Assembly: GCA_016196625.1 (NCBI GenBank)
Contig: JACPXH010000024.1
Coordinates: 1,206-65,205 of the forward strand
From: Candidatus Parcubacteria bacterium
GTDB lineage: Bacteria; Patescibacteriota; Minisyncoccia; JACPXH01
DNA: 64,000 nt
Reading direction: 5' to 3'
In this document: positions 1 through 64,000 of the stretch, piece after piece
Layout: every line of letters starts with the position of its first letter
Numbering within the stretch: position 1 is the first letter of the stretch
Translations under genes and position numbers: made by a program
Notes under the pieces: generated by a model
Seen by the model: only the letters and a program-made list of their open reading frames with translations
Databases searched by the model: none
What the model was told of the DNA's origin: nothing

Positions 1-69
1 CACTAGCGCTGGGTTCGCTCTTCACAAACATCCGAGAGAATCACTCCGTGCTCCCAACCGCCTGTATGC

Positions 70-95
70 GCTACCTCCGCCGCGGCGGAGGTAGC
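70..95. other. Perfect 12-bp-stem hairpin GCTACCTCCGCC-GCG-GCGGAGGTAGC. It may be a terminator of an upstream, off-window gene or a regulatory hairpin.
   Basis: Inverted repeat read directly from the sequence; no clear U-run follows. Confidence 0.3.
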
Positions 96-115
96 ATTCG
101 AAATTTCCTACGGGG

Positions 116-121
116 TATAAT
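116..121 (+). promoter_or_regulatory. TATAAT -10-like hexamer 8 nt upstream of the ATG at 130, suggesting a leaderless or near-leaderless start.
   Basis: Exact TATAAT present; no convincing -35 element. Confidence 0.25.
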
Positions 122-129
122 TAAGGCTA

Positions 130-1056
130 ATGCACCGAGCTGTTTTGCAGTTTTTTGTGCTTACCCTTGCGCTGGTAACTTTGGCATTTGCGGCCAAATA
201 CCAGACGGGAGCCGACGCCACTTGGACGGCGCAAAAAAACAATCGGTTTTTGCCAATTGCGGGCGAACGAGTGCCGGGCCAACCCCCAACGTCAAAAGAA
301 AACACCTCCCCGCTTGCGCCTGAACTTGAGTCAGCCCCGGCTCTGGTTAAGCTACCCGCGCCCGCGCAGCCCCAAAGCGCACTGCGCTTACTCGACGAGG
401 TACCAACCTTAGAACAGAGCCGCGCCCCAATGCCTGCTCCGGCCAAACCAGAGACAGTTACCAATGCCGATATTAGAGCCCGGATAGACCACCCTTCGTG
501 CAAGCTACCGCCCTACACCAAGGAGGTCGCCGAGGCTAACCTTGCCGCTGCAGGAAGTCTGGACTCGGCTGAGGCAAGTCGCGTCTGGGACACGTTTGAC
601 AAATTCTGTAAGCACGATTTTTCGCTCTTCTACGAACTCGAACAGTCTGACGACCGCGCCCGCGCGAACCCCGCGGCGACCACAACGCTGCCCACCGAAA
701 ACGAACTTGCAAACCTTACGCTTTCGCCAGAAGCGTTCCGGCGCGTAGAAGAACTCGTCCAGCGCATCTGGAACGAACAGGGGTATAACTCAAACTTCTT
801 GGGCGAGGGCATAACGCAGCCAAGCACGGATGCCCTGGGGGTTACCATCCCCACAGCCACGGCTCCACTCGGCATCCAGTGCGGCGACCGCACCATCTCG
901 CCTGAAGGACTCGGGCCGACTTGGTGGACCTGCAAATGCACCGGCTGTTGCATCCCGTGCAAACTCGGGTGCTGCCTGCCCAGTTGCGAACTTGGCTGCC
1001 GGCCGCGCGCGTACCTGTGGGATTCCATTACCGGCATCTGCGGGTGCGGCATATAG
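130..1056 (+). CDS. Secreted or membrane-anchored Pro-rich protein with an extremely Cys-rich C-terminal tail (about 14 Cys in the last 60 aa, e.g. CKCTGCCIPCKLGCCLPSCELGC). It is the first gene of the T4SS-like operon.
   Basis: ORF track; N-terminal hydrophobic segment; composition. Confidence 0.45.
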   Translation: MHRAVLQFFVLTLALVTLAFAAKYQTGADATWTAQKNNRFLPIAGERVPGQPPTSKENTSPLAPELESAPALVKLPAPAQPQSALRLLDEVPTLEQSRAPMPAPAKPETVTNADIRARIDHPSCKLPPYTKEVAEANLAAAGSLDSAEASRVWDTFDKFCKHDFSLFYELEQSDDRARANPAATTTLPTENELANLTLSPEAFRRVEELVQRIWNEQGYNSNFLGEGITQPSTDALGVTIPTATAPLGIQCGDRTISPEGLGPTWWTCKCTGCCIPCKLGCCLPSCELGCRPRAYLWDSITGICGCGI

Positions 1057-1066
1057 CCCCTAAGCT

Positions 1067-1957
1067 ATGCTCAGGAAACTCCTAACTCTCAATATTTTCA
1101 GCAAAATAGTAGCTGTTGCGGTCGCCGCGGCAGCGCTCTTTTGGCTTGTCCGCACTTTGCAACTTGTCCCAGCCAGGCCGTTTGGTGAACCCACCGCCCA
1201 GAATCCTACTCGGGCGGGGCCGCAAACCGCCCAGCTGTCAGCCGCAACCACACCCCTCGAAGTAACTTATAGTTTCGAGATAGATAGCGACGGAGATGGC
1301 CTCACAAATGCCAAGGAGTTTGTCTACGCGACCGACCCGCTCCGGGCAGATACGGACGGCGACGGCTACCCAGATGGCAACGAGGTAAATAACGGGTACG
1401 ACCCCACCCTGGCCGGTTCGGCCCGTTTGCCGGACGAGCCCGCCAACCTCACCCAGCGTTTTCTCAAGTGGGCGGGTAACCCGCCCTCGCTCGAACCCAG
1501 TCGCATCATCGCCTTCCTCGACAGCCAACTCGACCTCGGGTTTCGACTTCCGGACATTGCCACAAGCTCCGTCCGTATCGCACGACCAAGTAACGCCGCA
1601 GGGCTAAGGCAATATTTGGCGGCGGCGCGTGATCTGGCCTTGCCGGAAGAAACAGCTCCGTATAACGAGCTGGCGCACGAAGCGCTCTTGGGGCGCCTTG
1701 ACGGGGCCGAGGCGACGCTTCGGAAGCTCGAAGCCCTGTCCCAAGTCTGGCAGCAGCGCGAGGTGCCGCCGTCAGCCCAAGAGCTTCACCAAAATATCCT
1801 CGGCCTGCTGGCCCTCGGCCGCGAGCTCTTTGCTGACTTGCGACTCAGCCGTTCAGACCCGGTGCGCATCATCTGGAACATGGACCGCGGCAAGGCGCTC
1901 GCGGCCGTGGCTAAAAACATAGAAGTGCAGATTACTGGTTTAGAGAAACAACCGTGA
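1067..1957 (+). CDS. TM-anchored protein with thrombospondin type-3-like Ca-binding repeats (DSDGDGLTN...DTDGDGYPDGNE).
   Basis: ORF track; N-terminal TM helix; DxDGDG repeats. Confidence 0.45.
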   Translation: MLRKLLTLNIFSKIVAVAVAAAALFWLVRTLQLVPARPFGEPTAQNPTRAGPQTAQLSAATTPLEVTYSFEIDSDGDGLTNAKEFVYATDPLRADTDGDGYPDGNEVNNGYDPTLAGSARLPDEPANLTQRFLKWAGNPPSLEPSRIIAFLDSQLDLGFRLPDIATSSVRIARPSNAAGLRQYLAAARDLALPEETAPYNELAHEALLGRLDGAEATLRKLEALSQVWQQREVPPSAQELHQNILGLLALGRELFADLRLSRSDPVRIIWNMDRGKALAAVAKNIEVQITGLEKQP

Positions 1958-2637
1958 GACGGATGCTGCCACTGGTACTACTTGTCGTTCTGGCCGGCTT
2001 CTTCCTGGTACAGGGATACAGATCCAGCAAGTCGGTTGCCCCTGACCAAAACTCTCCGGCGTCAGAATCACCGCTGCGAAGCGATCTGGTGGCGACCGGA
2101 CAGGCGACGGACACGCCGGCTGCGTCAACTCCGGCTGATCAAACAGAAAACGCCGCCTTTACTGCTTGGCTTCAACAATTTAGCCAGAAACAAGAGGCTC
2201 AACGTGCAACCGAAACGCTCACTGCGGAAGAAAAACAGCGGCTCGTGGACTACCTCGTCGCTTCAGCCCGCATCGCCTGGCCTCAAGATCCGGTCGGGCT
2301 GCGTGAAGCGCTACTCGAGAATAAAGACGGTAAACCAGCAAAACTCGACGCGGTGATTCGGGGCTTTGAAGCCGGCACTACGGAACTCAAAAAACTCACG
2401 CCGCCCGAGCGTTTGGTCGCGGTGCATGCAGCCACGCTAAATCAACTCGCTGACTTAATCGGCGTCTATAAGGACCTGCGGGGCGGTGCCGGCAAGTCAA
2501 TTGCCGAAACCTGGCAAGGCCCCACCATGGCCGGGCTGCGAGAGCGTTCCGCTCAAACCCTGCAACAGATCCATGAGCTCGTCTCCCAGTACCAGCTGCA
2601 ACTCCCTGACGACGTCTTGCCCCCTTATGCGCTCTAG
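1954..2637 (+). CDS. Hypothetical secreted/TM-anchored protein. The GTG start overlaps the previous stop (GTGA).
   Basis: ORF track; N-terminal signal/TM segment. Confidence 0.4.
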   Translation: MRRMLPLVLLVVLAGFFLVQGYRSSKSVAPDQNSPASESPLRSDLVATGQATDTPAASTPADQTENAAFTAWLQQFSQKQEAQRATETLTAEEKQRLVDYLVASARIAWPQDPVGLREALLENKDGKPAKLDAVIRGFEAGTTELKKLTPPERLVAVHAATLNQLADLIGVYKDLRGGAGKSIAETWQGPTMAGLRERSAQTLQQIHELVSQYQLQLPDDVLPPYAL

Positions 2638-5116
2638 GAACACATTGAACCGCGGCGCGGCCGTGATACTAGTGGCGCTGATCATCGCCGTCATCGGCAC
2701 GCTGGGCGCTGCCGGCAGGGCTGAAGCCGCAGTGCCCACGGCGATTACCCACTTTGTGGCGAACACCAACTTCGAGCAGAGTCTCGAATCGTTCCTCACC
2801 TCATTCATCTCCACCTTTTTTGGCGCCCTGCAGCTGCGCAATGAGGACTTCCAGAAGACCCTTGAACTCGGCAAGATCGAAGCTGCGCGCGAAGACGTGA
2901 ATAAGCTCGTGTTCGACACTCTCCGTGAGCTCAAGGAAGGGGCCTTGGGCGGAGTGGTAATCGACGATCCGGCGCAGGCCCGATCGGTGCTCAAGGGGCT
3001 CGGCATCCAGGTTCCGCCCGACATACACTCCGCCAGCCTAACTTGTCCGGCCGGCGCGTTCATCGGCGGACAATGCGTCATGGTCAAACGCGAGGGACGC
3101 ATCATCACGAACGTTGACCATTACCTCTACGAAGAACCCCTGCAGAAAGCGCGCGACTACGTCAACTGCTACTACAACCTGCTCGAGTGGCGCCAAGCGA
3201 CAAACCAATTCGCCACCTACACGAAAATCCGGCTTGACCCCCAAAACCCAGCCCCGGCTGTTCGAGACAGTATTATCCACCTTGACCTCCAGAAGGCCAA
3301 TTTTCTCGCCTCGCTCCAGCGCTCGGAACGCGGCCTTATCAATGCGCCGCCGGTCTCGTGGTACCGCGGCGGAAAGGTCTCGGAAATCAACTGGGGGAGC
3401 ATCACGAACCACGCGGAATACGACAAACTCTACGCCGCACCCAAGTGCGATCTCATTTTGCGCAACATATCCTGCGCCGATGCGGCAGGCGGGTGCTTTC
3501 CGGTCTCGTATCTCTCCGACATTGTGCCCATAAACCCGTCTGAAGCGGCCAGCGACTACTACGATCCGGGCGCAGTCAATGAACTCGTCAACCCTGATTT
3601 CCCGGATGCGCGCACGAACCCGGCCGCGAGCGCCGAGTGGAGCTGGGATCTTGTGGAAAAATCTCGCAACCCGGTCAACACCTTGGGCGGACTCGAGCAA
3701 AAAGTGGCGGCCGCGGCAAAGCGCATCATTGCCGAAGCTGCGGAAGCGAATAAAGCGCAACTGGTCTCTGGCCAAGGCGTGCGCTCCCAGACGTATCTGG
3801 TCGGCTGGCCGGACCAATGGGCCGAGGCGGACAACCTGCGGGGCAAATATTATTTCGTGGACACCGGCAGCATCATCTCGCCGGCTTTCATCCTGCTCGA
3901 CAAAGTCAAGGCCGCGATCCAAGCCGAGTTTGATCTCGCTCAAAAAGCGTACAAGTACCCGCCGGAAGCAAACGTCCAAAGCACCCAATACCGGTTCATC
4001 GGCCAACAAGGGAGCGAGCGCAAAGACGACCTCACCATATCTTCGCTGAAGCCAGAGATCGACAAACTCCCCGCACCCTTCGAAGACTTCAGCAATTACC
4101 TGGCGCTCCCAGCTGATCTCTACGAACGACCCGGAACCTATGCCCAGGGGCCAAACCGACCGGATACGAAAACCAAAACTGCCAACACCAACTACCTCAA
4201 CAAACTTTTCAAAGACGTGCTGCAGCTGCACGAACGGTCTTGGAGCGACGTAATCGCAAGCTGGTTTGGCAGCGAGGCCGATTTCTTTGCCAGCCGATCC
4301 CGATCCGGAGCGCGGTTTTTCCGAAATCTCGGCGCGGTCCGTACAGCGCTTGATGCCAGTATCGGGCAGCTAGAGCCGGCGGTGGCAGAACTGGAGGGGA
4401 CTGCAAATACTCCGGATCGCATCCGACTCGCCCAAGCGGCTCGGGACTCTTTAAGCCGGCTTCAAGAAGCGCGGGACGGCCTCGAACACAACGACATGCC
4501 CGCCGCCACGATCTACGGCAAAATAGCCCAAGCAGATTTGAACCTTGGACTCGTCGCAGCCGGACTTGGCAGCAGCGCCAGCCAGGCTTCTGCTATCAAC
4601 CAGGCGCGTCAAACTATCGGCGCGGACTCGGCTGCCATCCAGCAAGCTCGTAACGCCGCCACCCGCGAACAAATCGACTACTCCCTTGCCACCATCAACC
4701 AGACCGCCGTGGTGGTCGGGCAGCTGCCGGGCGGCGGAGAAGCCGGCCGCGATCTCTCCCGAGCCGCAGCCACGCTCCGCGACGCTGACCGCCTAATCCA
4801 GCAGGGCGCCAATGTCGGCGATGCCCAAAACAACCTGCGCCAGCAAATTTCAACCAGCTTGAGCCTGCTTAGCAACAGCGCTGCAGTACTCAACCAAACA
4901 GGCGTGCAGACTCCCGGCGCTTACCAAGCAATCGGCCGGGTGCAAAGCACTATCTCGGCTGTCGATCGAGCCAACAGTTACCTCACCGATGCGACGCGCA
5001 TCCAAACGCTCATCGCGAGCGGCGATCCGCTTACGCTACTCACCGGCATAAGCCAAGGGCTCAACCTGTTTAATTCAGCTTCCAGCTTCTTCCAAAGTTT
5101 CTTCGGGGCTCCTTAA
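2627..5116 (+). CDS. Large (about 830 aa) secreted protein with signal peptide MRSRNTLNRGAAVILVALIIAV...AEAAVP. Start reassigned to the ATG at 2627, which overlaps the previous stop by 11 nt; the track ORF from 2486 is an upstream read-through. Possibly a T4SS-associated surface protein or adhesin.
   Basis: ORF track; signal peptide; no catalytic motif recognised. Confidence 0.5.
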   Translation: MRSRNTLNRGAAVILVALIIAVIGTLGAAGRAEAAVPTAITHFVANTNFEQSLESFLTSFISTFFGALQLRNEDFQKTLELGKIEAAREDVNKLVFDTLRELKEGALGGVVIDDPAQARSVLKGLGIQVPPDIHSASLTCPAGAFIGGQCVMVKREGRIITNVDHYLYEEPLQKARDYVNCYYNLLEWRQATNQFATYTKIRLDPQNPAPAVRDSIIHLDLQKANFLASLQRSERGLINAPPVSWYRGGKVSEINWGSITNHAEYDKLYAAPKCDLILRNISCADAAGGCFPVSYLSDIVPINPSEAASDYYDPGAVNELVNPDFPDARTNPAASAEWSWDLVEKSRNPVNTLGGLEQKVAAAAKRIIAEAAEANKAQLVSGQGVRSQTYLVGWPDQWAEADNLRGKYYFVDTGSIISPAFILLDKVKAAIQAEFDLAQKAYKYPPEANVQSTQYRFIGQQGSERKDDLTISSLKPEIDKLPAPFEDFSNYLALPADLYERPGTYAQGPNRPDTKTKTANTNYLNKLFKDVLQLHERSWSDVIASWFGSEADFFASRSRSGARFFRNLGAVRTALDASIGQLEPAVAELEGTANTPDRIRLAQAARDSLSRLQEARDGLEHNDMPAATIYGKIAQADLNLGLVAAGLGSSASQASAINQARQTIGADSAAIQQARNAATREQIDYSLATINQTAVVVGQLPGGGEAGRDLSRAAATLRDADRLIQQGANVGDAQNNLRQQISTSLSLLSNSAAVLNQTGVQTPGAYQAIGRVQSTISAVDRANSYLTDATRIQTLIASGDPLTLLTGISQGLNLFNSASSFFQSFFGAP

Positions 5117-5119
5117 GGC

Positions 5120-6688
5120 ATGAAGCGCCTGTCCAACCAAACAAAATACACAGTCCTCGTCGGCGCTCTGACCGCCGCAACGCTCCTGTGGCCGGCGAGC
5201 GCTTTTGCCCAAAGCTGGTGGGAGAACCTTTTGGATTTCGGCGCTGGAGCACTGACCGCGGTCCCAAGCGCTATACTCTTGGGAACGCTTGACATCATCT
5301 CGGGCATCCTCCATGTCATCTTGCGGGTGGCAGCGGCCCTGCTCAATTACGTCGCCAGCGGCGCCTTCCTCGCCCACCCGGTCACGCAATACCCCATTGT
5401 GCAGATTGGCTGGCGCATCACGCGAGACTTGGCCAATATGGCCTTCGTTCTTATTCTGCTGTGGCTCGCCATCACCACCATTTTGCGCCTTGAACAGTAC
5501 GGTAAAAAAGAGCTTATCATCCGGCTCGTCGTAATAGCGCTCATCATCAACTTCAGTCTGGTTATCGGCGGGGTACTCATTGACGTCTCAAACCGAGTGA
5601 TGCTGCTTTTCCTCGATCCGCTCACCAAAGGCGGCAAAGACGGAGCTGCGGTTATTCTAACCGGCAGCAACCTAATCAAGTCCTTCGGCGACAACCCGAT
5701 CAGCTTCTTTCGAACGAGCCAGCAGCTCGCGACCATTGTGCAAGCGGTCTTTGAACTCTTCTTTACAGTCGTCATGACCGGAGCCCTCCTTGTGATTGGG
5801 GCGCTTATGGTCGTAAGGGTTGTGTACTTCTGGTACCTGCTTATTTTGGCGCCGATCGCGTGGTTGTCGTGGGCGTTTCCGACGATCGGAGAAGTGGGGG
5901 GCGAGGCAGGCTACAAACGATGGTGGGACACGTTCGTGCAGTGGCTGTGGTGGGGGCCGACGGCTGCGTTCTGGCTACTCATTGCGGCCATCGCCGCGCA
6001 AACCCTTCACAAGCTGCCCAATCAATACGCCGCCTTCACCGCGGCCAGCCAAAGCAACGCGCTCGCTAAAATCCCGAGTGCCATGCTCACCACCTTGGCC
6101 CCGCTCCTGCAATACACCATTGTGGTGTTTTTCCTGTTCCGGGCCATCGCCGCGATGAAAAAGGGTGCGGGCGAGCATGTCAGCGGATATGTGGGCAAGG
6201 CCATGACGAAGATGACCGGCGATTATCTGCGCAAGCCAGCGCTTGCCGCCTGGCGCGCCACCGGCGTCCCGGGCGGAGTCAAACAAAGGTGGGAACAAAT
6301 AAAGAAGGGTGGTCTTAGAGTGGGCGGAGTCCAACTCTACGGGGGCGCCCAGGCCAGAGAGTTACGTGAGGCTCGTGTTGCCCAGTTCTTCGGTAAGAGA
6401 GGGGCGGCCACACGCCTTGAAGCTTCCCGCCGCGCCCAAGACATCAAGGATCTCCAAGAGGGCCGCATGGCTGCCCTCACCAGCCCCGAACTCTCGGCCC
6501 TACTACCCCCGATCCCGCCCGCAGGCGGCGCACTCCCCACCGTAACCGAAGACATGGCCGCAGCCGCAAAAGAGCTGCTCACGCGCCGGGAACACTTTGA
6601 ACGCATCCGCTCAACGCTCGGCCAAGCTCAAGAACACGCCGAATACGAGCACCTACGCAACGTTGTTCGCCGCTACGTGAACCCGTAA
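5120..6688 (+). CDS. Polytopic membrane protein with signal peptide, more than 6 TM helices and a charged cytoplasmic tail. VirB6/TrbL-like T4SS channel component (inferred).
   Basis: Hydrophobicity pattern and position immediately upstream of the VirB3/VirB4-like genes. Confidence 0.4.
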   Translation: MKRLSNQTKYTVLVGALTAATLLWPASAFAQSWWENLLDFGAGALTAVPSAILLGTLDIISGILHVILRVAAALLNYVASGAFLAHPVTQYPIVQIGWRITRDLANMAFVLILLWLAITTILRLEQYGKKELIIRLVVIALIINFSLVIGGVLIDVSNRVMLLFLDPLTKGGKDGAAVILTGSNLIKSFGDNPISFFRTSQQLATIVQAVFELFFTVVMTGALLVIGALMVVRVVYFWYLLILAPIAWLSWAFPTIGEVGGEAGYKRWWDTFVQWLWWGPTAAFWLLIAAIAAQTLHKLPNQYAAFTAASQSNALAKIPSAMLTTLAPLLQYTIVVFFLFRAIAAMKKGAGEHVSGYVGKAMTKMTGDYLRKPALAAWRATGVPGGVKQRWEQIKKGGLRVGGVQLYGGAQARELREARVAQFFGKRGAATRLEASRRAQDIKDLQEGRMAALTSPELSALLPPIPPAGGALPTVTEDMAAAAKELLTRREHFERIRSTLGQAQEHAEYEHLRNVVRRYVNP

Positions 6689-6691
6689 CCC

Positions 6692-7102
6692 ATGCCACCC
6701 ACCGATCTGGCAGAACTCGATTACGTAAGTGAAATGATTCACCCACACCTCGCATTCCCGCACAGCACTCGGGCGGAAGAAGTGGCGCTCGCCAAACGCA
6801 TCCATCAAAAATCGCGGGGCGAGATTTTGCTGCTCTCACCAACGGCTTTTGACGTCCCCGCCGTGGTGGCGGGGCTCACCGCAGAGCACATTGAGACGGT
6901 GATGAGGCTGGGGGCGCTTAGCCAAAAAAGGTTCCTCGGCACGGCTTTTGATGTCCCGGAAAACGCAGCCCGTATTGAAGCCATCACCCAAGCTCTGGCC
7001 GAGGAACTCAAGGCGGGTCCCGGGGACGTAAGTCGTCAGCTCCAGCGCTTGCGCTGGTATATTAACGACCACCGCACACTGTTCAGCAAAGAAAGTGCGT
7101 AA
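6692..7102 (+). CDS. Hypothetical cytoplasmic protein (136 aa) within the T4SS-like operon.
   Basis: ORF track; 4-nt coupling with neighbouring genes. Confidence 0.35.
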   Translation: MPPTDLAELDYVSEMIHPHLAFPHSTRAEEVALAKRIHQKSRGEILLLSPTAFDVPAVVAGLTAEHIETVMRLGALSQKRFLGTAFDVPENAARIEAITQALAEELKAGPGDVSRQLQRLRWYINDHRTLFSKESA

Positions 7103-7553
7103 GCAGACGACCATGCCGCCTCCAACTATAACTTCCGAGGACATCGCCCAGCTCAAAGCGCAACTCCAGCAAGACTGGCAGCGGTGGATGGCTGGCCAGC
7201 AGCGCTTCCCGGAACGCCTCCAGCGTCTGGCGCTCCTGCTGCTCAATCAACTCTTGAGCTTCCAGACCACCGATGAACTCACCAACATCGCCCGGGACCT
7301 CAATCTCTCGGCTGAAGTCCGCGGCCGGTTGGGAGAACTCATGTGGCAGTACGCCATCTACCGAGACAACACCGAGGCAAATCTGCCGACCGTGGCCCAA
7401 AAACTGGGCACAGATGGCCCGGTCGCCCGGCGCGTACTCGAAGAAATCAAACGCCGCATTTTTCGAGAATTCTCCCCACAACCCCAGCTCAGCGGTAACG
7501 TGGTGAACCTCAAGGGTTCGCCACAGACCCCGCCCAGCGATTACAATAGATAG
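7095..7553 (+). CDS. Hypothetical cytoplasmic protein (152 aa) within the T4SS-like operon.
   Basis: ORF track; overlaps the previous gene by 8 nt. Confidence 0.35.
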   Translation: MRKQTTMPPPTITSEDIAQLKAQLQQDWQRWMAGQQRFPERLQRLALLLLNQLLSFQTTDELTNIARDLNLSAEVRGRLGELMWQYAIYRDNTEANLPTVAQKLGTDGPVARRVLEEIKRRIFREFSPQPQLSGNVVNLKGSPQTPPSDYNR

Positions 7554-7564
7554 TAGACAGTAGC

Positions 7565-7951
7565 ATGCAATTCCAGGTTCCTCAATTCATTGACGTGGAA
7601 GATCGGGTGGTGGGTCCCCTCACCTGGCGGCAGTTTGTGTACGTGGCGGGTGCCGGCGGGATTCTCTTCCTGCTCTGGCTTATTTTGGAGGTCGCCGTCT
7701 GGGTCATCGCCGCCGTGCTCATTGGCGGGTTTGCTCTGGTTGCGGCCTTCCTCAAGGTCAATGGTCGGCCGTTCCTGTTGTTCCTAGCTTCAGTGTTCGG
7801 ATTTGCGGCGAAACCCCGACGCTACATCTGGCGGCCGCATGCGCCCAACGCCAGCCCGGCCGACGCATCAGCGCCGCGGGGATCGGCCCCGCTTTCGAAA
7901 ATCCGGGAACTGGCTTGGTCGCTCACGGCGAAAAAGGACCAGCCACGATGA
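7565..7951 (+). CDS. Small two-TM membrane protein, PrgI/VirB3-like (inferred).
   Basis: 128 aa; two hydrophobic helices (GILFLLWLILEVAVWVIAAVLIGGF, LLFLASVFGFAA); sits directly upstream of the VirB4-like gene, as in Gram-positive T4SS operons. Confidence 0.35.
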   Translation: MQFQVPQFIDVEDRVVGPLTWRQFVYVAGAGGILFLLWLILEVAVWVIAAVLIGGFALVAAFLKVNGRPFLLFLASVFGFAAKPRRYIWRPHAPNASPADASAPRGSAPLSKIRELAWSLTAKKDQPR

Positions 7952-8062
7952 AAGTCCAAATGACAAATCCAAGGCTCAAGGCTCAAGGCTCAACGTTCAA
8001 AACGATTTGGCCTTTGGATTTTGAACTTGATTTGAAATTTGAGCTTTGAGTTTTGAGCTTCG
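7952..8062. repeat. Heptamer-array palindromic repeat, copy A. Left half is tandem NNCAAAN units (GTCCAAA TGACAAA TCCAAGG CTCAAGG ...TTCAAAA); right half is the inverted complement (TTTTGAA CTTGATT TGAAATT TGAGCTT).
   Basis: Read directly; related copies at 37953-38075, 40535-40607 and 55098-55170. Confidence 0.6.
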
Positions 8063-8071
8063 TCCTATCCT

Positions 8072-8731
8072 ATGCCCGCATCCAACCTCCCCGCCACCCA
8101 ATCCTTCCTCGCCTTTGAGTCCATCCACGACGACGTGGTGGCGATGAAAGACGGGTCGCTTAGAGCCATCCTCATGGCTTCCTCCATGAACTTCGAGCTC
8201 AAGTCCACCGAAGAACAAGACGCCATCGTCTATGCTTACCAAGACTTCCTTAACTCGCTCGATTTCCCCATCCAGTTCGTCGTCCACTCTCGTCGGCTCG
8301 ACATCGAGGAGTACTTGGAGGGCATCCGGGCCCTCGAGAAAGACCAGCCCAACGAACTCTTGCGCCTGCAGACAAGCGAATACGTCAACTTCGTCAAAGG
8401 TTTTGTGGAGCTCGCGAACATCATGTCAAAGACCTTCTACGTCGTGCTGCCGTTCGTGCCGGTCGAGCGCACCAAGGCCTCGTGGAGCGACCGGATGCTG
8501 GCGGCGTTTAGACCGCGGGCGGCTCTCAAAGCGGCTGGCCGCTTTGAAGAATACCGCAATCAGCTCTGGCAGCGGGTGGAACACGTTGCGTCCGGGCTAA
8601 GTCGCTTTGGGGTACGCGCAGTCGCGCTCACCACCGAAGAACTCGAGGAGTTGTTCTACGCGCTCTACCGGCCCGGCGAAGCAGCAAAAGCCGGGCTGGA
8701 GGCACTAAAGCAGCTTGAGTTCAAAACATAA
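8072..8731 (+). CDS. VirB4 N-terminal (CagE/TrbE/VirB-like) domain fragment, 219 aa. It is probably the N-terminal part of a split or frameshifted VirB4.
   Basis: Motif ...VVAMKDGSLRAILMASSMNFELKSTEEQDAIVYAYQDFLNSL... resembles VirB4/TrbE N-termini. The downstream ORF is open in another frame from 8709, so a single frameshift within 8709-8731 would fuse the two. Confidence 0.45.
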   Translation: MPASNLPATQSFLAFESIHDDVVAMKDGSLRAILMASSMNFELKSTEEQDAIVYAYQDFLNSLDFPIQFVVHSRRLDIEEYLEGIRALEKDQPNELLRLQTSEYVNFVKGFVELANIMSKTFYVVLPFVPVERTKASWSDRMLAAFRPRAALKAAGRFEEYRNQLWQRVEHVASGLSRFGVRAVALTTEELEELFYALYRPGEAAKAGLEALKQLEFKT

Positions 8732-8738
8732 ATCAGCC

Positions 8739-10517
8739 ATGGCTTTGCGCTTCTTCCAATCAAGCCAAAACACAAAACCGCCGGCGAGTCCGACCGGACT
8801 AGCCGACCTGATCGCGCCCAGCGCCGTTGAAATCTCCGCTGATCACGTCAAGATCGGCGATCGGCTCGCGCGCACCATCTTTGCTTTTACCTACCCTCGC
8901 TACCTCGGCACCAACTGGTTCAGCCCCGTCATCAATCTTGACCGGATCTTCGACATCTCGGTCTCAATCAGTCCGGTGGACACGGGCACCATCCTAAAGC
9001 GGTTGCGCAAAAAAGTAGCCGAGGTGGAATCAACCATCTCCATGCGCCAGGAAAAGGGCTTGGTGCGAGATCCGTTGCTTGAAACCGCCTACCAGGACCT
9101 GGAGGATCTGCGCGACAAACTCCAGCAGGCCCGCGAACGGCTGTTCGCCGTGGGGCTGTACATTACTATCTACGGTCCGGACGAAAAAACGCTCGACGAC
9201 GCCGAGGCGCAGATCCGGGGACTATTGGAAACTCGGCTCGTCTACGCGCGCCCAGCCACTTTCCAGCAAGAGTTGGGGTTCAGCACCACGCTGCCGCTCA
9301 ACAACGATACGCTGCGGGTTGCCACCAACCTCAACTCTTCACCCCTCTCTACTATCTTCCCGTTCGTGTCCTCGGAGCTGACCTCGGATCGCGGCATCAT
9401 GTACGGCATCAACCGGCACAACAACTCCCTCATCCTCTTTGATCGTTTTTCCTTGGAGAATGCGAATTCGGTAGTCTTTGCCAAATCCGGCGGCGGCAAA
9501 AGCTACCTCGCCAAGCTCGAAATCCTGCGCTCCATGATGCTGGGGACCGATGTTATCGTGCTGGACCCTGAAAACGAATACCACTACCTGGCCGAAGCCG
9601 TAGGCGGAAGTTTCGTTAAAATTTCTCTGGCTTCCCGAAACCACATCAACCCCTTTGACCTGCCCCTGCCGGCAGAGGGGGAATCGCCCGAAGAGGTGTT
9701 CCGGGCGCACGTGGTCGAACTCGTGGGGCTCATCCGCATCATGCTGGGCGGGCTCACCCCGGAGGAAGACGCCATCATGGACCGCGCTATAGCGCAAACC
9801 TATGCGTCGCGCGACATCACGCCCGGCTCGAATTCTTCGAAGGCCGCCCCGCCCACGCTGAGCGACCTGCAGACGATTCTTGAAAACACCGCCGGCGCCC
9901 AGCAACTCGCAACGCGACTTTCTAAATACACCTCGGGCAGCTACGCGGGCTTCCTAAACCAGCCCACCAACATTGCCATCACCAGTCAGCTCGTCGTCTT
10001 CAACGTCCGCGACATGGAGGAGGAACTCCGCCCGATTGCGATGTACGTCGTGCTCCACCACATTTGGAACGTCATCCGACGCGAACTCAAAAAGCGCATC
10101 CTCATCGTGGATGAAGCGTGGTGGCTCATGAAAACCGCAGACGGCGCCTCGTTCCTGTTCTCAATTGCCAAGCGCGCGCGCAAGTACTACTTGGGGCTCA
10201 CCACCATCACGCAAGACGTCGCCGACTTTATGAAATCAACTTACGGCGAACCCATCGTTACCAACTCCTCTTTGCAAATCCTTTTGAAGCAGTCGCCAGC
10301 GACCATTGAAACCGTGGCTAGAACTTTCAGCCTGACGGACGAAGAAAAATTCCTGCTCTTAGAAGCCAACGTGGGGGAGGGCATCTTCTTTGCGGGCTTG
10401 AAACGCGCGGCGATCAAGATAGTCGCTTCCTACTCTGAAGATCAAATCATCACCTCTGATCCGGAACAATTGATTGCGATCGAGCAGGCCAAAAAAGAAC
10501 TCTCCGCTACTGCTTAA
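8739..10517 (+). CDS. VirB4/TraC-family T4SS ATPase (C-terminal part or a complete Gram-positive-type VirB4).
   Basis: Walker A VVFAKSGGGKSYLAK; Walker B ILIVDEAWWLM; N-terminal IAPSAVEISADHVKIGDRLARTIFAFTYPRYL typical of the VirB4 family. The track ORF starts at TTG 8715; the ATG at 8739 is preferred. Confidence 0.65.
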   Translation: MALRFFQSSQNTKPPASPTGLADLIAPSAVEISADHVKIGDRLARTIFAFTYPRYLGTNWFSPVINLDRIFDISVSISPVDTGTILKRLRKKVAEVESTISMRQEKGLVRDPLLETAYQDLEDLRDKLQQARERLFAVGLYITIYGPDEKTLDDAEAQIRGLLETRLVYARPATFQQELGFSTTLPLNNDTLRVATNLNSSPLSTIFPFVSSELTSDRGIMYGINRHNNSLILFDRFSLENANSVVFAKSGGGKSYLAKLEILRSMMLGTDVIVLDPENEYHYLAEAVGGSFVKISLASRNHINPFDLPLPAEGESPEEVFRAHVVELVGLIRIMLGGLTPEEDAIMDRAIAQTYASRDITPGSNSSKAAPPTLSDLQTILENTAGAQQLATRLSKYTSGSYAGFLNQPTNIAITSQLVVFNVRDMEEELRPIAMYVVLHHIWNVIRRELKKRILIVDEAWWLMKTADGASFLFSIAKRARKYYLGLTTITQDVADFMKSTYGEPIVTNSSLQILLKQSPATIETVARTFSLTDEEKFLLLEANVGEGIFFAGLKRAAIKIVASYSEDQIITSDPEQLIAIEQAKKELSATA

Positions 10518-10520
10518 CTC

Positions 10521-10982
10521 ATGCCCGCCGTTGCCGCGCCAGTTCAAAATGAAGCCCCGGCCGCACCCGAACGCTCCCGGGCCGAGGCCTTCTTGGCCCG
10601 CAAGCGCGCCGCGCTGCCTGCGGCCTCCGCTCCACGCAAGCCAGAGCCTTCGATCGGCTTGGGCGAATTCATGTTGATGCTTTTTTTCGCTGCTTTTTTC
10701 GATCTGGTCTCCCTGGTGCCGTGGCTGAACCTAGTCACGGTCTTTCTGGGCAACGTAACTTTTGGCGCCTGGTTTTGGTTTAAGGGGCTCTCGTTTAAAA
10801 AACTGCGTCTCGCCTTCGCGCTCGAAAGCATCATTGAACTCGTCCCATTTTTGAGCATATTGCCGGGCTTCCTCGGCCTCGTTATTACGGCTTACGTTGT
10901 CCAGCGCGCCGGCCGCTTAATCGGCCAGCTGCCCGGAGGGCAGCTGGCTGCTCGGGCCCTTGAAGGACGGAGGACAATTTAA
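10521..10982 (+). CDS. Small membrane protein (3 predicted TM helices) within the T4SS-like operon.
   Basis: ORF track; hydrophobic helices. Confidence 0.35.
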   Translation: MPAVAAPVQNEAPAAPERSRAEAFLARKRAALPAASAPRKPEPSIGLGEFMLMLFFAAFFDLVSLVPWLNLVTVFLGNVTFGAWFWFKGLSFKKLRLAFALESIIELVPFLSILPGFLGLVITAYVVQRAGRLIGQLPGGQLAARALEGRRTI

Positions 10983-11833
10983 TGCCCCGACCCTTCGCCG
11001 TCGCCATCGTTTCGCTTGCGCTCGCGTTTGTGGTGTCGCTGGCGCTGGGCGGGCCGCGACTCCTCGCCCAAGACCTGCGCGAGAACGAGCCCCTCTCCCA
11101 GCTGCCTGTGCCAGAGCCCGGCGGTGGCGTAGTCACGCCCGGCATTGGCATCGCGAACTTCGTGCGCTACGTGTATCTCTTCGGCATCAGCTTCGTGGCC
11201 GTGGCCGCAGCGGTGTCCATAATGTACGGCGGGGCAAGGTATATGTTTTCGGCAATCCCCGGCGTCAAAGAGGATGCCAAAGACCGCATAACCAACGCCG
11301 GAATCGGGCTTGCCTTGGCGCTGGGCGCTTTCATTATCTTACGCACCATAAACCCGGATCTTGTATCCTTCAAACCCATCGAGGGAGACTTTCTGCATCT
11401 TGAAGAACCGGCCCAGCCCGGCAGCGGCCGGATCGTGATCCAGCCGGGGGATGCGTGCAGCCTCGCGGGTCCAAACCTGTGCGCTGCCGGTTCAACCTGC
11501 AGACCAGACTTCCTACCGGGCTCCGCCACCGTCCGACCAGACTCCACCACCGGCGCCACCTGTCAAACAGACAGCACGCCGCAGGTTCTCGGCAACGGCC
11601 AAGACTGCTCGCGCAACCCCAATGCCTGCGGGCCAAACCTGCAATGCACGAACGTCTCGGGTCATCTGGTGTGCACTCCGATACCGCCAGCGGCCGGCGT
11701 GCCTGAAAACGACGTCTGCGAAACCGATGTCTTCCGAGGTCAAGGCAACTGCGGCATTGGCTCCAACGGCCGGCCGCTCACGTGCGTAACCCAAAACGCC
11801 GCTACGCGCCGCGGCACCTGCCGGGCCTTCTAG
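10982..11833 (+). CDS. VirB2/TrbC-like pilin-fold protein (signal peptide plus two-helix hairpin GISFVAVAAAVSIMYGGARYMFS...GIGLALALGAFIILRTI) with a 170-aa Cys-rich, Thr/Pro-rich C-terminal extension (about 16 Cys).
   Basis: Hydrophobic hairpin resembling conjugative pilins; the ATG shares an A with the previous TAA; the stop shares a CTAG with the convergent gene. Confidence 0.4.
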   Translation: MPRPFAVAIVSLALAFVVSLALGGPRLLAQDLRENEPLSQLPVPEPGGGVVTPGIGIANFVRYVYLFGISFVAVAAAVSIMYGGARYMFSAIPGVKEDAKDRITNAGIGLALALGAFIILRTINPDLVSFKPIEGDFLHLEEPAQPGSGRIVIQPGDACSLAGPNLCAAGSTCRPDFLPGSATVRPDSTTGATCQTDSTPQVLGNGQDCSRNPNACGPNLQCTNVSGHLVCTPIPPAAGVPENDVCETDVFRGQGNCGIGSNGRPLTCVTQNAATRRGTCRAF

Positions 11834-13041
11834 GGCGCTGCGACGAGCAACGCCACAAGCACCCACCAGACCGTAGCGAGGTCTGCCCGCCACAAAGTGG
11901 TGTCCACCAAGCCGTGGAGGAGTGGGACCATGAGGGTAAGGGCCACTGCACCGGCAAAGGGTGACTTTTTGGTTTGGCGAAAACGCCGCCACAGCACAAC
12001 AAAGAGCCACACAAGTCCGGCTAACCCCATAAGCCCGGCACTCAACCACGCGGTGAAGAACAGGCTGTGAGGATGCGGCACTGCCCACTCGGGATACGGT
12101 GGATGTTTAGGCTGGTTTTGCAAGTACGCGGTCTCAAACGTCCCGGGCCCGATTCCTAAAAACGCGTGGCTAAACCCAATCTCAAGGGCAACCTGCCAGA
12201 TGACGCGCCGGGAGGCGAATGGCGGCTGGAAAACGGCGTATAAGAAGGCCCCCAAGACGAGCGCGGCCAAAACAACTGCGAGTACGCGCTTTCTTATTGT
12301 GGCTTTGCGGCCAAACCAGAGGACACCCGCACCAACCGCAAGACTTGCTCCCATGGCACCCAGAGATCGGGTGAGTAGCAAGGGCAAAACCATGATCGCC
12401 CCGGCCCAGCGGCTAACCGTCTGCCACTCGTGGGCAATGGCGGCGCGACTAATTGCAAAAGCGAGCACTGTAAGCGGGGCCAAGTACATGGCCAAAAAAT
12501 TAGGCGAGCCGTACCACGCGGTCAAGCGATTGTCGTAAGCAAGGTCGCCGGAAACAATGTACCCAATCGCCCCCACCGCCGCGAACACTCCGCCGCCGAT
12601 AAGACCGGCGAGGACGTGAGCTTTCTTTGCGGTGCCTCGCTCCATGGCAAGCCAAAGCACGAAACCCAAGAGCAACGGAACCAAAAACCAACTCTTGAGA
12701 ATGCCGAGTCCGGTGCGGTAAGCGCCTGAACGCAAAATCCCAAGCGCAAGCCCGGTGATAAGCAGTGCTATGGGCCACGCCAAAAATCGCAACTTCTGCC
12801 AAGCCAGGGTCCACGTCGAACGCTGGGCGAAGAGTGGCAGCGCCCGCGCGAACAAAATGAGGCTCATGAGTTCGGGCACACTCACCGGCACGGGACCGAC
12901 TGGAAAACGGATGTGCCAAAGCGGGATAAGAGTGAGCGCTACGCCGACGGCGGCGGCAAACCGCCACCACGCCAAAACCGCAAACCCGACGCCAACGAGT
13001 GCGAGGAGCAAAAAACCAGAAATGGTCTCTACCAAAATCAT
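11830..13041 (-). CDS. O-antigen ligase/Wzy-like polytopic membrane protein.
   Basis: Multi-TM protein; GIGPGTFE and HPHSLFF motifs typical of the Wzy_C family. Start set at MILVETISG (13041), overlapping the upstream gene by 4 nt. Confidence 0.5.
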   Translation of the reverse strand: MILVETISGFLLLALVGVGFAVLAWWRFAAAVGVALTLIPLWHIRFPVGPVPVSVPELMSLILFARALPLFAQRSTWTLAWQKLRFLAWPIALLITGLALGILRSGAYRTGLGILKSWFLVPLLLGFVLWLAMERGTAKKAHVLAGLIGGGVFAAVGAIGYIVSGDLAYDNRLTAWYGSPNFLAMYLAPLTVLAFAISRAAIAHEWQTVSRWAGAIMVLPLLLTRSLGAMGASLAVGAGVLWFGRKATIRKRVLAVVLAALVLGAFLYAVFQPPFASRRVIWQVALEIGFSHAFLGIGPGTFETAYLQNQPKHPPYPEWAVPHPHSLFFTAWLSAGLMGLAGLVWLFVVLWRRFRQTKKSPFAGAVALTLMVPLLHGLVDTTLWRADLATVWWVLVALLVAAP

Positions 13042-14384
13042 GTTTGTTGTTTGCGGGCGGCTGCCGCGGCATAGCCGAGCACCGCAGCCACAAGGGGCAC
13101 GACCACGGGCGAAAACATCATAATATCGAAGAAGCTCAAGACTGCAAATCCGATTAAACTCGCAAGCCCGGCCATGGCGCTGGGCGCGGGGCTCGCTCGA
13201 CCCAACGCGAAAAACGCTCCCCCCAGCAGCGCCAGCCAAAGCCCAAGCCCCACCACCCCTGTTTCCGCTGCCAATTCAAGATAGGTGTTATGCGTAGATA
13301 CCGGTGTCCGATAGGTGAAATCGCCCTCGGACCGAACCAGGAGCGGATAGTTCCCCAGCCCCACGCCCAGGGGATGCGTGACCGCCGTTGCAAAACCTGT
13401 GCGCCACGCCACCAGACGTTCCGCGTTGGAGCCTTCGCCCAAGTCTACTGCCACCAGAGTCCGCTCGCCCACGAACGGCACGGCGAACGTAAGGGCGGCT
13501 GTCGCGGAAAAAATCAGCACGAACTTGCGCCCAAGACGGCAGGCAGCCACAAACCCGGCAGCAGCCAAACCGGCGTAAGCTGAACGACTAAAAGTGAGGG
13601 CAATGATTCCCACTGCCAGCACCATCGACGCAAACCAAGCGGCTTTCTGGCGGGGCCGGACCGCACTCTGCCAGACTACGGCCATGAACGGCAGGGCTAC
13701 CACCAGGACAGCGCCCAAGGTGTGGGGGTCGGGCAGCGTGCCTACGGCGCGAAGCACATCTCTGCCGCCAACGTGCACAAACCAGCTTGAAAATGACTGC
13801 ACAGTTTCGGCCACGGTTGCGCCAGCGAACAGTGGGGTTACGCGGGCGAGCCAAAAGGCCGCACTACCCAGCCAACCTATGAGTGCTGCGCCAGCGGCAA
13901 GTACTCCTGCGCCGGCAATCGCTCGCACGAACGCGCGCTCGGCGCCCTCGCCCTCGCGCAACCACCAATATACCGCAAACGCAAGTGGCCAAAGCGTAGC
14001 CCACACGAACGCCTTGCGCACCGCCCAAACAGCTGATCCTCCGGCCCAGAGCGCGGAGAGCGCTCCCCACACCACGGCGAGTCCAAGCCAAAAAAGAAGC
14101 TGGTTCGGGCGACTTTTCCGCGGCCACAAAAGCACCGTCGCCGGAATCCAAAGGCGGCTTACGGCCACGTCAAAACCGGGCCACGGGTTGAGGGCTGGGG
14201 TAATCGGCAACAACAAGATCCCCGCCGCCAACACCCATCCGGCTCGAGTCCGCATGCCCAGAACCGTCGCGGTGAGTCCGGCTGCAACGACTGCAGCCAC
14301 CGGCGCCAGGGCCGCGCCCACGCCCACGGCCAGAGCTGCGGGCAAAGCGAACAGATACCTCACGCCAAGAAGTGTTTCGGTCAT
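13038..14384 (-). CDS. O-antigen ligase family (Wzy_C) membrane protein.
   Basis: FSRSAYAGL, GVGLGNY and HNTYLELAAETGVVG motifs. Confidence 0.55.
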   Translation of the reverse strand: MTETLLGVRYLFALPAALAVGVGAALAPVAAVVAAGLTATVLGMRTRAGWVLAAGILLLPITPALNPWPGFDVAVSRLWIPATVLLWPRKSRPNQLLFWLGLAVVWGALSALWAGGSAVWAVRKAFVWATLWPLAFAVYWWLREGEGAERAFVRAIAGAGVLAAGAALIGWLGSAAFWLARVTPLFAGATVAETVQSFSSWFVHVGGRDVLRAVGTLPDPHTLGAVLVVALPFMAVVWQSAVRPRQKAAWFASMVLAVGIIALTFSRSAYAGLAAAGFVAACRLGRKFVLIFSATAALTFAVPFVGERTLVAVDLGEGSNAERLVAWRTGFATAVTHPLGVGLGNYPLLVRSEGDFTYRTPVSTHNTYLELAAETGVVGLGLWLALLGGAFFALGRASPAPSAMAGLASLIGFAVLSFFDIMMFSPVVVPLVAAVLGYAAAAARKQQT

Positions 14385-15853
14385 GGCGAGACGGGCGGCG
14401 CTGGCACACCAGCCGGCACCGCGGACGACCTACGGCCCAACCGGAAAAGCTCCAGCTCGGCCGGCCCAATGGCACCGGAGGCCCAGGTTGAGAGCAGATA
14501 GCTTGTTGTACCCAGCGCCACGAGCGCGGCGAGCCCGAGCGGGCGCGCGGCCGCGAGCACCAAGGCCAACACCGCCACGGCAGGCAGGCTTCTAGCAAAT
14601 CGCTTAAGCGAAAGCCGCACCTTGGCGCCCTGAAACACGATGCGGGCCAGGAAGACCGTCACCACAATCTCGGTCGCCACCGTGCCCCAGGCGGTGCCGA
14701 AGTACGAATAGCGGGGAATGAGCGCTAAATCCACTACAAGCATAGTGACGAGCCCCGCGAGATACGCCGAGAGCGCGCTCTTTTGACGCCCCAGCACCAC
14801 GACTGCGCTCCCAAAAAGATTACCGAAGAAAATGAGGGCGACCGCCACTCCCAGCACCGCCATGACCCCACCCGAGGCTCTAAAGTCCGGCCCGCCGAGT
14901 AACAAAGCAATTTTGTCGGCCACGAAAACAAGCCCCACCACAATGGGCACACCCGCAACGAAAAACAAATCAAAGATTTGTTGGAGCAGGGCCCGGAAAG
15001 CCCCTCGACTTTCACTTAAACGTTGCGCCAGGCGGGGCAGCATCAGGCCCATAAACATAGCCGGGAAGAAAATAAAATGCTCAAGCACGCTGTAGGCAAG
15101 TCCGTAGATGGCGACGTCGTAAGATGGCTTAAAAAATCCAAGCAGGAGCGCGTCGCCCTTAAAGTAGACCAGGGTGAGACCAATGGAGATTGCCATGGGC
15201 CAAGATTCGACCAGAGAACGCTTGAGCCACCCGGCAGACGTGCGTCCGGTCGGAACAACGAAGAGCCGCACCGCGAAGCGCAGAATAAAAAACTGCACTA
15301 GCCCCGAGAGCGCGAGCCCGGCGAGGACGCCCGCGAGTCCGGAGCGACGCGCGGCCAGAAGAATAACGCCCAAGAAACACAGCTTCCCCGCAACTTCTGC
15401 CACCCCCACCCAAAACATCGCCAGGTACTTCTGGAACACGGCCGACAGAATCTGCGAGAGCGAGTTGAACGCGAAAAAGAAGCTCGCGATGACGAGCCCC
15501 GAACGGACCGCGCTTGAAAACGGGAGTACCAAACTCGCGGCCACCCCAAGCCCAAACACGCCCCCGAGCGCTGCGGCCCGCAGCCAGAAGTAGGCTCGCA
15601 CCAGCGCTGCCTCGTCGGCTCCGGGTCGCGCGATATCTCGAGCGAGCAAAGAATATAAGCCCCAGTCGGCGCAGGCGTGCAAGATCGTCCCGTACGCAAT
15701 CACCAAACTCCACTCTCCAAACGTATTTGCCCCGAGCACGCGCGTGAGCACCCCGATAATCAAAACAGAGAGGGCGGCGCTCACAACGCGGCTTAAGACC
15801 AGAAACGCAGCGTTGAGCCCCACGGTCTGGGCGAGTTGCCGCACTGCAACCAT
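14381..15853 (-). CDS. Wzx-type polysaccharide/oligosaccharide flippase (polysaccharide biosynthesis protein family).
   Basis: 490 aa, about 14 TM helices; N-terminal pattern typical of Wzx/MOP flippases. Confidence 0.55.
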   Translation of the reverse strand: MVAVRQLAQTVGLNAAFLVLSRVVSAALSVLIIGVLTRVLGANTFGEWSLVIAYGTILHACADWGLYSLLARDIARPGADEAALVRAYFWLRAAALGGVFGLGVAASLVLPFSSAVRSGLVIASFFFAFNSLSQILSAVFQKYLAMFWVGVAEVAGKLCFLGVILLAARRSGLAGVLAGLALSGLVQFFILRFAVRLFVVPTGRTSAGWLKRSLVESWPMAISIGLTLVYFKGDALLLGFFKPSYDVAIYGLAYSVLEHFIFFPAMFMGLMLPRLAQRLSESRGAFRALLQQIFDLFFVAGVPIVVGLVFVADKIALLLGGPDFRASGGVMAVLGVAVALIFFGNLFGSAVVVLGRQKSALSAYLAGLVTMLVVDLALIPRYSYFGTAWGTVATEIVVTVFLARIVFQGAKVRLSLKRFARSLPAVAVLALVLAAARPLGLAALVALGTTSYLLSTWASGAIGPAELELFRLGRRSSAVPAGVPAPPVSP

Positions 15854-15854
15854 G

Positions 15855-16361
15855 TCAGGAGTGCAGGCCCTTAAGGGCCACCTTTGAGTTAGAGGCGGGT
15901 ATGGCCGCGTCGCGCACGATGATCCGTCCTAACTCAACCTTCACCACAGCTGCCCGCTCGACCACGCATTCCCGCGGCCAGCAGGGACCGAATGGCGCCG
16001 CAACGACAGTAAGTTCAACTACCTCACCGGTATCCGAACTGAACGCAAAATCCCGCACCCGGCCAAGTCTTGCCCCGCTCACTGTTTCTACTGCCTTACC
16101 CTTGATCGCCGTCGCTCCGTCCGGGACTCTGCCGGCAGCGGACCCGACATTTGGGAAGAGCCAAACCGCCTCGGCCGTCAAATACGAAATCGCGGCGGGG
16201 GCGAACCACTTGGGTTTCTGCCACCAACGTCTCCGAATCGAAAACGCCACCACCCGGAAGGATGCTGGCAGTATTACTGCATTTTTGGCAAACCAGATTG
16301 AGCCGGATCCACCACCCAAAAACACCGGCCCGCGCCTCAAAAGCCCGAACCGAACAATCAT
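15855..16361 (-). CDS. PRC-barrel-like domain protein (hypothetical).
   Basis: IKGKAVETVSGARLGRVRDFAFSSDTGEVVELTVV resembles the PRC-barrel core. Confidence 0.3.
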   Translation of the reverse strand: MIVRFGLLRRGPVFLGGGSGSIWFAKNAVILPASFRVVAFSIRRRWWQKPKWFAPAAISYLTAEAVWLFPNVGSAAGRVPDGATAIKGKAVETVSGARLGRVRDFAFSSDTGEVVELTVVAAPFGPCWPRECVVERAAVVKVELGRIIVRDAAIPASNSKVALKGLHS

Positions 16362-16825
16362 ACCGTATAAGGGCGCACCACAACCCGGCGCGCATCGCCC
16401 TCACCTTGAGATTCGGTCATGATGTCCGGACGCGTTGCCAACTCCACATGAATGACCCGGCGCTCGAAAGCGCTCATGGGTCTAAGTTGGATGGGGCGCT
16501 GCTCCAGCTTGACTTGCTGCGCCACTTGGCGCGCGAAAGACCGGAGATACTCGGCCCGCTCGCGCCGATAATTATTAATATCACAGACGACGAGCGGCGC
16601 TTCGGCGCCAAGCTGACGGCTTACGAGCACCCGCAGCAAGTGCTCGAAGGCCTTCAAATTGTCTCCGCCCTTGCCGATGAGAAAGCGCCCCTCGCGCATC
16701 GCAATCAGCACCTGCCACGGTTCAGGGGTTGCCGCGGGCTCGATCCGGACGTCAAAGTCGCCCAGCCCCATGCCGCTAAGCAGACCGCGCACAATACCGT
16801 CAACGTGTTCGACTTGATTAAGCAT
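16358..16825 (-). CDS. jag: Jag/SpoIIIJ-associated RNA-binding protein (KH + R3H domains).
   Basis: KH-like GKGGDNLKAFEHLLRVL and R3H-like ERRVIHVELA; conserved position after yidC. Confidence 0.7.
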   Translation of the reverse strand: MLNQVEHVDGIVRGLLSGMGLGDFDVRIEPAATPEPWQVLIAMREGRFLIGKGGDNLKAFEHLLRVLVSRQLGAEAPLVVCDINNYRRERAEYLRSFARQVAQQVKLEQRPIQLRPMSAFERRVIHVELATRPDIMTESQGEGDARRVVVRPYTV

Positions 16826-17609
16826 GGGACTTCCGTTTCGCCCACAAGCGCTGTGCGATCTGCAGGGCCGTCGACGTGACCCAATAAAGAGAAAGTCCGG
16901 CCGGAAAACTTAGCGCCGCAAACGCAATAAGCACCGGAAATACATACGTCGTCTGGGCGGACATGATGCGGGTGAAGTCTTGGGCGCGCGCATCCGGCGA
17001 CGATGGCAGGATCGTGAGCTTTGATTGTACGAACTGTGTAAGTCCAGTCAAGACGGCCAGCACCGCGTTTGGCCGCGCCAAATCCACCAGGCCAAATAGT
17101 GTGGCGTGCACCACTGTTGGTTTCGCGACAAACCCGTAGAGCAAGGACAGACTCTCCGGGTTGGTTGCCATCCTGAACACCTGAAATAGCGCAAAGAAAA
17201 TTGGGAGCTGCACGAGAATAACGATGCAGCCGGTGAATGGATTGACACCGTGTTCCCGGTAGAGCGCCATCGTGGCCTTGGCTTGCGCCCCGCGATCATC
17301 CTTGTGGGCCTCTTGAAGGCGTTTTAGCTCTGGCTGGAGCTTCGTCATCGCTTCCTGGGAGGCAAAGATCTTGCGCGAGAGGGGATACAGCAAAACACCC
17401 CAGACGAGCACCGTAAAAAGGATCGTGGCGAGCCCCAAATCCGACACCGGCAGCACATTGTAGATGCCAATGAGCAGGTTGAGGAGGGGACGTACGAGAA
17501 TCGTTTGGAACATAAGCGCGTCAGTGGAGCGGATCAAGGCCGCCCCGCGCCCAAGGGTGGCAACGACTGACCCGCCGCACACCCAACCAGATCCCTCGCC
17601 AAGCCCCAT
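16818..17609 (-). CDS. yidC: YidC/Oxa1-family membrane protein insertase (short form).
   Basis: 263 aa multi-TM protein in the conserved rnpA-yidD-yidC-jag context. Confidence 0.75.
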
Positions 17610-17829
17610 AACGCAAAATGGCCTCTCCGGTATAGGCAGAACAGGTTGGGTAGTACCGACAACCGTTGAAGCCTCGACTTAAGTACGGCGAAAGGAACCG
17701 CTGATAGAACGCGAGCGTTCCGAGCGCCAGCCGAGCTGTGAAACCCGCACCACAGCCTTCTGGTTCGACAAACTCACCATCCCGAACGAAGTCGAGGGAC
17801 AGCTGTGCCCTTGGGGGCGCCTCGCACAT
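17521..17829 (-). CDS. yidD: Membrane protein insertion efficiency factor YidD. The start is uncertain; the track ORF extends to 18036.
   Basis: C-terminal [51 protein letters not shown] matches the YidD signature. Confidence 0.65.
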
Positions 17830-17917
17830 TCCTCCGGGGCCTGCCGGCCATGCCTGCACGCCGAAGTACATCATGGCATGCGGGCGTGACCTCACGTGGT
17901 GTGGGGTGAATCCGACT

Positions 17918-18199
17918 TTAGAAACCAATTTTGGCAAATTGTTCGGCCAGGAGATCATAGCGGGACTGTCGCGAAAGCGAGAGCGCTTCCTTAGAGATGC
18001 GAATGGTGAGCCTTGCCGGCGCGCCCCCTGGCCCAAGCCTCCGCCTGACCCATTCTCGGACTTGCCGTCGGAGCATGTTTCGACGCACTGCTCGCTTATG
18101 GACGCTCTTGGGGACTACAATTCGAAGCCACTGTCCGTCCGGCTCGCCGGATCGCGCCTCAATAAAAAAACCGCGGCGTTGAGTGGTGCGCCTCGCCAT
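17918..18199 (-). CDS. rnpA: RNase P protein component.
   Basis: 93 aa basic protein; conserved rpmH-rnpA gene order. Confidence 0.75.
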
Positions 18200-18200
18200 G

Positions 18201-18332
18201 CTAGACGCCTAGACGTCTTCGCCCCTTGGCTCGTCGACGCTTCAAGACACGCTTACCTCCGGCTGAGCGGCTGCGCTGTCTAAATCCGTGCTTGCTTCGC
18301 CGCTTGCGGCGCTTGATGCTAGTCAGGCGCAT
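18201..18332 (-). CDS. rpmH: 50S ribosomal protein L34. It is below the 60-aa cutoff of the ORF track.
   Basis: Manual translation of the reverse complement gives MRLTSIKRRKRRSKHGFRQRSRSAGGKRVLKRRRAKGRRRLGV*, matching the L34 consensus; 1-nt gap to rnpA. Confidence 0.8.
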   Translation of the reverse strand: MRLTSIKRRKRRSKHGFRQRSRSAGGKRVLKRRRAKGRRRLGV

Positions 18333-18494
18333 ATTCCCCTTAGTTTAGCGTTAAATTTTCTCTGCGGTCAACCACCGCGCTATTGTGCCGTTAGGGTAAG
18401 GCTTTTATAGTGCGAGGGACTCGCTGAAGAGCGGAAAACGAACATTTTTTATCAAACGTCAATATCTCGCATCAAACCCGCCACTATGCAGATA

Positions 18495-18514
18495 TTGTCC
18501 ACAGCTTGTCCACG
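18495..18514 (+). promoter_or_regulatory. Two tandem DnaA-box-like 9-mers, TTGTCCACA and TTGTCCACG, in the rpmH-dnaA intergenic region (candidate oriC / dnaA promoter region 18333-18589).
   Basis: One mismatch each to TTATCCACA; the classical origin-proximal gene order flanks them. Confidence 0.4.
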
Positions 18515-18589
18515 AAAAAGACGTATTGGTGCTCTTTTTTATTTTTTGTATACTGACTTTCACCAACGCAGATAAGCGGCTTCGCTTCT

Positions 18590-19960
18590 ATGACCCTCGA
18601 ACAACTCTGGCAGGCTGCACTCGGCGAAATCGAACTAACCCTCTCGAAGGCCCATTTTCATACGTGGCTCAAAAATACCACTATTGTCGCCCAAGAGAAC
18701 GGGGTGGTCTTAGTGAGTTGCCCAAACGGATTTACGAAGGAGTGGCTGGAGAACAAGTACAACAAACTAATCCTGCACGCGTTGCGCAACGTTTCAGAAG
18801 ATACCCGCGAAGTTCGCTACGTTATTGGCAAGGAGGCGGTACTCACCCCAAGCCCGGCCGCAAGGCGCCGGCGTGAACTGCTGGTGTCTCCACCCATGGA
18901 AGAACAGCTTGATTTTAAAGAACTGGCTGTTGATCCGAATACCAACCTAAACCCTAAATACACTTTTGAATCTTTTGTGGTGGGCTCGTTTAACGAGCTT
19001 GCTCACGCGGCTGCCCAGGCTGTTCTTAAAAACCCCGGCACAACTTACAATCCACTCTTTGTCTACGGTGGGGTTGGATTGGGGAAAACACATCTTTTGC
19101 AGGCCACCGGCAACGCGGTCGTTTCGCAGCACAAAAGTCTCGCCATCAAATATGTAACCGCTGACCGTCTGGCCAATGAAATCGTTTCATCGATCCTTGG
19201 TGGTTCCATCGACCAACTAAAGAACGACTATCGAAGAATCGATCTTCTAATTGTTGACGACGCGCAGTTCCTGTCGGGGAAAGAAAAGGTACAAGAAGAA
19301 GTGTTCCACACCTTCAATGTACTCTACCAGAAAAACAAGCAAATTATTTTCTCTTCGGATCGACCGCCAAAGGCCATCCCCACGCTGACTGAACGGCTCC
19401 GGTCTCGCTTTGAGGGCGGAATGGTGGCTGACATAAGCTATCCTGATTTTGAGACTCGTCTGGCGATCGTCAAAGCGAAGGCCCGAGAAAAAGAGCTCGC
19501 CCTTGACGCTGAGGCTGCCGCATATATCGCGACCCATTTCCAGAAAAACATTCGAGAACTGGAGGGGGCGCTAAACCGGGTGGCGTCGCAGGTTCGGGTG
19601 AGCCGCCAAAGTCCAACGGCTGCCTACGTCCAAAAATATCTGGCATCGATCATCAATGAACCCCGAAAAAACACCTCGCCCAAACAAGTAATTAAGGCGG
19701 TGGCCGAATTCTACGATCTTTCCGAGCGGGATCTTATCGAGCGTGGCCGCAAAAAAGAAATAGTACATCCGCGGCAGATCGCGATGTTTCTCCTGCGAGA
19801 AGAATTAAAAAACTCTTACCCGTTTATTGGTATGAAACTCGGCGGTCGCGACCACACTACAGTCATGCATGCGTACGACAAAATCAGCAAGGAGTTTGAG
19901 GAGAATGAAAACCTGCGCCGGGAAATACATCTCATTAAAGAACGCATCTATAACGTGTAG
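18590..19960 (+). CDS. dnaA: Chromosomal replication initiator DnaA.
   Basis: GVGLGKTHLL Walker A, box VII and a C-terminal HTH; 456 aa. Confidence 0.95.
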   Translation: MTLEQLWQAALGEIELTLSKAHFHTWLKNTTIVAQENGVVLVSCPNGFTKEWLENKYNKLILHALRNVSEDTREVRYVIGKEAVLTPSPAARRRRELLVSPPMEEQLDFKELAVDPNTNLNPKYTFESFVVGSFNELAHAAAQAVLKNPGTTYNPLFVYGGVGLGKTHLLQATGNAVVSQHKSLAIKYVTADRLANEIVSSILGGSIDQLKNDYRRIDLLIVDDAQFLSGKEKVQEEVFHTFNVLYQKNKQIIFSSDRPPKAIPTLTERLRSRFEGGMVADISYPDFETRLAIVKAKAREKELALDAEAAAYIATHFQKNIRELEGALNRVASQVRVSRQSPTAAYVQKYLASIINEPRKNTSPKQVIKAVAEFYDLSERDLIERGRKKEIVHPRQIAMFLLREELKNSYPFIGMKLGGRDHTTVMHAYDKISKEFEENENLRREIHLIKERIYNV

Positions 19961-20150
19961 ATGGGGTGGGGGATAACGCCTGTAAAAACTCCTGACAAAA
20001 CAGTATTTTTTGGGGTCGCCATATTTCTCCACCGAGCACACAGCGGGTTACCAGAACTTACCCACCACCATATCCACTGCTATATATAAGTAAGCGCGCC
20101 GCGTAATTTTCAGATGTTTAGTAATAATATTTAGTTAGTACTATACGGAT
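19961..20150. promoter_or_regulatory. AT-rich dnaA-dnaN intergenic region (TATATATAAGTAAG...TTTAGTAATAATATTTAGTTAGTACTATA) with degenerate DnaA-box-like words. Candidate DNA unwinding element / oriC.
   Basis: Marked AT-richness against a GC-rich background; typical oriC location. Confidence 0.35.
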
Positions 20151-21266
20151 ATGAGATTTACTTGCTTGCAGGAAAACCTACAAAACGCGTTGAGTGTTGT
20201 AGAGCGCATTGCGGGACGCAATGCCGCACTACCGATTTTGAGCGCCGTGCTCATAAGTACGCACCAGAATCGTCTACAGTTTGTGGCTACCGACCTGGAG
20301 CTTGGTGCAACAACCTGGTGCGCTGGAAAATTAGAAGGCGAAGGGCGACTCGCCCTGCCCATGCGTCTTATTACCCAGTTTGTCTCTAATTTCATTCCCC
20401 AAACGAAACTGCAGCTTGACTTTAATCCACCCCACCTAACCGTTACCACCGAAAATTCTAAGGCCACGTTCCGGGGCCTGGACACCAAGGACTTTCCCAT
20501 TATTCCGGCATTCACACCACTCCACGCCGTAACCGTCCCAGTCAAAACACTTCTGCACGGTCTGGGGCAAGTTCTGCCCGCAGTAGCCACCCACGAAGCA
20601 CGACCGGAAATCAACGGCGTGCTGTTCGCTATATCCAAAAACGAACTCAAGCTTGCGGCGACTGACACATTTCGGCTGGCTGAAAAAATAATTACCACCC
20701 AGGCGCCTGACGACAACGTAAGCCGGGCGGCCCGCGTCATCGTCCCACACCGAACTCTCCACGAAGTCGTGCGCATTTTTAGCGCCGGCACCGAAGACAT
20801 CCACATTGACGTCGGCGAACATCAACTGTGCTTTCATACTCCGACAGCCCAGCTTATTTCACGGCTCATCGCGGGCGAGTACCCAAACTACGCCGCGATT
20901 ATACCAACCAAGTTTCAAAACAATACCGTGGTGGCCTCAAAAGCTTTTGCGGGTTTGGTCCGGGGCGCAGCGATCTTCGCCACCAAGCTAAATGATATTC
21001 ATGTCGGGATTGAAACATCGAAACGCGCGGTGCGTGTTTCGGCCGTCGACCCAGATAAAGGCGACCACACCGCCACTGCGCCGGCCGAAATATCCGGTGA
21101 GCCGCTGGAGGCCAGCTTCAATTACCGGTACTTACTAGACGGCATTGAGGCCATCCCCACCGACAACCTTGAGTTCGCAGCCACTTCCGCTTCCACCCCA
21201 GCGGTGATCAAGCCGCGCGGCGACCCAAGTTTTATTTATGTCATCATGCCGATTCGGCGCAGTTAA
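20151..21266 (+). CDS. dnaN: DNA polymerase III beta sliding clamp.
   Basis: 371 aa; N-terminus MRFTCLQENLQNAL...; follows dnaA. Confidence 0.9.
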   Translation: MRFTCLQENLQNALSVVERIAGRNAALPILSAVLISTHQNRLQFVATDLELGATTWCAGKLEGEGRLALPMRLITQFVSNFIPQTKLQLDFNPPHLTVTTENSKATFRGLDTKDFPIIPAFTPLHAVTVPVKTLLHGLGQVLPAVATHEARPEINGVLFAISKNELKLAATDTFRLAEKIITTQAPDDNVSRAARVIVPHRTLHEVVRIFSAGTEDIHIDVGEHQLCFHTPTAQLISRLIAGEYPNYAAIIPTKFQNNTVVASKAFAGLVRGAAIFATKLNDIHVGIETSKRAVRVSAVDPDKGDHTATAPAEISGEPLEASFNYRYLLDGIEAIPTDNLEFAATSASTPAVIKPRGDPSFIYVIMPIRRS

Positions 21267-21745
21267 GATATATTGGCGTCAGTGTTTACTCCACTTCAAT
21301 CCGATCTGGAAGAACGCATGCGCCGCCTCGGAGCACGGCGTCAAACCGCCGAGCGCGACATCACGCGCGAAACGCGCAGAGCCGCGGCGACGCTTGAAGT
21401 TTCCGCACACGTTATTCAGGCCACGCTCCAAGGGGCAGCCGCCACGGTCAGGTGCAGATCCGCCGCGGCCGCGAGCTTTCTCTACCTTCACCGGGTTGAA
21501 TTCCAACAACGCCTTTCCGAACAGCTTTTCATCGCTGTTCGGAATGTGCGACTTAGGACTTAAATTCCTCGTTTAGAGGCAGACGGGTTCGTTCTTAAGC
21601 CACCTCGCCCCCAACTTCGCCTAGTCCCGACCGGGCTTCGCGAAACCAGAACAGTTCAAGGGGTATCCTGACCCCGTGTACTTTCCCCGTCACGCCCGGG
21701 GCGCTTCCCGCCGTCGCAGAGGCCACTGGCTCTGCCCGTGGGACT

Positions 21746-24217
21746 TTACTGCACCGAAAAGACAAGGTTCTGCTCGGTTTTGTTTCCAACCGTGTCCGCG
21801 GCCTTAATAATCGCTTCGTGTTCGCCTGCTCCCAGCGTGTCTTTCCGCCAGCCGAAGCGGTAGGGCGGGGCGTCTTTTTCACCGGCAAATTCTCCGTCGA
21901 GGTAGATCTGGACCGCTGTGATCGGGTAGCGAGCCTGAATTTCCACCTGGATAATAACCGGATCTGTTGTTACGACGCTCCCGCTAGGCGCAAGCACGGT
22001 CAGTCTCGGGGTCGTCTCCGGCGTGTGGACATCGTCGAATTCAGTGGGCGGCGCGGCGGAGGGAATTAACTCCGGATGGGTCTGCGCCCACCCCTGAAGC
22101 GCGCTTTCCCAGTTGTTGTACTGCGGGTCACTGGCTGGATCTGACGGTGGCGGGCCGCTGGGGTCGTCTGGATTTACCGCCGCAAGAATCGTGTGCAGCC
22201 CTGGAAAGCGGCGGCGCTCGATTAGTTCCGGCGGCGTATACTGGGTCGCGATTTTTCCGGAAATGCGGTCAATGGCCACTACGGTCTCGACGTACGGTTC
22301 GCCCTTAAGGACAGATTTTTCGGCCGGCACCGGGTCTGGTTTCGTAAATGTCTCGGGCGGCGTTCCCGCGAGCGCCTCCTCCATAAATTTATGCCAAATC
22401 GGCCCGGCCGCTTGCACGCCGGCTCCGCCCTTCGTCATGGGCTGGCCATCGTTGTTGCCGGTCCAAACTCCGGCGGCCAGGCTCGGCGTATACCCCACGA
22501 TCCAGGCATCGCGGTAGCGTTCAGTGGTTCCGGTTTTTGCCGCGACCTGACGGTCAGGAAAGAAGAGCGGCGAGCGTGCTCCGAAAACCGGGGCGCGGGC
22601 GGCATTATCCGAAAGGATGTCGGTAACGAGACGGGCGACCTGCGGTTCCAGCACGCGCCGCGCGCCATCCCGCCACGCTTCGAGCGTTTCGTCGTTGGGC
22701 CCCCCCACGCGTAAGATGCCAACTGGCGGGTGGCGCACCCCTTCTTGGCTGAAGACGCCGTACGCAGAGACGAGCTCCATCAATTTCACCTCGCCCGCGC
22801 CGAGCACGAGCGCGAGCCCGAAACGCGAGCGGTCGGCGAGCGTGGTGATGCCCAAGGCTTCGGCGGTGGCGATGGTTTTGTCAATGCCGGCGAGGTAGAG
22901 CACTTTGACCGAAGGGATGTTAAGCGACTGCGCCAAGGCCTGGCGCATGGTAACCGGACCGCGGAATTTATCGTCGTAGTTGCCCGGCGCGTAGGGTTCC
23001 GCGGGGTTGATTGAGAAGTTGGTGGGCACGTCAAAAATAACGGTTTCGGGCGGGAAGCCTTTTTGGAAGGCGGTCGCGTACGCAAGAGGCTTGAAAGCCG
23101 AGCCGGGTTGGCGGGGGCGGAGTGCTACGTTGACATTGCCGTCGTGCTCTTGGTCAAAATAGTCCCGAGACCCCACCATAACCAACACCTGGCCGGTTTT
23201 GGGGTCGATGGCCGCGAGGGCCGCGTTGGAGGCTTGGTAGAGTTTTTCATTGCGGGTCGCACCCTCGCGCACCGCGCGCTCGGCGATGTCTTGGAGCCTC
23301 GCATCGAGAGTGGTGACGACAGTCAGACCCCCGCGCTCGATTGCTTCCGGTCCGTATCGCTCTTCCAGTTGACTGCGGATCCAAAAGACGAAATGAGGCG
23401 CCCGGATGTTCTCGCGGCGCGGCCGGAATGCCAGCACCTCGGTTTTGGCGCCGTCCCGATCGGCCTCGGCAATGTACCCTTGTTCGGCCATCTTCGCGAG
23501 AATGAAGTTTTTGCGGGCCATGAGTTCTTCGGGTTGGTTGCCGTACGGAGAATAGTATGACGGTGCCTTGGGAAGAGCGGCGAGCGTTGCCGCTTGCGCC
23601 AGCGTCAAATCCTTGGCGGACTTGCCGAAATAAGTTTGACTTGCCGCTTCAATGCCATAAGCGCTGGCCCCATAGGGGATCTGGTTTAAGTACATCGAAA
23701 GGATGTCGTCCTTGCCATAGAACCACTCGAGTTCAACCGCCAGCACGACCTCTTTGATCTTGCGGGCGAAGGAACGCTTGGAGGTCAAAAGCGAGTTCTT
23801 GATGAACTGTTGGGTGATGGTGGAGCCGCCTTGGCTGATGCGTCGGCCGCGGAGGTTCGAGAGTGCCGCCCGGAGGATGCCGCGCATGTCTATGCCGTGG
23901 TGGCGGTAGAAGTTGGCATCCTCAATGGCCACGGTGGCGTCTTTGACCGCTTGGGGGATGTCAGAGGCTGGAATGAGCGTGCGTTTTTCTTCGCCGTGGA
24001 CTTCATAGAGCAATGTTTGGCCGGTGCGGTCGTAGATTTTGGTTGATTGCGTGAAACGTACTTGCCCGAGCGCTTTGGGGTTCGGGAGGTCTTTGGCGAC
24101 ATATAGAAATACGGCCGCGACCAACAGCGCCCCCAGGCCCAGCAGAAGGAAAAAGGCCCTCACGAGTTTTCGTAAGGGGTGTCGCCGGGGTTTGGGATGG
24201 CCGGATGCTGGCGGCAT
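21746..24217 (-). CDS. Class A penicillin-binding protein (PBP1A-type bifunctional transglycosylase/transpeptidase).
   Basis: N-terminal TM helix, GT51 motifs (EDANFYRHHGID, RKIKEVVLAVELE), TPase SAFKP. Confidence 0.9.
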   Translation of the reverse strand: MPPASGHPKPRRHPLRKLVRAFFLLLGLGALLVAAVFLYVAKDLPNPKALGQVRFTQSTKIYDRTGQTLLYEVHGEEKRTLIPASDIPQAVKDATVAIEDANFYRHHGIDMRGILRAALSNLRGRRISQGGSTITQQFIKNSLLTSKRSFARKIKEVVLAVELEWFYGKDDILSMYLNQIPYGASAYGIEAASQTYFGKSAKDLTLAQAATLAALPKAPSYYSPYGNQPEELMARKNFILAKMAEQGYIAEADRDGAKTEVLAFRPRRENIRAPHFVFWIRSQLEERYGPEAIERGGLTVVTTLDARLQDIAERAVREGATRNEKLYQASNAALAAIDPKTGQVLVMVGSRDYFDQEHDGNVNVALRPRQPGSAFKPLAYATAFQKGFPPETVIFDVPTNFSINPAEPYAPGNYDDKFRGPVTMRQALAQSLNIPSVKVLYLAGIDKTIATAEALGITTLADRSRFGLALVLGAGEVKLMELVSAYGVFSQEGVRHPPVGILRVGGPNDETLEAWRDGARRVLEPQVARLVTDILSDNAARAPVFGARSPLFFPDRQVAAKTGTTERYRDAWIVGYTPSLAAGVWTGNNDGQPMTKGGAGVQAAGPIWHKFMEEALAGTPPETFTKPDPVPAEKSVLKGEPYVETVVAIDRISGKIATQYTPPELIERRRFPGLHTILAAVNPDDPSGPPPSDPASDPQYNNWESALQGWAQTHPELIPSAAPPTEFDDVHTPETTPRLTVLAPSGSVVTTDPVIIQVEIQARYPITAVQIYLDGEFAGEKDAPPYRFGWRKDTLGAGEHEAIIKAADTVGNKTEQNLVFSVQ

Positions 24218-24270
24218 ATCGTTACAAAGACGCTACCACATTTTCGAGCAAGGATCAATAAAAATCGAGA

Positions 24271-24292
24271 GGGCGCAGCCGCGGCTGCGCCC
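24271..24292 (-). terminator. Rho-independent terminator for gene 24299-24997 (hairpin GGGCGCAGCC-GC-GGCTGCGCCC, followed on the minus strand by TCTCGATTTTTATTG).
   Basis: Perfect 10-bp stem plus a U-run on the minus strand. Confidence 0.5.
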
Positions 24293-24298
24293 CAAGGG

Positions 24299-24997
24299 TT
24301 ACGCTCCTCGGAGCGGAAGACGAGGAGGTTCGAGTTCGCGCATCGCGCATCGGTAGCTCTCCCAGATGGCCTTCGGGACATCCTCTCCAAGGTGCGGAAC
24401 CGAGAACGGTTGGGGCTCGATGAGGGCGCGATCCTCGAGGAGGTGCAGACGGTTCTCCGACCGCACTCGCACGCGCTCGTCCGCAACCAAGCAGATGCCG
24501 TGGGGGAACAGGAAGTAGAAGTAGTCGCGGTTGATGGGTGCGGCAAGCAGCGTCCATTCGTGCGGGTTCCGTTGCGAGAACCCCGGCGCGACCTGACCGA
24601 CGTGCTGGACGACCGTTTGCGATAGGTCCCGGATGCGCTCGACGGCGAGGACGTGCCACTCGGCTGGGTGCAGGTACTTCCACAAATCCCACCCGGGCGG
24701 GATGAGCGGGAACCACAGCTGTCGGTAGGTTGGTCCGGCATGGGTCTGGCCGAACCACTGCACCGTGCGCGTTAGCTGCTTTCTGCCGCCGACCCGAAAC
24801 AGCACGTCGAGCATCCGCGGCCGCGGGATCGTTGGCCAGCGTTCTTCGTTTGGCGTCTCGTTAATGAACTGCAGGAACCCGAGCGACGTCGGCTCTGCGT
24901 ACGGGTCGAACCGATACATACCACCCATGATAAGCCCCCTTATTCGACAGGTTTCTGTGCGGTTTATGATACACGACTCTGCCAACTCGTCAACCAA
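24299..24997 (-). CDS. Conserved hypothetical protein. The true start is probably the internal MGGMYRFDPY, around 24928.
   Basis: ORF track; followed by a terminator. Confidence 0.4.
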   Translation of the reverse strand: MVDELAESCIINRTETCRIRGLIMGGMYRFDPYAEPTSLGFLQFINETPNEERWPTIPRPRMLDVLFRVGGRKQLTRTVQWFGQTHAGPTYRQLWFPLIPPGWDLWKYLHPAEWHVLAVERIRDLSQTVVQHVGQVAPGFSQRNPHEWTLLAAPINRDYFYFLFPHGICLVADERVRVRSENRLHLLEDRALIEPQPFSVPHLGEDVPKAIWESYRCAMRELEPPRLPLRGA

Positions 24998-25041
24998 GCG
25001 CGCGTTGTTTTCTGCGGTGCGGACGGGTACAATGGCGCCAT

Positions 25042-26235
25042 ATGGGCGACGCCATTCAACAACTTCTTACCCACAGCGTTGAGACGGTGATCGAGCGTGA
25101 GCACCTCGAGAAACGCTTGCGAGCAGGCACACCATTGCGCGTCAAGCACGGGATTGACCCGACCGGGCCGAAGATTCACCTGGGGCGGGCGGTGGTATTG
25201 TGGAAACTTCGCGAATTTCAGGACTTGGGCCATCACGTCGTCCTTATTGTGGGGGATTACACCGCGCAGATCGGCGATGCCTCTGATAAAACGCAGCGGC
25301 GCGCGCCGCTCACCACAAAGCAGGTTCAAGAAAATCTCAAGGGGTACCTGGACCAGATTGCGAAAATCATTGACGTTGCGAAAGCTGAGGTGCGCTACAA
25401 CAGCGAGTGGCTCGCAAAACTTGACGGGCAAGACCTCGTTGCGCTGGCGCGCGAATTCACCGTGTACCAAATGCTCGCGCGGCGGAACTTCAAGGATCGG
25501 TTCGACGGCGGCCGCGAGATTGGGCTCGACGAATTTTTGTACCCCTTGTTTCAGGGATACGATTCGGTTGCGGTCAAGGCCGACGTGGAGATCGGCGGTT
25601 CAGACCAATTATTTAATCTCACCGCCGGCCGAAAAATCCAGGAGCATTTTGGCCAGCCGCCCCAGGACATTTTGACGACCAAGATGTTGATCGGCCTCGA
25701 CGGTCGTAAAATGTCCACGTCCTGGGGCAACGTGGTGAATATCACGGATTCGCCGACAGATCAGTTTGGCAAACTCATGAGCCTGCGTGACGATTTGACG
25801 CCCGAATACCTCGAACTGGCTTCGGGGTTGCCAGCATCCAAGGTCGCCGAACTCACTGCCGCGCTCAAGGCAGGCACAAGCCCCCGCGATATCAAGGCGC
25901 AGATGGCCGAGGCGGTGGTGGCGCGGTATCACGGCGAGAGCGCTGCCCGGCGCGCAGCAGCCGAGTTCAGTGCGGTGTTTGGCGCCGGCGGCTTCCCGGA
26001 AGACGCGCCGCCGGTTGCGGTGTCAGCCAGGGAACAAACCGCGCTGGAGCTGGTGATGGCTTCGGGACTTGCGCCGTCAAAGTCTGAAGCCCGGCGGCTC
26101 ATTGCGCAGGGCGCGGTGGAGCTCGACAAGAGCATACTGAGAGACGCAAACGAGCGAGTTATTGTCCGGTCAGGTAGCCAGTTGCGCGTGGGCAAACACC
26201 GGTTTGCAAAAATTGTGCTCGCGGACAATGATTAA
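25042..26235 (+). CDS. tyrS: Tyrosyl-tRNA synthetase.
   Basis: HIGH-region GIDPTGPKIHLGR, KMSKS motif KMSTSWGN, C-terminal S4-like domain. Confidence 0.85.
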   Translation: MGDAIQQLLTHSVETVIEREHLEKRLRAGTPLRVKHGIDPTGPKIHLGRAVVLWKLREFQDLGHHVVLIVGDYTAQIGDASDKTQRRAPLTTKQVQENLKGYLDQIAKIIDVAKAEVRYNSEWLAKLDGQDLVALAREFTVYQMLARRNFKDRFDGGREIGLDEFLYPLFQGYDSVAVKADVEIGGSDQLFNLTAGRKIQEHFGQPPQDILTTKMLIGLDGRKMSTSWGNVVNITDSPTDQFGKLMSLRDDLTPEYLELASGLPASKVAELTAALKAGTSPRDIKAQMAEAVVARYHGESAARRAAAEFSAVFGAGGFPEDAPPVAVSAREQTALELVMASGLAPSKSEARRLIAQGAVELDKSILRDANERVIVRSGSQLRVGKHRFAKIVLADND

Positions 26236-26361
26236 GCGCATTGGGCGGATGTACGTGGTATTGAGCGAAACGACCGGCCGGAACCTTGTTGACCGCGAAG
26301 AGAGTCAGCCCCCAAACAACCCACGCGTTCTTTTTACCTCAAACCAGAGAGGAGGGGAGGG

Positions 26362-27327
26362 ATGGCGAGTGTGCGAATCATCGGCATCGGGTCGTATCTT
26401 CCGGCGCAGCGGCTCTCGACAGGAGCGGCGGTTGAGCGGATTAAGCGGGCCGGCGGCGAAGCGGATACCAGCAGTGAGTGGATTCTCCGGCGCACGGGTA
26501 TTGCCGAGCGCCGCATGGCAGAGACGTTGCCCACCGTCAGCCTCGCTTTCCGAGCTTCGGTGCGGGCGCTTAAGCAGGCCGGACTGCGGCCAAAGGACCT
26601 CAACCTTATTTGCGTCCCGACTATCACCGCCGAGGAACGTCTGCCTATCACCGCCCCAGAGTTGCAGCGCAAACTCGGTGTTTCACGACTCGGCAGGCCG
26701 GCGTTTAACATATCCGCCGCGTGTTCAGGGTTTGTATATGGATTGGCGGTGTTGGTCCCCATGATGCGCGACAGCCCCCGATATCAACGCGCACTCCTTG
26801 TTTGCGCTGAGCGACTTTCTCGGCACATCAACTGGAGCGATCGGGGCACTGCCCCGCTGTTCGCCGACGGTGCCGGAGCGGTAGCGCTCGAGCGAACCGA
26901 TGAGGATGGCGTAGGGGTGTTGGCTGTCAATATTGGCGCCAACGGCGAGGCGGGGACGGCCTTTACGTTGCCAGTACAGGGATCCATTACTATGGATGGG
27001 GCGCGAGTGTTCGAACTGGCGGTTGAGGCCATGGTATGTGCGAGTCGAGAAGTGCTCGCTGAAGCCAAGCTCGCCACCACCGACCTTGCCGCTATCGTCC
27101 CGCACCAAGCCAATCTGCGGATCATGACCGCAGTGGCAAAACGTCTTGGCGCCGCGACCGACCAGCTTATCACGACCATTCGCGAGCACGGGAACACTTC
27201 GGCCGCTTCGATCCCCCTTGCGCTCGACTGGGCGGTCAAGCAAGGACGGATAAAACCAGGCGATTTGGTACTCACCCCAGCCTTTGGTGGGGGAGCTACG
27301 TGGGGCGCGGCGCTCATCAGATGGTAA
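26362..27327 (+). CDS. fabH: 3-oxoacyl-ACP synthase III (FabH/KAS III-like).
   Basis: Active-site AACSGF, HQANLRI, GNTSAAS; RBS GAGGAGGGGAGGG upstream. Confidence 0.75.
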   Translation: MASVRIIGIGSYLPAQRLSTGAAVERIKRAGGEADTSSEWILRRTGIAERRMAETLPTVSLAFRASVRALKQAGLRPKDLNLICVPTITAEERLPITAPELQRKLGVSRLGRPAFNISAACSGFVYGLAVLVPMMRDSPRYQRALLVCAERLSRHINWSDRGTAPLFADGAGAVALERTDEDGVGVLAVNIGANGEAGTAFTLPVQGSITMDGARVFELAVEAMVCASREVLAEAKLATTDLAAIVPHQANLRIMTAVAKRLGAATDQLITTIREHGNTSAASIPLALDWAVKQGRIKPGDLVLTPAFGGGATWGAALIRW

Positions 27328-27331
27328 TTCA

Positions 27332-27370
27332 GGGGGGCGATCCTCGAGGATCGCCCCCCCGCTTTGCCTT
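27332..27370 (+). terminator. Rho-independent terminator after fabH (GGGGGGCGATCC-TCGA-GGATCGCCCCCC followed by a T-rich tract).
   Basis: Perfect 12-bp stem read from the sequence. Confidence 0.5.
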
Positions 27371-27482
27371 GTTATTGACCCCGTACTACAACGGTGGAGC
27401 TAAGCTGCAAGGTCTGTGCGTCCATAACTGGTTTGAGCGTTGAGTCAAGAGCAAGTAGCTGTGTCGCGTTGTAGTACGGGGG

Positions 27483-27510
27483 TTGACAGGATTCCCGATG
27501 CCCCTATAAT
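27483..27510 (+). promoter_or_regulatory. Consensus sigma70-type promoter: TTGACA, 16-bp spacer, TATAAT.
   Basis: Exact consensus hexamers at 27483-27488 and 27505-27510. Confidence 0.45.
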
Positions 27511-27527
27511 AGCGGTACTTATTATTT

Positions 27528-27698
27528 ATGTTCGTGGTTATGTCCCATATGACGCACGATCTTCTTGGGCGCGAGACGCTTCTTGCCGATCAGCTGGAAG
27601 AAGGAGCGATTCCGGGGGTTAGTCCGGAAAGCGATCCTGAAATGGAAGGGGAAGGGGAGGAGGACGAGGAAGCTGAAGGCGAGGGCGAAGTCGTATAA
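27528..27698 (+). CDS. Candidate 56-aa highly acidic small protein (MFVVMSHMTHDLLGRETLLADQLEEGAIPGVSPESDPEMEGEGEEDEEAEGEGEVV) driven by the consensus promoter, with a near-leaderless transcript. Followed by a 15-bp-stem hairpin at 27716-27748.
   Basis: Manual ORF, below the track cutoff; no SD. Confidence 0.25.
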   Translation: MFVVMSHMTHDLLGRETLLADQLEEGAIPGVSPESDPEMEGEGEEDEEAEGEGEVV

Positions 27699-27762
27699 TC
27701 TGGACCCGAATACTCCCACAGACGCCGCACTTGGTGCGGCGTCTGTGGCGTCTGGGCGCTGG

Positions 27763-28257
27763 TCAGCGTTCGCGCCACGCGCAGGTAATGGCGCACGCCA
27801 GCGCGTCGGCCACGTCGTCAGGCCGGGGCGGCTTGGCAAGGCCCAAGATTAGCGCCACCATTTTACCCACCTGTTGCTTTGAGGCTCGGCCGAAGCTGGT
27901 CAGTGATTGTTTGATGGTGCCCGGAGATATGGCGTCGACCGGAATTTTGAGTCGCGCGGACGCGGCCAGCACCACGCCGCGCGCTTCGGCCACCGCCATC
28001 GCGGTTTTCACGTTTTTGGAAAAAAAGAGCTCTTCGACCGCCACGCGGTGAGGCCGGTGGCGCTTCAGGATCTGTTCGAGGGCTGTCTGCAGGCGAGCGA
28101 GGCGCTCGGACCGGTCAGCGCCGGCCGCCGTGGTGATGAGGCCGCAGGCGCGCAGTGCTAACTCGCGGCGCTTCACTACCACCACTCCGTAGCCGCACCG
28201 CGCGGTGCCGGGATCAATGCCCACAATGATCCGGCCGCGCGTCGTTTCAAGCGGCAT
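27763..28257 (-). CDS. ruvC: Holliday junction resolvase RuvC.
   Basis: N-terminus IVGIDPGTARCGYGVVV. Start set at MPLETTRG, overlapping the yebC end by 11 nt. Confidence 0.85.
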   Translation of the reverse strand: MPLETTRGRIIVGIDPGTARCGYGVVVVKRRELALRACGLITTAAGADRSERLARLQTALEQILKRHRPHRVAVEELFFSKNVKTAMAVAEARGVVLAASARLKIPVDAISPGTIKQSLTSFGRASKQQVGKMVALILGLAKPPRPDDVADALACAITCAWRER

Positions 28258-28966
28258 AGTAGACTTTAGCCACGTCGTCGCTTTCGTCCAACGCTTCGGA
28301 GAATTGCCGAAGCCGTGTCGACAGCGCGGGGTCAACGGTCTGCGGGGTTTTTGCCAGCCACTCAAGCTCAGACTCAGCGACCTCTATGTTTTTTGTCGCG
28401 ACCGCCTTTTTGACAGCCTCAAGCTTGTCTGCAGTAGTGACAACAACCAGCGCACCGTCGTCCTCGCGGAGGTCCTCTGCGCCCGCGTCAATGAGGGCGA
28501 GTTCGCACGCCTCATCGCACGCGGCCCCCGCTGCGAGCCGCACCACGCCCTTGAGGTCAAACATCCAGCGTACCGATCCGGATTCGCCGAGTTTGCCGCC
28601 GTGGTCGGCGAGAATATGTCGTATTTCAGCCAGGGCGCGGTTGCGATTGGCGGTCATGACCTTGACGAGCAGCGGCACGCCGCCCGGACCATAGGCCTCA
28701 AGAAGTATTTCTTCAATGTGGGCCGCGTTTTTATCTTCGCCCGTGCCGCGTTTTAGGGCGCGGTCAATATTGTCCGCAGGCATGTTAAGATCGTGCGCTT
28801 TTTCAACCGCAATCCGGAGCTTTGCGTTCGTAGCCGGATCGCCGGAGCCGCCCTCGCGGGCAGCCACCGAGATCATCTTGGCGAGTTTCGAGAAATTTTT
28901 CCCCTTGCGGGCGTCGGTGATGGCTTTTTGATGCTTCACCTTGGCCCATTTGGAATGGCCGGACAT
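28247..28966 (-). CDS. yebC: YebC/PmpR-family probable transcriptional regulator.
   Basis: Start set at MSGHSKWAKVKHQK, the family-typical N-terminus. Confidence 0.85.
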   Translation of the reverse strand: MSGHSKWAKVKHQKAITDARKGKNFSKLAKMISVAAREGGSGDPATNAKLRIAVEKAHDLNMPADNIDRALKRGTGEDKNAAHIEEILLEAYGPGGVPLLVKVMTANRNRALAEIRHILADHGGKLGESGSVRWMFDLKGVVRLAAGAACDEACELALIDAGAEDLREDDGALVVVTTADKLEAVKKAVATKNIEVAESELEWLAKTPQTVDPALSTRLRQFSEALDESDDVAKVYYAA

Positions 28967-29064
28967 AGCAAGATGAGTGTACCCGAAAGATCGGCGCACG
29001 GAAAGGCGCCGGCGTTAGGGCAGAACGCGCGCGTCCTTGACTTTTGTAGATAAAGTACTATCTT

Positions 29065-29709
29065 TTGTTTGAAAGACGTTCTTTTACAGCGCGGCGTAAA
29101 CGCGCAAGGAGGCGGGAAATGGACCGGTCTAGAGCCACACGGGTAGTCTATACACCTGCGTATCTCTCTTCATTGATCGCCATGCGGGAATCTGTTGGTT
29201 GGGGCTGTACAGTGCCTGGATGTGATGCCGGACGCAGCGAAGGAAGCCGGAACCCTTGGGGCGCCTGTTCCTTTCATAACCAGCTCATATCCATGGCGTT
29301 ATATCAGGCACGTCGGCGTCGCGTGGCAGTCGTTACCCGTTCTGGAATACCACTACCAGATTCGATGAAGCGAGACGCCAAGGGTAGACCCGTCGCTTCG
29401 TCAAGCCGTTTAATTAAGCACGGGGCCTACATCATGTGCCGTGAAGACCTTGAGTGGCTCCGGCATACAGCGCAGCGACTGAGTAAGGCCTGTCAGCGGC
29501 GGGTAAGCATGAGCGAACTTATCCGGCTCGCGCTGGGTCAACTCCGCGGCAGGACACCAGAGGAACTTCTTGATCTACGGGAGAAGGCATTCCCGCCTAT
29601 GCCCTGGCGAGATATTCGGGTGACCCCCTCGCTTCCCAAAAAGAAAGATCTGCGGAGAGGGGCGAGGAGGATGACTAACGCAGTTCATCGGGAGGAGGCT
29701 TCGAGATGA
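29065..29709 (+). CDS. Putative DNA-binding regulator with an N-terminal Cys/His Zn-finger-like segment (CTVPGCD...CSFH) and a C-terminal ribbon-helix-helix-like segment (GAYIMCREDLEWLRHTAQRLSKACQRRVSMSELIRLALGQL). The likely start is MDRSRAT at 29119.
   Basis: Motif reading; lower GC than the flanks (by eye). Confidence 0.4.
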   Translation: MFERRSFTARRKRARRREMDRSRATRVVYTPAYLSSLIAMRESVGWGCTVPGCDAGRSEGSRNPWGACSFHNQLISMALYQARRRRVAVVTRSGIPLPDSMKRDAKGRPVASSSRLIKHGAYIMCREDLEWLRHTAQRLSKACQRRVSMSELIRLALGQLRGRTPEELLDLREKAFPPMPWRDIRVTPSLPKKKDLRRGARRMTNAVHREEASR

Positions 29710-30545
29710 CGACGGTAGGACCAGAGGCAAGAGCGCAGTGGGATCGTCCGCCGGTTCCATTGGCGGATCCGGAAACAGGCAAGAAGATCAAGTTGCAGCT
29801 TCGGGTGATGAGCTTCCATGTGGAGCTCGACAAGCTGCCAGCGAGTATGCTCGAGGTTCACAAGATCTTCACCTCGAGCCGCACCAACAAAAACGCCGAA
29901 ACATACAAAATGGTTTCGGCCTGGCAGAAGCTGTCGAGGCATGAACGGTACTGGACCACCTTTCAGTTCCAGACCGAGGCCGAATACCTCGTCTACTACG
30001 ACTTGCCCGATGGGGCAACTCTTGGTAGGTGGTACGTACTCGTTAGTCTCTTCGACCGCGCAACCTTCGTGCTTCTGGGCCCGGATGTCCTTTACTTCAT
30101 GACCCAGGTTGTCATGGAGTATCAGTCCGACACCGATACGAGAAAGAATGACTACCAGGCCATCTTCGATCAGTATTGTCGCGTCCACGACAGCTTCGAC
30201 AAAGCCGCGTTTTACAAGGTGATGCGCGGCTATGTTGAGGAGAAGTATCCAAAGCGTCAGGCTGGCACCGCTGGGGAAGGTCGAGAGAATGGACGCGGTC
30301 GAGATGTGCTTCGCCCCGGTAGGCAGAAGGAACGGGTGGTCACCCATGCGCCCAAGGGCCAGAAGGTGGGGCCGACGATCGAGTTTGACTTCGCATGGAA
30401 GGAGCGGAGATGTCCTTCCTGCGCGGCAAAGATCACGGTCATCAAGGCCTTCCAGGAGCACGCGTTGCTCCTTGAGGGCATCATCCGGAAGAAGCTCGGG
30501 AGCAAGCACGTGCCCCAGCGGCCAGCGGTGCTCAAGGATCTTTAA
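29706..30545 (+). CDS. Hypothetical protein (279 aa) with a CPSC motif near the C-terminus, translationally coupled (ATGA) to the upstream regulator.
   Basis: ORF track. Confidence 0.4.
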   Translation: MTTVGPEARAQWDRPPVPLADPETGKKIKLQLRVMSFHVELDKLPASMLEVHKIFTSSRTNKNAETYKMVSAWQKLSRHERYWTTFQFQTEAEYLVYYDLPDGATLGRWYVLVSLFDRATFVLLGPDVLYFMTQVVMEYQSDTDTRKNDYQAIFDQYCRVHDSFDKAAFYKVMRGYVEEKYPKRQAGTAGEGRENGRGRDVLRPGRQKERVVTHAPKGQKVGPTIEFDFAWKERRCPSCAAKITVIKAFQEHALLLEGIIRKKLGSKHVPQRPAVLKDL

Positions 30546-30569
30546 GGAAGGAGGGACGAACAAAGGAGA

Positions 30570-30607
30570 GACCGACCCAGGCAGTATGCTGGGTCGGTTT
30601 TTGTTTG
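30570..30607. terminator. Bidirectional rho-independent terminator between convergent genes (GACCGACCCAG-GCAGTATG-CTGGGTCGGT followed by TTTTGTTTGTG).
   Basis: 10-bp stem plus T-run. Confidence 0.55.
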
Positions 30608-30630
30608 TGTTTATGTGCGGGTGTTCGCAA

Positions 30631-32037
30631 CTATCCCGCGCGTATAAGAAACCGCGAGACGAACCCGCCGACGATGGCGCCGCCAACGAGGATGCCGACG
30701 CCAAGCAGCCACGGCGGGATATTAGCTGGTTGACCCGGCAGGGTGGCGGCGAGGAGCTGCGAGGTGGTGGCTGAAGAGGTTGGATTGGGCGTTGTTTCGT
30801 CAGGGTTCGCCACAGCCGTTTGGCCGGCGCGTTCGGGCGAGGGTGAGGCCAACGTGGGCTGGGATTTTGCTATCGGCGGTGGCGGAAGCGACAGTGTGGC
30901 TGGTAAGAGCGTCTCGGTTCGGCCTTCATACTCGGATTCGGTATCCGGTGGTGGCTGGGGTGGGGGAGGAACTGCTGGCGGCGGCTGCGTCTTCGGGGCA
31001 ATTTGTTTTTCCGCAAACACATTCGTTGCGGCCGGGGTTGGTTGGTAGGTCCAATGCCACGATCCGCCGGCCTCTTTGGCATAAGCAGCGCCTTCAGGCG
31101 CTTTGCCGAAGGTTACGACTTCAATAAACTCGCCTGACGGCCACATCAGCTTCACTTCATCGCCCGTGTTGGTAAGTGCGATTTTTGAAACCGCGCGTGG
31201 CACGAGCATGTATCCAGACGGCGCTATCATAGTTTTATCCGGGAACGTATACACGCCGCCCGCGGTGCTGTCGTCGAGCATGAGCCCGCTTATATCCGCT
31301 TCCTGGTTTTCAAGGTTCATAATCTCAATCCACTCACCCTTAGCATCGTCGCCAACCGGGTCCGGCAAAAACTCCGAGAGTGCCACGCGCGGCAATGGCT
31401 TGGGCGGTGGTTGCGGATTCGAGCTATTCGGTGGAGGCGGCGTGGGCGATGCGGGTTCTGGCGGAGGAGGGGTGGGCGGTGGCGGCGCTACCGCGGCCAC
31501 GACGCCCGGCGTGCCGCCGTCTGTCGAACCCTCTTGCCACGGTGCGGTTGGGTTCGTGCAGGGGTCCGCGCGCTCGAGCGATCGACCGTTTCCCTTGGCT
31601 CCCATACCTGAATCGTAGGCGGTGGTCGCCACGACTGCGCCGCCGTCGATAAGCTGGAGGGTGGAACTCGTGTTTTTGAGATTCATCACCGTATCCATGA
31701 CCGTGCCGGGAACCCCCGGGTGTTCGGCAAGGAACGTCGGCGCATCCGCGGTAAGAATGAGGACATTGTTTTGATTGAGTGTGGTACTGCCCTGCACCGG
31801 ATCGTTCAGGATATGATTCGCGCCGTCGTTGAATCGCCAGCTGCCGCTGCCCGAGCCGGTGGCAATCGCGATCGCATCCGGTCCGCAATTCACAACCTCT
31901 ACCCATTCGCGGTCAGTATCGTTTCCCGGCAGGTCGTACATGATTTCCGAAAATACGAGCGCCGCCCCCGCCGACGCGGGGGCGGCGCTGAGAGCCGCCA
32001 CCGTAACGGCGATCAGTACGAGACTGCGCTTGTGCAT
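30631..32037 (-). CDS. Surface protein with two lamin-tail-domain (LTD)-like modules separated by Pro-rich linkers and a C-terminal TM anchor.
   Basis: Signal peptide MHKRSLVLIAVTVAALSAAPASAGA; repeats SEIMYDLPGNDTDREWVEVVN and LSEFLPDPVGDDAKGEWIEIMN; PPPPTPPPP linkers. Start set at the internal ATG 32037. Confidence 0.65.
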   Translation of the reverse strand: MHKRSLVLIAVTVAALSAAPASAGAALVFSEIMYDLPGNDTDREWVEVVNCGPDAIAIATGSGSGSWRFNDGANHILNDPVQGSTTLNQNNVLILTADAPTFLAEHPGVPGTVMDTVMNLKNTSSTLQLIDGGAVVATTAYDSGMGAKGNGRSLERADPCTNPTAPWQEGSTDGGTPGVVAAVAPPPPTPPPPEPASPTPPPPNSSNPQPPPKPLPRVALSEFLPDPVGDDAKGEWIEIMNLENQEADISGLMLDDSTAGGVYTFPDKTMIAPSGYMLVPRAVSKIALTNTGDEVKLMWPSGEFIEVVTFGKAPEGAAYAKEAGGSWHWTYQPTPAATNVFAEKQIAPKTQPPPAVPPPPQPPPDTESEYEGRTETLLPATLSLPPPPIAKSQPTLASPSPERAGQTAVANPDETTPNPTSSATTSQLLAATLPGQPANIPPWLLGVGILVGGAIVGGFVSRFLIRAG

Positions 32038-32072
32038 ACTAGATTCCGCGCTTCGCAAGGCGGCATGCCCGA

Positions 32073-32630
32073 TCACAGCCCGCCCACATTCTGCGGCAGC
32101 ATGGTTTCGTCGTGGTGCTGCCGGGCGCGTTGAACCGCGGCTTCGTAACACGCCAGGATTTGCTGTTTGGCATGGTTGGGGTTCGGCACCTGCTTGAAGC
32201 AGAATTTTTCTTCTTCGCCCGCAGTCTGCACTTGGAGTTCTCCGAAATCAAAGAGCGTGGGTACTAGCCCGTTGATGTGGGTGGAGACGTCCTGCACTTT
32301 TAAGATATTGAACTCAGCTATTTCACGCCGGAAGAGCCCCTTCTGTTCAATGGCAATTACGCGCTCTGACGTTACGATCCAGACGTCGAGATAGTAGTCA
32401 ACCACCACGGCGAAAAAGGCGAGCCAAAGCGCGAGGTAGTATAGGCTCGCGGCGAAAGCGATGAGTTGCACCCCGCCCCCTAAGAGCGCCGGCCAGAACT
32501 GTTGTAGCGCCGCCACCGCCGCGACCGGCCCCAACGCCAACAAAGTAGCGAGCGCAATGTAAGCTGCGGCAATCAGCCAATGCCGGCGCAGCACGAGGAG
32601 AGGTTCTTCATGGGGGCGGAGCTGAATCAT
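32073..32630 (-). CDS. Membrane protein with a bacterial PH-like (bPH_2/YdbT-like) domain.
   Basis: Two TM helices followed by the LDVWIVTSERVIAIE...ILKVQDV pattern. Confidence 0.45.
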   Translation of the reverse strand: MIQLRPHEEPLLVLRRHWLIAAAYIALATLLALGPVAAVAALQQFWPALLGGGVQLIAFAASLYYLALWLAFFAVVVDYYLDVWIVTSERVIAIEQKGLFRREIAEFNILKVQDVSTHINGLVPTLFDFGELQVQTAGEEEKFCFKQVPNPNHAKQQILACYEAAVQRARQHHDETMLPQNVGGL

Positions 32631-32857
32631 GGGGTAAGATGTGCGAATAGTTCCGCCAGGTTGTCCCACGGTACTGCCATGAACGAAGCGATGGCGCTAG
32701 CGATCAGCACGGCGGTGGCAACGAGGAACAGAGAAGCCAGCCACACGCCCAGGTCTCCCGGGATGCGGTAGGTGAGGAAATGCCAGGCAATGGCAGCCGC
32801 GGCTGCGAGCGCGGCGGCGAGGATGAAGAGAAAGATGATGGCGGCGATGAGAAACAT
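32627..32857 (-). CDS. Possible small (76 aa) two-TM membrane protein (MFLIAAIIFLFILAAALAAAAAIAWHF...).
   Basis: Internal start of the track ORF; strongly hydrophobic. Confidence 0.25.
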   Translation of the reverse strand: MFLIAAIIFLFILAAALAAAAAIAWHFLTYRIPGDLGVWLASLFLVATAVLIASAIASFMAVPWDNLAELFAHLTP

Positions 32858-32882
32858 ACGGGGGATGTTTTTTGAATTTCGG

Positions 32883-33908
32883 TCAGAGCAATCTCGCCAC
32901 AGCACCTTTACCAAGGTGCGCATACGCCTTGGCCGTTGCCGTCCTTCCCCGCGGCGTGCGCTCAATGAAGCCAAGCTGCAACAAGTAGGGTTCGTATACG
33001 TCTTCGATGGTGCCTTCGTCTTCAGCCGTGGCCGCAGCGAGGGTTTTAAGGCCCACGGGCCCGCCGCGGAACTGTTCAATGAGCGCGGTCAGCAATCTGC
33101 GGTCAGTGGGTTCAAGTCCTTCAGCGTCCACTTCCAGCATGCGGAGTGCCTCGCGGGCGGTGTCGGGGCTCACGACAGTTTCCCCGCGCGTCTGGGCGAG
33201 ATCGCGGACACGTTTTAAGAGGCGGTTGGCGGTGCGCGGGGTGGCCCGGCTTGAAACCGCGATGAGTCGGCGCGCCTCGGCGGCCAGCGTTATGTTGAGT
33301 AGCCGGCTCGACCGCTCAAGAATCTGTTCAATTTCCGGAGCTTCATAGAAATCGAGCCGCCAGGTGGTGCCAAAACGGCTGCGCAGCGGCGCCGAAAGCA
33401 TTGCTGGTCGAGTTGTGGCGGCAATGAGGGTAAAAGTTGGGAGCTGCAGCTCGAGCGTGCGGGCGCCCGGGCCCCGGCCCAAGATGATGTGGAGCGATCG
33501 GGCTTCCAGCGCCGGGTACAGGAGCTCTTCGACAGGCTTGGCAAGCCGGTGGATTTCGTCAATAAATAGGACGCTCTTTTCCGCAAGGTTAGTGAGGATT
33601 GCCGCCAAGTCTCCGGTTCGTTCAATCGCCGGGCCGGTTGTGGGCGTGAGAGCAGCTCCCATTTCAGCCGCAATGAGGTGAGCGAGACTGGTTTTCCCAA
33701 GCCCCGGGGGCCCATAGAAAAGTAGGTGGTCCAAGGGTTCACCTCGGCTCTTGGCCGCCTCAATGGCGACCCAAAGGTTGGCTTTGAGTTTTTTCTGGCC
33801 GATGAACTCTTGCCAGTTCCGCGGTCGGAGCGTGGCGTCAAGCACCGGGTCAGGGCTGCTTTTTTTGGCGTTTTGAGGTACCATACAGGGCTTGACAGGT
33901 GACTCCAT
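32883..33908 (-). CDS. ruvB: Holliday junction branch migration ATPase RuvB.
   Basis: Walker [16 protein letters not shown], Walker [10 protein letters not shown], sensor and arginine-finger regions. Confidence 0.9.
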
Positions 33909-34416
33909 TAGCGCTACAATGGGGTGTCCTTAGAAATTCGTTTGAGCCGCCTTGTTCTTTTGGAAAGGCGGAGTGTGGGTTTACCCAACGCACCAGAAGG
34001 CCATCGGCTCCTGCCGGTGGATGAATAGTTGGTGCGTAGGCCTTCGGTGCGGGGTTCCGCCCCGCCACCGAAATGAGAGGTGCCGCCGACTCCCATCGGC
34101 GGGGCTCCACGTTCAGTATACTCCTGTTTCTCACGGGCTCGATATTTCGGAATGTCGAGATGTCGCGTTTCGTGGGAGGCGCCAATCTGTAGGCAATTGG
34201 GGTACGGGTTTCACTCGAACCCTCTGGGGGCGAACTGCAGACGGATGTTCTGGTTTCGACTGGGGCATATCTCGGGTTCGCTCTTTACCTCCATCCCTCG
34301 GTGGTGGGGAAATTGCCTGCAGGTTGGCGTTGACGCAGACGTTCTTTCAATTTGCAGTAGATCGTTCGGGTTTCGACCCGGACCAGGATGCGTCCGAAGG
34401 GCGCGGGAGGTTAGAG

Positions 34417-34689
34417 ATGAGACAGCAGAGGCACCCCTTTGATTCCGGGTGTTCGCAGTGTCGGTTAGCTAAACGTAGGACATGGCTATTAATTTGGATA
34501 GCTTTCGGCGCGGCCCCGGCGACGTTCGGTGCAATGCTGGTTGGTTGGGAGGCCGGCGCGTTCGCTGGTGGTGTGGTTGGGGTGTGCAGCGCGCTGGGCG
34601 CACTTATCTCCGTGAGGGGCATGGGTAAGCACAACGCTCATGTGATCGGAGGAAGCCATGAAGGCAGCGGCGGGACAAGAGGGCGGTAG
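34417..34689 (+). CDS. Small (91 aa) membrane protein; SD GGGAGG 7 nt upstream.
   Basis: Internal ATG of track ORF 33952-34689; hydrophobic helices. Confidence 0.35.
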   Translation: MRQQRHPFDSGCSQCRLAKRRTWLLIWIAFGAAPATFGAMLVGWEAGAFAGGVVGVCSALGALISVRGMGKHNAHVIGGSHEGSGGTRGR

Positions 34690-34927
34690 CAAACACCACG
34701 ACCCGCAGTGTTGGAAGTGTAAATGGTTCGGACGTCTCAGCGCGATATCTGTTTGCTCGGCAGTCGGCACTATGGCGTTGTTTTGGGTCGGATTGTTCTT
34801 GGGCAACCCCTTTTTGATTTTTGGCCCCCTGATCGGATTCGTCGTCTTTGGCGTCTGTCTGATCGGGCTGGTCTTCATCTTCCGCCGCGGGGGTCATCGC
34901 ATTCATGCGGCACCGCAGCGGGGATAA
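34658..34927 (+). CDS. Small (89 aa) membrane protein; SD GGAGGA upstream.
   Basis: ORF track; two TM helices. Confidence 0.35.
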   Translation: MKAAAGQEGGSKHHDPQCWKCKWFGRLSAISVCSAVGTMALFWVGLFLGNPFLIFGPLIGFVVFGVCLIGLVFIFRRGGHRIHAAPQRG

Positions 34928-35109
34928 ACGAGTCAGGCTTGCCGCCTGCGCGCGAATGCGCGCAGGCGGCTTACTTTTTTGCAAAGAACGCAGGATGTTC
35001 GTTCGGAATAATGAATCCCCGGGGCGTTCCGGTCCCTCGACAAACTCGGGACATCGGAACGCCCGTTCGGCCGGGCCAACGACAAGCAGTTGTCGTTGGC
35101 CGCGCGGCC

Positions 35110-36771
35110 TCACCCCACCACCCGCTCCATTTCTTCAATCGTCGTAATTCCCTCAAGCACCCGCAAGAGTCCGTCGTCGCGCAATGTTACCATGCCCTGT
35201 TTTAACGCAGCGTGCTGGAGGCTGGTTTCGGTCGGTTGCGACAAAATAATTTTCTCAATTTCTTCGTCAAACCGGAACATTTCATAGACCGCAATCCGGC
35301 CTTTGTAGCCGGTGTTGTGACAGGCCGCGCAGCCCTTGGCGCGGTAGAGCGCAAGGGGCTTTTTCAGGTGTGGTTGCGCCACTGCTTCTGGTAACCCCTC
35401 AATCATTTCAAAAAGTTCGTGCTCGAATTTCTTGTCCGGCGGGTACGACTCTTTGCACTTTTCGCAGAGCCGTCGTACGAGCCGTTGCGCCATCGCAAGG
35501 TTGATGGCCGGGGCAATGATGGGCGGTTTGGCGCCCAGATCAATCAAACGCGGCACCGTGCCGGCCGCATCGTTCGTATGCAAGGTTGAAAACACGAGGT
35601 GCCCGGTGAGTGAGGCGTGCAGTGCCGCCTCGGCGGTTTCCAAATCGCGAATTTCTCCCACCAAAATTACGTCCGGATCTTGGCGCACCACGGCGCGCAA
35701 AGCATCGGCAAAGTCGTATTTGTTCGCCGGATCAATCTGCGTTTGTTCAAGCCCGGCGAGGTGGTATTCAATCGGGTCTTCGATCGTGATGACTTTGATT
35801 TCAGGCGAAGCGATGCGCTTCAAGCACGCGTAGAGCGTGGTGGTTTTGCCCGACCCAGTCGGGCCGGTGGTCAAAATCATGCCGTTCGGTTCTTTCAGTT
35901 CAGCCTCAAGGAGGTTCAGCAGGTCTGGTCTCAACCCGAGCGAGCTTAGTTCAAGCGCCACCCGGTTGGGGTTAAGTACGCGCAACACCACGTTTTCGCC
36001 ATACTCGCCCGGCAGCGTTGAGGTTCGGATTTCTATTTCTACTCCGGCGGCAGCAATGGAGAACCGACCGTCTTGGGGCGACTCGGTTATGTTGAGCTTG
36101 AGACCCGAGAGCAGTTTGATGCGCTCGGTGAGCTCTTTATTTTCTCCGGTTGGAATTTCGGTAATGTCTTCCAGTACACCGTCAAGGCGCAGGCGAATCT
36201 TGCCTGCTCCTGCGGCAGGTTCGATGTGCACGTCGGAAGCGTCAAGCGCAAGCGTGCCCGCCAAGAGCACCTCGAGGGCGTCCGTGGCCTCTGCGGGCAG
36301 CACGCGTTCAATCTCCCCGCGCAGGGCCGCAAAGGACGTAAGTGTTTTTTGCAGCGCTTCAATCCGCGTTTGCGAAATCGCAACGCGGCCGGTGATGGCT
36401 TTTGGTTTCGGTCGGACGTCTCGATAAATTTTCCACGCTTTCTCGAGGCTGGCCCGGGAAGCCACAAACAGGTGCGACTCAAACCCGTCTCCGGCAAGTT
36501 GGGCTAAGGTTTTTTTCGCTTCGCCGTCCTTGGGGTCCTCCAGCGCGATTCGCAAGGCAAATCCGGTTCTCTGGACGATGGCAAGTCGCCCTCGCCGCGC
36601 TTCGGGTTCGGGGACCATGACGATGGCTTCGGCGTCAATGGGCACGGTCTGCAGGTTCACGTACGGCAGCTGCAGGGACTGGGCGTGCCGCTCGGCCGCG
36701 CGCTCTTCTTCGCCGCGGCGTATAGCCTTGAGTTTTGCCTCCTGCTTTTCGGAAGGAAAGTGGAGTGGCAT
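35110..36771 (-). CDS. GspE/PilB-family type II secretion / type IV pilus assembly ATPase.
   Basis: Walker A GPTGSGKTTT, Asp box, Walker B ILVGEIRD, His box, tetracysteine motif CEKC...CAAC. Confidence 0.85.
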   Translation of the reverse strand: MPLHFPSEKQEAKLKAIRRGEEERAAERHAQSLQLPYVNLQTVPIDAEAIVMVPEPEARRGRLAIVQRTGFALRIALEDPKDGEAKKTLAQLAGDGFESHLFVASRASLEKAWKIYRDVRPKPKAITGRVAISQTRIEALQKTLTSFAALRGEIERVLPAEATDALEVLLAGTLALDASDVHIEPAAGAGKIRLRLDGVLEDITEIPTGENKELTERIKLLSGLKLNITESPQDGRFSIAAAGVEIEIRTSTLPGEYGENVVLRVLNPNRVALELSSLGLRPDLLNLLEAELKEPNGMILTTGPTGSGKTTTLYACLKRIASPEIKVITIEDPIEYHLAGLEQTQIDPANKYDFADALRAVVRQDPDVILVGEIRDLETAEAALHASLTGHLVFSTLHTNDAAGTVPRLIDLGAKPPIIAPAINLAMAQRLVRRLCEKCKESYPPDKKFEHELFEMIEGLPEAVAQPHLKKPLALYRAKGCAACHNTGYKGRIAVYEMFRFDEEIEKIILSQPTETSLQHAALKQGMVTLRDDGLLRVLEGITTIEEMERVVG

Positions 36772-36824
36772 CGGGTAGCGGTGTTGCGCTACCCACTATA
36801 GTACGTCAACCGTCCGCCGGGCGT

Positions 36825-37943
36825 CTACTCGCCGCGCCCCACTTTTCCAGAGATGCGCTCTTGTGCCTCCTCTGGGCCGATGCCCTCAAAACTGACGCGG
36901 CTCAGCGCGTCCTCGAGCCGCAGGGCGCCTTCTTCAGCCGCCAGCGTTTCGTGCTCGCGGCGGTCGGGGCTGCCGTAGAGCGCGTGCACGAGATTTCCGT
37001 CGGACCAGAGCACGAGGAGCTTCTGGAGCTGGCCGAAATGTTCCCGCAGTTCTTCCACGGCCTGCGGCAGGTCAGCCTCGGTCGTTCCGGTTTTGGAAAA
37101 ATCATAGGGCTGCAAGGTGGAAACGTAAAGACTGTTGCTTGCCGAAACCGCGGTGCGCGCTAGAATGCGGCCGGCCAACTGCAACTGGGGAATGGGCTTG
37201 GGGCCGTAGAGTTCGGCTGCGATCTTGGCGCGCTCGGCCCCGTGGTCCACGAGGCGCGCGGCGCGGTTCAAGGTTGCCGGCGTTGCTGCCGCCAACTGGA
37301 AGTTGCGAGTGGCAAGCATGAGGCTCGCAAGCAGGCACGTGGCGATCTCCGGCGTGATGGCCGAAGCGGTGATCAGCTGCATGACGATTTCAGCCACCGA
37401 GGCAACGCCCGGTTCGATCACATTGAGTTCGCCGAACTGCTCGTTTTCGGAACGCTGATCAATGTTGATGATCGGGTGCGAGAAAAACAGATCCGGATCG
37501 CGCTTGAAGGTTTCTCCCAGGCTGTCCAAATCCGGCACGCCCACGGTGATGACGAGATCGGCTGCCGGGTTGGTTTCGGGAAACGAGATATCAGTCGGCT
37601 CAAACCGCCCGTCTTTGGCGCGGAGGTAAATATCAAGGCTGTGGTCGGTTTTTTCATAGTGCAATTCGGCCACGTCTTTGGTCGAGGTGTTGAGCCGGAT
37701 GATAAATTCGTCGTCCATACCGGCCTCCACCTCCGTCATGACCTGCTTGGGTTGGGGCAAGAATGAAAGTTTTGCCGGGACGGTTACGATCACCGCCGCT
37801 TCCTTGCCTTGTCGGTCCAGGTAAAGTCCCAGCGCCAATCCCGCGGCAATTTCTTCGCCGCGGCTTGATGGCTTGGGGAAAATGAGAATGCGCTGGCTTC
37901 GCGCTATCAGCTCGGTGAATTGGGATTGGAGGTTGGGATCCAT
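36825..37943 (-). CDS. DHH/DHHA1-family phosphoesterase (NrnA-like nanoRNase / pAp phosphatase).
   Basis: DHH-type motifs and a C-terminal DHHA1-like GGH-type region; 372 aa. Confidence 0.6.
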   Translation of the reverse strand: MDPNLQSQFTELIARSQRILIFPKPSSRGEEIAAGLALGLYLDRQGKEAAVIVTVPAKLSFLPQPKQVMTEVEAGMDDEFIIRLNTSTKDVAELHYEKTDHSLDIYLRAKDGRFEPTDISFPETNPAADLVITVGVPDLDSLGETFKRDPDLFFSHPIINIDQRSENEQFGELNVIEPGVASVAEIVMQLITASAITPEIATCLLASLMLATRNFQLAAATPATLNRAARLVDHGAERAKIAAELYGPKPIPQLQLAGRILARTAVSASNSLYVSTLQPYDFSKTGTTEADLPQAVEELREHFGQLQKLLVLWSDGNLVHALYGSPDRREHETLAAEEGALRLEDALSRVSFEGIGPEEAQERISGKVGRGE

Positions 37944-37952
37944 GGGGCGGTA

Positions 37953-38075
37953 ATTTCAAATGCCAAAGCTCAAATGACAAATAAAATCCAAAGCCCAAAG
38001 TTCAAAACGGTCTTGTCATTGGGATTTTGAGCTTTGAGCTTGACTTGAAATTTGGATTTTGGCATTTTGATTTCG
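37953..38075. repeat. Heptamer-array palindromic repeat, copy B (TTCAAAT GCCAAAG CTCAAAT GACAAAT ... TCCAAAG CCCAAAG TTCAAAA, then the inverted complement).
   Basis: Read directly; coordinates within about 2 nt. Confidence 0.6.
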
Positions 38076-38112
38076 TTTAGGATGCTGCTCCATTTAGTTC
38101 TTTTTGGGCTCT

Positions 38113-38236
38113 GGGGTCAACCCCGTTAGAAGTTCAACCACGAATCTGTTTTCGAGGGAACCAAGAGGCGAAGCCGACTACGTCTTATAAACATGCCTCA
38201 TAAGTCGGTCTAACTGAAACTTCTAACGGGGTCAAG
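38113..38236. mobile_element. MITE-like element, variant copy 1, with terminal inverted repeats CCCCGTTAGAAGTT...AACTTCTAACGGGG.
   Basis: 14-bp perfect TIR related to the ACCCCGTTAGAAAAC family at 40431, 52320 and 55171. The internal sequence is different. Confidence 0.5.
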
Positions 38237-38247
38237 TATTGGGGGCA

Positions 38248-38277
38248 TTGACAATGTATAGATTTGTTTGCTATAAT
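38248..38277 (+). promoter_or_regulatory. Consensus promoter TTGACA, 18-bp spacer, TATAAT, upstream of gene 38420.
   Basis: Exact hexamers. Confidence 0.4.
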
Positions 38278-38419
38278 GTAAGAGGAAAATGAAGGCCTAG
38301 GAAATTGGCTCTACGGCTCAATGGTGGGCCAGACGAGCCGAAATCCGAGGCCAGTCCTTTGAGAGTTCGGTGCGGTTGGCTTTGCGGCGACCAGACGGTC
38401 TGCCGCGAAAGGAGGAGCC

Positions 38420-39076
38420 ATGAAGAAGATGAAGATGATGTTGGCGTGGGTGGTGTTGGCGGTCGCGATCGTCGCGGCCGCGCCCATCGGGGCGTGGGCC
38501 GCGGGGTACGAGACCCGGTCCGGGTCCACCTCGACCAGCACGACGGACACTGTGTCCGGCGTGCCGGTGCCCGGGGGCGGGACCCGGAACACGTCCACTT
38601 CGAACTCGTCCAGCGATTCGTTCTCCCGTTCCCGCCCGGTGTACGATGGCTGGGAGCGGGCGAACATGACGGCCTCGACGGCCGTCAACGTCGTGGGGGC
38701 CATGCAGAGTATCACAGGCCTCTTCGGCGGAATGGCGGCCGGGCCGGTCGTGGCCACCCCGACGGGCGTTTACGCGCCCAACGGGAACGGCGGCTACGGC
38801 GGCTATTACGGCGGCGGGTACTACGGCGGTGGGCAGCAAGTTCCGCCGCTCGTGTACCAGCGGACCGTCAGCACCGCGGGCCCGCCGGCTCCGATCTGTT
38901 ATACTTACGCCGGGGTCTGTGACGTATGGACCCCGCAGGGGTGGCAGAGGGTTCCGATGCCGGCAACGCAGCCGGCCCCGATGCCGACCGTTACGGCCCA
39001 AGTCGGTCCGCGCTGCGGCTACGAGCAGCGGACCGACGGCCACGGGTTCTACTGGCAGGAGTACGTTTGCCGGTAG
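38420..39076 (+). CDS. Secreted Ser/Thr/Gly/Tyr-rich protein with a YGGYYGGGYYGGG segment and 4 C-terminal Cys.
   Basis: Signal peptide MKKMKMMLAWVVLAVAIVAAAPIGAWA; strong SD AAAGGAGGAG. Confidence 0.5.
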   Translation: MKKMKMMLAWVVLAVAIVAAAPIGAWAAGYETRSGSTSTSTTDTVSGVPVPGGGTRNTSTSNSSSDSFSRSRPVYDGWERANMTASTAVNVVGAMQSITGLFGGMAAGPVVATPTGVYAPNGNGGYGGYYGGGYYGGGQQVPPLVYQRTVSTAGPPAPICYTYAGVCDVWTPQGWQRVPMPATQPAPMPTVTAQVGPRCGYEQRTDGHGFYWQEYVCR

Positions 39077-39114
39077 GGCCGCGGCCCACCGTTCCTTTCC
39101 GTAGTTCTCTCTCC

Positions 39115-39150
39115 GAGGCGCCTTGCGCAAGCAAGGCGCCTCTTTCTTTA
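39115..39150 (+). terminator. Rho-independent terminator (GAGGCGCCTTGC-GCAA-GCAAGGCGCCTC followed by TTTCTTTA).
   Basis: 12-bp perfect stem plus T-run. Confidence 0.55.
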
Positions 39151-39290
39151 CTCCTCGTTAAGCGACGGGGAGAGCTTCGCTCGAAGAATAACCGAGGCGG
39201 GACAGTTTCCAGATGGTCATAAGACAACTTGACGTCCTCGGCCACGGTCGGTTAGCATCAGTTATTAACAGTTGTTACCTGCCTTTCGCT

Positions 39291-39599
39291 ATGAGAACAC
39301 ACCGAACCATGACAGTTTCGCTCCCGCCTGAGATGGTGGCGGATATCGAGAAGGTCCGGCGAACAGAGCGGCGCACCCGTTCGGAACTGGTTCGCGAGGC
39401 GCTGCGCGTGTATTTCGATAGGATCCGCACGCTTCCGGTGTACACCCCCACTCGTCAGGAGCTCCGAGAGATAGAAAAAGGTCGGGCAGAAATGCGCCGA
39501 GGAAATTACTACACCCTCGATGAATTCAGTCGGTGGCTCTTGGGGCGTCCACATAAAAAAAGCCGCGCAAAAACGGTTGCGGCGCGCCCCGAGGCCTGA
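39291..39599 (+). CDS. Ribbon-helix-helix (CopG/Arc-type) antitoxin.
   Basis: MTVSLPPEMVADIEKVRRTERRTRSELVREALRVYF matches the RHH pattern; start MRTHRT (track ORF from 39213). Confidence 0.55.
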   Translation: MRTHRTMTVSLPPEMVADIEKVRRTERRTRSELVREALRVYFDRIRTLPVYTPTRQELREIEKGRAEMRRGNYYTLDEFSRWLLGRPHKKSRAKTVAARPEA

Positions 39600-39804
39600 G
39601 CGGGAACGGCTCGACGCGGCGCTCAGGCAGATGCAGCGAGACCCCTTTGGGGGCGACGTAGAACGTTTGGTTTATCAACCCACTGCCTTTCGGCGTCGCG
39701 TCGGTGATTGGCGGATTTTCTTTGACGTGGATTTCTCGCGCCGGCTTGTGGAAGTGCGCCTCATCGAACGTCGCGCCACGAGCACGTATCGGCGCCGCAA
39801 GTGA
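39520..39804 (+). CDS. RelE/ParE-family type II toxin.
   Basis: C-terminal VGDWRIFFDVDFSRRLVEVRLIERR matches the ParE/RelE core. Overlaps the antitoxin; an alternative TTG start lies at 39574. Confidence 0.5.
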   Translation: MNSVGGSWGVHIKKAAQKRLRRAPRPERERLDAALRQMQRDPFGGDVERLVYQPTAFRRRVGDWRIFFDVDFSRRLVEVRLIERRATSTYRRRK

Positions 39805-39912
39805 CCAAATGGACGTTGGGGAAATGAGATTATTTATCCCTGGGCGTTTATAATTTCCCCGTCCTTATGACGATGAGTCGGGGCCTTTTTTATTTCTGCC
39901 CCGCTTGCTAGA

Positions 39913-40425
39913 TTGTGGAGGATGCAGGCGTATGAAATTGAGCTTCGCGGCGAGCGTGCCACGCGCAAAGCCGGCCAGATCTTGGGCGAGCTCCTGCGCC
40001 AGCAGCCGACAGGCAAGCGGGACTTCGTGCTCGCGCTCGAAGGCGAGCTCGGCGCGGGCAAAACCACTTTTATCCGTGGTCTTGCCAAGGGCCTCGGCAT
40101 CCGCTCCAAAATCACCAGCCCTTCGTTTCTTGTCGCGAAGCGATACACCATTCCCTCGGCCCGTACGCGCCGGAGATCCTTCGGGCTTCGCCCTCAGGAT
40201 GACGGGAAGGGGAGAGTGTTTTGGCATTTTGATTTCTACCGTCTAGAACGCCCCACGCAGCGCGACCTTGAGCTCCTCAATTTCCATCAAATCCTGAGCG
40301 ATCTCCACACCATCGTCGCGATTGAGTGGGCGGAGCGGGCTATGCATTCTTTGCCCGAGAAACGACTTACCCTTCGCTTCACCACTTTGAATTCAAGGGC
40401 GCGAAAACTCATTGTTTCAGAATGA
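39913..40425 (+). CDS. tsaE: tRNA t6A37 threonylcarbamoyladenosine biosynthesis protein TsaE (YjeE-type P-loop ATPase).
   Basis: Walker A LEGELGAGKTTFIRGLAKGLG and the conserved SPSF motif. Confidence 0.65.
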   Translation: MWRMQAYEIELRGERATRKAGQILGELLRQQPTGKRDFVLALEGELGAGKTTFIRGLAKGLGIRSKITSPSFLVAKRYTIPSARTRRRSFGLRPQDDGKGRVFWHFDFYRLERPTQRDLELLNFHQILSDLHTIVAIEWAERAMHSLPEKRLTLRFTTLNSRARKLIVSE

Positions 40426-40430
40426 CAAAT

Positions 40431-40534
40431 GTCAACCCCGTTAGAAAACAAGATTTTGTTTCATCGAAAGCAAGAACTCTTTAGTAGACTGACGGGCCGG
40501 AGAAAGTACGACCAACGAGTTTTCTAACGGGGTC
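40431..40534. mobile_element. MITE-like TIR element, copy 2 (TIR ACCCCGTTAGAAAAC ... GTTTTCTAACGGGGT).
   Basis: Near-identical to copies at 52320-52422 and, in reverse orientation, at 55171-55273. Confidence 0.6.
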
Positions 40535-40607
40535 AAAGCTCAAATGGCAAATCAAAAGTTCAAATGTCAAAAAAGCGTTTTGGATTTTGTCGTTTGGATT
40601 TTTGGTG
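40535..40607. repeat. Heptamer-array repeat, copy C, abutting TIR copy 2 and ending 3 nt before the polA start codon.
   Basis: GTCAAAG CTCAAAT GGCAAAT ... TTCAAAT GTCAAAA, then the inverted half. Confidence 0.55.
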
Positions 40608-40610
40608 ATT

Positions 40611-43232
40611 ATGTCTATGCGCAAAGTGCCGACCAAGAAAAAAACCGTTGTCCTCATTGATGGCCACGCGCTCATCCACCGCGCCTACCACGCGCTCCCG
40701 CCGCTTACGGCAGCGGGCGGAGAAGTTGTGAACGCGGTGTACGGGTTCGTATCGTTGTTGTTCAAAATGTATGAGGACTTGAGGCCCGATTACGTGCTGG
40801 CCGCCTTTGATCTGCCCGGCCCCACGTTTAGGCACGAGGCCTTTGAAGCTTATAAAGCCCAGCGCGCCGAGACGCCTTCGGACTTGGACAGCCAGTTTCC
40901 CAAGGTTAAAGAGGTCCTTCACGCATTCAACGTGCCGGTGCTCGAAGCCGAAGGGTTTGAGGCCGATGACGTGATCGGAACGCTCGTCGAAAAACTTGAG
41001 GAGCGCGATGATGTTCGGCTTGTAATTCTCACGGGCGACCTCGACACGCTCCAGCTGGTCTCGAGTAAAACCTCGGTCTATACGTTGAAGCGCGGTATGT
41101 CCGAGACCGTTGAATACACACCCCAGGCAGTGCGGGAGCGCTACGAAGGTTTGAAGCCAAGCCAAGTCGCGGATTTGAAGGGACTCAAGGGTGATCCATC
41201 GGATAATATTCCGGGCGTGCCCGGGGTGGGGGAGAAAACCGCTATTCAGCTGTTGCAGAATTTTGGGACGATTGAAAAACTGTACGCGGTTCTCGAAAAC
41301 ACAAAGCCCAAAACACAAAGCCCAAACAAAGCCCAGAGTACAAAACTGTCGCCGAAACTGGTTGAAAAATTGTTAGCGAATAAAGATCAAGCGTTTTTTT
41401 CCAAAGAGCTCGCCACGATCCGGCGCGACGCGCCGATTCGATTCCGGTTGGAAGACGCGTCGGTCAAAGGCATTGATCGCGCTAAGATATCGGCGCTGTT
41501 TAAGCGCTTTGGGTTCTACACGCTCTTGAAGCGTCTGCCCGGCGAACTCAAGGCCGAGGCGCCGCAAATTGAAACGCGCGAGGCCGCAGCCACCACCATC
41601 GCGAAAACCGCAGGCACCTTAGCGCTGGCACTCACCGACTCTGGCACGCTCGACGTCGCGAGTTCCAAGCATGCAGCGACTACGGTGGGTTTTGGGGACA
41701 TTCCGCCCGAACTGCGCGCCACTCTTTCATCAGCGAACGTGGTGAAAATCTTCCACGACGCCAAGTCAATCTTGAAGCTGCTCCGCCGCGCCGGCGTCAA
41801 TGTACGGGGCGAGCCGCCAGCCGGCGGATTCGACACCATGGTTGCGGCCTACCTGCTTGCCCCGGGCAGCCGCGATTACTCCCTCGAGCGCCTTGCCTTC
41901 CGCGAATTTCGCCGCACGCCCGGCACGCTGACACATCCGGCCTGCCTCGCCTTCGAGCTGGCCGAACCGCTGAAAACTAAGCTCGAGAAAGCTGGCGCGT
42001 GGCCGCTTTTTCAAAAGATCGAAATGCCGCTCGTCCCCATCCTGGCCGAGATGGAAGAAGCGGGGATCACGGTTGATGCCACTGCGCTCCGGGAACTTTC
42101 GAAAACGCTCTCGGCCGAGCTCAAAAAACGCGCGGCTAAAATCTACAAGCTGGCGGGCGAAGAGTTTAACGTCAATTCCACCCAAGTCTTGCGCAAAATC
42201 CTCTTTGAAAAACTTCAGCTTTCAGTCAAAGGCTTGAAGAAAACCCCGACTGGCGAACTCTCCACGGCCGCGGGCGGCCTTGAGAAGCTCCGCGAGGTCC
42301 ACCCCATCGTGCCCCTTATTTTGGAGTACCGCGAAATTTTTAAAATCAAATCCACTTATGCGGATGCGCTCCCCGAGCTCTTGAGTCCCGAGACCGGGCG
42401 TGTGCACACGACCTTCAACCAGACCGTAGCCGCAACTGGCAGACTGTCTAGTTCAGATCCCAACCTCCAGAACATTCCCACCTTCGGCGAATACGGTCAG
42501 GCAATCCGGAATGCGTTCATGGCGGCCAGGGGCTATACGCTCCTTGCGTGCGACTACTCGCAGCTGCAGCTTAGAATTGCGGCCTCGCTCGCTAAAGACG
42601 AAAAGATGTTAGCTGCCTTCAGGGCAGGCCGCGATATTCATGCGCTTACCGCGGCTGAAATTTTCGAAGTACCCATTGGGAAAGTAACCCCAGAGCAGCG
42701 TCGGGAAGCGAAAGCGCTCAATTTCGGGGTTCTCTACGGCATGGGTGTGACCGGCTTTGCCGAGTCAGCCGGCATTGAACGGCAGCGCGCCAAAGAGTTC
42801 ATCGAGCGCTACAAACGTGAGTTTTTCGGCATCTCGGTATATATGGAAGCAGTGAAAATGCAGGCGCGTAACCTTGGCTACGTCGAAACCTTGCTTGGCC
42901 GCAGGCGGTATCTGCCCGAAATTCTGTCCCCCAATAATATGCTTGAGGCCGCGGCTGAACGCATGGCCATCAATCATCCGATTCAGGGGCTGGAGGCGGA
43001 TATCGTAAAACTGGCGATGATCGAGATTGGCAAACTGCTCCGCGGGCGCGAAGAAGATTGTCGTATGCTGCTGCAAGTGCACGACGAACTGGTGTTTGAA
43101 ATTAGGCCGGAATTTGTGGCGGAGCTGGCGCCAAAGATTCTTGCGGCCATGGAGGGCGTGTTTACCCTTGAAGCACCGCTGGTGGCCGAAGCAAAAGCCG
43201 GAAAGCGGTGGGGGAACATGGAGGAATTTTGA
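40611..43232 (+). CDS. polA: DNA polymerase I (5'-3' exonuclease, 3'-5' exonuclease-like and polymerase domains).
   Basis: Pol A motifs DYSQLQLR and QVHDELVFE; N-terminal 5' nuclease. Start set at the ATG at 40611; the track ORF has a TTG at 40587 inside the repeat. Confidence 0.9.
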   Translation: MSMRKVPTKKKTVVLIDGHALIHRAYHALPPLTAAGGEVVNAVYGFVSLLFKMYEDLRPDYVLAAFDLPGPTFRHEAFEAYKAQRAETPSDLDSQFPKVKEVLHAFNVPVLEAEGFEADDVIGTLVEKLEERDDVRLVILTGDLDTLQLVSSKTSVYTLKRGMSETVEYTPQAVRERYEGLKPSQVADLKGLKGDPSDNIPGVPGVGEKTAIQLLQNFGTIEKLYAVLENTKPKTQSPNKAQSTKLSPKLVEKLLANKDQAFFSKELATIRRDAPIRFRLEDASVKGIDRAKISALFKRFGFYTLLKRLPGELKAEAPQIETREAAATTIAKTAGTLALALTDSGTLDVASSKHAATTVGFGDIPPELRATLSSANVVKIFHDAKSILKLLRRAGVNVRGEPPAGGFDTMVAAYLLAPGSRDYSLERLAFREFRRTPGTLTHPACLAFELAEPLKTKLEKAGAWPLFQKIEMPLVPILAEMEEAGITVDATALRELSKTLSAELKKRAAKIYKLAGEEFNVNSTQVLRKILFEKLQLSVKGLKKTPTGELSTAAGGLEKLREVHPIVPLILEYREIFKIKSTYADALPELLSPETGRVHTTFNQTVAATGRLSSSDPNLQNIPTFGEYGQAIRNAFMAARGYTLLACDYSQLQLRIAASLAKDEKMLAAFRAGRDIHALTAAEIFEVPIGKVTPEQRREAKALNFGVLYGMGVTGFAESAGIERQRAKEFIERYKREFFGISVYMEAVKMQARNLGYVETLLGRRRYLPEILSPNNMLEAAAERMAINHPIQGLEADIVKLAMIEIGKLLRGREEDCRMLLQVHDELVFEIRPEFVAELAPKILAAMEGVFTLEAPLVAEAKAGKRWGNMEEF

Positions 43233-43262
43233 ACTTTGCATTTTTAACTTTTCATTTCTTTT

Positions 43263-44072
43263 GTGCCTGAATTGCCCGAAGTCGAAACCACCGTGCGCGC
43301 GCTCAACCGTGCCATTGCTGGTCGGCGGATTCGTTCGGCGTGGGTGGGTTGGCGTCGGCTCTTTGAGCGTTCGCCCGAGCGCCGCGCTCTGCCCGCCGCG
43401 CTTGTCGGCAGGCGGATTTATCGCGTTGACCGTACTGGCAAGTTCGTCTGTTTTCGGTTTGCGAGCGGGGCAACTTTGGCGCTCCACCAAAAAATGTCTG
43501 GTCGGATCACGATTGGCGCGCCGGATCAGTACGCGCGTTTTACGCTCACGCTTGATGACGGCCGGCAGGTGGTTTTTTCCGACAAGCGTAAATTCGGCCG
43601 GGGGTACTTTTACCGACGAGCAATCGGCGAGCCGCTCACTGGTCTCGGGCCTGACGCGGCGGCGCTGGCCGCGGACCCAGCAGCGTTCGGGCAGCGTCTA
43701 GCGGCGCGCCGCGGGCGCATCAAATCCGTGTTGCTGAATCAAGCCGTAGTCGCCGGGATTGGCAACATCTATGCGGATGAGATTTTGTGGCGCGCCAAGA
43801 TTCATCCCGTTCGTCTCGCCTCGGTCTTAACTACTGTTGATCACCGTCGCCTGGCCGCGGCCACGCGCGCCGTGCTTGGGCAGGCGATGCGGCGGGGCGG
43901 GACGAGCTTTCGCGATTACCTTGATCCAAATCTGCGCCGCGGTACGTATTGGACCGTGCGCGCTGTCTATCAGCGAGCCGGCGAGCCATGCCGGCGTTGC
44001 CGTACGTCTATCCAGAAGGCAACAGTTGGCGGTCGCGGTACGCACTACTGTCCAACCTGCCAACGGGTTTAA
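43263..44072 (+). CDS. mutM: Formamidopyrimidine-DNA glycosylase (Fpg/MutM).
   Basis: N-terminal (M)PELPEVET and a C-terminal zinc finger CRRCRTSIQK...CPTC; GTG start. Confidence 0.85.
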   Translation: MPELPEVETTVRALNRAIAGRRIRSAWVGWRRLFERSPERRALPAALVGRRIYRVDRTGKFVCFRFASGATLALHQKMSGRITIGAPDQYARFTLTLDDGRQVVFSDKRKFGRGYFYRRAIGEPLTGLGPDAAALAADPAAFGQRLAARRGRIKSVLLNQAVVAGIGNIYADEILWRAKIHPVRLASVLTTVDHRRLAAATRAVLGQAMRRGGTSFRDYLDPNLRRGTYWTVRAVYQRAGEPCRRCRTSIQKATVGGRGTHYCPTCQRV

Positions 44073-44084
44073 AATGGGAGCAGC

Positions 44085-45158
44085 ATGAAGTCTCGACGCC
44101 GCCAGATTTTCTTGGCCGTTTCGGTTCCGCTCATGGCGCTGGGGCTGTTAGCTGTTTTTCTGTATGCGCGCGGCCGGTTTGCCGTGGTTAACCGCGGCGC
44201 TGCCGGTGCGCCCGCGACCTCGTCCGTTGCGGCAACGCCCACAACCACAAGCCCCTTCACTGGTCTGCCGTGCCCAAACGCCAAGAGTCGGCCCTTGGCC
44301 GTGATGCTCTCGGAAGACGATGCCGCGCGGCCGCTTTCGGGCATTACCAAGGCTGATCTGGTGGTGGAGATGCCGGTGGTAACCGGGTTGGTCAATCGTT
44401 TGATGGTGGTCTACCAGTGCGAAAGTCCCGCTGAGATCGGCTCGGTGCGTTCGGCCCGGCACGACTTTATCCCGATTGCGGCAGCTTTAGATTCTATTTA
44501 TGCCCACTGGGGCGGATCGCATTTTGCGCTCGAGCAACTGAACCAGCATGTTATTGACAATATAGATGCCTTGCCCAACCCGGCCGACGCGTTCTTTCGA
44601 AAAAAGAACATCCGCGAGCCACATAATGGCTTCACGTCGAGCGAGCGTCTGCTGCGGGCGAGCCGCACGCTTGGCTATCGGACCGAGCTTCGCGACAATG
44701 TCGGCTACCCGCATGCTTCGGCGGGCTCGGCCCAAGCTGCGGGCACCACGACCGCCGAGGCAGTAGGGCAGCCGGGGGATCTCACGATAGGCTACCCCAA
44801 TTCGTTCGAGGTGCGGTTTCACTACGACCCGCAGTCCAAGCAATACCTGCGCTTTCGCGACGGCCGGGCCGAGCGCGACAAACTGGACGCCTCGCAAGTG
44901 GCGGTGGCCACTGTGGTGGTGATGCGAGCGGTTTCCTATCAGATTGAAGGCGAATACAACACAGTAAAAATTGAAGGGGAGGGTCAAGCCGCTTTTTACC
45001 TCAATGGCCAAGAGATCCGGGGTCGGTGGCAGAAAGATCGGGCCACGCGCGAAAGCCCGCTCAAGTTTTTCGACAGTCAAGGTCGGGAGGTGTTGTTTCA
45101 ACCGGGCAAGATTTGGATCGCGGTCATCGAACCGGACCGGCCGGTTACGTGGCGCTGA
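44085..45158 (+). CDS. Secreted/lipoprotein-like conserved hypothetical protein (DUF3048-like).
   Basis: N-terminal TM/signal; domain call from memory only. Confidence 0.35.
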   Translation: MKSRRRQIFLAVSVPLMALGLLAVFLYARGRFAVVNRGAAGAPATSSVAATPTTTSPFTGLPCPNAKSRPLAVMLSEDDAARPLSGITKADLVVEMPVVTGLVNRLMVVYQCESPAEIGSVRSARHDFIPIAAALDSIYAHWGGSHFALEQLNQHVIDNIDALPNPADAFFRKKNIREPHNGFTSSERLLRASRTLGYRTELRDNVGYPHASAGSAQAAGTTTAEAVGQPGDLTIGYPNSFEVRFHYDPQSKQYLRFRDGRAERDKLDASQVAVATVVVMRAVSYQIEGEYNTVKIEGEGQAAFYLNGQEIRGRWQKDRATRESPLKFFDSQGREVLFQPGKIWIAVIEPDRPVTWR

Positions 45159-45162
45159 ACCA

Positions 45163-46137
45163 ATGGTAATTTTTCTTTTTGGTCCAGACACCTTCCGGAG
45201 CCGCGAGAAACTGCGGCGTGTCGTGGTACAGTACCAAGATAAAGTTCCAGAAGCCTGGGGGCTGGCGCGGTTCGCCGGGGGTGAGCTAACCGGGGTAGAC
45301 ATTGGCGTAGCACTGCGGGGCAACTCGCTCTTCCAGAGAAAACGTCTGGTCGTTTTTGAGCGTCCGGACGAAAGCCCAGCTGAAATTCAAGCGCAGCTGA
45401 TGGCTCTGTTGGGATCGCGTGAGCTTATCGAGTCAACGGATACTGTGGCCGTGGTGTGGTTTTCTGGTTCTCTCCAAAAGGGGTCGGATTTCGCGCGGCT
45501 GGCCGCGCGCAAAGGTATCCGGGTTGAATCGTTTGAACTCCTTGGGGGCGCTCCCCTCAAGCGTTGGATTGGGGCGTACGCTCGCGAGCTCGGCGCGACC
45601 ATCGAGGCCGGAGCGGTGGCTGCGCTCGTGGCAGCGTGCGGCGCTGACACCTGGCGGCTCGCCCTGGAACTGGAAAAGCTGGTTTCGTACGCGGCGGGTA
45701 AGGCAGTCAGCACAGCTCATGTGGCCGCGCTTGTGGTGCAGCCGGCCAGCCCGCACGCGTTTGCTTTGGCCGATGCAGTGGCCAAACGAGATCGGTCCAG
45801 GGCCCTCGAGCTTTTACACGAGCATCTGGAGGCTGGCGACTCTCCGCAGGCGCTCGTGGGGATGATGGCCTACGCGCTGCGCACGCTTGTTCTCGTGCGC
45901 GCGGCCTCGGTTGAACCAGCGGTGCACAAGTCAGGACCGCCAACAGCCATGCTTGTCAAAACCCTCGACTTACACCCTTTTGTTGTTGCCAAAGCCCTCC
46001 GGCACATTGAGCAATTTACGCAACCAGAACTCCGCCGGGCAATCCAGTTTCTCGCCGACACGGATTGGCGCATGAAAACCGGCCGGCTCGACCCCGCGTT
46101 AGCACTTGAGCGATTCGTGGTGGCGGTAACCAAGTAA
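45163..46137 (+). CDS. holA: DNA polymerase III delta subunit.
   Basis: N-terminus MVIFLFGPDTF...; about 325 aa; start set at the internal ATG 45163. Confidence 0.65.
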   Translation: MVIFLFGPDTFRSREKLRRVVVQYQDKVPEAWGLARFAGGELTGVDIGVALRGNSLFQRKRLVVFERPDESPAEIQAQLMALLGSRELIESTDTVAVVWFSGSLQKGSDFARLAARKGIRVESFELLGGAPLKRWIGAYARELGATIEAGAVAALVAACGADTWRLALELEKLVSYAAGKAVSTAHVAALVVQPASPHAFALADAVAKRDRSRALELLHEHLEAGDSPQALVGMMAYALRTLVLVRAASVEPAVHKSGPPTAMLVKTLDLHPFVVAKALRHIEQFTQPELRRAIQFLADTDWRMKTGRLDPALALERFVVAVTK

Positions 46138-46190
46138 CAAGTTTAGGCGATCGCCTGAAAATGTTTTGAGTGGCGGGAGGCAAAAAGTAG

Positions 46191-46220
46191 GACGTCCGCG
46201 CACCTTTGGTGCGCGGACGT
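46191..46220. terminator. Bidirectional terminator between convergent holA and rpsT (GACGTCCGCGCACC-TTT-GGTGCGCGGACGT).
   Basis: 14-bp stem; T/A runs on both sides. Confidence 0.55.
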
Positions 46221-46285
46221 TGAGTTGTTGGATCGATTCGTTGATTCAGTTGGTCGGCCAATCAAGCGGCGACTCACTTCGAACT

Positions 46286-46552
46286 TCAATGTTTCGTGCC
46301 TGCAGTCGCTTGCGTAATGCGCGATTTGAGACGGCTCGCTTTGTTCGGTTTGATGACGTTGCGCTGGGCGGCCTTGTCAAGGGCCTTGTAGAGTTGCGGC
46401 AAGAGCGTTCGGGCCTCATCAAGCTTGCCGGCAGCAACAGCCTTCCGGACGGCTTTGACGGCACTGCGCAATGCTTCTTTGCGTTTGATGTTGCGTGCCC
46501 GGCGGCGGACATTCTGCCGGAGGGCTTTTTTTGCAGATGCAGTGATTGGCAT
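46286..46552 (-). CDS. rpsT: 30S ribosomal protein S20.
   Basis: MPITASAKKALRQNVRRRARNIKRKEALRSAVKAV... matches the S20 family. Confidence 0.9.
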   Translation of the reverse strand: MPITASAKKALRQNVRRRARNIKRKEALRSAVKAVRKAVAAGKLDEARTLLPQLYKALDKAAQRNVIKPNKASRLKSRITQATAGTKH

Positions 46553-46642
46553 AATCGGCGTGAATAGAATATCAGGGGTTTAGAGACTTTGCAATGTTTG
46601 CGGCCCGCCCATGTGGGCGGGCCGCTTCAGGAATCGTTTCGG

Positions 46643-47152
46643 TTACTTCCGTCGTCGCCGCGTAGCCGCGGCGGGGTTGCCTCTGGCTCGATACCGTTCG
46701 TCCTCCCGCGCATAGTCTATCGTGTGTTGTTCGGCACGTGCGCGCGCGAGCTGCTTGAGCACGCGATTCAAGATGCCGTCTGCAAACGTGGCCGGGTAGC
46801 CAACTACGTTGATGGCGTACTGATACGCCTTGTCGATTAGTTCGGCAAGGCAGTCAGTTTCAGCGCCGTGGATCTCACCGCGCGCGATGAGCGACTCGAG
46901 CGCAGCATTCAGCGCGCGAAGCGCGTACTCGACCGGCAGCTGCAGATCTGGGGGTACGCTCGCGAGCCGTTCAGCGATGATGGTCGTCAACTCGCGATCC
47001 ACGCTTGCGAGGCGGCTTGTCAGTTCGCGGCGGCGCTCGATCAGATGGGCGATAGATCCGTTCGGGTCAACGGCTCTGCGGTTATGCAGCGCGAGCCCAT
47101 GGTACCAGAGCATGATACGATCAGCGGCGTTTTTCACATCATCGTTCATCAC
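46643..47152 (-). CDS. Hypothetical protein (169 aa).
   Basis: ORF track; ATGA-coupled to the upstream gene. Confidence 0.4.
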   Translation of the reverse strand: MMNDDVKNAADRIMLWYHGLALHNRRAVDPNGSIAHLIERRRELTSRLASVDRELTTIIAERLASVPPDLQLPVEYALRALNAALESLIARGEIHGAETDCLAELIDKAYQYAINVVGYPATFADGILNRVLKQLARARAEQHTIDYAREDERYRARGNPAAATRRRRK

Positions 47153-47631
47153 GCTCCTCCGTGCGGCTGGTCAGCCGCGGCGCGCTTGCTTTGTGTGAAC
47201 ACCTGCTCGAACCGCTCGAGCCCGAAAAGCGTACCGATCATCTCTGGTTCGTAGCCGTGCTCAAGCGCAAAGGTGCGAGCCGCCTTCAGAGCCGTGTAGA
47301 GCCCCACGGCCTCATCGCTCTGGCCTCGGCCGAGCTCCGTGAGTCGCCTGAGCCGTCGATCCATGTTCCCGATGAGATTGCCGAGCTTGCCGTCGTGACA
47401 GAGTTCCTCGAGCATGGCCGGAGAAAGCGAAGCGAGGATGCGATTTTCGATCCGCCAAGCGCGCGTCAGCAGATCGCGGCGGCTAGCGAGGTGCGTCGCA
47501 ACCTTACTGTCCGGATCCAACTCACGGTTCTGCTCCCCTAGGAACTCTATGATGAGCGCGATCGGCTCAACTACCTGGAAATCGTCCGCATGGTACTCCG
47601 GCGCCTCCTGTTCCACTTCGTTTTCAGCCAT
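47149..47631 (-). CDS. Hypothetical protein (160 aa, acidic N-terminus); SD GGAGGG upstream.
   Basis: ORF track. Confidence 0.4.
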   Translation of the reverse strand: MAENEVEQEAPEYHADDFQVVEPIALIIEFLGEQNRELDPDSKVATHLASRRDLLTRAWRIENRILASLSPAMLEELCHDGKLGNLIGNMDRRLRRLTELGRGQSDEAVGLYTALKAARTFALEHGYEPEMIGTLFGLERFEQVFTQSKRAAADQPHGGA

Positions 47632-47921
47632 GGCTTCCCTCCGTGGCTATGGGGTTATGGGAAAGGACTTTCCGCTTCGTTTGGCGTACCCCGGTGCGAC
47701 AACTTCGATTGTGCCCAGCGGGCACCCCGATTTCCCTTACTTAGGCTAAGCTAAAGCATTTTTACGGCAATACCAGTGTTTTTAATCCCAGCAATCGGCG
47801 TCTCCATCGAGAGAGTTGTAGCACCGGGTACGGTAACAGGATTTCGGATAGCGCGCAAGCCCACTGTTTCGTCAAGGCTTCGCAGTGCAAGTACATCGAA
47901 ATACAGCAGCCATGCAGCCGG

Positions 47922-50900
47922 TTATCGCCTTCGCGTCCGTACAGTCCGAATCGGCGCTGCTTCGAGATCAAGAATCGCATCGCGCAGTTTTGCCGCTTCT
48001 TCAAACCGCCAGTGCCGGACTGTCTCGGCGAGTGCTTGCTTGAGTTGTTTCACCGCAGCTTCACGGTTCTTCGCGTGTTCGGGGTGGCTGCGGATGAGGC
48101 TAACCGTACGTTCAATCACGCGCTCGGCTGCGGTTTCTTTTTCTTCTTCGCGCTTGCGCTGGACGATCAACTCGCGGATTTCTTTATCGATGGATTTGGG
48201 TGTGATGCCGTGTTTTTGGTTATACGCTTCCTGAACCGCGCGTCGGCGCTCGGTCTCCTCAATTGCGGCTTTCATGGACTTGGTAATGCGATCCGCGTAC
48301 AAAATTGTAGTTCCTTCGACGTGCCGCGCCGCCCGGCCCATGGTTTGGATGAGCGTGGTCGTATTACGCAAAAATCCTTCTTTGTCCGCATCTAAAATTG
48401 CCACGAGCGACACCTCGGGAAGGTCCAATCCCTCGCGGAGTAAATTGATGCCGACCAGCACGTCGTATGCGCCAAGCCGAAGGTCGCGCAGGATTTCGGG
48501 CCGGACCAGCGTGTGCAGGTCAGAGTGGAGATACTGCGCTTTGACGCCCTGCTCGGCGAGGTAGTCAGATAATTCCTCCGCCAAGCGTTTGGTCAGCGTG
48601 GTTACGAGCACGCGCTGTTTGTTTGCCACTCGTTTTTTAATCTCGGAAATTACGTCCGCTACCTGATTTTTTGCGGGCCGCACGTCAACAATCGGGTCAA
48701 GCAGGCCCGTGGGTCGCACGAGCTGTTCGGCAACACGATCTGCCGATTGGTTGAGTTCGTAGGCAGCCGGCGTTGCTGACACGTAGACGGTTTGGCTTAC
48801 CTTCGCACGAAATTCGTCAAACATGAGCGGTCGGTTGTCCACCGCAGAGGGGAGTCGAAATCCGTGTTCTACGAGCACGGTCTTTCGAGATTTGTCGCCC
48901 GCATACATGCCGCGGATTTGCGGGATCGCGAGGTGGGATTCGTCAATGAATACCAAAAATCCATGCGGCGTTCTACCAGTTGCGGCGCGAAAATAGTCGA
49001 GAAGTGTTGAAGGCGGCGAGCCGGCAGGCCGAAAATCAAGGTGGCGCGAATAGTTTTCAACGCCAGAACAGTAGCCCGTCTGCTCCAACATTTCGAGATC
49101 ATACGTGGTGCGTTGTTCGAGGCGCTCCGCTTCAAGGAGCTTACCAGAAGCGTTGAGCGCGTGGAGCCGTTCGCGTAGTTCTGCGCGGATATTGGCAATG
49201 GCGAGGGTGAGTTTGTCCTGCGGGGTTACGAAATGTTTGGCCGGGAATACTTTGACCTCGTTCAGTTTCGTGCCGGCCGCATTTGCTTTGGCGATTCCGG
49301 CGTCAAAACGGCGGATGGTTTCAAGTGCGTCCCCAAACCACTCCAGTTTCAAAAACCATCCTCCTTGCGGCGGATAGATTTCGAGCGTGTCTCCGGCCAC
49401 GCGGTACTGTCCCGGCAGGGGATCGAGGTCGTTTCTCTCGTATTGCAGGAGTGCCAGATGTTTTAACACCTGCCGCAGTTTCGTAGGCTGGCCGGTTGAA
49501 AGCGTCAAGCTAATTTTTTCGTATTCTTCCGGATTGCCGATGCCGTAGATGCAGGAAACCGAAGCCACCACGATCACGTCTGGCCGCGAGAGCACGTCAG
49601 CGGTTGCCGCGTGCCGCAAGCGGTCAATTTCTTCGTTGATTTTGGCGTCCTTTTGGATGTACGTGTCGGTCTGCGGGATGTACGCTTCGGGCTGGTAGTA
49701 GTCGTAGTAGGAGACGAAGTAATGGATCGCGTTTTCCGGAAAGAACTCACGGAACTCTTGGTACAATTGCGCGGCGAGGGTTTTGTTCGGGGCGATCACG
49801 AGCGCTGGCCGATTTGCGCGCGCAATCACGTTCGCCATGGTGAAGGTATTGTGGACAAAGATGCCGCCCGTTCCCGCAAAAAATGTTTCGTTGTCTTGCA
49901 CCGCTAAGTCGTACACGTACTCTGCGGCATTGGTTTTCTCGATCGTTTGTATTGGCGTCCAGAAGAGCTGGAGGAGGCTAGCGCAGACCTCAACTTCTTG
50001 TACCATATTAGCTCGACGACGTGTTGCCGCGTATTCTCGTAGGTTCCCGAGAAGTCTCTCAAACACTTCTCGTGAGGGCAGACGATGGCCATGTTCGATA
50101 AGCGAGATGAGCGACCGTGAGACACCGGCGGCGTGCGCGATATCGCGTTGTCGCAACGCAAGCTCCGTTCGAATCTTTTTTAGCCACGCACCATCGATCG
50201 GGACCACGTCAACATTGGTGTTGTACGGTTTGCGAACAAGTAGGTCGAGCCCCCGTTGCTTTTTAGCTATCACAAAACCTATACGTTCTTTGAATGCTCG
50301 CAAGAACTTTTGCCCGGAGATGCGAACTGTCCGGTATTCGCGTCGTTCATTGCTAGCTGGCAATTTCATGTACCGCGTGCGTACTCTCGTTACGATTCCG
50401 AACCGGAGCAGCGCATACGCGAGGTCAGAAGCGAGTTGAGCGCTTGCCGTCATGCATGTTACTTCGCTCCCATCCACGCCTCCATCAGTAGAGAAGTAGG
50501 CGCGGAGAATGTCTGCTAAACGAACATTGGAGAGTTGCGGCCAGAATTTTGGGAGCCGTTTGGTCTGCGCATTACGGCCGCAGTTATGCGCAAGTAGCTC
50601 CCTCCAAAATGTTGAAGAGATTTGATAGTCGTAGGTGTGTGGTCGTCTGGTCCACCTTAGGCCTAGTTGGTGGAGGGTCTGGGTAAAATCGGTGATGATT
50701 TCTGGGTCAGCTGACGAAATGACGAAGTATTTGTCTGCCGCGTGTCCTTCCGCGATGTAGTAGCCAATAAAACGGCAGAAGTCATCGGTGAGCGGTTGGC
50801 GGAGAGGAGCTTGGTAATCTCGACCGTAGACTCCGACGGTAGCACCGTGGCGGAGATCTGGGATTACGGCAGCGAGTCGCTGGTATAGTTCAAAAGATGA

Positions 50901-51605
50901 TCGTTCGTCGTGCTGGAGAAGGTTATGAATTTTCGTCGGCGTGAGCAGAGGTCTAAGCAACGATTCTTGCGTTGTCCATACGTTAGCAAAGCGAGGCATT
51001 GCTACATAGAGTTTCCGCTGTTTAGGGAGACATTCGGTGAGTTCAAGAGCTGTGAGTGGTTCGGGGGGCTCATCGAGCCGCAGGGGGACAGGGACGTAAT
51101 CAGCTGTGGTAAGCGCCTCAGTTTTTCTTAGGCATAGGACGCCGCGGCGCAACACAAAAAAGTTGTGGTCGCCCGTAACCGTTATGTGCCGACCGCATCT
51201 TGTGCGTACGGTATACAGACGAGCAGGAGATCGATGTCGGATGAACTGCACAATTGGTTTCCATCCTGCGCGTTTCGTGACCGGATCAAAACTATACGCT
51301 TCGTACCGATGGCCTTTATCGAGGTCGCGGGCGTCAATGATTTCGGTGTCCCCCGTATGTCGCTTTTTCTCGGGGAAACTGTCGAATAGTTGATCAATAA
51401 GTTCGCCAATGCCTTCGAGTGTTACGTCGCCGCCGCGCTTTATGAGGACAGGGGTTTCTTTCGTTAGGCTTTTGCCCGATCCGGTTACGCCCACGAGCGT
51501 TTGATCGCGCACGCCCGCAACAACGCCTCTTGTCAGGGCGTCTATTGCTTGTGGCTGATCTCCGGTGGGGGAGAATTTGCTCGAGAGCTTGAATGCTTGA
51601 CTCAT
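47922..51605 (-). CDS. uvrB: Excinuclease ABC subunit B, interrupted by a 541-aa intein; 1227-aa precursor.
   Basis: Exteins: N-terminal ...LVGVTGSGK | intein | TFTMANVIARANRPALVIAPNKTLAAQLYQEF..., then helicase motifs, UVR domain and a C-terminal coiled coil. Confidence 0.9.
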   Translation of the reverse strand: MSQAFKLSSKFSPTGDQPQAIDALTRGVVAGVRDQTLVGVTGSGKSLTKETPVLIKRGGDVTLEGIGELIDQLFDSFPEKKRHTGDTEIIDARDLDKGHRYEAYSFDPVTKRAGWKPIVQFIRHRSPARLYTVRTRCGRHITVTGDHNFFVLRRGVLCLRKTEALTTADYVPVPLRLDEPPEPLTALELTECLPKQRKLYVAMPRFANVWTTQESLLRPLLTPTKIHNLLQHDERSSFELYQRLAAVIPDLRHGATVGVYGRDYQAPLRQPLTDDFCRFIGYYIAEGHAADKYFVISSADPEIITDFTQTLHQLGLRWTRRPHTYDYQISSTFWRELLAHNCGRNAQTKRLPKFWPQLSNVRLADILRAYFSTDGGVDGSEVTCMTASAQLASDLAYALLRFGIVTRVRTRYMKLPASNERREYRTVRISGQKFLRAFKERIGFVIAKKQRGLDLLVRKPYNTNVDVVPIDGAWLKKIRTELALRQRDIAHAAGVSRSLISLIEHGHRLPSREVFERLLGNLREYAATRRRANMVQEVEVCASLLQLFWTPIQTIEKTNAAEYVYDLAVQDNETFFAGTGGIFVHNTFTMANVIARANRPALVIAPNKTLAAQLYQEFREFFPENAIHYFVSYYDYYQPEAYIPQTDTYIQKDAKINEEIDRLRHAATADVLSRPDVIVVASVSCIYGIGNPEEYEKISLTLSTGQPTKLRQVLKHLALLQYERNDLDPLPGQYRVAGDTLEIYPPQGGWFLKLEWFGDALETIRRFDAGIAKANAAGTKLNEVKVFPAKHFVTPQDKLTLAIANIRAELRERLHALNASGKLLEAERLEQRTTYDLEMLEQTGYCSGVENYSRHLDFRPAGSPPSTLLDYFRAATGRTPHGFLVFIDESHLAIPQIRGMYAGDKSRKTVLVEHGFRLPSAVDNRPLMFDEFRAKVSQTVYVSATPAAYELNQSADRVAEQLVRPTGLLDPIVDVRPAKNQVADVISEIKKRVANKQRVLVTTLTKRLAEELSDYLAEQGVKAQYLHSDLHTLVRPEILRDLRLGAYDVLVGINLLREGLDLPEVSLVAILDADKEGFLRNTTTLIQTMGRAARHVEGTTILYADRITKSMKAAIEETERRRAVQEAYNQKHGITPKSIDKEIRELIVQRKREEEKETAAERVIERTVSLIRSHPEHAKNREAAVKQLKQALAETVRHWRFEEAAKLRDAILDLEAAPIRTVRTRRR
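49848..51470 (-). mobile_element. Intein (541 aa) inserted in the UvrB Walker A motif (GSGK/TFT). It begins with Ser and ends ...FVHN before +1 Thr. It contains LAGLIDADG-type homing-endonuclease blocks (FIGYYIAEGHA, YFSTDGGVDG) and an Xre-type HTH (LRQRDIAHAAGVSRSLISLIEHGH).
   Basis: Boundaries computed from extein alignment logic and ORF coordinates. Confidence 0.75.
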
Positions 51606-51689
51606 AACCTACTTTGTGATACAGATTCTACCCGCTGATTGCCGCTGTCACAAACCGCTTCCAGACTTAATTTGGGAGCAAAGAGGAGG

Positions 51690-51944
51690 ATGTGTACCTT
51701 GAAAATCCGGATGGGGCGATACAGGGATAAGCCGGACGTTGACTGGTCTCGATACGCCAAGAAGTCTGGCACTGGCGAGGACTCCGATGGGCTCTCTCCG
51801 AGCAGAGCAGCCAACAGTACCGAGGGTCGATGGCATTACCATGCATGGGTAGAAGAAGGAACTGCCGAGGAGGAGGAATGCTACCATCTAATTCCGGCTA
51901 ATTCCGGGGGGCGAATACACGCAAGGAACGGTGTGTCATCCTGA
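51690..51944 (+). CDS. Candidate small protein (about 81-84 aa; ...RWHYHAWVEEGTAEEEECYHLIPANSGG...). AGAGGAGG abuts the ATG, so an in-frame TTG at 51699 may be the real start.
   Basis: ORF track (51639 TTG start); low-GC region, by eye. Confidence 0.25.
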   Translation: MCTLKIRMGRYRDKPDVDWSRYAKKSGTGEDSDGLSPSRAANSTEGRWHYHAWVEEGTAEEEECYHLIPANSGGRIHARNGVSS

Positions 51945-52245
51945 CGTGCACGACGTCGAGATCGCCTCGGAGGCAGTCGAAGTTCCTGAGGCCATCGTGA
52001 AAATGGTCGAAGCCCTGGAGTCATTCTATGACGAGTTGGTCCCGGAGCACGAGAACGATCCCCGCGACGTTTTCGTTGACGGTCTGAAGCGGGCATTGCT
52101 CCAGGCCTACGCCATGGGCGCTCAAGACAGTGCGCCGATGTACTTCAAGCCTCGTTTCGAACACGTGGAGCAAGACGAAGGTTATGGGTTTTTTTCGAGA
52201 GAGCACAGACTCGCTCCGCTCTTCGCCAAAAAGACGGCGCGCTAG
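51931..52245 (+). CDS. Candidate small acidic protein (104 aa from a GTG; alternative ATG at 52003).
   Basis: ORF track; followed by a clear terminator. Confidence 0.3.
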   Translation: MCHPDVHDVEIASEAVEVPEAIVKMVEALESFYDELVPEHENDPRDVFVDGLKRALLQAYAMGAQDSAPMYFKPRFEHVEQDEGYGFFSREHRLAPLFAKKTAR

Positions 52246-52282
52246 TCCCGAATGGTACGGCGGGGCCCACCACCGCTCGCAA

Positions 52283-52320
52283 CCGCCGGAGTCGCAACTC
52301 CGGCGGTTTCTCTTTTCTTG
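52283..52320 (+). terminator. Rho-independent terminator (CCGCCGGAG-TCGCAA-CTCCGGCGG followed by TTTCTCTTTTCTTG).
   Basis: 9-bp stem plus a long T-run. Confidence 0.6.
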
Positions 52321-52422
52321 ACCCCGTTAGAAAACAAGACTTTGTTTTATCGGGAATGGGAACTCTCTTCAGTAGACTGACGGATCGAAGAAAGCACGGC
52401 CAACGAGTTTTCTAACGGGGTT
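52320..52422. mobile_element. MITE-like TIR element, copy 3.
   Basis: GACCCCGTTAGAAAACAAGACTTTGTTTTATCG...CAACGAGTTTTCTAACGGGGTTG; about 85-90% identical to copy 2. Confidence 0.6.
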
Positions 52423-52455
52423 GAAAAAAGAGCCAGTTCGCGCCATGATGAGGCG

Positions 52456-53037
52456 ATGATCGGTTTTGTTGAAGGCACGGTGGCCGGCCGCGAGGATTCG
52501 GCTCTACTGCTTCAAGTGGGCGGCATTGGTCTGCGGCTCCTTGTGGGGCCGGAGAGCTTGGCGAAGATACCACAAAATGGTACCAGAATAAAGGTTTGGA
52601 CGCACCTTGCGGTGAGCCAGTTTTCGTGGACGCTCTACGGGTTTTTGACCGTTGAATCATACGAACTTTTTCAACTGTTTCTTGAAGTGCCCGGATTCGG
52701 ACCGCGCCGGGTGCTTGGCATGGTGGATGGCGCGGATCCGGCCAAAGCGCGCGCAGCCATTGAAGCAGAAGACAACGAAGAATTGGCACGGATTTGCGGC
52801 ATCTCGGTTACTACGGCAGAAAAGCTTGTGGTGGGACTTCGTCGGGTTCGGAAACCCGCTGGCAAAAAATCTCCAAAAACTGCGAACGCCGCGGTTAATT
52901 CTGATCAGCGTATGGTTGAGGAAGCGCTCGTTTCTTTGGGCTACGGCAAAACCGAAGCGCGCGAAGCTGCGGCAGCTTCGTCTGGCGTGAGCGTGGAAGC
53001 GTGGGTGCGGGCGGCGCTAAGGCGAGCAAAGAAATAA
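52456..53037 (+). CDS. ruvA: Holliday junction DNA helicase subunit RuvA.
   Basis: N-terminus MIGFVEGTVAG..., HhH motifs, C-terminal domain III. Confidence 0.85.
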   Translation: MIGFVEGTVAGREDSALLLQVGGIGLRLLVGPESLAKIPQNGTRIKVWTHLAVSQFSWTLYGFLTVESYELFQLFLEVPGFGPRRVLGMVDGADPAKARAAIEAEDNEELARICGISVTTAEKLVVGLRRVRKPAGKKSPKTANAAVNSDQRMVEEALVSLGYGKTEAREAAAASSGVSVEAWVRAALRRAKK

Positions 53038-53145
53038 AACTCTTGAAGCAGCATGTCGAAGTTGCGGAAAACAAGCCGGCCGCCGCACTCCCTCAGCGAT
53101 CATTCGCTCGTCCAGCGACTCGCTCACTCTGTCCTCGCTAGCCGA

Positions 53146-53285
53146 GCCGCCGCAGTCGCGTCGCGCGGCGTCGCGCAGGCCGAGCGGGCAGGGTCTCCGC
53201 CAGCAGGCGGAGGAGCGAGGCCGAGCGAGAGTGCGGCCTGCTCGCTGGGCGGGCCGACACGTCCGTGCGACGCGACTGCGGCGGC
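53146..53285. repeat. GC-rich nested-hairpin element downstream of ruvA. A 19-bp perfect inverted repeat (GCCGCCGCAGTCGCGTCGC at 53146-53164 and its complement at 53267-53285) encloses inner hairpins CTCCGCC-AGCA-GGCGGAG (53195-53212) and AGGCCG...CGGCCT (53218-53239). Contains the AGGCCGAGCGGGCA core.
   Basis: Read directly. Related to the element at 62585-62722. Confidence 0.5.
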
Positions 53286-53377
53286 TACCATGCCGGCTAG
53301 CTGCGGATGTCGCTTCGGGAGTGTGGCGGCCGGCCATACTTCCTGACGAGGATTACGCGTGAAGCGGAAGTCTAAGT

Positions 53378-53998
53378 ATGGCTACCTTACTCCTTATTAT
53401 CTCGCGGCTCGGCCTTGCCTCCCTTATTGGCTTTGAGGGTTTGAACTGGATCGGCGTGCTTGATTTCACGCTCGATTTCAGCTGGCTTGGGCTCATCGTG
53501 ACGGCGGTGGCCGTGGTTGCGTTTTTGGAGGGCGCTGCGTTTTTACTCAAGCGCACAACCGGCCGCGGCCTGCATCCGGTGGCCTACTTTGCCGGAGCGG
53601 CAGGGCTGGCGTTTGACGCCATCGGCGACATAGCCCACCTTTACGGTCGTTTCGCCTGGTACGATCAAGTCGCGCATTTCCTCGGCGGGGCGGTGGTGGG
53701 GATTGTGGCGTTTAACGTGCTTTGGCAGCTTGAGCAGGCTGGGCGAATGCGGCTCGGTGCGGGGTGGCGGAGTCTATTCGTCGTTTCGATCGGAGCGTTC
53801 TTCGGCAGTTTGTATGAGATAGAGGAGTACCTTGAAGACCTTTGGAAGTGGCACCGGCAGGTGCGCTTGGGCGATGGGCCGGATACGGCAAACGACCTCT
53901 TGTTTAATATCGTCGGGGCCATCGCGGTGGTGGCGGCCGTCGTTCTCTGGCAGCGGCTACGGGCGCGGAGTTCGGCACGAGAATATGTCCCTGATTGA
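53378..53998 (+). CDS. Hypothetical polytopic membrane protein (206 aa).
   Basis: ORF track; about 5 TM helices. Confidence 0.45.
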   Translation: MATLLLIISRLGLASLIGFEGLNWIGVLDFTLDFSWLGLIVTAVAVVAFLEGAAFLLKRTTGRGLHPVAYFAGAAGLAFDAIGDIAHLYGRFAWYDQVAHFLGGAVVGIVAFNVLWQLEQAGRMRLGAGWRSLFVVSIGAFFGSLYEIEEYLEDLWKWHRQVRLGDGPDTANDLLFNIVGAIAVVAAVVLWQRLRARSSAREYVPD

Positions 53999-55097
53999 TC
54001 CCACAGCGTGGAACGGAGCGATCCTCGGGCACCCGGATGGTTCTTTCTTGCAGTCGTACGAGTGGGGTGAGTTTCAGCAAGCGTACGGCCGTCCGGTCTT
54101 TCGTTTTGCCTTGGCCTCTGGCGCGCGCGTACAGGCCGTGTGCATGCCGCTCCCGTTCGGGTTTTCGTATGCGGGCGTGAGCCGTGGGCCGGTGGGGGAG
54201 GTGAGACCGGTTGAGTTGAGGCTCGGCCTTGCCCAACTGACTGCCTTGCCGTCCTTGGTCTTTGTGCGCTTCGAGCCGTCTTGGTCCTCAGAGCGGAGAC
54301 ACGAATTTGCCGCCGCCGGTTTCTTGAGAACAGTGCCGACGCAGCCGGAGATGACGTGGGTAGTTGATCTGGGTGTATCCGAGCACGATGTGCTTAGCGG
54401 CATGCATCCAAAAACTCGTTACAACATTCGCTTGGCACAGCGGCACGGCGTAGAGATTATTGAGACGGGTGCGGCCGGATTTAAAGTGTTTCGTGATCTG
54501 CTCCGGCAAACAGGAGAGCGCGAAGGTTTTCGCACGCACGATCCGCGCTACTACGAACTTATGGCCGAACACCTTCTTGTCGAAGCTCCCAGGCCGCCCT
54601 TTGTCAAGCCGCAGGCGCGAATCTTTTGCGCGCAGTATCGCGGCGACGTGCTGGCCGTTGCGTTTATCCTCTTTTTTGGGCAGGAAGCAGTGTACCTGCA
54701 TGGCGGCTCGGCTGCGCAGTACCGCGACGTGATGGCGCCACATCTGCTGCATTGGGAAATCATTCGGCGCGCCAAAGCGCTTGGGTGCACCAGGTATAAT
54801 CTGTGGGGCATCGCCCCGCGAAGCGGGGCGATGGCTAGTCCGCATGACCAAGCCCGAAGGGCTTCAAGCGGGGCGATGGCTAGCGCTTGGCGCCAAGCCC
54901 GAAGGGCTTCCAGCGACGCAATGTATCCATGGCAAAGCGAGCAGATGAAGCAGTGGGCCGGCTTTACCCGTTTCAAACAGAGTTTCGGCGGCCGACCGGT
55001 CGAGTACATGGGGGCGTGGGACTTGCCGGTGCGGTCTACGTGGTACCGTCTCTACCAGTTGGCGAGACGTATTCGAAGGCAGGCTGTCTTCTTTTAG
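53985..55097 (+). CDS. FemAB-family peptidoglycan peptide-bridge aminoacyltransferase (lipid II amino-acid transferase-like). It contains an in-frame 45-bp tandem duplication.
   Basis: N-terminus MSLIDPTAWNGAILGHPDGSFLQSYEWGEFQ typical of FemABX; start set at the internal ATG 53985. Confidence 0.55.
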   Translation: MSLIDPTAWNGAILGHPDGSFLQSYEWGEFQQAYGRPVFRFALASGARVQAVCMPLPFGFSYAGVSRGPVGEVRPVELRLGLAQLTALPSLVFVRFEPSWSSERRHEFAAAGFLRTVPTQPEMTWVVDLGVSEHDVLSGMHPKTRYNIRLAQRHGVEIIETGAAGFKVFRDLLRQTGEREGFRTHDPRYYELMAEHLLVEAPRPPFVKPQARIFCAQYRGDVLAVAFILFFGQEAVYLHGGSAAQYRDVMAPHLLHWEIIRRAKALGCTRYNLWGIAPRSGAMASPHDQARRASSGAMASAWRQARRASSDAMYPWQSEQMKQWAGFTRFKQSFGGRPVEYMGAWDLPVRSTWYRLYQLARRIRRQAVFF

Positions 55098-55170
55098 GCA
55101 GCAATCCAGATGGCAAAATCCAAAGCGTTTTGATATTGGAGTTTTAGATTTGTTTTGGCATTTGAGCTTC
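55098..55170. repeat. Heptamer-array repeat, copy D (the inverted counterpart of copy C), abutting TIR copy 4.
   Basis: ATCCAGA TGGCAAA ATCCAAA GCG, then TTTTGAT ATTGGAG TTTTAGA TTTGTTT TGGCATT TGAGCTT. Confidence 0.55.
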
Positions 55171-55273
55171 GACCCCGTTAGAAAACTCGTTGGCCGTACT
55201 TTCTCCGGCCCGTCAGTCTACTAAAGAGCTCTTGCTTTCGATGAGACAAAATCTTGTTTTCTAACGGGGTTGA
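55171..55273. mobile_element. MITE-like TIR element, copy 4, in reverse orientation relative to copy 2.
   Basis: Its reverse complement is nearly identical to 40431-40534. Confidence 0.6.
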
Positions 55274-55286
55274 CATTTGAAATTCT

Positions 55287-56690
55287 ATGCCCATGACTCG
55301 CCTTGATTCCATCCTTAAAACCGCGAAACACTTCATTCCTGCGCCACTGTTCCAGTGGCTCGCGCCTCCCTACCACCGCTTCCTCGCGTGGCTTGCGGCA
55401 GTTTGGTACCGTCAGCCCTCGCGTGAGCTCATCGTTATCGGCATTACCGGCACCAAGGGCAAATCTACGACGCTCTATCTGGCGGGCCGCATATTGGAAG
55501 TGGCTGGCCACAAGGTTGGTTGGTCGTCTTCGCTCTCGCTTAAAATAGGCGCGCGTGAGTGGTTGAACCCGTACCACATGACCATGCCGGGGCGTTTCAA
55601 ACTGCAGCGTCTTTTGCGCGAGATGGTGGATGCCGGCTGCGCATACGCGCTTATTGAGGTTACCTCAGAAGCAATCAGGCAGTTCCGGCATCGGCACATT
55701 TGGTTTGATGCGGCGGTCTTCACGAATCTTGCCCCAGAGCACCTCGAAGCGCACGGCAGCTACGAGGCTTACCGGCAGGCGAAGATGGAACTGTTTCGGG
55801 CGGTGGCACATAGGCCCGATAAGGTGCTCGCTCAAGGAGTGCGCGAGCCCACCTGGCTCGTGGTGAATTTCGATGACCCCGAAGCTCCGGCCTTCCTCAA
55901 TTACAATGTTGATATCAAATCGGCGTTTCGGATCATGGACGCAAAGTTTCGGCCGCCGGACGCGCCTAATATATTGCCCCTCAAGGTCTGTTTTCTTGAT
56001 GCCATTGACGTAACGGTCGGGCCGCAAGGCAGCGCGTTTCGGATTATGGAAAACGACGTCGAGGTGCGTACTCCGCTCGTTGGCGTTTTTAACGTCGCGA
56101 ACATCATGGCTGCCATTGGCACCGTGCTGGGGCAGCCCGGCGTGTCGTGGGAGATCATCAAAAATGTCGTGGCCGAAACGAAAGTCATTCCCGGGCGCAT
56201 GGAGGAAGTGGCTGCGGGCCAGCTCTTCCGGGTCATCGTGGATCTTGCCCATACCCCCGGTTCTTTTCGCGCAGTTTTTGAAGCAGTGCGGGCGACCGTA
56301 CGGGCCGGAGAGCGAATTATCGCCGTCTTCGGTTCGGCCGGCGGGGGACGCGACAAGTGGAAGCGGCCGGAGTTGGGCAAGATCGCCGCCCAGTACGTTG
56401 ACGAAATAATTCTCACCAACGAAGATCCGTACGACGAGGATCCGCAGCAGATTTTGGCTGCGATCGCAGAGGGCGCTTTGGCCGTTAAACCCGACGCGAA
56501 CCCTGAGGTAATTGAAGATCGGCGCGAGGCGATCCGGGCAGCGTTCAAGCGCGCGCGTGCGTACGACACCGTACTGCTGCTTGGTAAGGGCACGGAGCAG
56601 ACGATGGTTTTAAGAGGCGGCTCGATTCCGTGGGACGATCGCACCGTTTCCCGTGAAGAGCTGGAAAAGTTGGGGTACCGCGCGCCATGA
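55287..56690 (+). CDS. Mur ligase family protein (MurE-like; lacks the canonical N-terminal UDP-binding domain).
   Basis: P-loop IGITGTKGKSTT, central and C-terminal Mur ligase domains (LLLGKGTEQ...DDR). Confidence 0.65.
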   Translation: MPMTRLDSILKTAKHFIPAPLFQWLAPPYHRFLAWLAAVWYRQPSRELIVIGITGTKGKSTTLYLAGRILEVAGHKVGWSSSLSLKIGAREWLNPYHMTMPGRFKLQRLLREMVDAGCAYALIEVTSEAIRQFRHRHIWFDAAVFTNLAPEHLEAHGSYEAYRQAKMELFRAVAHRPDKVLAQGVREPTWLVVNFDDPEAPAFLNYNVDIKSAFRIMDAKFRPPDAPNILPLKVCFLDAIDVTVGPQGSAFRIMENDVEVRTPLVGVFNVANIMAAIGTVLGQPGVSWEIIKNVVAETKVIPGRMEEVAAGQLFRVIVDLAHTPGSFRAVFEAVRATVRAGERIIAVFGSAGGGRDKWKRPELGKIAAQYVDEIILTNEDPYDEDPQQILAAIAEGALAVKPDANPEVIEDRREAIRAAFKRARAYDTVLLLGKGTEQTMVLRGGSIPWDDRTVSREELEKLGYRAP

Positions 56691-57109
56691 GTCGGCGTCA
56701 GAAAAAGTTTGAACTCTTGCCTCATACCGCCGACCTTCGCATGAGGGTTCATGGCCGCACGCTGGAAGATCTTTTTCAGAATGCCCTCGTTGGTTTTGCG
56801 GCAATCGTGGGGAAAGGGATCGAGCGCGGTACAGCGGCCGTACCCCAAGAGGCGCGCCTCGAAGCTGACTCGACCGCAAATCTTCTCGTCGAGTTCCTCA
56901 ATGAGGCACTCTACTTCATGAACGTCAACAAAGCCGTGTACGATCGCGCGGTGTTCACGGAGTTTTCAGAGACGGCGCTGCATGGCATACTGCGTGGCCA
57001 GACGGTTGACGGTTTTGCCGAAGACGTGAAAGCGGTTACCTACCACGGCGCCGAGATTCTGGGGGATGCAACGGGCAATTTTATAGTTGAGTTGGTGTTC
57101 GATGTTTGA
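56687..57109 (+). CDS. Archease (RtcB activator).
   Basis: N-terminal FELLPHTADLRMRVHG and C-terminal VKAVTYHGAEI signatures; ATGA coupling to the Mur ligase gene. Confidence 0.7.
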   Translation: MSRRQKKFELLPHTADLRMRVHGRTLEDLFQNALVGFAAIVGKGIERGTAAVPQEARLEADSTANLLVEFLNEALYFMNVNKAVYDRAVFTEFSETALHGILRGQTVDGFAEDVKAVTYHGAEILGDATGNFIVELVFDV

Positions 57110-57130
57110 TCTTTCAGAAAGGAGGGTGAG

Positions 57131-57463
57131 ATGCCGCGGCGGACAAGAGACCGGCGGAGCAAGGGCATGTGGAGCGAATGGTTCCCGTGCACTGACGGCA
57201 ACCGTGTACGGTTCATGAAGCGGGGAGACGGAATATTCCTCGAACGCGGGGACGGCGAGCGAGCGACCATGCGGGACCGCGACTACGCTGTCCTCATGGC
57301 TGCGATTGGCATCTCCTGCGGTGCGTGCAGCCAGGGTACCGCCGGCGCTATCAGCTTTGCGAACCTCAGCGAGCCCGTCGTCATCTGCGCTAGGTGTTCG
57401 GCGCGGTACGGCGTGCGCGCTGGCAAATTCGAGCGGCGGTTTGCGCCAGGCGAGTCTCATTGA
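57131..57463 (+). CDS. Small Cys-rich, Zn-ribbon-like protein (CTDGNRVRF...CGACSQG...CARCSARYG) between the archease and rtcB genes.
   Basis: ORF track; SD AGGAGGG upstream. Confidence 0.35.
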   Translation: MPRRTRDRRSKGMWSEWFPCTDGNRVRFMKRGDGIFLERGDGERATMRDRDYAVLMAAIGISCGACSQGTAGAISFANLSEPVVICARCSARYGVRAGKFERRFAPGESH

Positions 57464-57528
57464 TACGGGGGCGGTATCCCGCCCCCGTCCTCTTTCATTA
57501 ACGAGAGATTTTCTGCCATAATTCGGGC

Positions 57529-58959
57529 ATGCAGCGATCCGACCTCGAGCGTATTGCCGACTATCTTTGGGAAATTCCCCAGACCTTCCGGCGAGACATG
57601 CGCGTGCCGGCGAGGGTGTATGCGTCTGAAAAAATGCTTGACGACATCCTTACGGACAAGGCCCTCGAGCAGGCGGTGAATGTGACGACTTTGCCCGGCA
57701 TACAAAAGTATTCGTTAGCCATGCCCGACATTCACTGGGGCTACGGGTTTCCGGTAGGAGGTATTGCTGCGACCGAATATCCGGACGGCGTGATTTCGCC
57801 CGGCGGTATAGGTTTTGACATCAACTGCGGAGTGCGGTTGCTCGCGTCGGGAAAAACATTCGGCGAGATGCAGGCCTATCTAGAAGATCTCGCGAGCGCA
57901 ATTTACAGCGAGGTGCCCTCGGGCGTGGGCCGGTCTGGCCGGCTTACGCTCAAAGACCCAGAGCTCGATCGCGTGCTGGCCGAGGGTGCGCGGCGCATGG
58001 TTGAGCTTGGCTACGGCGAGCCAGAGGATTTGCAGTTTCAAGAGGCAGGTGGCCGTCTCGAACACGCTGATCCCGAGCAAGTCTCGCCACACGCCAAAAA
58101 CCGCGGCCGCGATCAGCTCGGCACCATGGGCGCCGGCAATCATTTCGTGGAGGTCGAGAGGGTTGACCGGATTTACGATGAGGCAAGCGCGCAGGCCCTC
58201 GGTCTTTGGCCGGGTCAGGTTACGACTTTGATTCATACCGGCTCGCGCGGCTTGGGCCATCAGATTGCCACTGACTTCATCAAAACCATGCTGCGCAAGA
58301 TGCGCGAGTATGGCATTGAGCTTCCCGATCCGCAGTTGGCGGCGGTGCCGTTGTCCAAACCAGAAGGCGGGCGATATTTTGCCGCCATGGCCGCGGCAGC
58401 AAATTTCGCTTGGGCCAACCGTCAGTTGATTACGTGGCAGGTGCGCAAGGCTTGGCAAAATGTTTTAGGGGTAGGCGGCGGCCGGCTGCGCGTGGTCTAT
58501 GACGTGGCTCACAACATTGCTAAACGCGAGACCTACGACGGCAAAGACGTGCTTGTGCACCGGAAGGGTGCCACGCGCGCGTTCGGTCCCGGCCACCCCG
58601 AAGTTCCCGATGCCTATCGCACGGTTGGCCAGCCCGTGTTGATTCCCGGTTCGATGGGCACAGCTTCCTACGTGCTCGTGGGCACAACCAGAACCATGAT
58701 CGAGACTTTCGGGAGCACGTGCCATGGTGCGGGCCGGCGCATGTCTCGGACTGCGGCGAAAAGACAGGTGCGTGGCCCGGAATTGAGGGATGCGCTTGCC
58801 AAGCAGGGAATTGCGGTGCGCGCCGGTTCGCTCTCCGGCCTGGCGGAAGAGGCCCCGATCGCCTACAAGGACGTTGATGCGGTGGTGGAGGTGGTTGATG
58901 CAGCCGGGATTGCCAAGCGCGTCGCACGGCTCGTGCCCGTCGCCGTGATAAAAGGATGA
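57529..58959 (+). CDS. rtcB: RNA-splicing ligase RtcB (3'-phosphate/5'-hydroxyl RNA ligase).
   Basis: Conserved metal and GTP-binding motifs: DINCGVRL, GAGNHF, HTGSRGLGHQ, the HNIA-type His and the C-terminal CHGAGR. Confidence 0.9.
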   Translation: MQRSDLERIADYLWEIPQTFRRDMRVPARVYASEKMLDDILTDKALEQAVNVTTLPGIQKYSLAMPDIHWGYGFPVGGIAATEYPDGVISPGGIGFDINCGVRLLASGKTFGEMQAYLEDLASAIYSEVPSGVGRSGRLTLKDPELDRVLAEGARRMVELGYGEPEDLQFQEAGGRLEHADPEQVSPHAKNRGRDQLGTMGAGNHFVEVERVDRIYDEASAQALGLWPGQVTTLIHTGSRGLGHQIATDFIKTMLRKMREYGIELPDPQLAAVPLSKPEGGRYFAAMAAAANFAWANRQLITWQVRKAWQNVLGVGGGRLRVVYDVAHNIAKRETYDGKDVLVHRKGATRAFGPGHPEVPDAYRTVGQPVLIPGSMGTASYVLVGTTRTMIETFGSTCHGAGRRMSRTAAKRQVRGPELRDALAKQGIAVRAGSLSGLAEEAPIAYKDVDAVVEVVDAAGIAKRVARLVPVAVIKG

Positions 58960-59144
58960 GCCGTCGCGCCCGCCGTTCTATGGTTGCGGGGCGTCGTCGG
59001 AAACGTCCCCCGCGGAGCCTCGCAAAATTCTTCCGGCGCGAGAAAGCCCGTCTGCGGCGCATGCATTCCAATTTCGCCGACGCTGAAGAAAAAATTCACG
59101 TTTTGGTGCAGCAGCGTTGGCCAGCGCAACAGGATCGTCCATGA
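58956..59144 (+). CDS. Candidate 62-aa Arg-rich basic protein, translationally coupled at both ends (ATGA).
   Basis: ORF track; composition only. Confidence 0.25.
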   Translation: MSRRARRSMVAGRRRKRPPRSLAKFFRREKARLRRMHSNFADAEEKIHVLVQQRWPAQQDRP

Positions 59145-60505
59145 CACTTACTTTCTGCGGCGGAGCACGAGCGGTAACCGGTGCTAACTATCTAATCGCG
59201 GTCGACGGCGAGCAGATACTCGTTGACTGCGGACTTACGCAGGGGACGAGCTTTGCCGAAGCCAAAAACTTCGAACCCTTCGGCTATGATCCCGCCTCGA
59301 TTCGGGCGTTACTTCTCACCCATGCCCATGCGGATCACGTGGGGCGTGTGCCTAAGCTCGTGCGGGAGGGGTTTCGTGGAAAAGTTTTTGCCACCCCGCC
59401 CACCATTGAGCTTGCCCGGCTCATCTTGGAAGATTCCCAGCAGGTGATGGCCAAGGAAGCAGAACTGACTGGTGGCCCGGTTCTCTACCAGCTGGCAGAC
59501 GTTAAGGCCGTCGAGCCATTGTGGCGCGCCGTTGACTATCACGAGCGCATAGAAGTGGCGCCGGGGGTGGCAGCAATGTTTCGAGATGCCGGGCACATGC
59601 TGGGGGCAGCTTCGATTGCGCTCTACGTTGCCGAAGGGCGCGGCACGACCACGCTTGTATTTTCCGGGGATCTCGGCAATGCGCCAACGCCGATCCTGCG
59701 CGCGCCCGAGCGCATCTCCAGCGCCGATTGGTTGGTGGTTGAGTCCGTCTACGGCGATCGGCGCCACGAAGATCGGGAGAACCGCCGCGCTAAACTTCTC
59801 AAGATTGTTCGAAGTACCATCGAGCGACGCGGCGTGCTCATGATCCCGGTCTTTGCCGTTGAGCGCACGCAAGAACTCCTGTTCGAACTCAACGATTTCG
59901 TCGAAGGTGGGCACATTCAGCGTGTGCCCATGTTTCTGGATTCTCCCCTGGCCATCCGCGCCACTGAGGTGTACCGAAAGTACCCCCAGTATTTCAACCG
60001 CTCGGCCGGAGCGCTCGTGGCCTCGGGCGACGACCTCTTTCGGTTTCCGGGTCTCGTGTTCACTGAAACCAAAGAGGCATCGATCAGGATTAACGATGTG
60101 CCTGCGCCCAAGATCATCTTGGCCGGCTCTGGCATGACCCAAGGTGGCCGGATTCACCACCACTTGATTCGCTATCTGCCTGATCCCAAAAGTACGTTTC
60201 TCTCCGTCGGCTACCACGTGGCCGGATCCATCGGCCGCCGGCTCTTGGAGGGCGAAACCGAGCTTGAACTGCGCGGTGAGCGCATTCCGGTGGCGGCACG
60301 CGTTGAGGCTATAGGCGGCTACTCGGGGCACGCGGATCGGGCTGCGCTTTGTGATTGGGTTCGGCCCATGGCAGCCACAGTGCGCCAGATCTTTGTCGTG
60401 CAGGGCGAAGTGCACGCGAGCGAAGCACTCGCGCAGTCTTTGCAGACAGAACTTCGGGTTGCTGCTGTTGTGCCGGCGTCGGGCGAGACCGTGGAGCTTG
60501 GGTAG
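59141..60505 (+). CDS. MBL-fold beta-CASP family RNA-metabolising hydrolase (CPSF-like).
   Basis: HxHxDH motif LLLTHAHADHVGR and beta-CASP motifs; start set at the ATG 59141. Confidence 0.65.
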   Translation: MTLTFCGGARAVTGANYLIAVDGEQILVDCGLTQGTSFAEAKNFEPFGYDPASIRALLLTHAHADHVGRVPKLVREGFRGKVFATPPTIELARLILEDSQQVMAKEAELTGGPVLYQLADVKAVEPLWRAVDYHERIEVAPGVAAMFRDAGHMLGAASIALYVAEGRGTTTLVFSGDLGNAPTPILRAPERISSADWLVVESVYGDRRHEDRENRRAKLLKIVRSTIERRGVLMIPVFAVERTQELLFELNDFVEGGHIQRVPMFLDSPLAIRATEVYRKYPQYFNRSAGALVASGDDLFRFPGLVFTETKEASIRINDVPAPKIILAGSGMTQGGRIHHHLIRYLPDPKSTFLSVGYHVAGSIGRRLLEGETELELRGERIPVAARVEAIGGYSGHADRAALCDWVRPMAATVRQIFVVQGEVHASEALAQSLQTELRVAAVVPASGETVELG

Positions 60506-60535
60506 CCGGACTTCATATGGTAGACTGAGGCCGTT

Positions 60536-61150
60536 ATGGCGCATCTTGCACCGCACCGTGATCCCGCCGAGTCGCTTGCCGAGCGCCAGCCATACATGCG
60601 TTATAAGATTTGCGTCTCCGGAGCAGCGGAAACTGAGCTCTGTTCGAAAAATGCGCTTGAGCTTGCGCGTGAGGTGGGGCGCGAGATTGTCCGACAAAAA
60701 GGCGTGCTAATCACTGGCGCCACCACCGGCATTCCCTACTGGGCTGCCATCGGAGCCAAGGAGGAGGGCGGCCTTTCCATCGGGCTTTCACCGGCTGCCA
60801 CCGAGCTTGCGCACGTGCGTACGTACCGGCTGCCCACGAACTATTTTGACGTAATAATCTATACCGGTTTTGACTATTCGGGTCGCAACCTGTTGCTCAC
60901 CCGTTCGTCCGATGCCATCATTTCGATCTGTGGTCGGATGGGCAGCCTAAACGAATTTACGATCGCGTTCGAAGATAAAAAGCCGATTGGCGTTCTCGTG
61001 GGCTCCGGCGGCATGGCCGATATGCTCAAAGAGATTGTGGCGAAAGCCCACCGCGGGCCCGGCAAAATCGTCTACGACCCGTCTCCCAAGGAACTCGTCG
61101 CCAAGGTGATCCGGCTCATTGATGCGGAGCGCACGGGGATTGACGGGTGA
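60536..61150 (+). CDS. Rossmann-fold nucleotide-binding protein, LOG/DprA-like (SLOG/TIGR00725-like).
   Basis: GGxxGxM-type pattern VLITGATTGIPYWAAIGA...GRMGSLNEF. Confidence 0.4.
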   Translation: MAHLAPHRDPAESLAERQPYMRYKICVSGAAETELCSKNALELAREVGREIVRQKGVLITGATTGIPYWAAIGAKEEGGLSIGLSPAATELAHVRTYRLPTNYFDVIIYTGFDYSGRNLLLTRSSDAIISICGRMGSLNEFTIAFEDKKPIGVLVGSGGMADMLKEIVAKAHRGPGKIVYDPSPKELVAKVIRLIDAERTGIDG

Positions 61151-61189
61151 GTTCGCCCTCTTTGACGCCGTTATCATTAACCATCACCT

Positions 61190-61444
61190 ATGGACGAAAA
61201 GCCCATCGGTAAGGTCACGCATTTTTATTCGAAGCTCGGCGTGGCGATCATCAAACTTGCCGCCCCGCTGGCTGTGGGCGAGACCATTCACGCCCAGGGG
61301 GCCACGACGGATTTTACCCAGACGGTGGAATCCATGCAGATTGAGCATGAGTCCGTCCAGAAAGCGGGCAAGGGCGACGTCGTCGGGATCAAGGTCGCAG
61401 ACAAGGTCCGCGAGCACGATCTCGTGACCAAAGTTGAGGGGTAG
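61190..61444 (+). CDS. Small beta-barrel protein resembling an EF-Tu domain-2-like fold (84 aa).
   Basis: ORF track; weak similarity pattern only. Confidence 0.3.
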   Translation: MDEKPIGKVTHFYSKLGVAIIKLAAPLAVGETIHAQGATTDFTQTVESMQIEHESVQKAGKGDVVGIKVADKVREHDLVTKVEG

Positions 61445-62564
61445 GCAGGCACGTCCGGTTGCCGCGCTGGCAGCGATCATCGGCACCATCATCGGTGTTG
61501 GGATGTTCGGCATTCCGTATGCCGTAGCCCGGGTCGGATTTTGGCCAGGACTCCTGATGCTGGGCGTGACGACGGCAGTTACGCTTTATTTGCATGTGGC
61601 TTTCGGAGAGGTCGTGGCGGCTGCGCCCTCGACCGAGAGACTGGGTGGGTATACGCGCCGATTCCTCGGTCAGTGGGCTGAACGCCTCGCTAACTTCGTG
61701 GCCATAGCCGGAAGGGTGGGGGCGCTCCTGGCGTATCTTGTCGTTGGCTCCGCTTTTACCGCCACGCTCCTTGCGCCTTGGATTGAGACGGCGCGCGGGG
61801 CCGGGTTCCCGGTATTTTTCATCATCGGAGCGCTCGGCGTGTGGCTCGGGATTCGGCTCGTGGGCGGTCTTGAGGTGCCGCTCGTGTTTTTATTGGTCGC
61901 CGGGGTCGCAGCACTGGGGTGGCTCGCGCACCCCTACGTGCGTCTCGAGCACCTTGCGGGTGCGCGGCTCGGCGAACTGCCGATTCTCTACGGCGTTCTT
62001 CTGTTTGCGCTGGGCGGAATTCCGGCGATCCCGGAAGTGCAGAGCCTCGTCGCAGATCGGGCGACGTACCGGCGGATCCTCGCGTGGGGTACGATCGTGC
62101 CGGCGGTCGTCTACGCCTTTTTTGCCTTTGTGGTCGTCGGCGTGAACGGGTCGGCCACGAGCCTCGAGGCTGTTAGTGGGCTCGCGAGCGCCCTCGGCCC
62201 GGTTGCGGCATTCATTGGCGCGGGCGTGGGGTTCCTTGCGGTACTCACGTCGTTTTTCGTGATCGGCCTTAACCTCGCGCACATCCTTGAGTACGATTGG
62301 GGTTGGTCGAGATCGGTAAGCCGTCTTGCGACACTGGGAACGCCGGTGGTACTGTTCGGCTTGGGGCTCAATGATTTTATTCGGATTATAGGCGTGCTGG
62401 GCGCCGTGCTGGGAGCGGCCGAGGGCATCCTTGTACTTATGCTCTTCGAGCGCTGGCGCGGGCGCCGGAGTGTTGCACTGCTCGGCGTGCGCACGCGGTG
62501 GACGAGTTTTGCGGTTGCCTTTATGCTTGTAGCCGGCGCGGTCTGGTACGTCGTCGGGGTGTAG
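61434..62564 (+). CDS. Polytopic membrane transporter (amino-acid permease-like, about 11 TM helices).
   Basis: TTG start; N-terminal IGTIIGVGMFGIPYAV, typical of APC/aromatic amino-acid permease-like families. Confidence 0.45.
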   Translation: MRGRQARPVAALAAIIGTIIGVGMFGIPYAVARVGFWPGLLMLGVTTAVTLYLHVAFGEVVAAAPSTERLGGYTRRFLGQWAERLANFVAIAGRVGALLAYLVVGSAFTATLLAPWIETARGAGFPVFFIIGALGVWLGIRLVGGLEVPLVFLLVAGVAALGWLAHPYVRLEHLAGARLGELPILYGVLLFALGGIPAIPEVQSLVADRATYRRILAWGTIVPAVVYAFFAFVVVGVNGSATSLEAVSGLASALGPVAAFIGAGVGFLAVLTSFFVIGLNLAHILEYDWGWSRSVSRLATLGTPVVLFGLGLNDFIRIIGVLGAVLGAAEGILVLMLFERWRGRRSVALLGVRTRWTSFAVAFMLVAGAVWYVVGV

Positions 62565-62584
62565 GAATTTAACGCGTTGTTTAC

Positions 62585-62722
62585 ATCAAGCGGGGCAGGC
62601 TCGAGGGGCTTCTGAGGCCGAGCGGGCATGGTGGTCCGACCGCGGTCGGACCGAGCGAGGCCAAGGAGCAGCGAAAATCCTCGCTGGGGATTTTCGCGTA
62701 GCGAGAGCCTGTCCCGCTTGAT
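62585..62722. repeat. GC-rich nested-hairpin element. An outer 18-bp inverted repeat with 1 mismatch (ATCAAGCGGGGCAGGCTC...GAGCCTGTCCCGCTTGAT) encloses GGTCCGACC-GC-GGTCGGACC (62633-62652) and GCGAAAATCC-TCGCTGG-GGATTTTCGC (62671-62697). Contains the AGGCCGAGCGGGCA core.
   Basis: Read directly; shares the core and GAGCGAGGCC with the element at 53146-53285. Confidence 0.5.
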
Positions 62723-62806
62723 TTCAGATCGTGTCATGTCTGTTTTATGTCAACAACGCGATGATTTCTTACACGTCTGGGTCTTTGCCCCGTAGCAAGG
62801 CGAGAC

Positions 62807-64000
62807 ATGGAGAAAGATACCGTCAGGGGGTGGGGCGTTCTCTTCAGCGCCCTCCTCTTATTTCTCATTCCGCTTGGCACGCGCCGGGTTATTGCGGACC
62901 TTGGCAGCGCAGGCGATTTTTCGCGCCTTATTGTTTCGGCGATTGAGGTCCTCGGGCTCGCATTCGTGGCGTGGTGGTTATGGGCGCGTCAGCGTCTTGC
63001 GCCCGCGAACTTTCCAATTGGCTGGGCCGTGGTCTTTTTGGCAATGGCGTTGGCCTCGGCGCTGGCGGGTGTTTCGCGCGCGCTCGCGCTCGCGTCGTGG
63101 GTTGAGCTTGCGATTGCAGTTGGCGTTGCAGCAGCATTGACGCAGATCGGTGCAAGCTCCCGCAGGTGGCTTACCGTCGTTGCCTGGACGTTCGTGCTCG
63201 GTGGCGTGCTCCAGGCCGCGGTTGCACTCGGTCAGTTTACGCTTCAGCACGACCTCGGGCTGCAGATTCTTGGCGAGAGCCGCATTGCGCCGGATATTGC
63301 TGGCGTGGCGAAGCTTGATACCGCGGCCGGAAAGATCGTGCGCGCCTACGGCACGTTTCCGCATCCGAATCTTCTGGCAGCCTACCTCGGCGTGGCAATC
63401 CTTGCGTGGTGGTGGCTGTGGGTTCGGCGTTCTGAGTCTCCGGCGGGTTTGCGCGACGCAGCACTTCTTGGCGTTGGTGCACTATTGCTCGCTGGGTTTG
63501 CAGTTACTTTTTCCCGGCTTAGTTTAGTCGCTCTAGTGACGGGACTTGCCATGGTATCATGGCGGGTTTGGGTTGTGCCGGGGTTGCGCCGGCGCTTCGG
63601 CCGGCAGGCTCGGCTTGGCGCGCTTTTCGTTATCGGTTGCGGTCTGGGACTTTTGTTTTTCCTGCCGCAATGGTCGTCGCGTATCGCTATTGATGGCGGA
63701 GAGCAAGCAGTGGCGCTTCGGCTTGAGTATGTTCGCAGCGCTTGGCATATAATTGCTGACAGGCCGTTTTTTGGCGTGGGGCCCGGGGTATTTGTCCAAG
63801 CGCTCCCGCGCTACGCGCCGGAGCTGACCGAATCATGGCAGCGTCAGCCGGTGCACAATCTGTGGCTCCTTATGCTCGTAGAACTGGGCGTGGTCGGATT
63901 CGTTGCGTTCATCGTGTTCATATGGCGGCTGCTCCGGCCACTGTCCATACGGGCAGAAAGCGGGGAGCACGCGCTCGCGAAAGCGCTCGCGGTCGGCTGG
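62807..64000 (+). CDS. O-antigen ligase/Wzy-like polytopic membrane protein. Partial: it continues beyond the window.
   Basis: Manual ORF with no stop in window; FGVGPGVF-type Wzy_C motif; multi-TM. Confidence 0.5.
   Translation, partial: MEKDTVRGWGVLFSALLLFLIPLGTRRVIADLGSAGDFSRLIVSAIEVLGLAFVAWWLWARQRLAPANFPIGWAVVFLAMALASALAGVSRALALASWVELAIAVGVAAALTQIGASSRRWLTVVAWTFVLGGVLQAAVALGQFTLQHDLGLQILGESRIAPDIAGVAKLDTAAGKIVRAYGTFPHPNLLAAYLGVAILAWWWLWVRRSESPAGLRDAALLGVGALLLAGFAVTFSRLSLVALVTGLAMVSWRVWVVPGLRRRFGRQARLGALFVIGCGLGLLFFLPQWSSRIAIDGGEQAVALRLEYVRSAWHIIADRPFFGVGPGVFVQALPRYAPELTESWQRQPVHNLWLLMLVELGVVGFVAFIVFIWRLLRPLSIRAESGEHALAKALAVGW

Follow-up and report, generated by a model that had tools for sequence, protein, structure and literature searches.

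A kind of T4SS encoded near the replication origin in most ultrasmall Patescibacteria was described between 2023 and 2025. Its loci contain the component set that we report below, carry no relaxase and lie close to dnaA, and in many Patescibacteria genomes VirD4 homologues are located far from virB4 (Quinonero-Coronel et al. 2025, PMC12102498). Essentiality of both the T4SS and the pilins has been reported for Southlakia epibionticum (Wang et al. 2023, PMC10633639; PMC12857230), and tubular structures that are possibly T4SS pili have been reported between a cultivated relative and its host (bioRxiv 10.64898/2026.06.21.733656). Here we analysed a 64,000-nt stretch of DNA (the window) from a Parcubacteria MAG and find that positions 130-11833 very probably constitute a chromosomal, origin-proximal T4SS operon of Candidatus Parcubacteria (class Paceibacteria) that would serve contact-dependent macromolecule transfer, not conjugation, here joined by a few uncharacterised surface proteins. 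By similarity, the operon is assigned to the Patescibacteria T4SS lineage, a derivative of the monoderm MPF-FATA conjugation machinery, and for this organism we infer its function by homology.

Consistent with the original prediction of twelve co-directional, mostly start/stop-overlapping genes, the ORF listing of the window holds twelve ORFs on the + strand at the same coordinates, with junctions of -11 to +11 nt and, as the sole exception, a 120-nt gap from 7951 to 8072. dN/dS values of 0.08-0.36 in all ten genes that are comparable with the closest relative, GCA_016186565.1, indicate that these are real coding genes, and all of them are under purifying selection; values are 0.08 for TrsD and VirB4 vs 0.15-0.36 for the remaining compared genes. 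Compared with a second related locus, L001, the ATPase module is 83% identical and the other genes are 42-62% identical. A synteny comparison with Patescibacteria T4SS-like loci, proposed at the outset as a check, recovered an eight-gene core in fixed order across 84 related loci, most commonly genes 2, 5, 7, 8, 9, 10, 11 and 12 on one strand. Both the parts and their order are conserved across dozens of Paceibacteria species, including three core families (the TSP3-repeat anchor, a cytoplasmic DPYRE-motif protein and a 3-TM protein) without a Pfam or PDB match. Each component on which the T4SS identification had been founded (VirB4, PrgI, VirB6 and VirB2) was recovered by a test, and the minimal Gram-positive-type, non-conjugative apparatus that had been proposed agrees with the published Patescibacteria T4SS. 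The accompanying gene list held up for the parts it named but counted one protein kind fewer (eleven) than there are genes, leaving 8072-8731 unlisted.

That unlisted gene belongs to the motor. Gene 10 (8739..10517, 592 aa) encodes a VirB4-family ATPase that scores 369.6 bits against the NCBIfam CD1110 family (cut-off 325) and is matched by the VirB4 C-terminal domain of PDB 4ag5 (E 1.6e-43). Walker A (AKSGGGKS, nt 9480-9503) and Walker B (ILIVDE, nt 10098-10115) motifs were both located, as predicted, although the start had been placed at a TTG at 8715 and the NCBI annotation puts it at ATG 8739. Database relatives of this ATPase number at least 8000; among the 120 matches listed, those with names are from Patescibacteria, at 65-90% identity, and dN/dS against the closest relative is 0.085. 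Gene 9 (8072..8731, 219 aa) encodes a TrsD/TraC-like protein and matches NCBIfam TrsD (E 1.8e-6). In an NCBIfam search the two products tile the CD1110 VirB4 model, gene 9 covering positions 2-118 and gene 10 positions 187-728, and the gene 9 family HMM aligns to residues 35-194 of a full-length, 783-aa Clostridium perfringens VirB4. A PF26593 TraC-like domain is present in gene 9 homologues, its family occurs in 80 of the 84 loci, and its own dN/dS is 0.08. These alignments identify gene 9 as the VirB4 N-terminal domain encoded as a separate gene, a split that the original prediction had overlooked.

The remaining core components are recognised with differing ease. Most direct is the PrgI/VirB3-like protein of gene 8 (7565..7951, 128 aa), in which PF12666 scores 41.7 bits (cut-off 27) and two TM segments (aa 33-51 and 56-74) are present as expected; its family occurs in 80/84 loci. 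Gene 5 (5120..6688, 522 aa) had been called a signal-peptide-bearing, polytopic VirB6/TrbL-like protein, and this identity is supported through its family, its own score lying below the Pfam cut-off. Hydropathy points to a signal-peptide-like N-terminus, about seven hydrophobic segments and a hydrophilic C-terminal third. The protein itself gave no direct match to PF04610 TrbL/VirB6, but 7 of 36 family members match that model (best 5.9e-9), an Azambacteria homologue matches TrbL_3, and the top PDB match of the family profile is TrwI/VirB6, at a marginal E of 0.007. This family is found at 63/84 loci. Gene 11 (10521..10982, 153 aa), the predicted 3-TM protein downstream of the ATPase, encodes a small membrane protein with two to three TM segments by hydropathy; its family, which lies directly downstream of virB4 and is present in 51/84 loci, had no match in Pfam, NCBIfam or PDB. 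Gene 7 (7095..7553, 152 aa; 146 aa from the NCBI start at 7113) encodes a cytoplasmic helical-domain protein with a disordered Pro-rich tail and, near the C-terminus, a D-P-Y-R-E-type motif that here reads SDYNR and occurs as DPYRE or DPYKE in 39 of 73 family members. Its conserved family lies directly upstream of prgI, is present in 71/84 loci after HMM iteration and matched nothing in Pfam or PDB, and an all-helical AF2 model gave no fold match at its low confidence (mean pLDDT 62.6).

Gene 12 (10982..11833, 283 aa) is supported as a VirB2-type T4SS pilin with a C-terminal extension, again by way of its family. By itself it scores a sub-threshold 19.9 bits with PF18895 (cut-off 26.6), but this model matches 35 of 36 family members and TrbC/VirB2 matches seven, in keeping with the pilin-fold protein first proposed; a Mbov_0395 pilin-like family also matches gene 12 weakly. 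A signal peptide precedes two hydrophobic helices (aa 63-81 and aa 102-128), this part closes with TINPD, and a 157-aa extension with 12 Cys arranged as three 4-Cys groups follows. Extensions of at least 40 aa are found in 55 of 62 family members, 45 of which carry at least 4 Cys. The closest relative has an asparagine synthase gene after virB4, at the place where the window has genes 11 and 12, meaning that the pilin is not always linked.

Upstream lie the exported proteins, N-terminal hydrophobic leaders being predicted by hydropathy for genes 1-5 as well as gene 12. The product of gene 1 (130..1056, 308 aa) combines a signal-peptide-like N-terminus and a Pro-rich region with a "CGCG-tail" module at the C-terminus, where the final 58 aa contain 13 Cys. 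The Cys-rich tails noted earlier are indeed present on genes 1 and 12 (14 and 12 Cys). Gene 1 matched nothing in Pfam or NCBIfam, its dN/dS is 0.28, and only nine relatives were found among 1.84 billion representative proteins, with the tail module alone common to them. This tail module is rare and was encountered exclusively next to such operons, adjoining a T4SS operon at 5/5 metagenome loci. Gene 2 (1067..1957, 296 aa), with which the conserved Paceibacteria core begins, encodes an N-terminally anchored protein with a helical C-terminal domain and, bearing out the predicted thrombospondin-type Ca repeats, two DxDxDGxxDxxE calcium-binding repeats (aa 73-84 and 95-106; TSP3_bac PF18884, 37 bits, cut-off 25); full-length members occur in 48/84 loci and invariably precede the VirB6-like gene. 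Gene 3 (1954..2637, 227 aa), likewise N-terminally anchored, is matched by the gene 2 family HMM (E 5e-7, hhalign probability 65%), which identifies it as a remote paralogue of the gene 2 helical domain. Gene 4 (2627..5116, 829 aa) encodes a large, mostly helical exported protein with an N-terminal leader, 6 Cys and a dN/dS of 0.17; it has 12 homologues among 5.8 billion proteins, and a Foldseek search of the PDB with its AF2 model (mean pLDDT 49) gave no match at E <= 1e-3. The small product of gene 6 (6692..7102, 136 aa) shows no clear TM segment and has only sub-threshold Pfam matches and a dN/dS of 0.15 at saturated dS. Genes 3 and 6 occur in 4/84 and 2/84 loci, respectively, and genes 1, 3, 4 and 6 are specific to the lineage of the window. 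VirB8-like and VirB1-like components were not recognised, the two structure predictions (pLDDT 49 and 63) being too low in confidence for such folds to be detected.

Two non-coding features on the + strand were read from the sequence. At the 5' boundary of the operon (69..129), a perfect GC-rich hairpin (69-94) follows the end of the upstream gene, and a TATAAT hexamer (116-121) stands 8 nt before the gene 1 ATG. This region is possibly the operon's own promoter, with a leader that would be very short or absent; a consensus promoter scan made no call at the hexamer. The only sizeable intergenic gap, between prgI and trsD, contains a long imperfect hairpin (7947..8064; -41.7 kcal/mol, z -4.46, 0/200 shuffles as stable by RNA folding), with a similar one in the closest relative (z -3.15) and none in L001.

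From established T4SS biology, a VirB6 platform in the single membrane would receive the VirB4 hexamer, docked there by the PrgI-like protein and TrsD. VirB4 would pull the Sec-inserted pilin from the membrane and polymerise it into a fibre or conduit crossing the wall, with the disulfide-rich extension of each subunit displayed on the fibre surface, and the anchored or exported products of genes 1-4 would form the extracellular, fast-evolving part that contacts the host cell. The most likely job of such a machine is contact-dependent macromolecule transfer between epibiont and host.

Whether such a machine might import rather than export is the alternative that fares best, though we consider it rather unlikely. 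Host nucleic acids or other macromolecules would then be brought in to feed a cell unable to make nucleotides, instead of effectors being delivered. A precedent for DNA uptake is the ComB T4SS of Helicobacter, and a coupling protein and relaxase are absent at this locus. The idea has been raised in the literature because competence is dispensable in Southlakia while the T4SS is essential (PMC11665869), and a cultivated relative has been linked to host-RNA feeding along with possible T4SS pili (bioRxiv 10.64898/2026.06.21.733656). However, no sequence feature here indicates direction, and the operon contains neither ComB-like outer components nor a nuclease. To our knowledge, all T4SS precedents except ComB and Ced export their cargo.

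It is improbable that the operon builds an adhesive fibre only, a VirB2 pilus whose Cys-rich domains tether the cell to its host without transport. The pilin extension and exported genes 1-4 do resemble surface or adhesion modules, with TSP3 repeats, disulfide-rich tails and fast divergence, but the same window encodes a separate type IV pilus ATPase, PilB (35110-36771), and the type IV pilus is the usual adhesion and motility organelle of the phylum. The dN/dS of 0.08 for VirB4 and TrsD likewise suits an active motor, although pilus assembly alone needs a motor too.

Far less probable, and close to refuted, is that the operon is a chromosomally integrated conjugative element (ICE or plasmid) or its decayed remnant. 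MPF-FATA conjugation proteins include homologues of VirB4, PrgI and VirB6, and the best matches outside Patescibacteria sit on plasmids. Against this, the best plasmid VirB4 matches are only 29-38% identical and come from Bacillota and Actinomycetota. The predicted lack of a VirD4 coupling protein and relaxase holds within 64 kb, although either gene could be located beyond it; no MobC, SLT homologue, peptidoglycan hydrolase, integrase, mobile-element gene or replication gene of an element was found there either, nor any phage match. The operon is instead flanked by housekeeping genes, with ksgA on one side and yidC-rnpA-rpmH/dnaA-dnaN on the other (yidC 16818-17609, dnaA 18590-19960, dnaN 20151-21266), its GC content is uniform with that of the flanks, and the cumulative GC skew is lowest near 20-22 kb of the window. 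Four relatives share the order ksgA, operon, yidC-rnpA-rpmH, dnaA-dnaN, and the ksgA-to-dnaA position is retained in species whose VirB4 is merely 62-68% identical; this arrangement matches that published for the Patescibacteria T4SS (PMC12102498, PMC10633639). Purifying selection on all compared genes also speaks against decay, and a canonical C. perfringens plasmid locus has all the parts missing here. Finally, that genes 9 and 10 are an inactive virB4 frameshifted by sequencing error or pseudogenisation, as two ORFs in different frames, 7 nt apart and jointly tiling a full-length VirB4, might suggest, is refuted by conservation of the split itself, which occurs in 80/84 loci, recurs on a Bacillota megaplasmid, shows dN/dS of about 0.08 in both halves, involves an already described TrsD family and fits ATPase homologues of ~580-625 aa among the matches listed (from at least 8000).

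The operon has the monoderm architecture of MPF-FATA modules (CTn2/CD1110 type, pCF10 Prg/Pcf). In the example on C. perfringens plasmid NZ_CP143494.1, a CD1110-family VirB4 (31% identical across 90% of the query) likewise follows immediately after PrgI, but that plasmid alone has MobC, a relaxase, VirD4 (CD1115 family), an SLT transglycosylase and a full-length 783-aa VirB4, whereas in the window VirB4 is divided between two genes and a VirB2-type pilin is encoded in addition. A small VirB4-N-terminal homologue encoded beside the ATPase is shared with pGO1, whose TrsD (NCBIfam NF041427) matches gene 9 weakly (27.9 bits, cut-off 200; PMC12102498). The split core with PrgI recurs on the Pontibacillus sp. 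ALD_SL1 megaplasmid (NZ_CP062975.1, 351801-361354), where VirB6-like, TrsD-like and VirB4 proteins measure 779, 274 and 621 aa, respectively, VirB4 is 36% identical, and two genes encode VirB2-type pilin-like proteins; our family HMMs match every gene of this split core (E 1e-14 to 1e-154), annotation shows neither a relaxase nor a VirD4 in the 9 kb to either side, and we place the NCBI Mbov_0395/0397 ICE families of Mycoplasma beside it as known counterparts. That locus differs in its short, upstream pilins, a 1050-aa peptidoglycan endopeptidase after virB4, the lack of homologues of genes 2, 7 and 11, and a free-living Bacillota host. Within Patescibacteria, the window differs from Saccharimonadia, with their array of 2-11 short pilins, in having a single pilin gene that bears a long Cys-rich extension. 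Its operon is not followed by peptidase or lysozyme genes and, compared with most Paceibacteria operons, has genes 1, 3, 4 and 6 but not families U00, U01 and U02. With the Patescibacteria-clade T4SS as a whole (PMC12102498; S. epibionticum SEML1_0006-0019, PMC10633639), it shares a locus free of relaxase and coupling protein, a monoderm-type set without VirB7, VirB9 and VirB10, VirB4 with adjacent TrsD, PrgI/VirB3, VirB6 and a VirB2-like pilin, and a position near dnaA, dnaN, rnpA, rpmH and ksgA, as reported for Paceibacteria.

The ORF listing placed all twelve plus-strand genes of the secretion operon (130-11833; numbered here 1 to 12 from 5' to 3') exactly where the original prediction had put them. 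The accompanying protein list was sound except that it named eleven kinds of product for twelve genes, passing over the TrsD-like protein encoded at 8072-8731 (gene 9). Every junction in the operon is an overlap or a gap of at most 11 nt, the one exception being a gap of 120 nt from 7951 to 8072. Codon comparison with GCA_016186565.1 (loci L087 and L088), the nearest relative available, was possible for ten of the twelve genes and gave dN/dS values of 0.08 in genes 9 and 10 and of 0.15-0.36 in genes 1-8, indicating that the ten compared genes are real and under purifying selection, with genes 9 and 10 the most constrained of the operon. The gap between prgI and trsD, the only real intergenic space in the operon, is filled by a long imperfect hairpin (7947-8064) in which CAAGGCT repeats pair with TTGAGCT repeats (dG -41.7 kcal/mol, z -4.5); the closest relative, L087, has a similar hairpin that differs in its inner sequence, and none is found in the relative L001. 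A consensus scan for promoters and terminators performed no better than on shuffled sequence.

The core secretion components could be assigned with varying directness. Gene 8 is the PrgI/VirB3 protein, with two TM segments and a PF12666 score of 41.7 bits against a cut-off of 27, so the PrgI assignment proposed for it stands. The predicted VirB4 ATPase, gene 10 (8739-10517), likewise falls in the expected family: its top match is the NCBIfam CD1110-family model (369.6 bits, cut-off 325), the Mbov_0397, TraC-F and VirB4_CagE models also match, and the VirB4 C-terminal domain structure PDB 4ag5 is matched at 1.6e-43, with AKSGGGKS as Walker A and ILIVDE as Walker B. Gene 9 matches the NCBIfam TrsD and VirB4 N-terminal models, with E-values from 1.8e-6 upward, and its homologues carry PF26593. 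On the CD1110 VirB4 model, gene 9 covers positions 2-118 and gene 10 positions 187-728, and the corresponding family HMMs cover residues 35-194 and 204-755 of the 783-aa VirB4 of a C. perfringens plasmid; the two genes thus tile one full-length VirB4, which is encoded here in two pieces. We considered whether the split might be a frameshift error and reject this, since it is seen in 80 of 84 related loci, the ATPase homologues listed, out of at least 8000 matches, are themselves about 580-625 aa long, and both halves are under the strongest constraint. Matches of gene 9 to histone H2B in a profile search of PDB sequences were taken as chance.

For the VirB6/TrbL-like protein (gene 5) and the VirB2-type pilin (gene 12, 10982-11833), the predictions hold at the level of the family and not in the window protein's own search. 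Gene 5 has no direct Pfam match, but 7 of 36 members of its family match PF04610 TrbL/VirB6 (best 5.9e-9), one member matches TrbL_4, an Azambacteria homologue matches TrbL_3, and in the PDB the family profile best matches TrwI (VirB6 of R388), though marginally (E 0.007). The pilin scores 19.9 bits with T4SS_pilin (PF18895), below the cut-off of 26.6, but 35 of 36 family members match that model and 7 match TrbC/VirB2 (PF04956). Its leader resembles a signal peptide, and its two hydrophobic helices end in TINPD. Neither the PrgI nor the pilin family gave a meaningful match when its profile was searched against PDB sequences.

The predicted synteny with Patescibacteria T4SS-like loci was borne out on two scales. 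Four relatives fetched through VirB4 keep the layout of the window from ksgA through dnaA-dnaN: ksgA is followed by exported proteins, the VirB6-like protein, small proteins, PrgI, TrsD, VirB4, a ~150-aa protein and the pilin, and 3' of the pilin by R3H-yidC-rnpA-rpmH and then dnaA-dnaN. A VirB4 scan with one genome per species returned 507 relatives, of which the best 80 loci include Azam-, Sung-, Giovannoni-, Niyogi-, Terry-, Ryan-, Portnoy-, Yanofsky-, Nomura- and Adlerbacteria. In iterated HMM searches of the twelve window proteins against the ORFs of 84 loci, some of which are cut by contig ends, matches were found for gene 10 in all 84, genes 9 and 8 in 80 each, gene 12 in 74, gene 7 in 71, gene 5 in 63, gene 11 in 51 and gene 2 in 48, with genes 3 and 4 matched in four loci each and genes 1 and 6 in two each. 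The commonest order across the 84 loci, on one strand, is 2-5-7-8-9-10-11-12, complete in 30 loci and mostly present as subsets elsewhere.

Three further families flank this core in most Paceibacteria T4SS operons (L002, L004 and 60+ further loci) and are absent from the window: U02 (~514 aa) between genes 2 and 5, U00 (~335 aa), which separates gene 11 from the pilin, and U01 (~395 aa) after the pilin; examples lie in L002 at 12266-13312, 13839-14936 and 4351-5907. None has a significant Pfam or NCBIfam match, although U01 shows weak PD40 beta-propeller matches. Lacking these three and carrying the lineage-specific genes 1, 3, 4 and 6, the window lineage is a variant of the common arrangement. 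Against L001, the ATPase is 83% identical, whereas the genes of the predicted exposed surface (exported genes 1-4 and the pilin with its extension) are 42-52% identical. In L087, whose VirB4 is 90% identical to that of the window, an asparagine synthase gene (6389-7474 of that locus) lies directly 3' of virB4, in the place of genes 11 and 12 of the window; this reflects either a rearrangement or an assembly join.

Among the accessory proteins, gene 2 (1067-1957) carries two calcium-binding TSP3 repeats, which pass the Pfam cut-off, and a helical C-terminal domain; its family is homologous from end to end. Gene 3 is a distant paralogue of this helical domain: when all family pairs were compared by hhalign, genes 2 and 3 formed the only linked pair, and no relation was detected between gene 4 (2627-5116) and U02, which occupies the same position in other operons. 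Gene 4 has only 12 homologues among 5.8 billion proteins, and the AlphaFold2 model built with these, too weak for any inference (mean pLDDT 49), gave only generic helical bundles in a Foldseek search of the PDB (best E 0.015). The gene 7 (7095-7553) family is cytoplasmic and helical: a helical domain of ~105 aa at the N-terminus is followed by a Pro/Lys-rich linker, the tail is disordered, and 39 of 73 members have a DPYRE or DPYKE motif near the C-terminus. A word-indexed homologue search found four relatives of gene 7, and 70+ members were taken from the loci; the family has no Pfam match and nothing meaningful in a profile search of PDB sequences, and the all-helical AlphaFold2 model from the four homologues (pLDDT 62.6) has no fold match in the PDB (Foldseek, best E 0.4). 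A reading of genes 6 and 7 as one of the longer gene 7 homologues divided in two was rejected, as only gene 7 matches these, through its N-terminal domain. Gene 11 (10521-10982) encodes a membrane protein with two to three TM segments and matches no family in Pfam, NCBIfam or a profile search of PDB sequences.

The exported proteins are distinguished by their cysteine. Within the operon, cysteine is confined to the exported proteins of genes 1, 4 and 12, concentrated in their exported parts and in even numbers (14, 6 and 12), while the other nine proteins (2425 aa) contain none, against about 13 expected at the ~0.54% of 18 other window proteins. The Cys-rich extension of the pilin is common in its family and not peculiar to the window: 55 of 62 members have at least 40 residues past the TINPD motif, and 45 of those 55 have at least four cysteines. 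The last ~60 aa of gene 1 form a 13-Cys "CGCG-tail" module (PLGIQCG ... AYLWDSITGxCGCG; window 880-1056), which a full HMMER search found in nine proteins among 1.84 billion representative proteins, as the only module common to them. Scanning metagenome contigs for the motif (PLGxQCG ... AYLWDSxTGxCGCG) gave five loci (L089-L093), all five adjoining a Paceibacteria T4SS operon beside a gene 2 homologue; in L092 and L093 the module is followed by an extra domain with an HExxH motif.

Outside the operon, the window carries ordinary chromosomal genes. Candidatus Parcubacteria bacterium has a recorded protein with 100% identity to the ATPase. The yidC (16818-17609), dnaA (18590-19960) and dnaN (20151-21266) genes lie 5-9 kb 3' of the operon; in relatives ksgA lies upstream of the operon and rnpA and rpmH downstream. 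GC skew is negative to ~22 kb and positive beyond, with a cumulative minimum near 20-22 kb, a switch that places the origin by dnaA and dnaN, and so the plus-strand operon lies on the lagging strand, head-on with replication. Its transcription towards the origin is an orientation kept in relatives. Between the operon and yidC-dnaA, the minus strand (11830-15853) encodes a pair of Wzy_C (O-antigen ligase-like) proteins along with a polysaccharide flippase, over a stretch of pronounced AT skew (0.33-0.37); a similar pair occurs in L001 and not in Azambacteria. Other genes of the window encode a class A PBP, TyrRS, FabH, YebC, RuvB, PolA, Fpg, holA, RuvA, FemAB, a Mur ligase, RtcB, an RNase J-like enzyme, a permease and a UvrB (47922-51605, minus strand; 1227 aa in total) interrupted by an intein with LAGLIDADG homing-endonuclease and HTH domains. 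A PilB-type T2SSE ATPase (35110-36771, minus strand) shows a separate type IV pilus system in the window, and a lamin-tail-domain protein (30631-32151) and an unassigned 372-aa ORF (36825-37943), both also on the minus strand, lie near it. Rfam and tRNA scans of the window found no Rfam families or tRNAs.

Where does this system belong? Among the 120 relatives listed of at least 8000 for the window VirB4, the named ones are Patescibacteria at 65-90% identity, and the best matches outside the phylum are on plasmids of Bacillota and Actinomycetota at 29-38%; the protein thus appears, by similarity, to group with Patescibacteria VirB4, its nearest outside relatives being monoderm (FATA). A survey of 3,035 genomes described just such a monophyletic Patescibacteria VirB4 clade nested in MPF-FATA, in which virB4 lies near the genes for TrsD, PrgI, VirB6 and VirB2-like pilins, relaxases are few, and Paceibacteria loci are close to dnaA, dnaN, rnpA, rpmH and ksgA (Quinonero-Coronel et al. 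2025; PMC12102498). The window agrees in gene content and setting: TrsD-like and PrgI/VirB3 proteins are encoded beside virB4, a VirB6-like protein and a VirB2-like pilin nearby, neither a relaxase nor a coupling protein was found at the locus, and its chromosomal position is the one reported. The original interpretation as a minimal T4SS-like apparatus is therefore supported, and the locus is an already described kind of system with modest lineage-specific variation. Such systems, counted as the newest members of the T4SS superfamily in a 2025 review (PMC12857230), have had their role described as completely unknown (PMC11665869). One Saccharimonadia T4SS, which has pilins but no relaxase or coupling protein, is essential for epibiotic growth (Wang et al. 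2023; PMC10633639), and essentiality has been found in the one species where it was tested. For the direction of transfer, both effector export and import of host macromolecules have been discussed (PMC12857230; PMC11665869; PMC10633639; bioRxiv 10.64898/2026.06.21.733656).

Around the observed parts list, gene order, conservation and lack of DNA-processing genes, a mechanism can be sketched by analogy, modelled on the R388 and pKM101 T4SS structures and on F and T pilus assembly. A VirB4 hexamer would be tethered by PrgI and TrsD to a VirB6 platform in the membrane; VirB4 would extract membrane-inserted pilin and polymerise it. The pilin C-terminal extension and the exported products of genes 1-4 would form an exposed, fast-diverging surface.

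It is also possible, if somewhat doubtful, that Paceibacteria have a distinct pilus-forming subtype of monoderm T4SS, jointly characterized by three extra subunits, a decorated fibre and a variable exported set for host specificity. The extra subunits may be the TSP3-repeat anchor (gene 2), the DPYRE protein (gene 7) and the 3-TM protein (gene 11), whose conserved families have no Pfam, NCBIfam or PDB entry. Every fibre subunit may be decorated by a disulfide-rich C-terminal pilin extension, and the presence of Cys-rich extensions on most operon-encoded pilins does predict a decorated pilus. Lineage-variable exported proteins, including those with the CGCG-tail module, so far seen only next to such operons, may set host specificity. 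The words thrombospondin, TSP3 and extension are absent from the main text of PMC12102498, where cysteine comes up only concerning VirB1 hydrolases, so the TSP3 protein and the Cys-rich pilin extension are undescribed there; nor was a description of the gene 7 and gene 11 families or the CGCG-tail module found in that paper and the searched part of its supplement.

Taken as a member of the described Patescibacteria systems, which are a leading candidate for how these ultrasmall bacteria exploit hosts, the locus is no system of a new kind but serves as a clean example from Paceibacteria. The leads it provides are a defined eight-gene core in which three families have no Pfam or PDB match, and a rare Cys-rich module as a marker of T4SS-associated exported proteins; together with the pilin extensions, these could be put to the test in those few Paceibacteria and Saccharimonadia that are in culture.

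Judged by its gene content, the locus is evidently not a conjugation module. The canonical FATA module of a C. perfringens plasmid has MobC, a relaxase, VirD4, a full-length VirB4 and an SLT hydrolase, all of which are lacking here. As predicted, the window holds no VirD4 or relaxase: Pfam found no relaxase, MobC, VirD4, SLT or integrase in the 44 window ORFs scanned, Clostridium relaxase and MobC queries had no phmmer match in the six-frame ORFs of the 64 kb, and neither Pfam nor phmmer found a VirD4/TcpA coupling ATPase there. The twelve operon proteins have no SLT, CHAP, M23 or lysozyme match that could mark a VirB1-like hydrolase, and the Clostridium plasmid SLT protein and a Pontibacillus endopeptidase found nothing in the window as phmmer queries. 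No VirB7, VirB9 or VirB10 (ComB-type outer core) was matched in the operon by Pfam or NCBIfam, and a phage collection gave no match. For a bitopic VirB8-like protein (NTF2-fold; PrgL/TcpC) there was no sequence match; the bitopic products of genes 2 and 3 appear mainly helical by family consensus, and the structure models, of low confidence, covered genes 4 and 7 only. The chromosomal position of the operon is kept across species whose VirB4 is only 62-68% identical to that of the window.

The nearest relative inspected outside the phylum is a locus (L085) on the megaplasmid of Pontibacillus sp. ALD_SL1 (NZ_CP062975.1, 351801-361354). This strain is a free-living member of the Bacillota, and flagellar genes adjoin its T4SS-like locus. 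Unlike the window, the Pontibacillus locus has a large endopeptidase after the core and no homologue of genes 2, 7 or 11; the 19.7 kb inspected carry no annotated relaxase. Like the window, it has a split core, running pilin, pilin, VirB6-like, PrgI, TrsD-like and a 621-aa VirB4, and its two VirB2-type pilin-like genes indicate that the VirB2-type pilins of monoderm T4SSs are not confined to Patescibacteria.

Follow-up and report, generated by a model that had tools for sequence, protein, structure and literature searches.

Palindromic heptanucleotide-repeat arrays at gene junctions of a Parcubacteria bacterium: a possible REP-like family

Four AT-rich arrays of 7-base units, here called A to D, were located in the 64-kb window (the whole stretch of Parcubacteria DNA that was analysed), at the positions given in the first-pass annotation. 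Each consists of an arm of NNCAAAN units (CAAA-type), a short centre, and a mirrored arm of NTTTGNN units (TTTG-type), and the centre …CAAAA-(G)CG-TTTTG… is present in arrays A, C and D. The flanking genes encode PrgI, VirB4-like, TsaE, PolA, Fpg, FemAB and Mur-ligase proteins. Array A (7952–8062; CAAA-type arm 7952–8002, centre 8003–8005, TTTG-type arm 8006–8062; listed, like the other three, without strand) directly abuts a PrgI-family gene at its TGA stop (7949–7951), and the other end of the array lies 9 nt upstream of an ATG at 8072. Array B (37953–38075) is an inverted repeat with its CAAA-type arm at 37953–38007, a spacer, and its TTTG-type arm at 38025–38075; it occupies a divergent intergenic region, in which a minus-strand gene has its ATG (37943) 10 nt from the left edge of the array. 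The main part of array C (40533–40607; CAAA-type arm 40533–40574, centre GCG, TTTG-type arm 40578–40606) stops 4 nt upstream of the polA ATG (40611) and is severed by a miniature inverted-repeat element (MITE) from a left fragment at 40421–40435 (aatgacaaatgTCAA), whose first unit contains the tsaE stop TGA (40423–40425). The degenerate array D (55098–55172; arm 55098–55124, centre GCG, TTTG-type arm 55128–55172) begins immediately 3' of the TAG stop (55095–55097) of a FemAB-family gene, and a right remnant (55274–55286, catttgaaattct), again split off by a MITE, abuts the ATG (55287) of a Mur-ligase gene. At the gene junctions of the window, the stop-to-start gap is nearly wholly taken up by the array: the three stop codons abut or fall within the first unit, and the TTTG-type arm ends 0–13 nt from an ATG or GTG. 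The figure of 7–8 units in the first-pass annotation describes A and B correctly, while C has about 6 + 4 and D about 3 + 5; the end word GAGCTTCG, given in the first-pass annotation as conserved in several copies, was found at A and D and not elsewhere.

Periodicity was assessed as the lag-7 self-match of each arm against 1000 dinucleotide shuffles. Lag 7 was the best lag, with values of 0.67 and 0.63 for the left and right arms of A (both p = 0.001), 0.61 (p = 0.001) and 0.56 (p = 0.003) for those of B, and 0.54 (p = 0.008) for the left arm of C. The right arm of C gave a weak signal (p = 0.07), and against the same shuffles the arms of D were not significant (p = 0.15–0.16). The 7-bp periodicity noticed at first reading thus holds for A, B and C, where five arms reach p ≤ 0.008, and not for the arms of D. 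TRF returned rows of period 7 or 14 at A, B and 43226. Tandem 7-nt units in at least 3–4 copies are present, as are nearby inverted pairs that are stem-loop-capable, intergenic and near stop codons, both being features of heptanucleotide SSRs. Near-perfect iteration of one unit was not found in the arrays: the units are mixed, the lag-7 identity is 0.54–0.67, and perfect repeats are limited to CAAGGCT ×3.4 (7970–7993) and TTTGAGC ×2–3.

Folding resulted in long hairpins for A, B and C, in line with the earlier suggestion of hairpin-forming units, with z-scores of −4.2, −3.4 and −4.0, respectively; D scored +0.2. Array A reached −41.7 kcal/mol, array B gave z-scores of −3.4 and −3.9, one per strand, and array C folded at −21.6 kcal/mol on the plus strand and −5.5 on the minus strand. 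Despite its degeneracy, D is counted as a family member because the reverse complement of its right arm gives a gapless alignment with the left arm of B over 55 nt, at a score of 55 versus 28.5 in controls with permuted unit order (p = 0.003). Three further arm pairs gave p ≤ 0.03 against unit-permuted controls. As unit order is common to arms of different arrays, we regard these as copies and not as products of independent slippage. With five arrays in 64 kb and arm homology beyond a common vocabulary, the genome holds a dispersed multi-copy family of related sequence.

Within the 64 kb, AT-rich islands with a strong lag-7 signal are confined to the four arrays and two further sites. The first is a half array on the plus strand (43226–43262; lag-7 0.63, p = 0.006) that comprises a TTTG-type arm only and fills the gap from the polA stop (43230–43232) to the fpg GTG at 43263. 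The second, already reported in the first-pass annotation and confirmed here, is an in-frame run of CAAA-type heptamers within polA (41296–41348, plus strand), corresponding to a linker insertion of about 10 codons. This insertion is common to the relatives L001 and L002 and absent in polA of more distant Parcubacteria. Such coding-region runs share the vocabulary of the arrays and sit at tolerated spots.

An exact look-up of the window's PolA gave no recorded contig, and relatives (L001, L002, L266, L267 and L268) were reached via homologues. Palindromic heptamer arrays with unrelated units occupy the tsaE–polA junction in the window, L001, L002, L266 and L267, while L268 shows an ATGA gene overlap and no array. 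The related genomes differ in unit vocabulary at this junction and even in arm order, and the same or related genomes also contain heptamer palindromes of wholly different units (GAGTGCT, GAAACTG, AATTTTC). In L001, about 6 arrays were counted in 22.6 kb, and its polA–fpg gap, orthologous to the one filled by the half array, contains a full palindrome; in L266, two copies 5 kb apart have nearly identical arms. The arrays are therefore not unique to the window; uniqueness is what the first-pass annotation had named as evidence against its reading. That an array has persisted at a single junction, in lineages whose PolA proteins share ~50% identity, could be due to selection, a point against the REP-like reading given below.

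The reported adjacency of MITEs to B, C and D was confirmed, at a distance of 45 nt for B and directly abutting for C and D. The element beside B (38121–38231) lies outside the array, has the terminal inverted repeats (TIRs) CCCCGTTAGAA/TTCTAACGGGG, and is framed by a target-site duplication (TSD), TCAA, at 38117–38120 and 38232–38235. The element within array C (40436–40532) has TCAA at 40432–40435 and 40533–40536, and that within array D (55173–55269), a near-identical reverse-complement copy of it, is flanked by TCGA (55169–55172) and TTGA (55270–55273); none of the three was given a strand. On these data, the first-pass proposal of a ~180-bp composite of array and TIR element, taken as a single mobile element, was rejected, even though a TIR element adjoins three of the four arrays. 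The CCCCGTTAGAA…TTCTAACGGGG elements carry their own 4-bp target duplications (TCAA/TTGA), and the L001 site orthologous to the MITE beside B is empty, reading GGGCTCT..GGTCAAGTA. Moreover, the two components occur uncoupled, as a MITE without array (52322–52420) and as array A without MITE, and the polA-junction arrays of the relatives are free of any MITE. Array-like sequence flanks the C and D elements on both sides, resuming beyond them, so these two must have inserted into arrays. The MITEs are independent insertions, in or beside arrays. Given that the arrays are rich in the TCAA/TTGA target, the neighbouring MITEs may be later arrivals attracted by them. The arrays themselves do not qualify as MITEs, judged by defined termini, TSD and presence/absence, and no TSD was found around them.

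Our tentative interpretation is that the arrays form a dispersed family resembling REP sequences, built of palindromic heptanucleotide repeats, which colonises gene junctions in this lineage of Parcubacteria (CPR); we hold this reading to be possible and a little short of probable. REP, BIME and REPIN sequences are dispersed, genome-specific imperfect palindromes that are intergenic, often located in operons, and transcribed as hairpins; REPIN doublets measure ~100 bp, and REP families evolve in concert within a genome. The likeness lies in the dispersed multi-copy palindromes. REP sequences, however, carry a GTAG/CGTC head and GC-rich stems of 20–40 nt, whereas the present arrays are headless, with AT-rich arms of 40–55 nt made of 7-nt units. 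The combination of GTAG/CGTC head and GC-rich palindrome was found in none of A–D. On this single 64-kb contig, the ten array-flanking proteins showed no Y1 transposase domain of the kind found in RAYT, the cognate transposase of REP sequences. What counts against the REP-like assignment is that the arrays yielded neither a mobilising enzyme nor a terminal signature nor target duplications of their own.

In the mechanism we propose, units would be gained and lost via replication slippage, and the mirrored arms would be maintained by DNA-level copying, either hairpin or template-switch repair or duplication of the whole element; copying would also seed new junctions. Within a polycistronic transcript, the palindromic insert would fold into a long hairpin and be looped out, so that stop and start codons stay near each other, and the insert would therefore be tolerated at tight, formerly overlapping junctions. 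An effect on expression, exerted by the intercistronic hairpin on mRNA decay or coupling, would be secondary and, like any function of the arrays, hypothetical. The tsaE–polA junction provides a clean comparative case, with either an ATGA overlap or a palindromic heptamer array at one conserved position. From lineage to lineage the sequence of the array is replaced completely, and what persists is its period and its mirror symmetry. Two questions become testable in this way, namely how arrays are generated and their symmetry kept up, and whether a stop-to-start hairpin preserves coupled expression.

Regarding expression signals, the suggested terminator role fails in the canonical sense, as the stems lack a U-tract and were not flagged by the consensus scan. 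The tails after the stems read tcgtcctatcct, tgattatg and accgcccc; ordinary GC-rich canonical terminators are found at 39115, 52281 and 57465. The consensus scan for sigma-70 promoters in the arrays returned one weak match (9/12), inside the CAAA-type arm of B, and a perfect promoter lies outside array B at 38248–38277. Over the whole window, Rfam gave zero matches at gathering score, and at E ≤ 1 the matches were confined to hairpins of eukaryotic miRNAs, all below threshold; the window contains no tRNAs. Genes preceded by an array lack a Shine–Dalgarno (SD) sequence, and AAGGAGG is present in a subset of the other genes.

The SD-less starts bear on a possible, if rather unlikely, alternative in which the transcribed palindrome is a selected RNA element, i.e. 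a REP/BIME-like intercistronic or 3'-end hairpin. Such a hairpin might guard the upstream mRNA from 3' exonucleases or attenuate read-through; it might also mask and unmask the start region in the TTTG-type arm, making downstream translation dependent on upstream translation. The stop-to-start span and the closeness of the TTTG-type arm to the start codon are consistent with this, and array A is located 3' of the PrgI (pilin-like) gene. A position downstream of a pilin-like gene is a classic site for differential-expression hairpins. Further in favour, the sense strand gives the better fold in all six co-directional arrays of the window and its closest relative. The advantage is 5–16 kcal/mol in A, C and D and less in the three arrays of L001, and it would fit an RNA role; larger samples differ, as described below. 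The heptamers of Xanthomonas are transcribed and close to stop codons as well (PMC4692102). Conversely, the stems were not scored as terminators, and arrays are also found in divergent and convergent contexts near background frequency.

The wider distribution was addressed with the pattern CAAA(N3)×3…TTTG(N3)×3 (AT arrays, CAAA-type arm first), which gave at least 120 matches in many phyla. The mirror pattern (TA arrays, TTTG-type arm first) likewise gave at least 120 matches in metagenomes, which rules out a universal CAAA-first rule, such as would suit a terminator that works in both directions and has a U-rich 3' arm. Each set of loci contains almost exclusively one orientation: 148 AT and 0 TA arrays were counted in the AT-selected loci (~1.05 Mb), and an AT array was also present in 1 of 120 TA-selected loci, among the matches listed. 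In viral contigs, 13 CAAA-first stretches compare with 5 mirror stretches; in the control scans there, period 6 yielded 0 stretches and period 8 yielded 5. Period 7 is preferred, not exclusive. Using a crude longest-ORF rule for gene orientation, 91 tandem, 23 convergent and 21 divergent cases were obtained, roughly as in the background, with no class enriched; in 67 co-directional cases the median distance between stop codon and array is 16 nt and that between array and start codon 22 nt, with tight gap-filling in 23. Hairpin stability showed no transcript-strand bias among 157 co-directional arrays (88 vs 68, p = 0.13–0.18) or among the 23 arrays of the CPR-type subfamily (11 vs 12). G·U or sense-strand asymmetry as a sign of RNA-level selection was rejected, being not significant in 91 AT, 66 TA and 23 CPR-type arrays. 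As these larger samples show no bias, the 3/3 sense-strand preference in the window is taken as anecdotal. Both the lack of strand bias and the background frequencies of gene orientation fit the DNA-level element that we favour.

The arrays fall into a class of bacterial heptamer repeats that is widespread yet poorly understood, with Xanthomonas GGGAATC and Beggiatoaceae TAACTGA as the closest precedents. The GGGAATC heptamers are tandem, 7 nt long and mostly intergenic (Rehm et al. 2015, PMC4692102). They form 70–75 inverted, stem-loop-capable array pairs per genome and are transcribed, very near or overlapping stop codons, with function unknown; related species keep the array type while its length varies (PMC4692102). 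The present arrays share the 7-nt units, the inversion and the stop-codon proximity. The Xanthomonas repeats, however, are G-rich, G-quadruplex-capable iterations of a near-perfect single unit, whereas the units here are AT-rich and mixed (TCCAAAG, CTCAAAT, GACAAAT…); conserved unit order, an irregular "kink", the CPR host and the stop-to-start span set the present arrays further apart. TAACTGA direct repeats occur in Beggiatoaceae, cyanobacteria and Bacteroidetes and end a few nt upstream of starts that lack a canonical ribosome-binding site; the binders proposed for them are S1, Csp and CsrA (MacGregor 2015, PMC4679880). They too are intergenic heptamer arrays near starts, but consist of a single, directly repeated unit, inverted in 1 of 170 sets, unlike the mirrored arms and mixed units seen here. 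The cyanobacterial STRR, reportedly described by Mazel in 1990, and the heptanucleotide excess among long SSRs, reportedly described by Mrazek in 2007 (both as cited in PMC4692102 and PMC4679880), are said to be intergenic, with lineage-specific units and a proposed origin by slippage. STRR share the tandem 7-nt intergenic units but are described as direct arrays, so that palindromy and junction span place the present arrays outside that description. Lastly, TIGR arrays are short-period repeats in CPR bacteria and phages, with a unit of ~36 nt (two 8–12-nt repeats and two 9-nt spacers), box C/D motifs and an adjacent Nop-domain Tas gene (PMC12045711). The likeness ends at short-period repeats in CPR: TIGR arrays and CRISPR are ruled out by the period of 7 and by the neighbouring genes, none of which is Tas or cas.

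Two observations hint at a sequence-specific constraint, e.g. a binding factor, rather than neutral DNA: the 13-mer TCCAAATGACAAA (≤1 mismatch) occurs 70 times versus 2.2 expected, at 38 loci in several phyla, and a "CAAATCAA/TTGATTTG" kink recurs in the arrays. The units might be bound in tandem by an OB-fold protein that recognises single strands over a 7-nt footprint, such as a cold-shock protein or ribosomal protein S1, although we deem this improbable. The TTTG-type arm would act as an array of NNYTTTG sites, and protein bound there would compete with hairpin formation and govern translation or read-through. The heptamer preferred by B. subtilis CspB is GTCTTTG/T (PMC1904285), and many arm units read (N)NCTTTG or GTCTTTG. 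Period 7 scores best with period 6 absent from the control scan, the start regions are SD-less, and the same candidates were proposed for the TAACTGA repeats that end just upstream of starts (PMC4679880). Still, this is pure resemblance; three variable unit positions are unconstrained, palindromes of wholly different units exist, the mirror orientation is common as well, and period-8 arrays exist.

A binding factor might instead recognise double-stranded DNA, the arrays then acting, as the first-pass annotation had proposed, as iterons, or as a cruciform with nucleoid or insulator function, which is quite improbable in our estimation. Arm complementarity without consistent sense-strand bias across the 157 arrays would agree with this notion, although within an individual array the strands frequently differ by several kcal/mol. 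The same holds for words common to several phyla and for the TTG that begins every TTTG-arm unit and resembles a −35 hexamer; yet the arms contain no consensus promoter. With a spacing of 7 bp, each site would be rotated by 240 degrees relative to the one before it on B-DNA, a candidate protein is lacking, the units of related genomes are wholly different at the same junction, and no oriC/dnaA association was seen in the window, where the dnaA/dnaN/GC-skew-switch region (18.5–22 kb) is free of arrays. Replication or partition iterons, i.e. direct repeats of ~17–22 bp by rep, par or an origin, were rejected, the units being 7 nt long, inverted and at housekeeping junctions.

A broader idea, which we consider unlikely, takes the arrays as junction elements that serve a function in SD-poor bacteria. 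By joining the stop to the SD-less start, the hairpin would let terminating ribosomes re-initiate across it (a bacterial shunt), and the 7-nt units of the U-rich arm would serve as tandem sites for Csp or S1, which would open the hairpin. If true, this would amount to a widespread layer of post-transcriptional control in CPR, Omnitrophota, Bacteroidota, cyanobacteria and phages, and would answer the 35-year-old puzzle posed by heptanucleotide repeats. Tandem repeats of this unit length were recognised with the work on cyanobacterial STRR, and in many bacteria they outnumber all other long SSRs. For CPR annotation, consensus criteria identify such AT-rich islands neither as promoters nor as terminators; the arrays extend or interrupt ORF ends and are landing pads for a TCAA/TTGA-targeting MITE. 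Among cyanobacteria, the pattern scan returned examples from Brasilonema, Stigonema and Cyanocohniella.

The four palindromic arrays of the first-pass annotation are recovered in the window sequence: array A at 7952-8062, B at 37953-38075, C at 40533-40607 (with a fragment at 40421-40435) and D at 55098-55172 (with a remnant at 55274-55286). In each, NNCAAAN units make up one arm (CAAA arm) and mirrored NTTTGNN units the other (TTTG arm), with a short centre between them, reading …CAAAA-(G)CG-TTTTG… in A, C and D. They form AT-rich islands (57-68% A+T) in a Candidate Phyla Radiation (CPR) genome of ~59% G+C, and they occupy gene junctions. Array A, flanked by a PrgI-family gene and a VirB4/TraG-like ATPase, lies directly 3' of the PrgI-like gene's TGA (7949-7951) and ends 9 nt short of the ATG at 8072. 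At array C, where the genes are TsaE, PolA (40611-43232) and Fpg, the first unit contains the tsaE TGA (40423-40425) and the end falls 4 nt short of the polA ATG; a half array (43226-43262, TTTG arm only) bridges the polA stop to the fpg GTG. Array D, between a FemAB-family gene and a Mur ligase, follows directly on the TAG at 55095-55097 and reaches the ATG at 55287 once an inserted MITE is subtracted. B, flanked by two proteins with no Pfam matches, has its left end 10 nt away from a minus-strand gene's ATG. No Shine-Dalgarno (SD) sequence precedes the genes behind a TTTG arm, and a subset of other window genes have AAGGAGG-type sites.

Periodicity was assessed for each arm by self-match as a function of lag against 1000 dinucleotide shuffles. 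The proposed 7-bp period stood for A and B, where lag 7 was the best lag and exceeded the shuffles in both arms, as it did in the left arm of C (p 0.001-0.008); the right arm of C was marginal and neither arm of D was significant. Hairpin formation, suggested at the same time, was upheld for A, B and C by single-strand folding relative to shuffles (z -4.2, -3.4 and -4.0) and not for D (z +0.2). Still, the reverse-complemented right arm of D aligns without gaps to the left arm of B over 55 nt, better than unit-permuted D (p=0.003), and despite its degeneracy D is a true relative of the other arrays. A lag-7 scan of the whole window revealed nothing comparable beyond A-D except the half array and an in-frame run in polA (41296-41348). 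Within one genome, the arrays have a common vocabulary and unit order; a perfect CAAGGCT x3.4 occurs in one arm of A only.

The earlier idea of a 180-bp composite of array and TIR element is wrong. The MITEs (CCCCGTTAGAA…TTCTAACGGGG, TIRs of 11-15 nt, four copies in the window) carry their own 4-bp direct duplications of the type TCAA/TTGA/TCGA, namely TCAA/TCAA beside B (38121-38231) and in C (40436-40532), TTGA/TTGA at 52322-52420, with no array nearby, and TCGA/TTGA in D (55173-55269). The C and D copies are near-identical and oppositely oriented, the B copy has the TIRs alone in common, and the 52322 copy lies within the T-run of a canonical terminator (52281-52308). No MITE accompanies array A. 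In L001, a relative's locus around polA, the site orthologous to the B-side MITE is empty (GGGCTCT-ATGGTCAAGTAC, compared with GGGCTCTGGGGTCAA[element]TCAAGTAT in the window). Array sequence lies on both sides of the element in C (aatgacaaatgTCAA and TCAAagctcaaatgg) and in D (gagcttcga and TTGAcatttgaaattct). Because of these separate duplications, the empty site, the uncoupled copies and the interrupted arrays, the composite is explained as the insertion of a MITE into, or close to, arrays in which its TCAA/TTGA target abounds. No target-site duplication borders the arrays themselves, and MITE identity was therefore rejected for them. Separately, GC-rich nested inverted repeats at 53075-53334 and 62559-62774 in the window and at 7655-7780 in L001 have a common core (GAGGCCGAGCGGGCA … GAGCGAGGCC) and look like a second MITE-like or structured repeat family, unrelated to the first; a similar insert replaces the second array arm beside the L001 orthologue of B.

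Synteny around polA is kept across the Parcubacteria compared. At the tsaE|polA junction the CAAA-type array of the window corresponds to a TTCGAAT-type palindrome in L001 (PolA 82% identical), a TTCAAAA/TGTAAAG-type palindrome in L002 (78%), an AATTTTC…GAAAATT palindrome whose T-rich arm comes first in L266 and an AATTTTA-type palindrome in L267; L268 has overlapping genes there (ATGA) and no array in 22 kb. Thus, period and mirror symmetry last at this junction while the sequence is fully replaced. L001 holds ~6 heptamer arrays in 22.6 kb, several being a TTTG-type arm alone abutting a start codon, and in L266 a pair of copies 5 kb from each other has nearly identical arms. The polA-internal run had correctly been described as in frame; it is a ~10-codon linker insertion common to the window, L001 (10681-10737) and L002 (867-884) and absent in L266-L268. 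A further in-frame run lies in another DNA-metabolism gene, the topA-like gene of L267 (21843-21921), and the CAAA strand is always sense. Moreover, an L001 array extends across the polA stop, its CAAA arm coding for the PolA C-terminus. Coding sequence can thus accommodate the repeats as Lys/Gln/Asn-rich linkers or C-terminal extensions.

The expectation that the arrays recur outside the window was confirmed with the pattern CAAAN3CAAAN3CAAA-N(10-40)-TTTGN3TTTGN3TTTG, for which ~1 or fewer chance occurrences are estimated in 596 Gb. Species-representative genomes gave at least 120 matches; those listed include Acidobacteriota, Bacteroidota, Planctomycetota, Chloroflexota, Cyanobacteria, Omnitrophota, Nitrospirota, several proteobacterial classes and many Patescibacteria (Roizman-, Microgenomates, Saccharibacteria, Peribacteria, Magasanikiibacteriota). 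In viral contigs the pattern matched 13 stretches, against five for the mirror orientation, none for period 6 and five for period 8. The mirror (TTTG-first) pattern gave at least 120 matches in metagenomes, and a universal arm order was accordingly rejected. Orientation is nonetheless consistent inside each set of loci: ~1.05 Mb of first-set loci contain 148 CAAA-first arrays and 0 TTTG-first, and among the matches listed for the mirror set only 1/120 loci also has the CAAA-first pattern. These loci also contain many other period-7 arrays of unrelated units, several palindromic. A CPR-type subfamily, which is concentrated in CPR phyla and extends to contigs assigned to Omnitrophota and delta-/gammaproteobacteria and to viral contigs, has words in common with the window arrays (start AAATCCAAATGACAAA, an irregular 'CAAATCAA/TTGATTTG' kink, end TTTGTCATTTGGATTT); the 13-mer TCCAAATGACAAA (≤1 mismatch) was counted 70 times across 38 loci compared with 2.2 expected. 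Arrays of the same word family (…CAAAGCTCAAAGTCCAAATTTGTCATTTGA…) on IMG/VR viral contigs (L005-L013), which typically precede a strong AAGGAGG and, 20 nt downstream, an ATG, place it on phage-like DNA too. TTTGGGG/CCCCAAA inverted arrays that matched a control pattern on metagenome contigs of 18-27% GC (L168, L192, L215, L238, L264, L265) are read as ciliate-type telomeric repeats on eukaryotic contigs, unrelated to the bacterial arrays.

The evidence is best accounted for by a DNA-level, REP-like family of dispersed palindromes made of heptanucleotide repeats, a reading that falls somewhat short of probable. Unit number would grow and shrink by slippage, as in the CAAGGCT run of A, and arms and whole elements are copied (cf. 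the L266 copies and the homology of B left and D right). Such a family may evolve in concert inside a genome, be replaced between lineages and settle where tolerated, at gene junctions or in the polymerase linker. The transcript of a palindrome could loop out as a hairpin and bring stop and start codons next to each other, which would account for tolerance at junctions that overlap in array-free relatives. Cross-phylum word conservation is the observation least well explained by a neutral reading. A selected RNA role, either as a REP-like mRNA hairpin or in coupling SD-less starts, is a serious rival that we nevertheless consider unlikely. Selection of the hairpin in the mRNA predicts a sense-strand advantage from G·U pairs. 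Window arrays A, C and D and three L001 arrays all fold better on that strand, by 1-16 kcal/mol, which is suggestive at most when set against the wider samples: these revealed no sense-strand bias (55:36 in the first set, 33:32 in the mirror set, 88:68 combined, p=0.13-0.18, all noisy as gene orientation was taken from a longest-ORF heuristic), nor did the CPR-type subfamily (11:12). The flanking genes of the 148 arrays (91 co-directional, 23 convergent, 21 divergent) are arranged much as for any intergenic element; co-directional arrays have median distances of 16 nt to the preceding stop and 22 nt to the following start, a third of them leaving the gap tightly filled.

In many bacteria, no class of long SSR is as abundant as heptamer repeats (Mrazek 2007, as summarised in PMC4679880). 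Each Xanthomonas genome carries 70-75 inverted GGGAATC array pairs, which lie near stop codons and are transcribed but have no known function (PMC4692102), and TAACTGA direct repeats terminate just upstream of SD-less start codons (PMC4679880). The present arrays differ from both in being AT-rich, mixed-unit, order-conserved and stop-to-start, in CPR genomes; full-text literature searches turned up no description of such arrays, and they match no Rfam family. They are a real feature, of a known but unexplained kind and in a new variant. REP identity by definition was rejected, as there is no GTAG/CGTC head, and TIGR arrays were dismissed for want of their defining features. The arrays lack what defines replication or partition iterons; putative double-stranded DNA iterons for another DNA-binding protein are possible. 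Binding by an OB-fold protein with a 7-nt footprint may likewise be possible by analogy, given that CspB prefers GTCTTTG/T (PMC1904285) and that the same idea was put forward for the TAACTGA repeats (PMC4679880). The first-pass suggestion of terminator units did not survive: the arrays lack the defining features of intrinsic terminators, consensus scans identify them as neither promoters nor terminators, and ordinary GC-rich terminators are present elsewhere in the window (39115, 52281, 57465).

Outside the arrays, the same genome has a perfect sigma-70 promoter at 38248 (TTGACA-18-TATAAT with TG), followed by a ~140-nt leader (promoter and leader together 38248-38420; L001 7838-7962) that is nearly identical in L001 although PolA is only 82% identical. 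This stretch, which has no Rfam match, may represent a conserved 5' leader or else a small RNA, with a glycine-rich ORF (GC3 0.89) downstream of it. Two ORFs at 18590-21266, of dnaA and dnaN size and inferred to be these genes from synteny with L266/L267, adjoin the cumulative GC-skew minimum (~21-22 kb) and an AT-rich stretch (20053-20188); this region is probably the chromosomal replication origin, and no heptamer array lies there. Lastly, a 45-bp tandem repeat (54821-54915, 2.1 copies, 86% match) is located within the FemAB-family gene just 5' of array D.

Follow-up and report, generated by a model that had tools for sequence, protein, structure and literature searches.

Two adjacent open reading frames (ORFs) in a T4SS gene cluster of a Patescibacteria genome together resemble one VirB4 protein, raising the question of whether they are a broken gene, a recoded one, or two genes in their own right. 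They lie at 8072-10517 of the window, by which we mean the whole 64,000-nt stretch of DNA analysed (Candidatus Parcubacteria bacterium, contig JACPXH010000024.1); all positions below are those of the window. An earlier note had described the pair as a VirB4 homologue split by a frame change, and offered four options without choosing among them: a genuine split VirB4, a frameshift pseudogene, programmed frameshifting or an assembly indel. Comparative data uphold the first and speak against the other three. In our reading the segment very probably holds two separate, co-transcribed genes of a Patescibacteria T4SS, the first (ORF1) encoding a TrsD-like protein and the second (ORF2) a short VirB4 ATPase.

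Coordinates and reading frames

The features of the locus are collected in Table 1.

Table 1. Features of the TrsD-VirB4 locus and its surroundings in the window
Feature	Position	Strand	Evidence or remark
522-aa polytopic membrane protein, candidate VirB6-like translocon subunit	5120-6688	+	Assignment by location and hydrophobic sequence
PrgI / VirB3-like small membrane protein, 128 aa	7565-7951	+	Pfam PF12666 PrgI, E 1.8e-10, over gathering score
PrgI-TrsD intergenic spacer, 120 nt, palindromic heptamer array	7952-8071	+	CAAGGCT x3.4 facing TTGAGCT-like units
TRF array in PrgI-TrsD spacer	7970-8000
Inverted repeat arms in PrgI-TrsD spacer	7974-8008 and 8024-8058
ORF1, TrsD-like protein, 219 aa	8072-8731	+	ATG 8072, TAA 8729-8731
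Spacer ATCAGCC, 7 nt, TrsD stop to VirB4 ATG	8732-8738	+	Sequence reading
ORF2, N-terminally short VirB4 ATPase, 592 aa	8739-10517	+	Second half of VirB4 N-terminal domain and C-terminal ATPase domain
Walker A, AKSGGGKS, ORF2 residues 248-255	9480-9503	+
Walker B, ILIVDE, ORF2 residues 454-459	10098-10115	+
283-aa protein, weak T4SS-pilin (VirB2-like) match	10982-11833	+	Pfam PF18895 T4SS_pilin, E 7.7e-4, under gathering score
dnaA	18590-19960
dnaN	20151-21266

Direct reading of the sequence bore out what the earlier note had given for the span of ORF1, for the downstream frame, which has a stop at 8706-8708 and is hence open from 8709, and for the overlap of the two open frames over 8709-8731. 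The signatures KDGSLRAILMASSMNFELKSTEEQ and YQDFLNSL are both present in ORF1, and the Walker A and B sequences ascribed to the downstream ORF were found there. The span given for ORF2 also stood, but not its length of 600 aa, which belongs to the earliest start codon of the frame, TTG 8715. Translation from ATG 8739 gives 592 aa; this is the NCBI-annotated start (MBI3305451.1), and it agrees with the start of the homologue in the closest relative, here called L001. ORF2 is in the +1 frame relative to ORF1, (8739-8072) mod 3 being 1.

The 7-nt spacer contains no promoter, terminator or slippery site, and a scan of the junction (8700-8745) for promoters and terminators was empty. Co-transcription of the two genes across this spacer is likely. 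Because the spacer is only 7 nt long, translation of the second gene is probably coupled to that of the first, which would help to hold the two products at about 1:1.

Homology of the two products

ORF2 is a VirB4 ATPase that begins late. Against profile NF045971 (conju_CD1110) it scores 369.6 bits, where the cut-off is 325, and the match extends over positions 187-728 of the 752 in the profile; Pfam P-loop_TraG, AAA_10 and DUF87 all exceed their gathering scores. Residues 214-572 match PDB 4AG5, the VirB4 C-terminal domain (E 1.6e-43); the match to TrwK covers TrwK residues 292-735, and that to a 783-aa VirB4 of C. perfringens covers residues 214-754 of that protein at 31% identity. The start of ORF2 is thus equivalent to profile position ~187 of 752, to residue ~214 of the 783-aa protein and to residue ~230 of P0240, the fused protein described below. 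Its own polypeptide is without a complete N-terminal domain, approximately the first 190 residues of canonical VirB4. The gene is nonetheless part of a T4SS cluster, near a VirB3-like gene (PrgI), and the segment that it does not encode appears, on alignment, to be supplied by ORF1.

The sequence relation of ORF1 to VirB4 N-termini is remote. It matches NCBIfam NF041427 (TrsD/TraD) with E 1.8e-6, the 27.9 bits being far under the curated cut-off of 200; it matches positions 2-118 of 752 of the CD1110 VirB4 profile NF045971 (E 1.4e-5) and positions 104-232 of the Mbov_0397 VirB4 profile; and hhalign places it on N-terminal residues 20-133 of the C. perfringens 783-aa VirB4 with a probability of 75%. 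Homologues number 1682, of which the best 120 are all 209-237 aa long. A Pfam scan of ORF1 with a model set that did not include PF26593 returned no family; PF26593 ('TraC-like') is precomputed for a protein 100% identical to ORF1 (P0001) and for all of the best 120 homologues. Searching PDB sequences with a profile of the homologues found no solved structure, only a chance match to XopAI (E 0.71). TrwK was out of reach of this sequence search, and a fold search was therefore needed for ORF1. With its AF2 model (pLDDT 73) as query, each of the 12 best-ranked PDB hits was an R388 TrwK/VirB4 chain, the probability reaching 0.99, and the Foldseek comparison with these chains gives E about 0.01 and TM 0.42-0.44. 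As a free-standing VirB4-N-terminal homologue, ORF1 is within the ~200-260-aa size of TrsD and TraC-like proteins, and its gene sits between the VirB3-like gene and the N-terminally short VirB4 gene, all on the same strand.

The two products complement one another in a naturally fused Patescibacteria protein of 797 aa (P0240), known from one MAG and encoded in the same PrgI-...-dnaA context. ORF1 aligns with its residues 8-216 (38% identity, E 1e-48) and ORF2 with its residues 230-796 (57% identity), only about 13 linker residues joining the TrsD and VirB4 parts. The alignment to full-length VirB4 proteins that the earlier note had proposed gave the same picture, ORF1 corresponding to the N-terminal ~190 residues and ORF2 to the remainder, with zero overlap. 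ORF1 was not found to belong to an unrelated family, nor does ORF2 align end-to-end with complete VirB4 proteins. As far as alignment can tell, both products are parts of one VirB4.

ORF1 might instead be an accessory T4SS protein that resembles the VirB4 N-terminus, such as a diverged paralogue, with the 592-aa ATPase being a complete minimal VirB4. The remoteness of the similarity fits this, as does the ability of the short ATPase alone to pass a cut-off set for full-length CD1110 VirB4; moreover, a survey of Patescibacteria (Quinonero-Coronel et al. 2025, Microb Genom, PMC12102498) states that TrsD homologues of Gracilibacteria are mostly not beside virB4. It is hard to reconcile with full-length proteins in which the ORF2-like sequence begins exactly where the ORF1-like sequence ends, with the union of both in P0240, or with a gene order, PrgI-TrsD-VirB4, that mirrors the domain order of VirB3 followed by VirB4. 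We consider an accessory role unlikely.

Under the preferred reading, two genes for the parts of one VirB4, TrsD and the short VirB4 probably re-associate non-covalently into a complete VirB4 protomer. TrsD would be the membrane-proximal part, docking on PrgI/VirB3, while hexamers of the ATPase piece would act as the motor of a secretion or pilus machine. Indirect pointers to such an association, and to a need for TrsD in T4SS function, are the fusion of PrgI with TrsD in Embleya, the fused P0240, and the essential homologue of Ca. Southlakia epibionticum reported in PMC12102498. The linker, about residues 134-213 of the 783-aa VirB4, is poorly conserved, and disordered tails flank the break point between TrsD and VirB4. 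The break falls in a linker that varies naturally and is often disordered, which would let a gene boundary be tolerated here.

Conservation among related loci

With each GTDB species represented by one genome, a search yielded 536 confirmed loci, and junction statistics were compiled for the best 80 of these. A gene for ~215-255 aa with its own stop is followed by an ATPase gene for ~600 aa in 78 of the 80; the other two loci are truncated by contig ends. The relative frame of the second gene among the 78 assessable loci is 0 in 23, +1 in 29 and +2 in 26, and the spacers range from -26 to +448 nt with a median of 10 nt. In 71 of the best 80, the gene just before the pair, in the same orientation, encodes a PrgI homologue. 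The comparison with orthologous loci suggested in the earlier note therefore returned an identical two-gene layout in 78 of 80 related species, and the description of the locus as split by a frame change proved misleading, the +1 relation being incidental to two neighbouring genes.

These data bear on the possibility that a 1-nt indel at about 8709-8739 disrupted a single ancestral virB4 of ~800 aa, leaving a frameshift pseudogene or reflecting an assembly or sequencing error. Such a break would agree with the overlap of the open frames, with the collinearity of the pieces with one VirB4, and with the fused form in one Patescibacteria MAG. It does not account for a two-gene arrangement at every assessable locus, in all three frames and with spacers of up to 448 nt. 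In L001, at 83% identity, the relative frame differs and the spacer, 119 nt long, is closed by stops in all three frames. At least three other MAG assemblies encode versions of the 219-aa protein that are at least 90% identical to it. Between the window and L001, dN/dS is 0.067 for ORF1, similar to the 0.045 of ORF2, indicating strong purifying selection on both genes. The C-terminus of ORF1 and the N-terminus of ORF2 also line up with the natural termini of the homologous proteins. A disrupted gene, whether real or artefactual, is on this evidence very unlikely.

If ribosomes were programmed to shift by +1 near the A-rich CAAAACATAAATCAG, a fused VirB4 would arise, either in addition to the separate products or in their place. 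The frame of ORF2 is suitable, being +1 and open 23 nt ahead of the ORF1 stop. That relation is not conserved among relatives, where the in-frame pairs are also separated by stops; spacers are often tens to hundreds of nucleotides long and contain stops, and no slippery motif is conserved. ORF2 has a proper ATG aligned with the start of its closest homologue, and the staphylococcal, Pontibacillus and Embleya systems discussed below likewise have separate genes. Recoding at this junction is extremely improbable.

Frameshift, pseudogene, indel and programmed-frameshift readings were accordingly all rejected, on the layout of the 78 loci, the mixed frames, the L001 spacer and the copies in other MAGs.

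Gene neighbourhood

The repeat that the earlier note had placed directly upstream of ORF1 was located as a palindromic heptamer array in the spacer between PrgI and TrsD. RNA folding of 7940-8075 gave -41.7 kcal/mol (z -3.46) and predicts a long imperfect hairpin, which has no U-tract. A second element resembling the heptamer array is found at about 37955-38075.

Further upstream, the 522-aa membrane protein had no family match in Pfam and NCBIfam scans; in 43 of the best 80 related loci it recurs upstream in the same orientation. The T4SS cluster, in which no relaxase was seen, is origin-proximal: dnaA and dnaN follow downstream, and GC skew reaches its minimum near 22 kb.

Comparison with known systems

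The closest precedent is that of Patescibacteria themselves. PMC12102498 counts 2,272 homologues of TrsD among Patescibacteria and places 1,664 beside virB4. It treats TrsD as a remote homologue of the VirB4 N-terminus, and it cites a transposon screen (Wang et al. 2023) in which the TrsD homologue was among the genes listed as essential in Ca. Southlakia epibionticum. The locus described here shares with those systems the phylum, the components, the order PrgI/VirB3-TrsD-VirB4 and the origin-proximal position. As there, the cluster is without a relaxase and has a weak VirB2-like pilin match downstream. Measured against that account we see no substantive difference, and the present locus is one more instance.

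The staphylococcal conjugative plasmids pGO1/pSK41 (TrsD/TraD and TrsE/TraE, MPF_FATA class, NF041427) have the same break. In pSK41 the order is a VirB3/PrgI-like TrsC, a 227-aa TrsD and TrsE, a 672-aa VirB4-like ATPase. Residues 32-617 of TrsE align with ORF2 residues 19-561, so that the ATPase starts at the equivalent residue. The match of pSK41 TrsD to the ORF1 profile is weak (hhalign E 0.0035, probability 9%) but runs collinearly along the entire protein, and it was accepted only as collinear support for the NF041427 match of ORF1. In staphylococci the machine serves plasmid conjugation and includes a relaxase and a coupling protein, whereas the Patescibacteria system is chromosomal and origin-adjacent, its cluster having no relaxase.

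Two other plasmids also carry separate genes. On a Pontibacillus plasmid a 274-aa gene lies upstream of a 621-aa VirB4, and its product aligns with the ORF1 family over the full length with an hhalign probability of 99.8%. On plasmid NZ_CP108778 of Embleya sp. (WP_331738713.1, WP_331738859.1) the break again comes before the ATPase piece, which covers ORF2 residues 6-590 at 36% identity. There the 349-aa partner has PrgI at 14-101 fused to a TrsD-like module at 143-297 (hhalign probability 97%), and an XF1762-family gene stands between this fusion and the ATPase gene.

Full-length monoderm VirB4 proteins of the CD1110 family, such as the 783-aa protein of a C. perfringens plasmid, are collinear with ORF1 plus ORF2. 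These proteins and R388 TrwK (PDB 7O41, 8RTB) are single polypeptides, whereas here the first ~190 residues are separate. For R388, a review (PMC12857230) describes contacts between the N-terminal domains of VirB4 and both VirB3 and VirB8.

No literature match was found for the phrase 'split VirB4', and 'TrsD' is absent from the main text of Guglielmini 2014 (PMC4027160).

Annotation and implications

That TrsD lies beside virB4 across Patescibacteria is already known from PMC12102498, and the locus is real and ordinary. Relative to the accessible part of that paper, the additions made here are statistics on frame and spacer at the junction, the residue-level complementary mapping onto full-length VirB4, the fused 797-aa Patescibacteria variant, and the disordered tails at the break point.

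The deposited annotation calls the 219-aa product a 'hypothetical protein' and the 592-aa product a generic 'ATP-binding protein'. Better names would be TrsD-like protein, as the N-terminal module of VirB4, for the first, and Patescibacteria T4SS VirB4 for the second; this secretion system is reported to be essential to Saccharibacteria for living as epibionts. Recognising the conserved split also guards the pair against being flagged as a pseudogene or recoding site.

We tentatively suggest, as a possibility that we rate well short of even, that the break sits in a hypervariable, intrinsically disordered linker that, depending on the lineage, may be absent, may be carried on the TrsD C-terminus or the VirB4 N-terminus, or may give way to a gene boundary, and that the TrsD module acts as an autonomous adaptor for docking on VirB3. 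This adaptor would have switched its covalent partner repeatedly, standing free in some lineages and joined to VirB4 or to PrgI/VirB3 in others. If so, a separate TrsD might let Patescibacteria set the adaptor-to-motor stoichiometry, or might allow a membrane platform of PrgI and TrsD to assemble first and then receive the ATPase hexamer, a regulated assembly step undescribed for canonical T4SSs. The split, fused and PrgI-fused variants together offer a handle, if an incremental one, on how the VirB4 N-terminal domain docks to VirB3.

The ORF1/ORF2 junction

Direct reading of the sequence bore out the two ORFs of the earlier note, with their frame change, coordinates and quoted motifs; that observation was accurate. 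Because a stop lies in the ORF2 frame at 8706-8708, this frame is open from 8709, as had been noted. ORF2 lies in frame +1 with respect to ORF1, and 7 nt separate the ORF1 stop from ATG 8739. The 600 aa first given for the ATPase ORF hold from TTG 8715; ATG 8739 gives 592 aa, the length of the GenBank protein. The Walker A/B ATPase was found in the downstream ORF as claimed. GenBank lists both products under Candidatus Parcubacteria bacterium, ORF1 as hypothetical (MBI3305450.1, 219 aa) and ORF2 as an ATP-binding protein (MBI3305451.1, 592 aa).

Features of the T4SS cluster and neighbouring DNA in the window
Feature	Position	Strand	Remarks
876-aa ORF	2486-5116		head of cluster
Polytopic membrane protein, 522 aa	5120-6688		further upstream; kept in 43/80 loci
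PrgI/VirB3	7565-7951		directly upstream of ORF1; PF12666, E 1.8e-10
PrgI-TrsD spacer	7952-8071		~120-nt palindromic array of 7-nt units, CAAGGCT-like facing TTGAGCT-like
ORF1 (TrsD-like)	8072-8731		ATG 8072 to TAA 8729-8731; 219 aa
ORF2 (VirB4 ATPase)	8715 or 8739 to 10517		TTG 8715 (600 aa) or ATG 8739 (592 aa)
Walker A	9480-9503		AKSGGGKS, in ORF2
Walker B	10098-10115		ILIVDE, in ORF2
Weak T4SS-pilin match	10982-11833		downstream of ORF2
Wzy_C/O-antigen-ligase-like membrane proteins (two)	11830-13239, 13038-14384	minus	directly downstream of T4SS cluster
Polysaccharide-biosynthesis flippase-like protein	14381-15853	minus
YidC	16818-17609	minus	near dnaA
dnaA	18590-19960		dnaA/dnaN 8-10 kb downstream of pair
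dnaN	20151-21266
Second palindromic element	~37955-38075		clearly related to PrgI-TrsD spacer

Two parts of one VirB4

The ATPase encoded by ORF2 is of the VirB4 type: it scores 369.6 bits against the CD1110-family VirB4 model, above the curated cut-off of 325, though the match is limited to profile positions 187-728 of 752. It also aligns with 4AG5, a solved VirB4 C-terminal domain (E 1.6e-43), and with TrwK residues 292-735. ORF1 had no family match in a Pfam scan whose set lacked PF26593; this family, ‘TraC-like’, is assigned to the database copy of ORF1 and to all its close homologues. Among NCBIfam models ORF1 matches TrsD/TraD (E 1.8e-6), CD1110 VirB4 over its first 118 positions (E 1.4e-5) and mycoplasma VirB4 at positions 104-232. 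Searched against the PDB, its AlphaFold model (25 homologues as input; pLDDT 73) gives R388 TrwK/VirB4 chains for all of the top 12 matches, at probability at most 0.99, E ~0.01-0.16 and TM ~0.3-0.44.

Aligned to full-length VirB4, a check that the earlier note had proposed, the ORFs fall on separate parts of one protein. On the canonical 783-aa VirB4 of a C. perfringens plasmid, hhalign places ORF1 at residues 20-133, and ORF2 maps to residues 214-754 (31% identity), with zero overlap. When 1.84 billion cluster representatives were searched exhaustively with a profile, 3,628 family members came up at E <= 0.001; among the best 150 a single one, the 797-aa P0240, is a full-length fusion. ORF1 maps to its residues 8-216 (38% identity, E 1e-48) and ORF2 to residues 230-796 (57% identity). 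P0240 comes from a Patescibacteria MAG in a window-like context, with PrgI upstream and yidC-rnpA-dnaA-dnaN nearby. To judge from these alignments, ORF1 and ORF2 together make up one VirB4.

Conservation of the two-gene layout

ORF1 has 1,682 homologues, of which the best 120 are all 209-237 aa. A scan with each GTDB species represented by one genome confirmed 536 loci, of which the best 80 were analysed. All 80 have an ORF1 homologue of 213-257 aa with a stop of its own; an ORF2 homologue follows directly in 78, the other two being cut by a contig end. By relative frame the loci divide into 23 at 0, 29 at +1 and 26 at +2, and the distance from stop to first ATG ranges from short overlaps up to 448 nt (median 10 nt). 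L001, the closest relative (83% identity), differs from the window in relative frame, and no frame of its 119-nt spacer is free of stops. Comparison of the window with L001 puts dN/dS at 0.067 (ORF1) and 0.045 (ORF2); dS is saturated, but pN/pS is ~0.16 for both. The 219-aa protein recurs at >=90% identity in at least three other MAG assemblies.

The two-gene arrangement is therefore conserved and no one-off break. The earlier note had allowed four readings; of these a genuine split VirB4 is right, and the comparative data exclude the other three. A pseudogene and an assembly indel are ruled out by the conserved layout, the L001 spacer, the low dN/dS and the copies in other MAGs, and programmed frameshifting by the mixed relative frames and the stops in spacers.

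Cluster context

PrgI lies directly upstream in 71 of the 80 loci. The positions of dnaA, dnaN and YidC and a cumulative GC skew minimum near 22 kb indicate that the window spans the replication origin and that the T4SS cluster is origin-proximal, at 7-16 kb from dnaA. The 876-aa ORF is without a Pfam match, and of the 80 loci that of the closest relative alone has a homologue; this ORF thus encodes a lineage-specific large protein beside the T4SS genes. The minus-strand genes at 11830-15853 form a small cell-surface glycan cluster between T4SS and origin.

The PrgI-TrsD spacer is predicted to fold into a long, imperfectly paired RNA hairpin without a U-tract (-41.7 kcal/mol, z -3.46). L001 has related arms at the equivalent position (5795-6000), with a ~130-nt insert of different sequence between them. 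The array resembles a family of REP/MITE-like intergenic elements.

Variable linker and proposed mechanism

About a quarter of the best 150 of the 3,628 TrsD-family representatives are 280-443 aa. Many family members have long Pro/Ser/Ala/Gln-rich tails at the C- or N-terminus of TrsD; all five longer examples read have long, disordered Gln/Pro/Ala/Thr-rich tails, C-terminal (P0150, P0161, P0169) or N-terminal (P0155, P0207), which marks the TrsD/VirB4 boundary region as a low-complexity hotspot. On the ATPase side, 11 of the 80 loci have a 90-320-residue Pro/Ser/Ala-rich low-complexity N-terminal extension (L021, L031, L033, L034, L039, L045, L046, L056, L065, L069, L074), as do L060, L063 and L064, where contig ends truncate the genes; several such loci are labelled Moraniibacteriota. 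The extension often opens with the conserved motif MDRIVFRDNKGP (related forms IIFDRP, SIVFxD), a candidate short docking motif, and is followed by a conserved ALYxxG(I/V)AT...DLIAP entry into the domain. Many other ORF2 homologues start MALF/MSLF and continue with Lys-rich residues; ORF2 itself starts MALRFFQS. The break thus falls in a variable region.

In the R388 structure the VirB4 N-terminal domains are embedded in the membrane and touch VirB3 and VirB8 (review PMC12857230). The TrsD module is known free, joined covalently to VirB4 and joined covalently to PrgI/VirB3, and the order PrgI-TrsD-VirB4 is conserved. In the simplest model TrsD would be the VirB3-docking part of VirB4 and would re-associate non-covalently with the ATPase piece, rebuilding a full VirB4 protomer. 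A scan found no promoter or terminator in the 7-nt ORF1-ORF2 spacer, which fits co-transcription and translational coupling.

Known systems with the same split

In the prototype, pSK41, the order is that of the window: PrgI-like TrsC, TrsD (227 aa) and a 672-aa VirB4-like ATPase. This ATPase covers ORF2 residues 19-561 with its residues 32-617, which puts the break point at the same place; ORF1 homologues align collinearly but weakly with pSK41 TrsD. A Pontibacillus plasmid is likewise split, into a 274-aa gene (hhalign probability 99.8% over the full length) and a 621-aa VirB4. An Embleya plasmid also encodes a separate ATPase (643 aa), but there PrgI (14-101) and the TrsD-like module (143-297) are fused in one protein, unlike the separate genes of the window.

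NCBIfam NF042935 (actinobacterial SCO6880 family, 477 aa) has matches to the PrgI ORF (model positions 13-82) and to residues 90-187 of ORF2 (model positions 380-475). These matches suggest a further architecture, with VirB3 and the whole VirB4 N-terminal domain as one protein and the ATPase separate, whose break point would be another than that of TrsD.

According to Quinonero-Coronel et al. 2025 (PMC12102498), TrsD is a remote homologue of the VirB4 N-terminal portion and the T4SS component recovered most often in Patescibacteria, with 1,664 of 2,272 homologues adjoining virB4; outside Patescibacteria it is limited to the pGO1 subclass of MPF_FATA systems. The same text lists the Ca. Southlakia epibionticum homologue as essential and describes Patescibacteria T4SS clusters as often near dnaA, the placement seen in the window, and usually without relaxase. 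The pair of TrsD and VirB4 thus belongs to the standard, published components of the Patescibacteria T4SS, and the arrangement was already known; this analysis adds a few details, namely statistics on the junction, a complementary mapping at residue level, the fused variant P0240, a PrgI-TrsD fusion and disordered tails in the linker.
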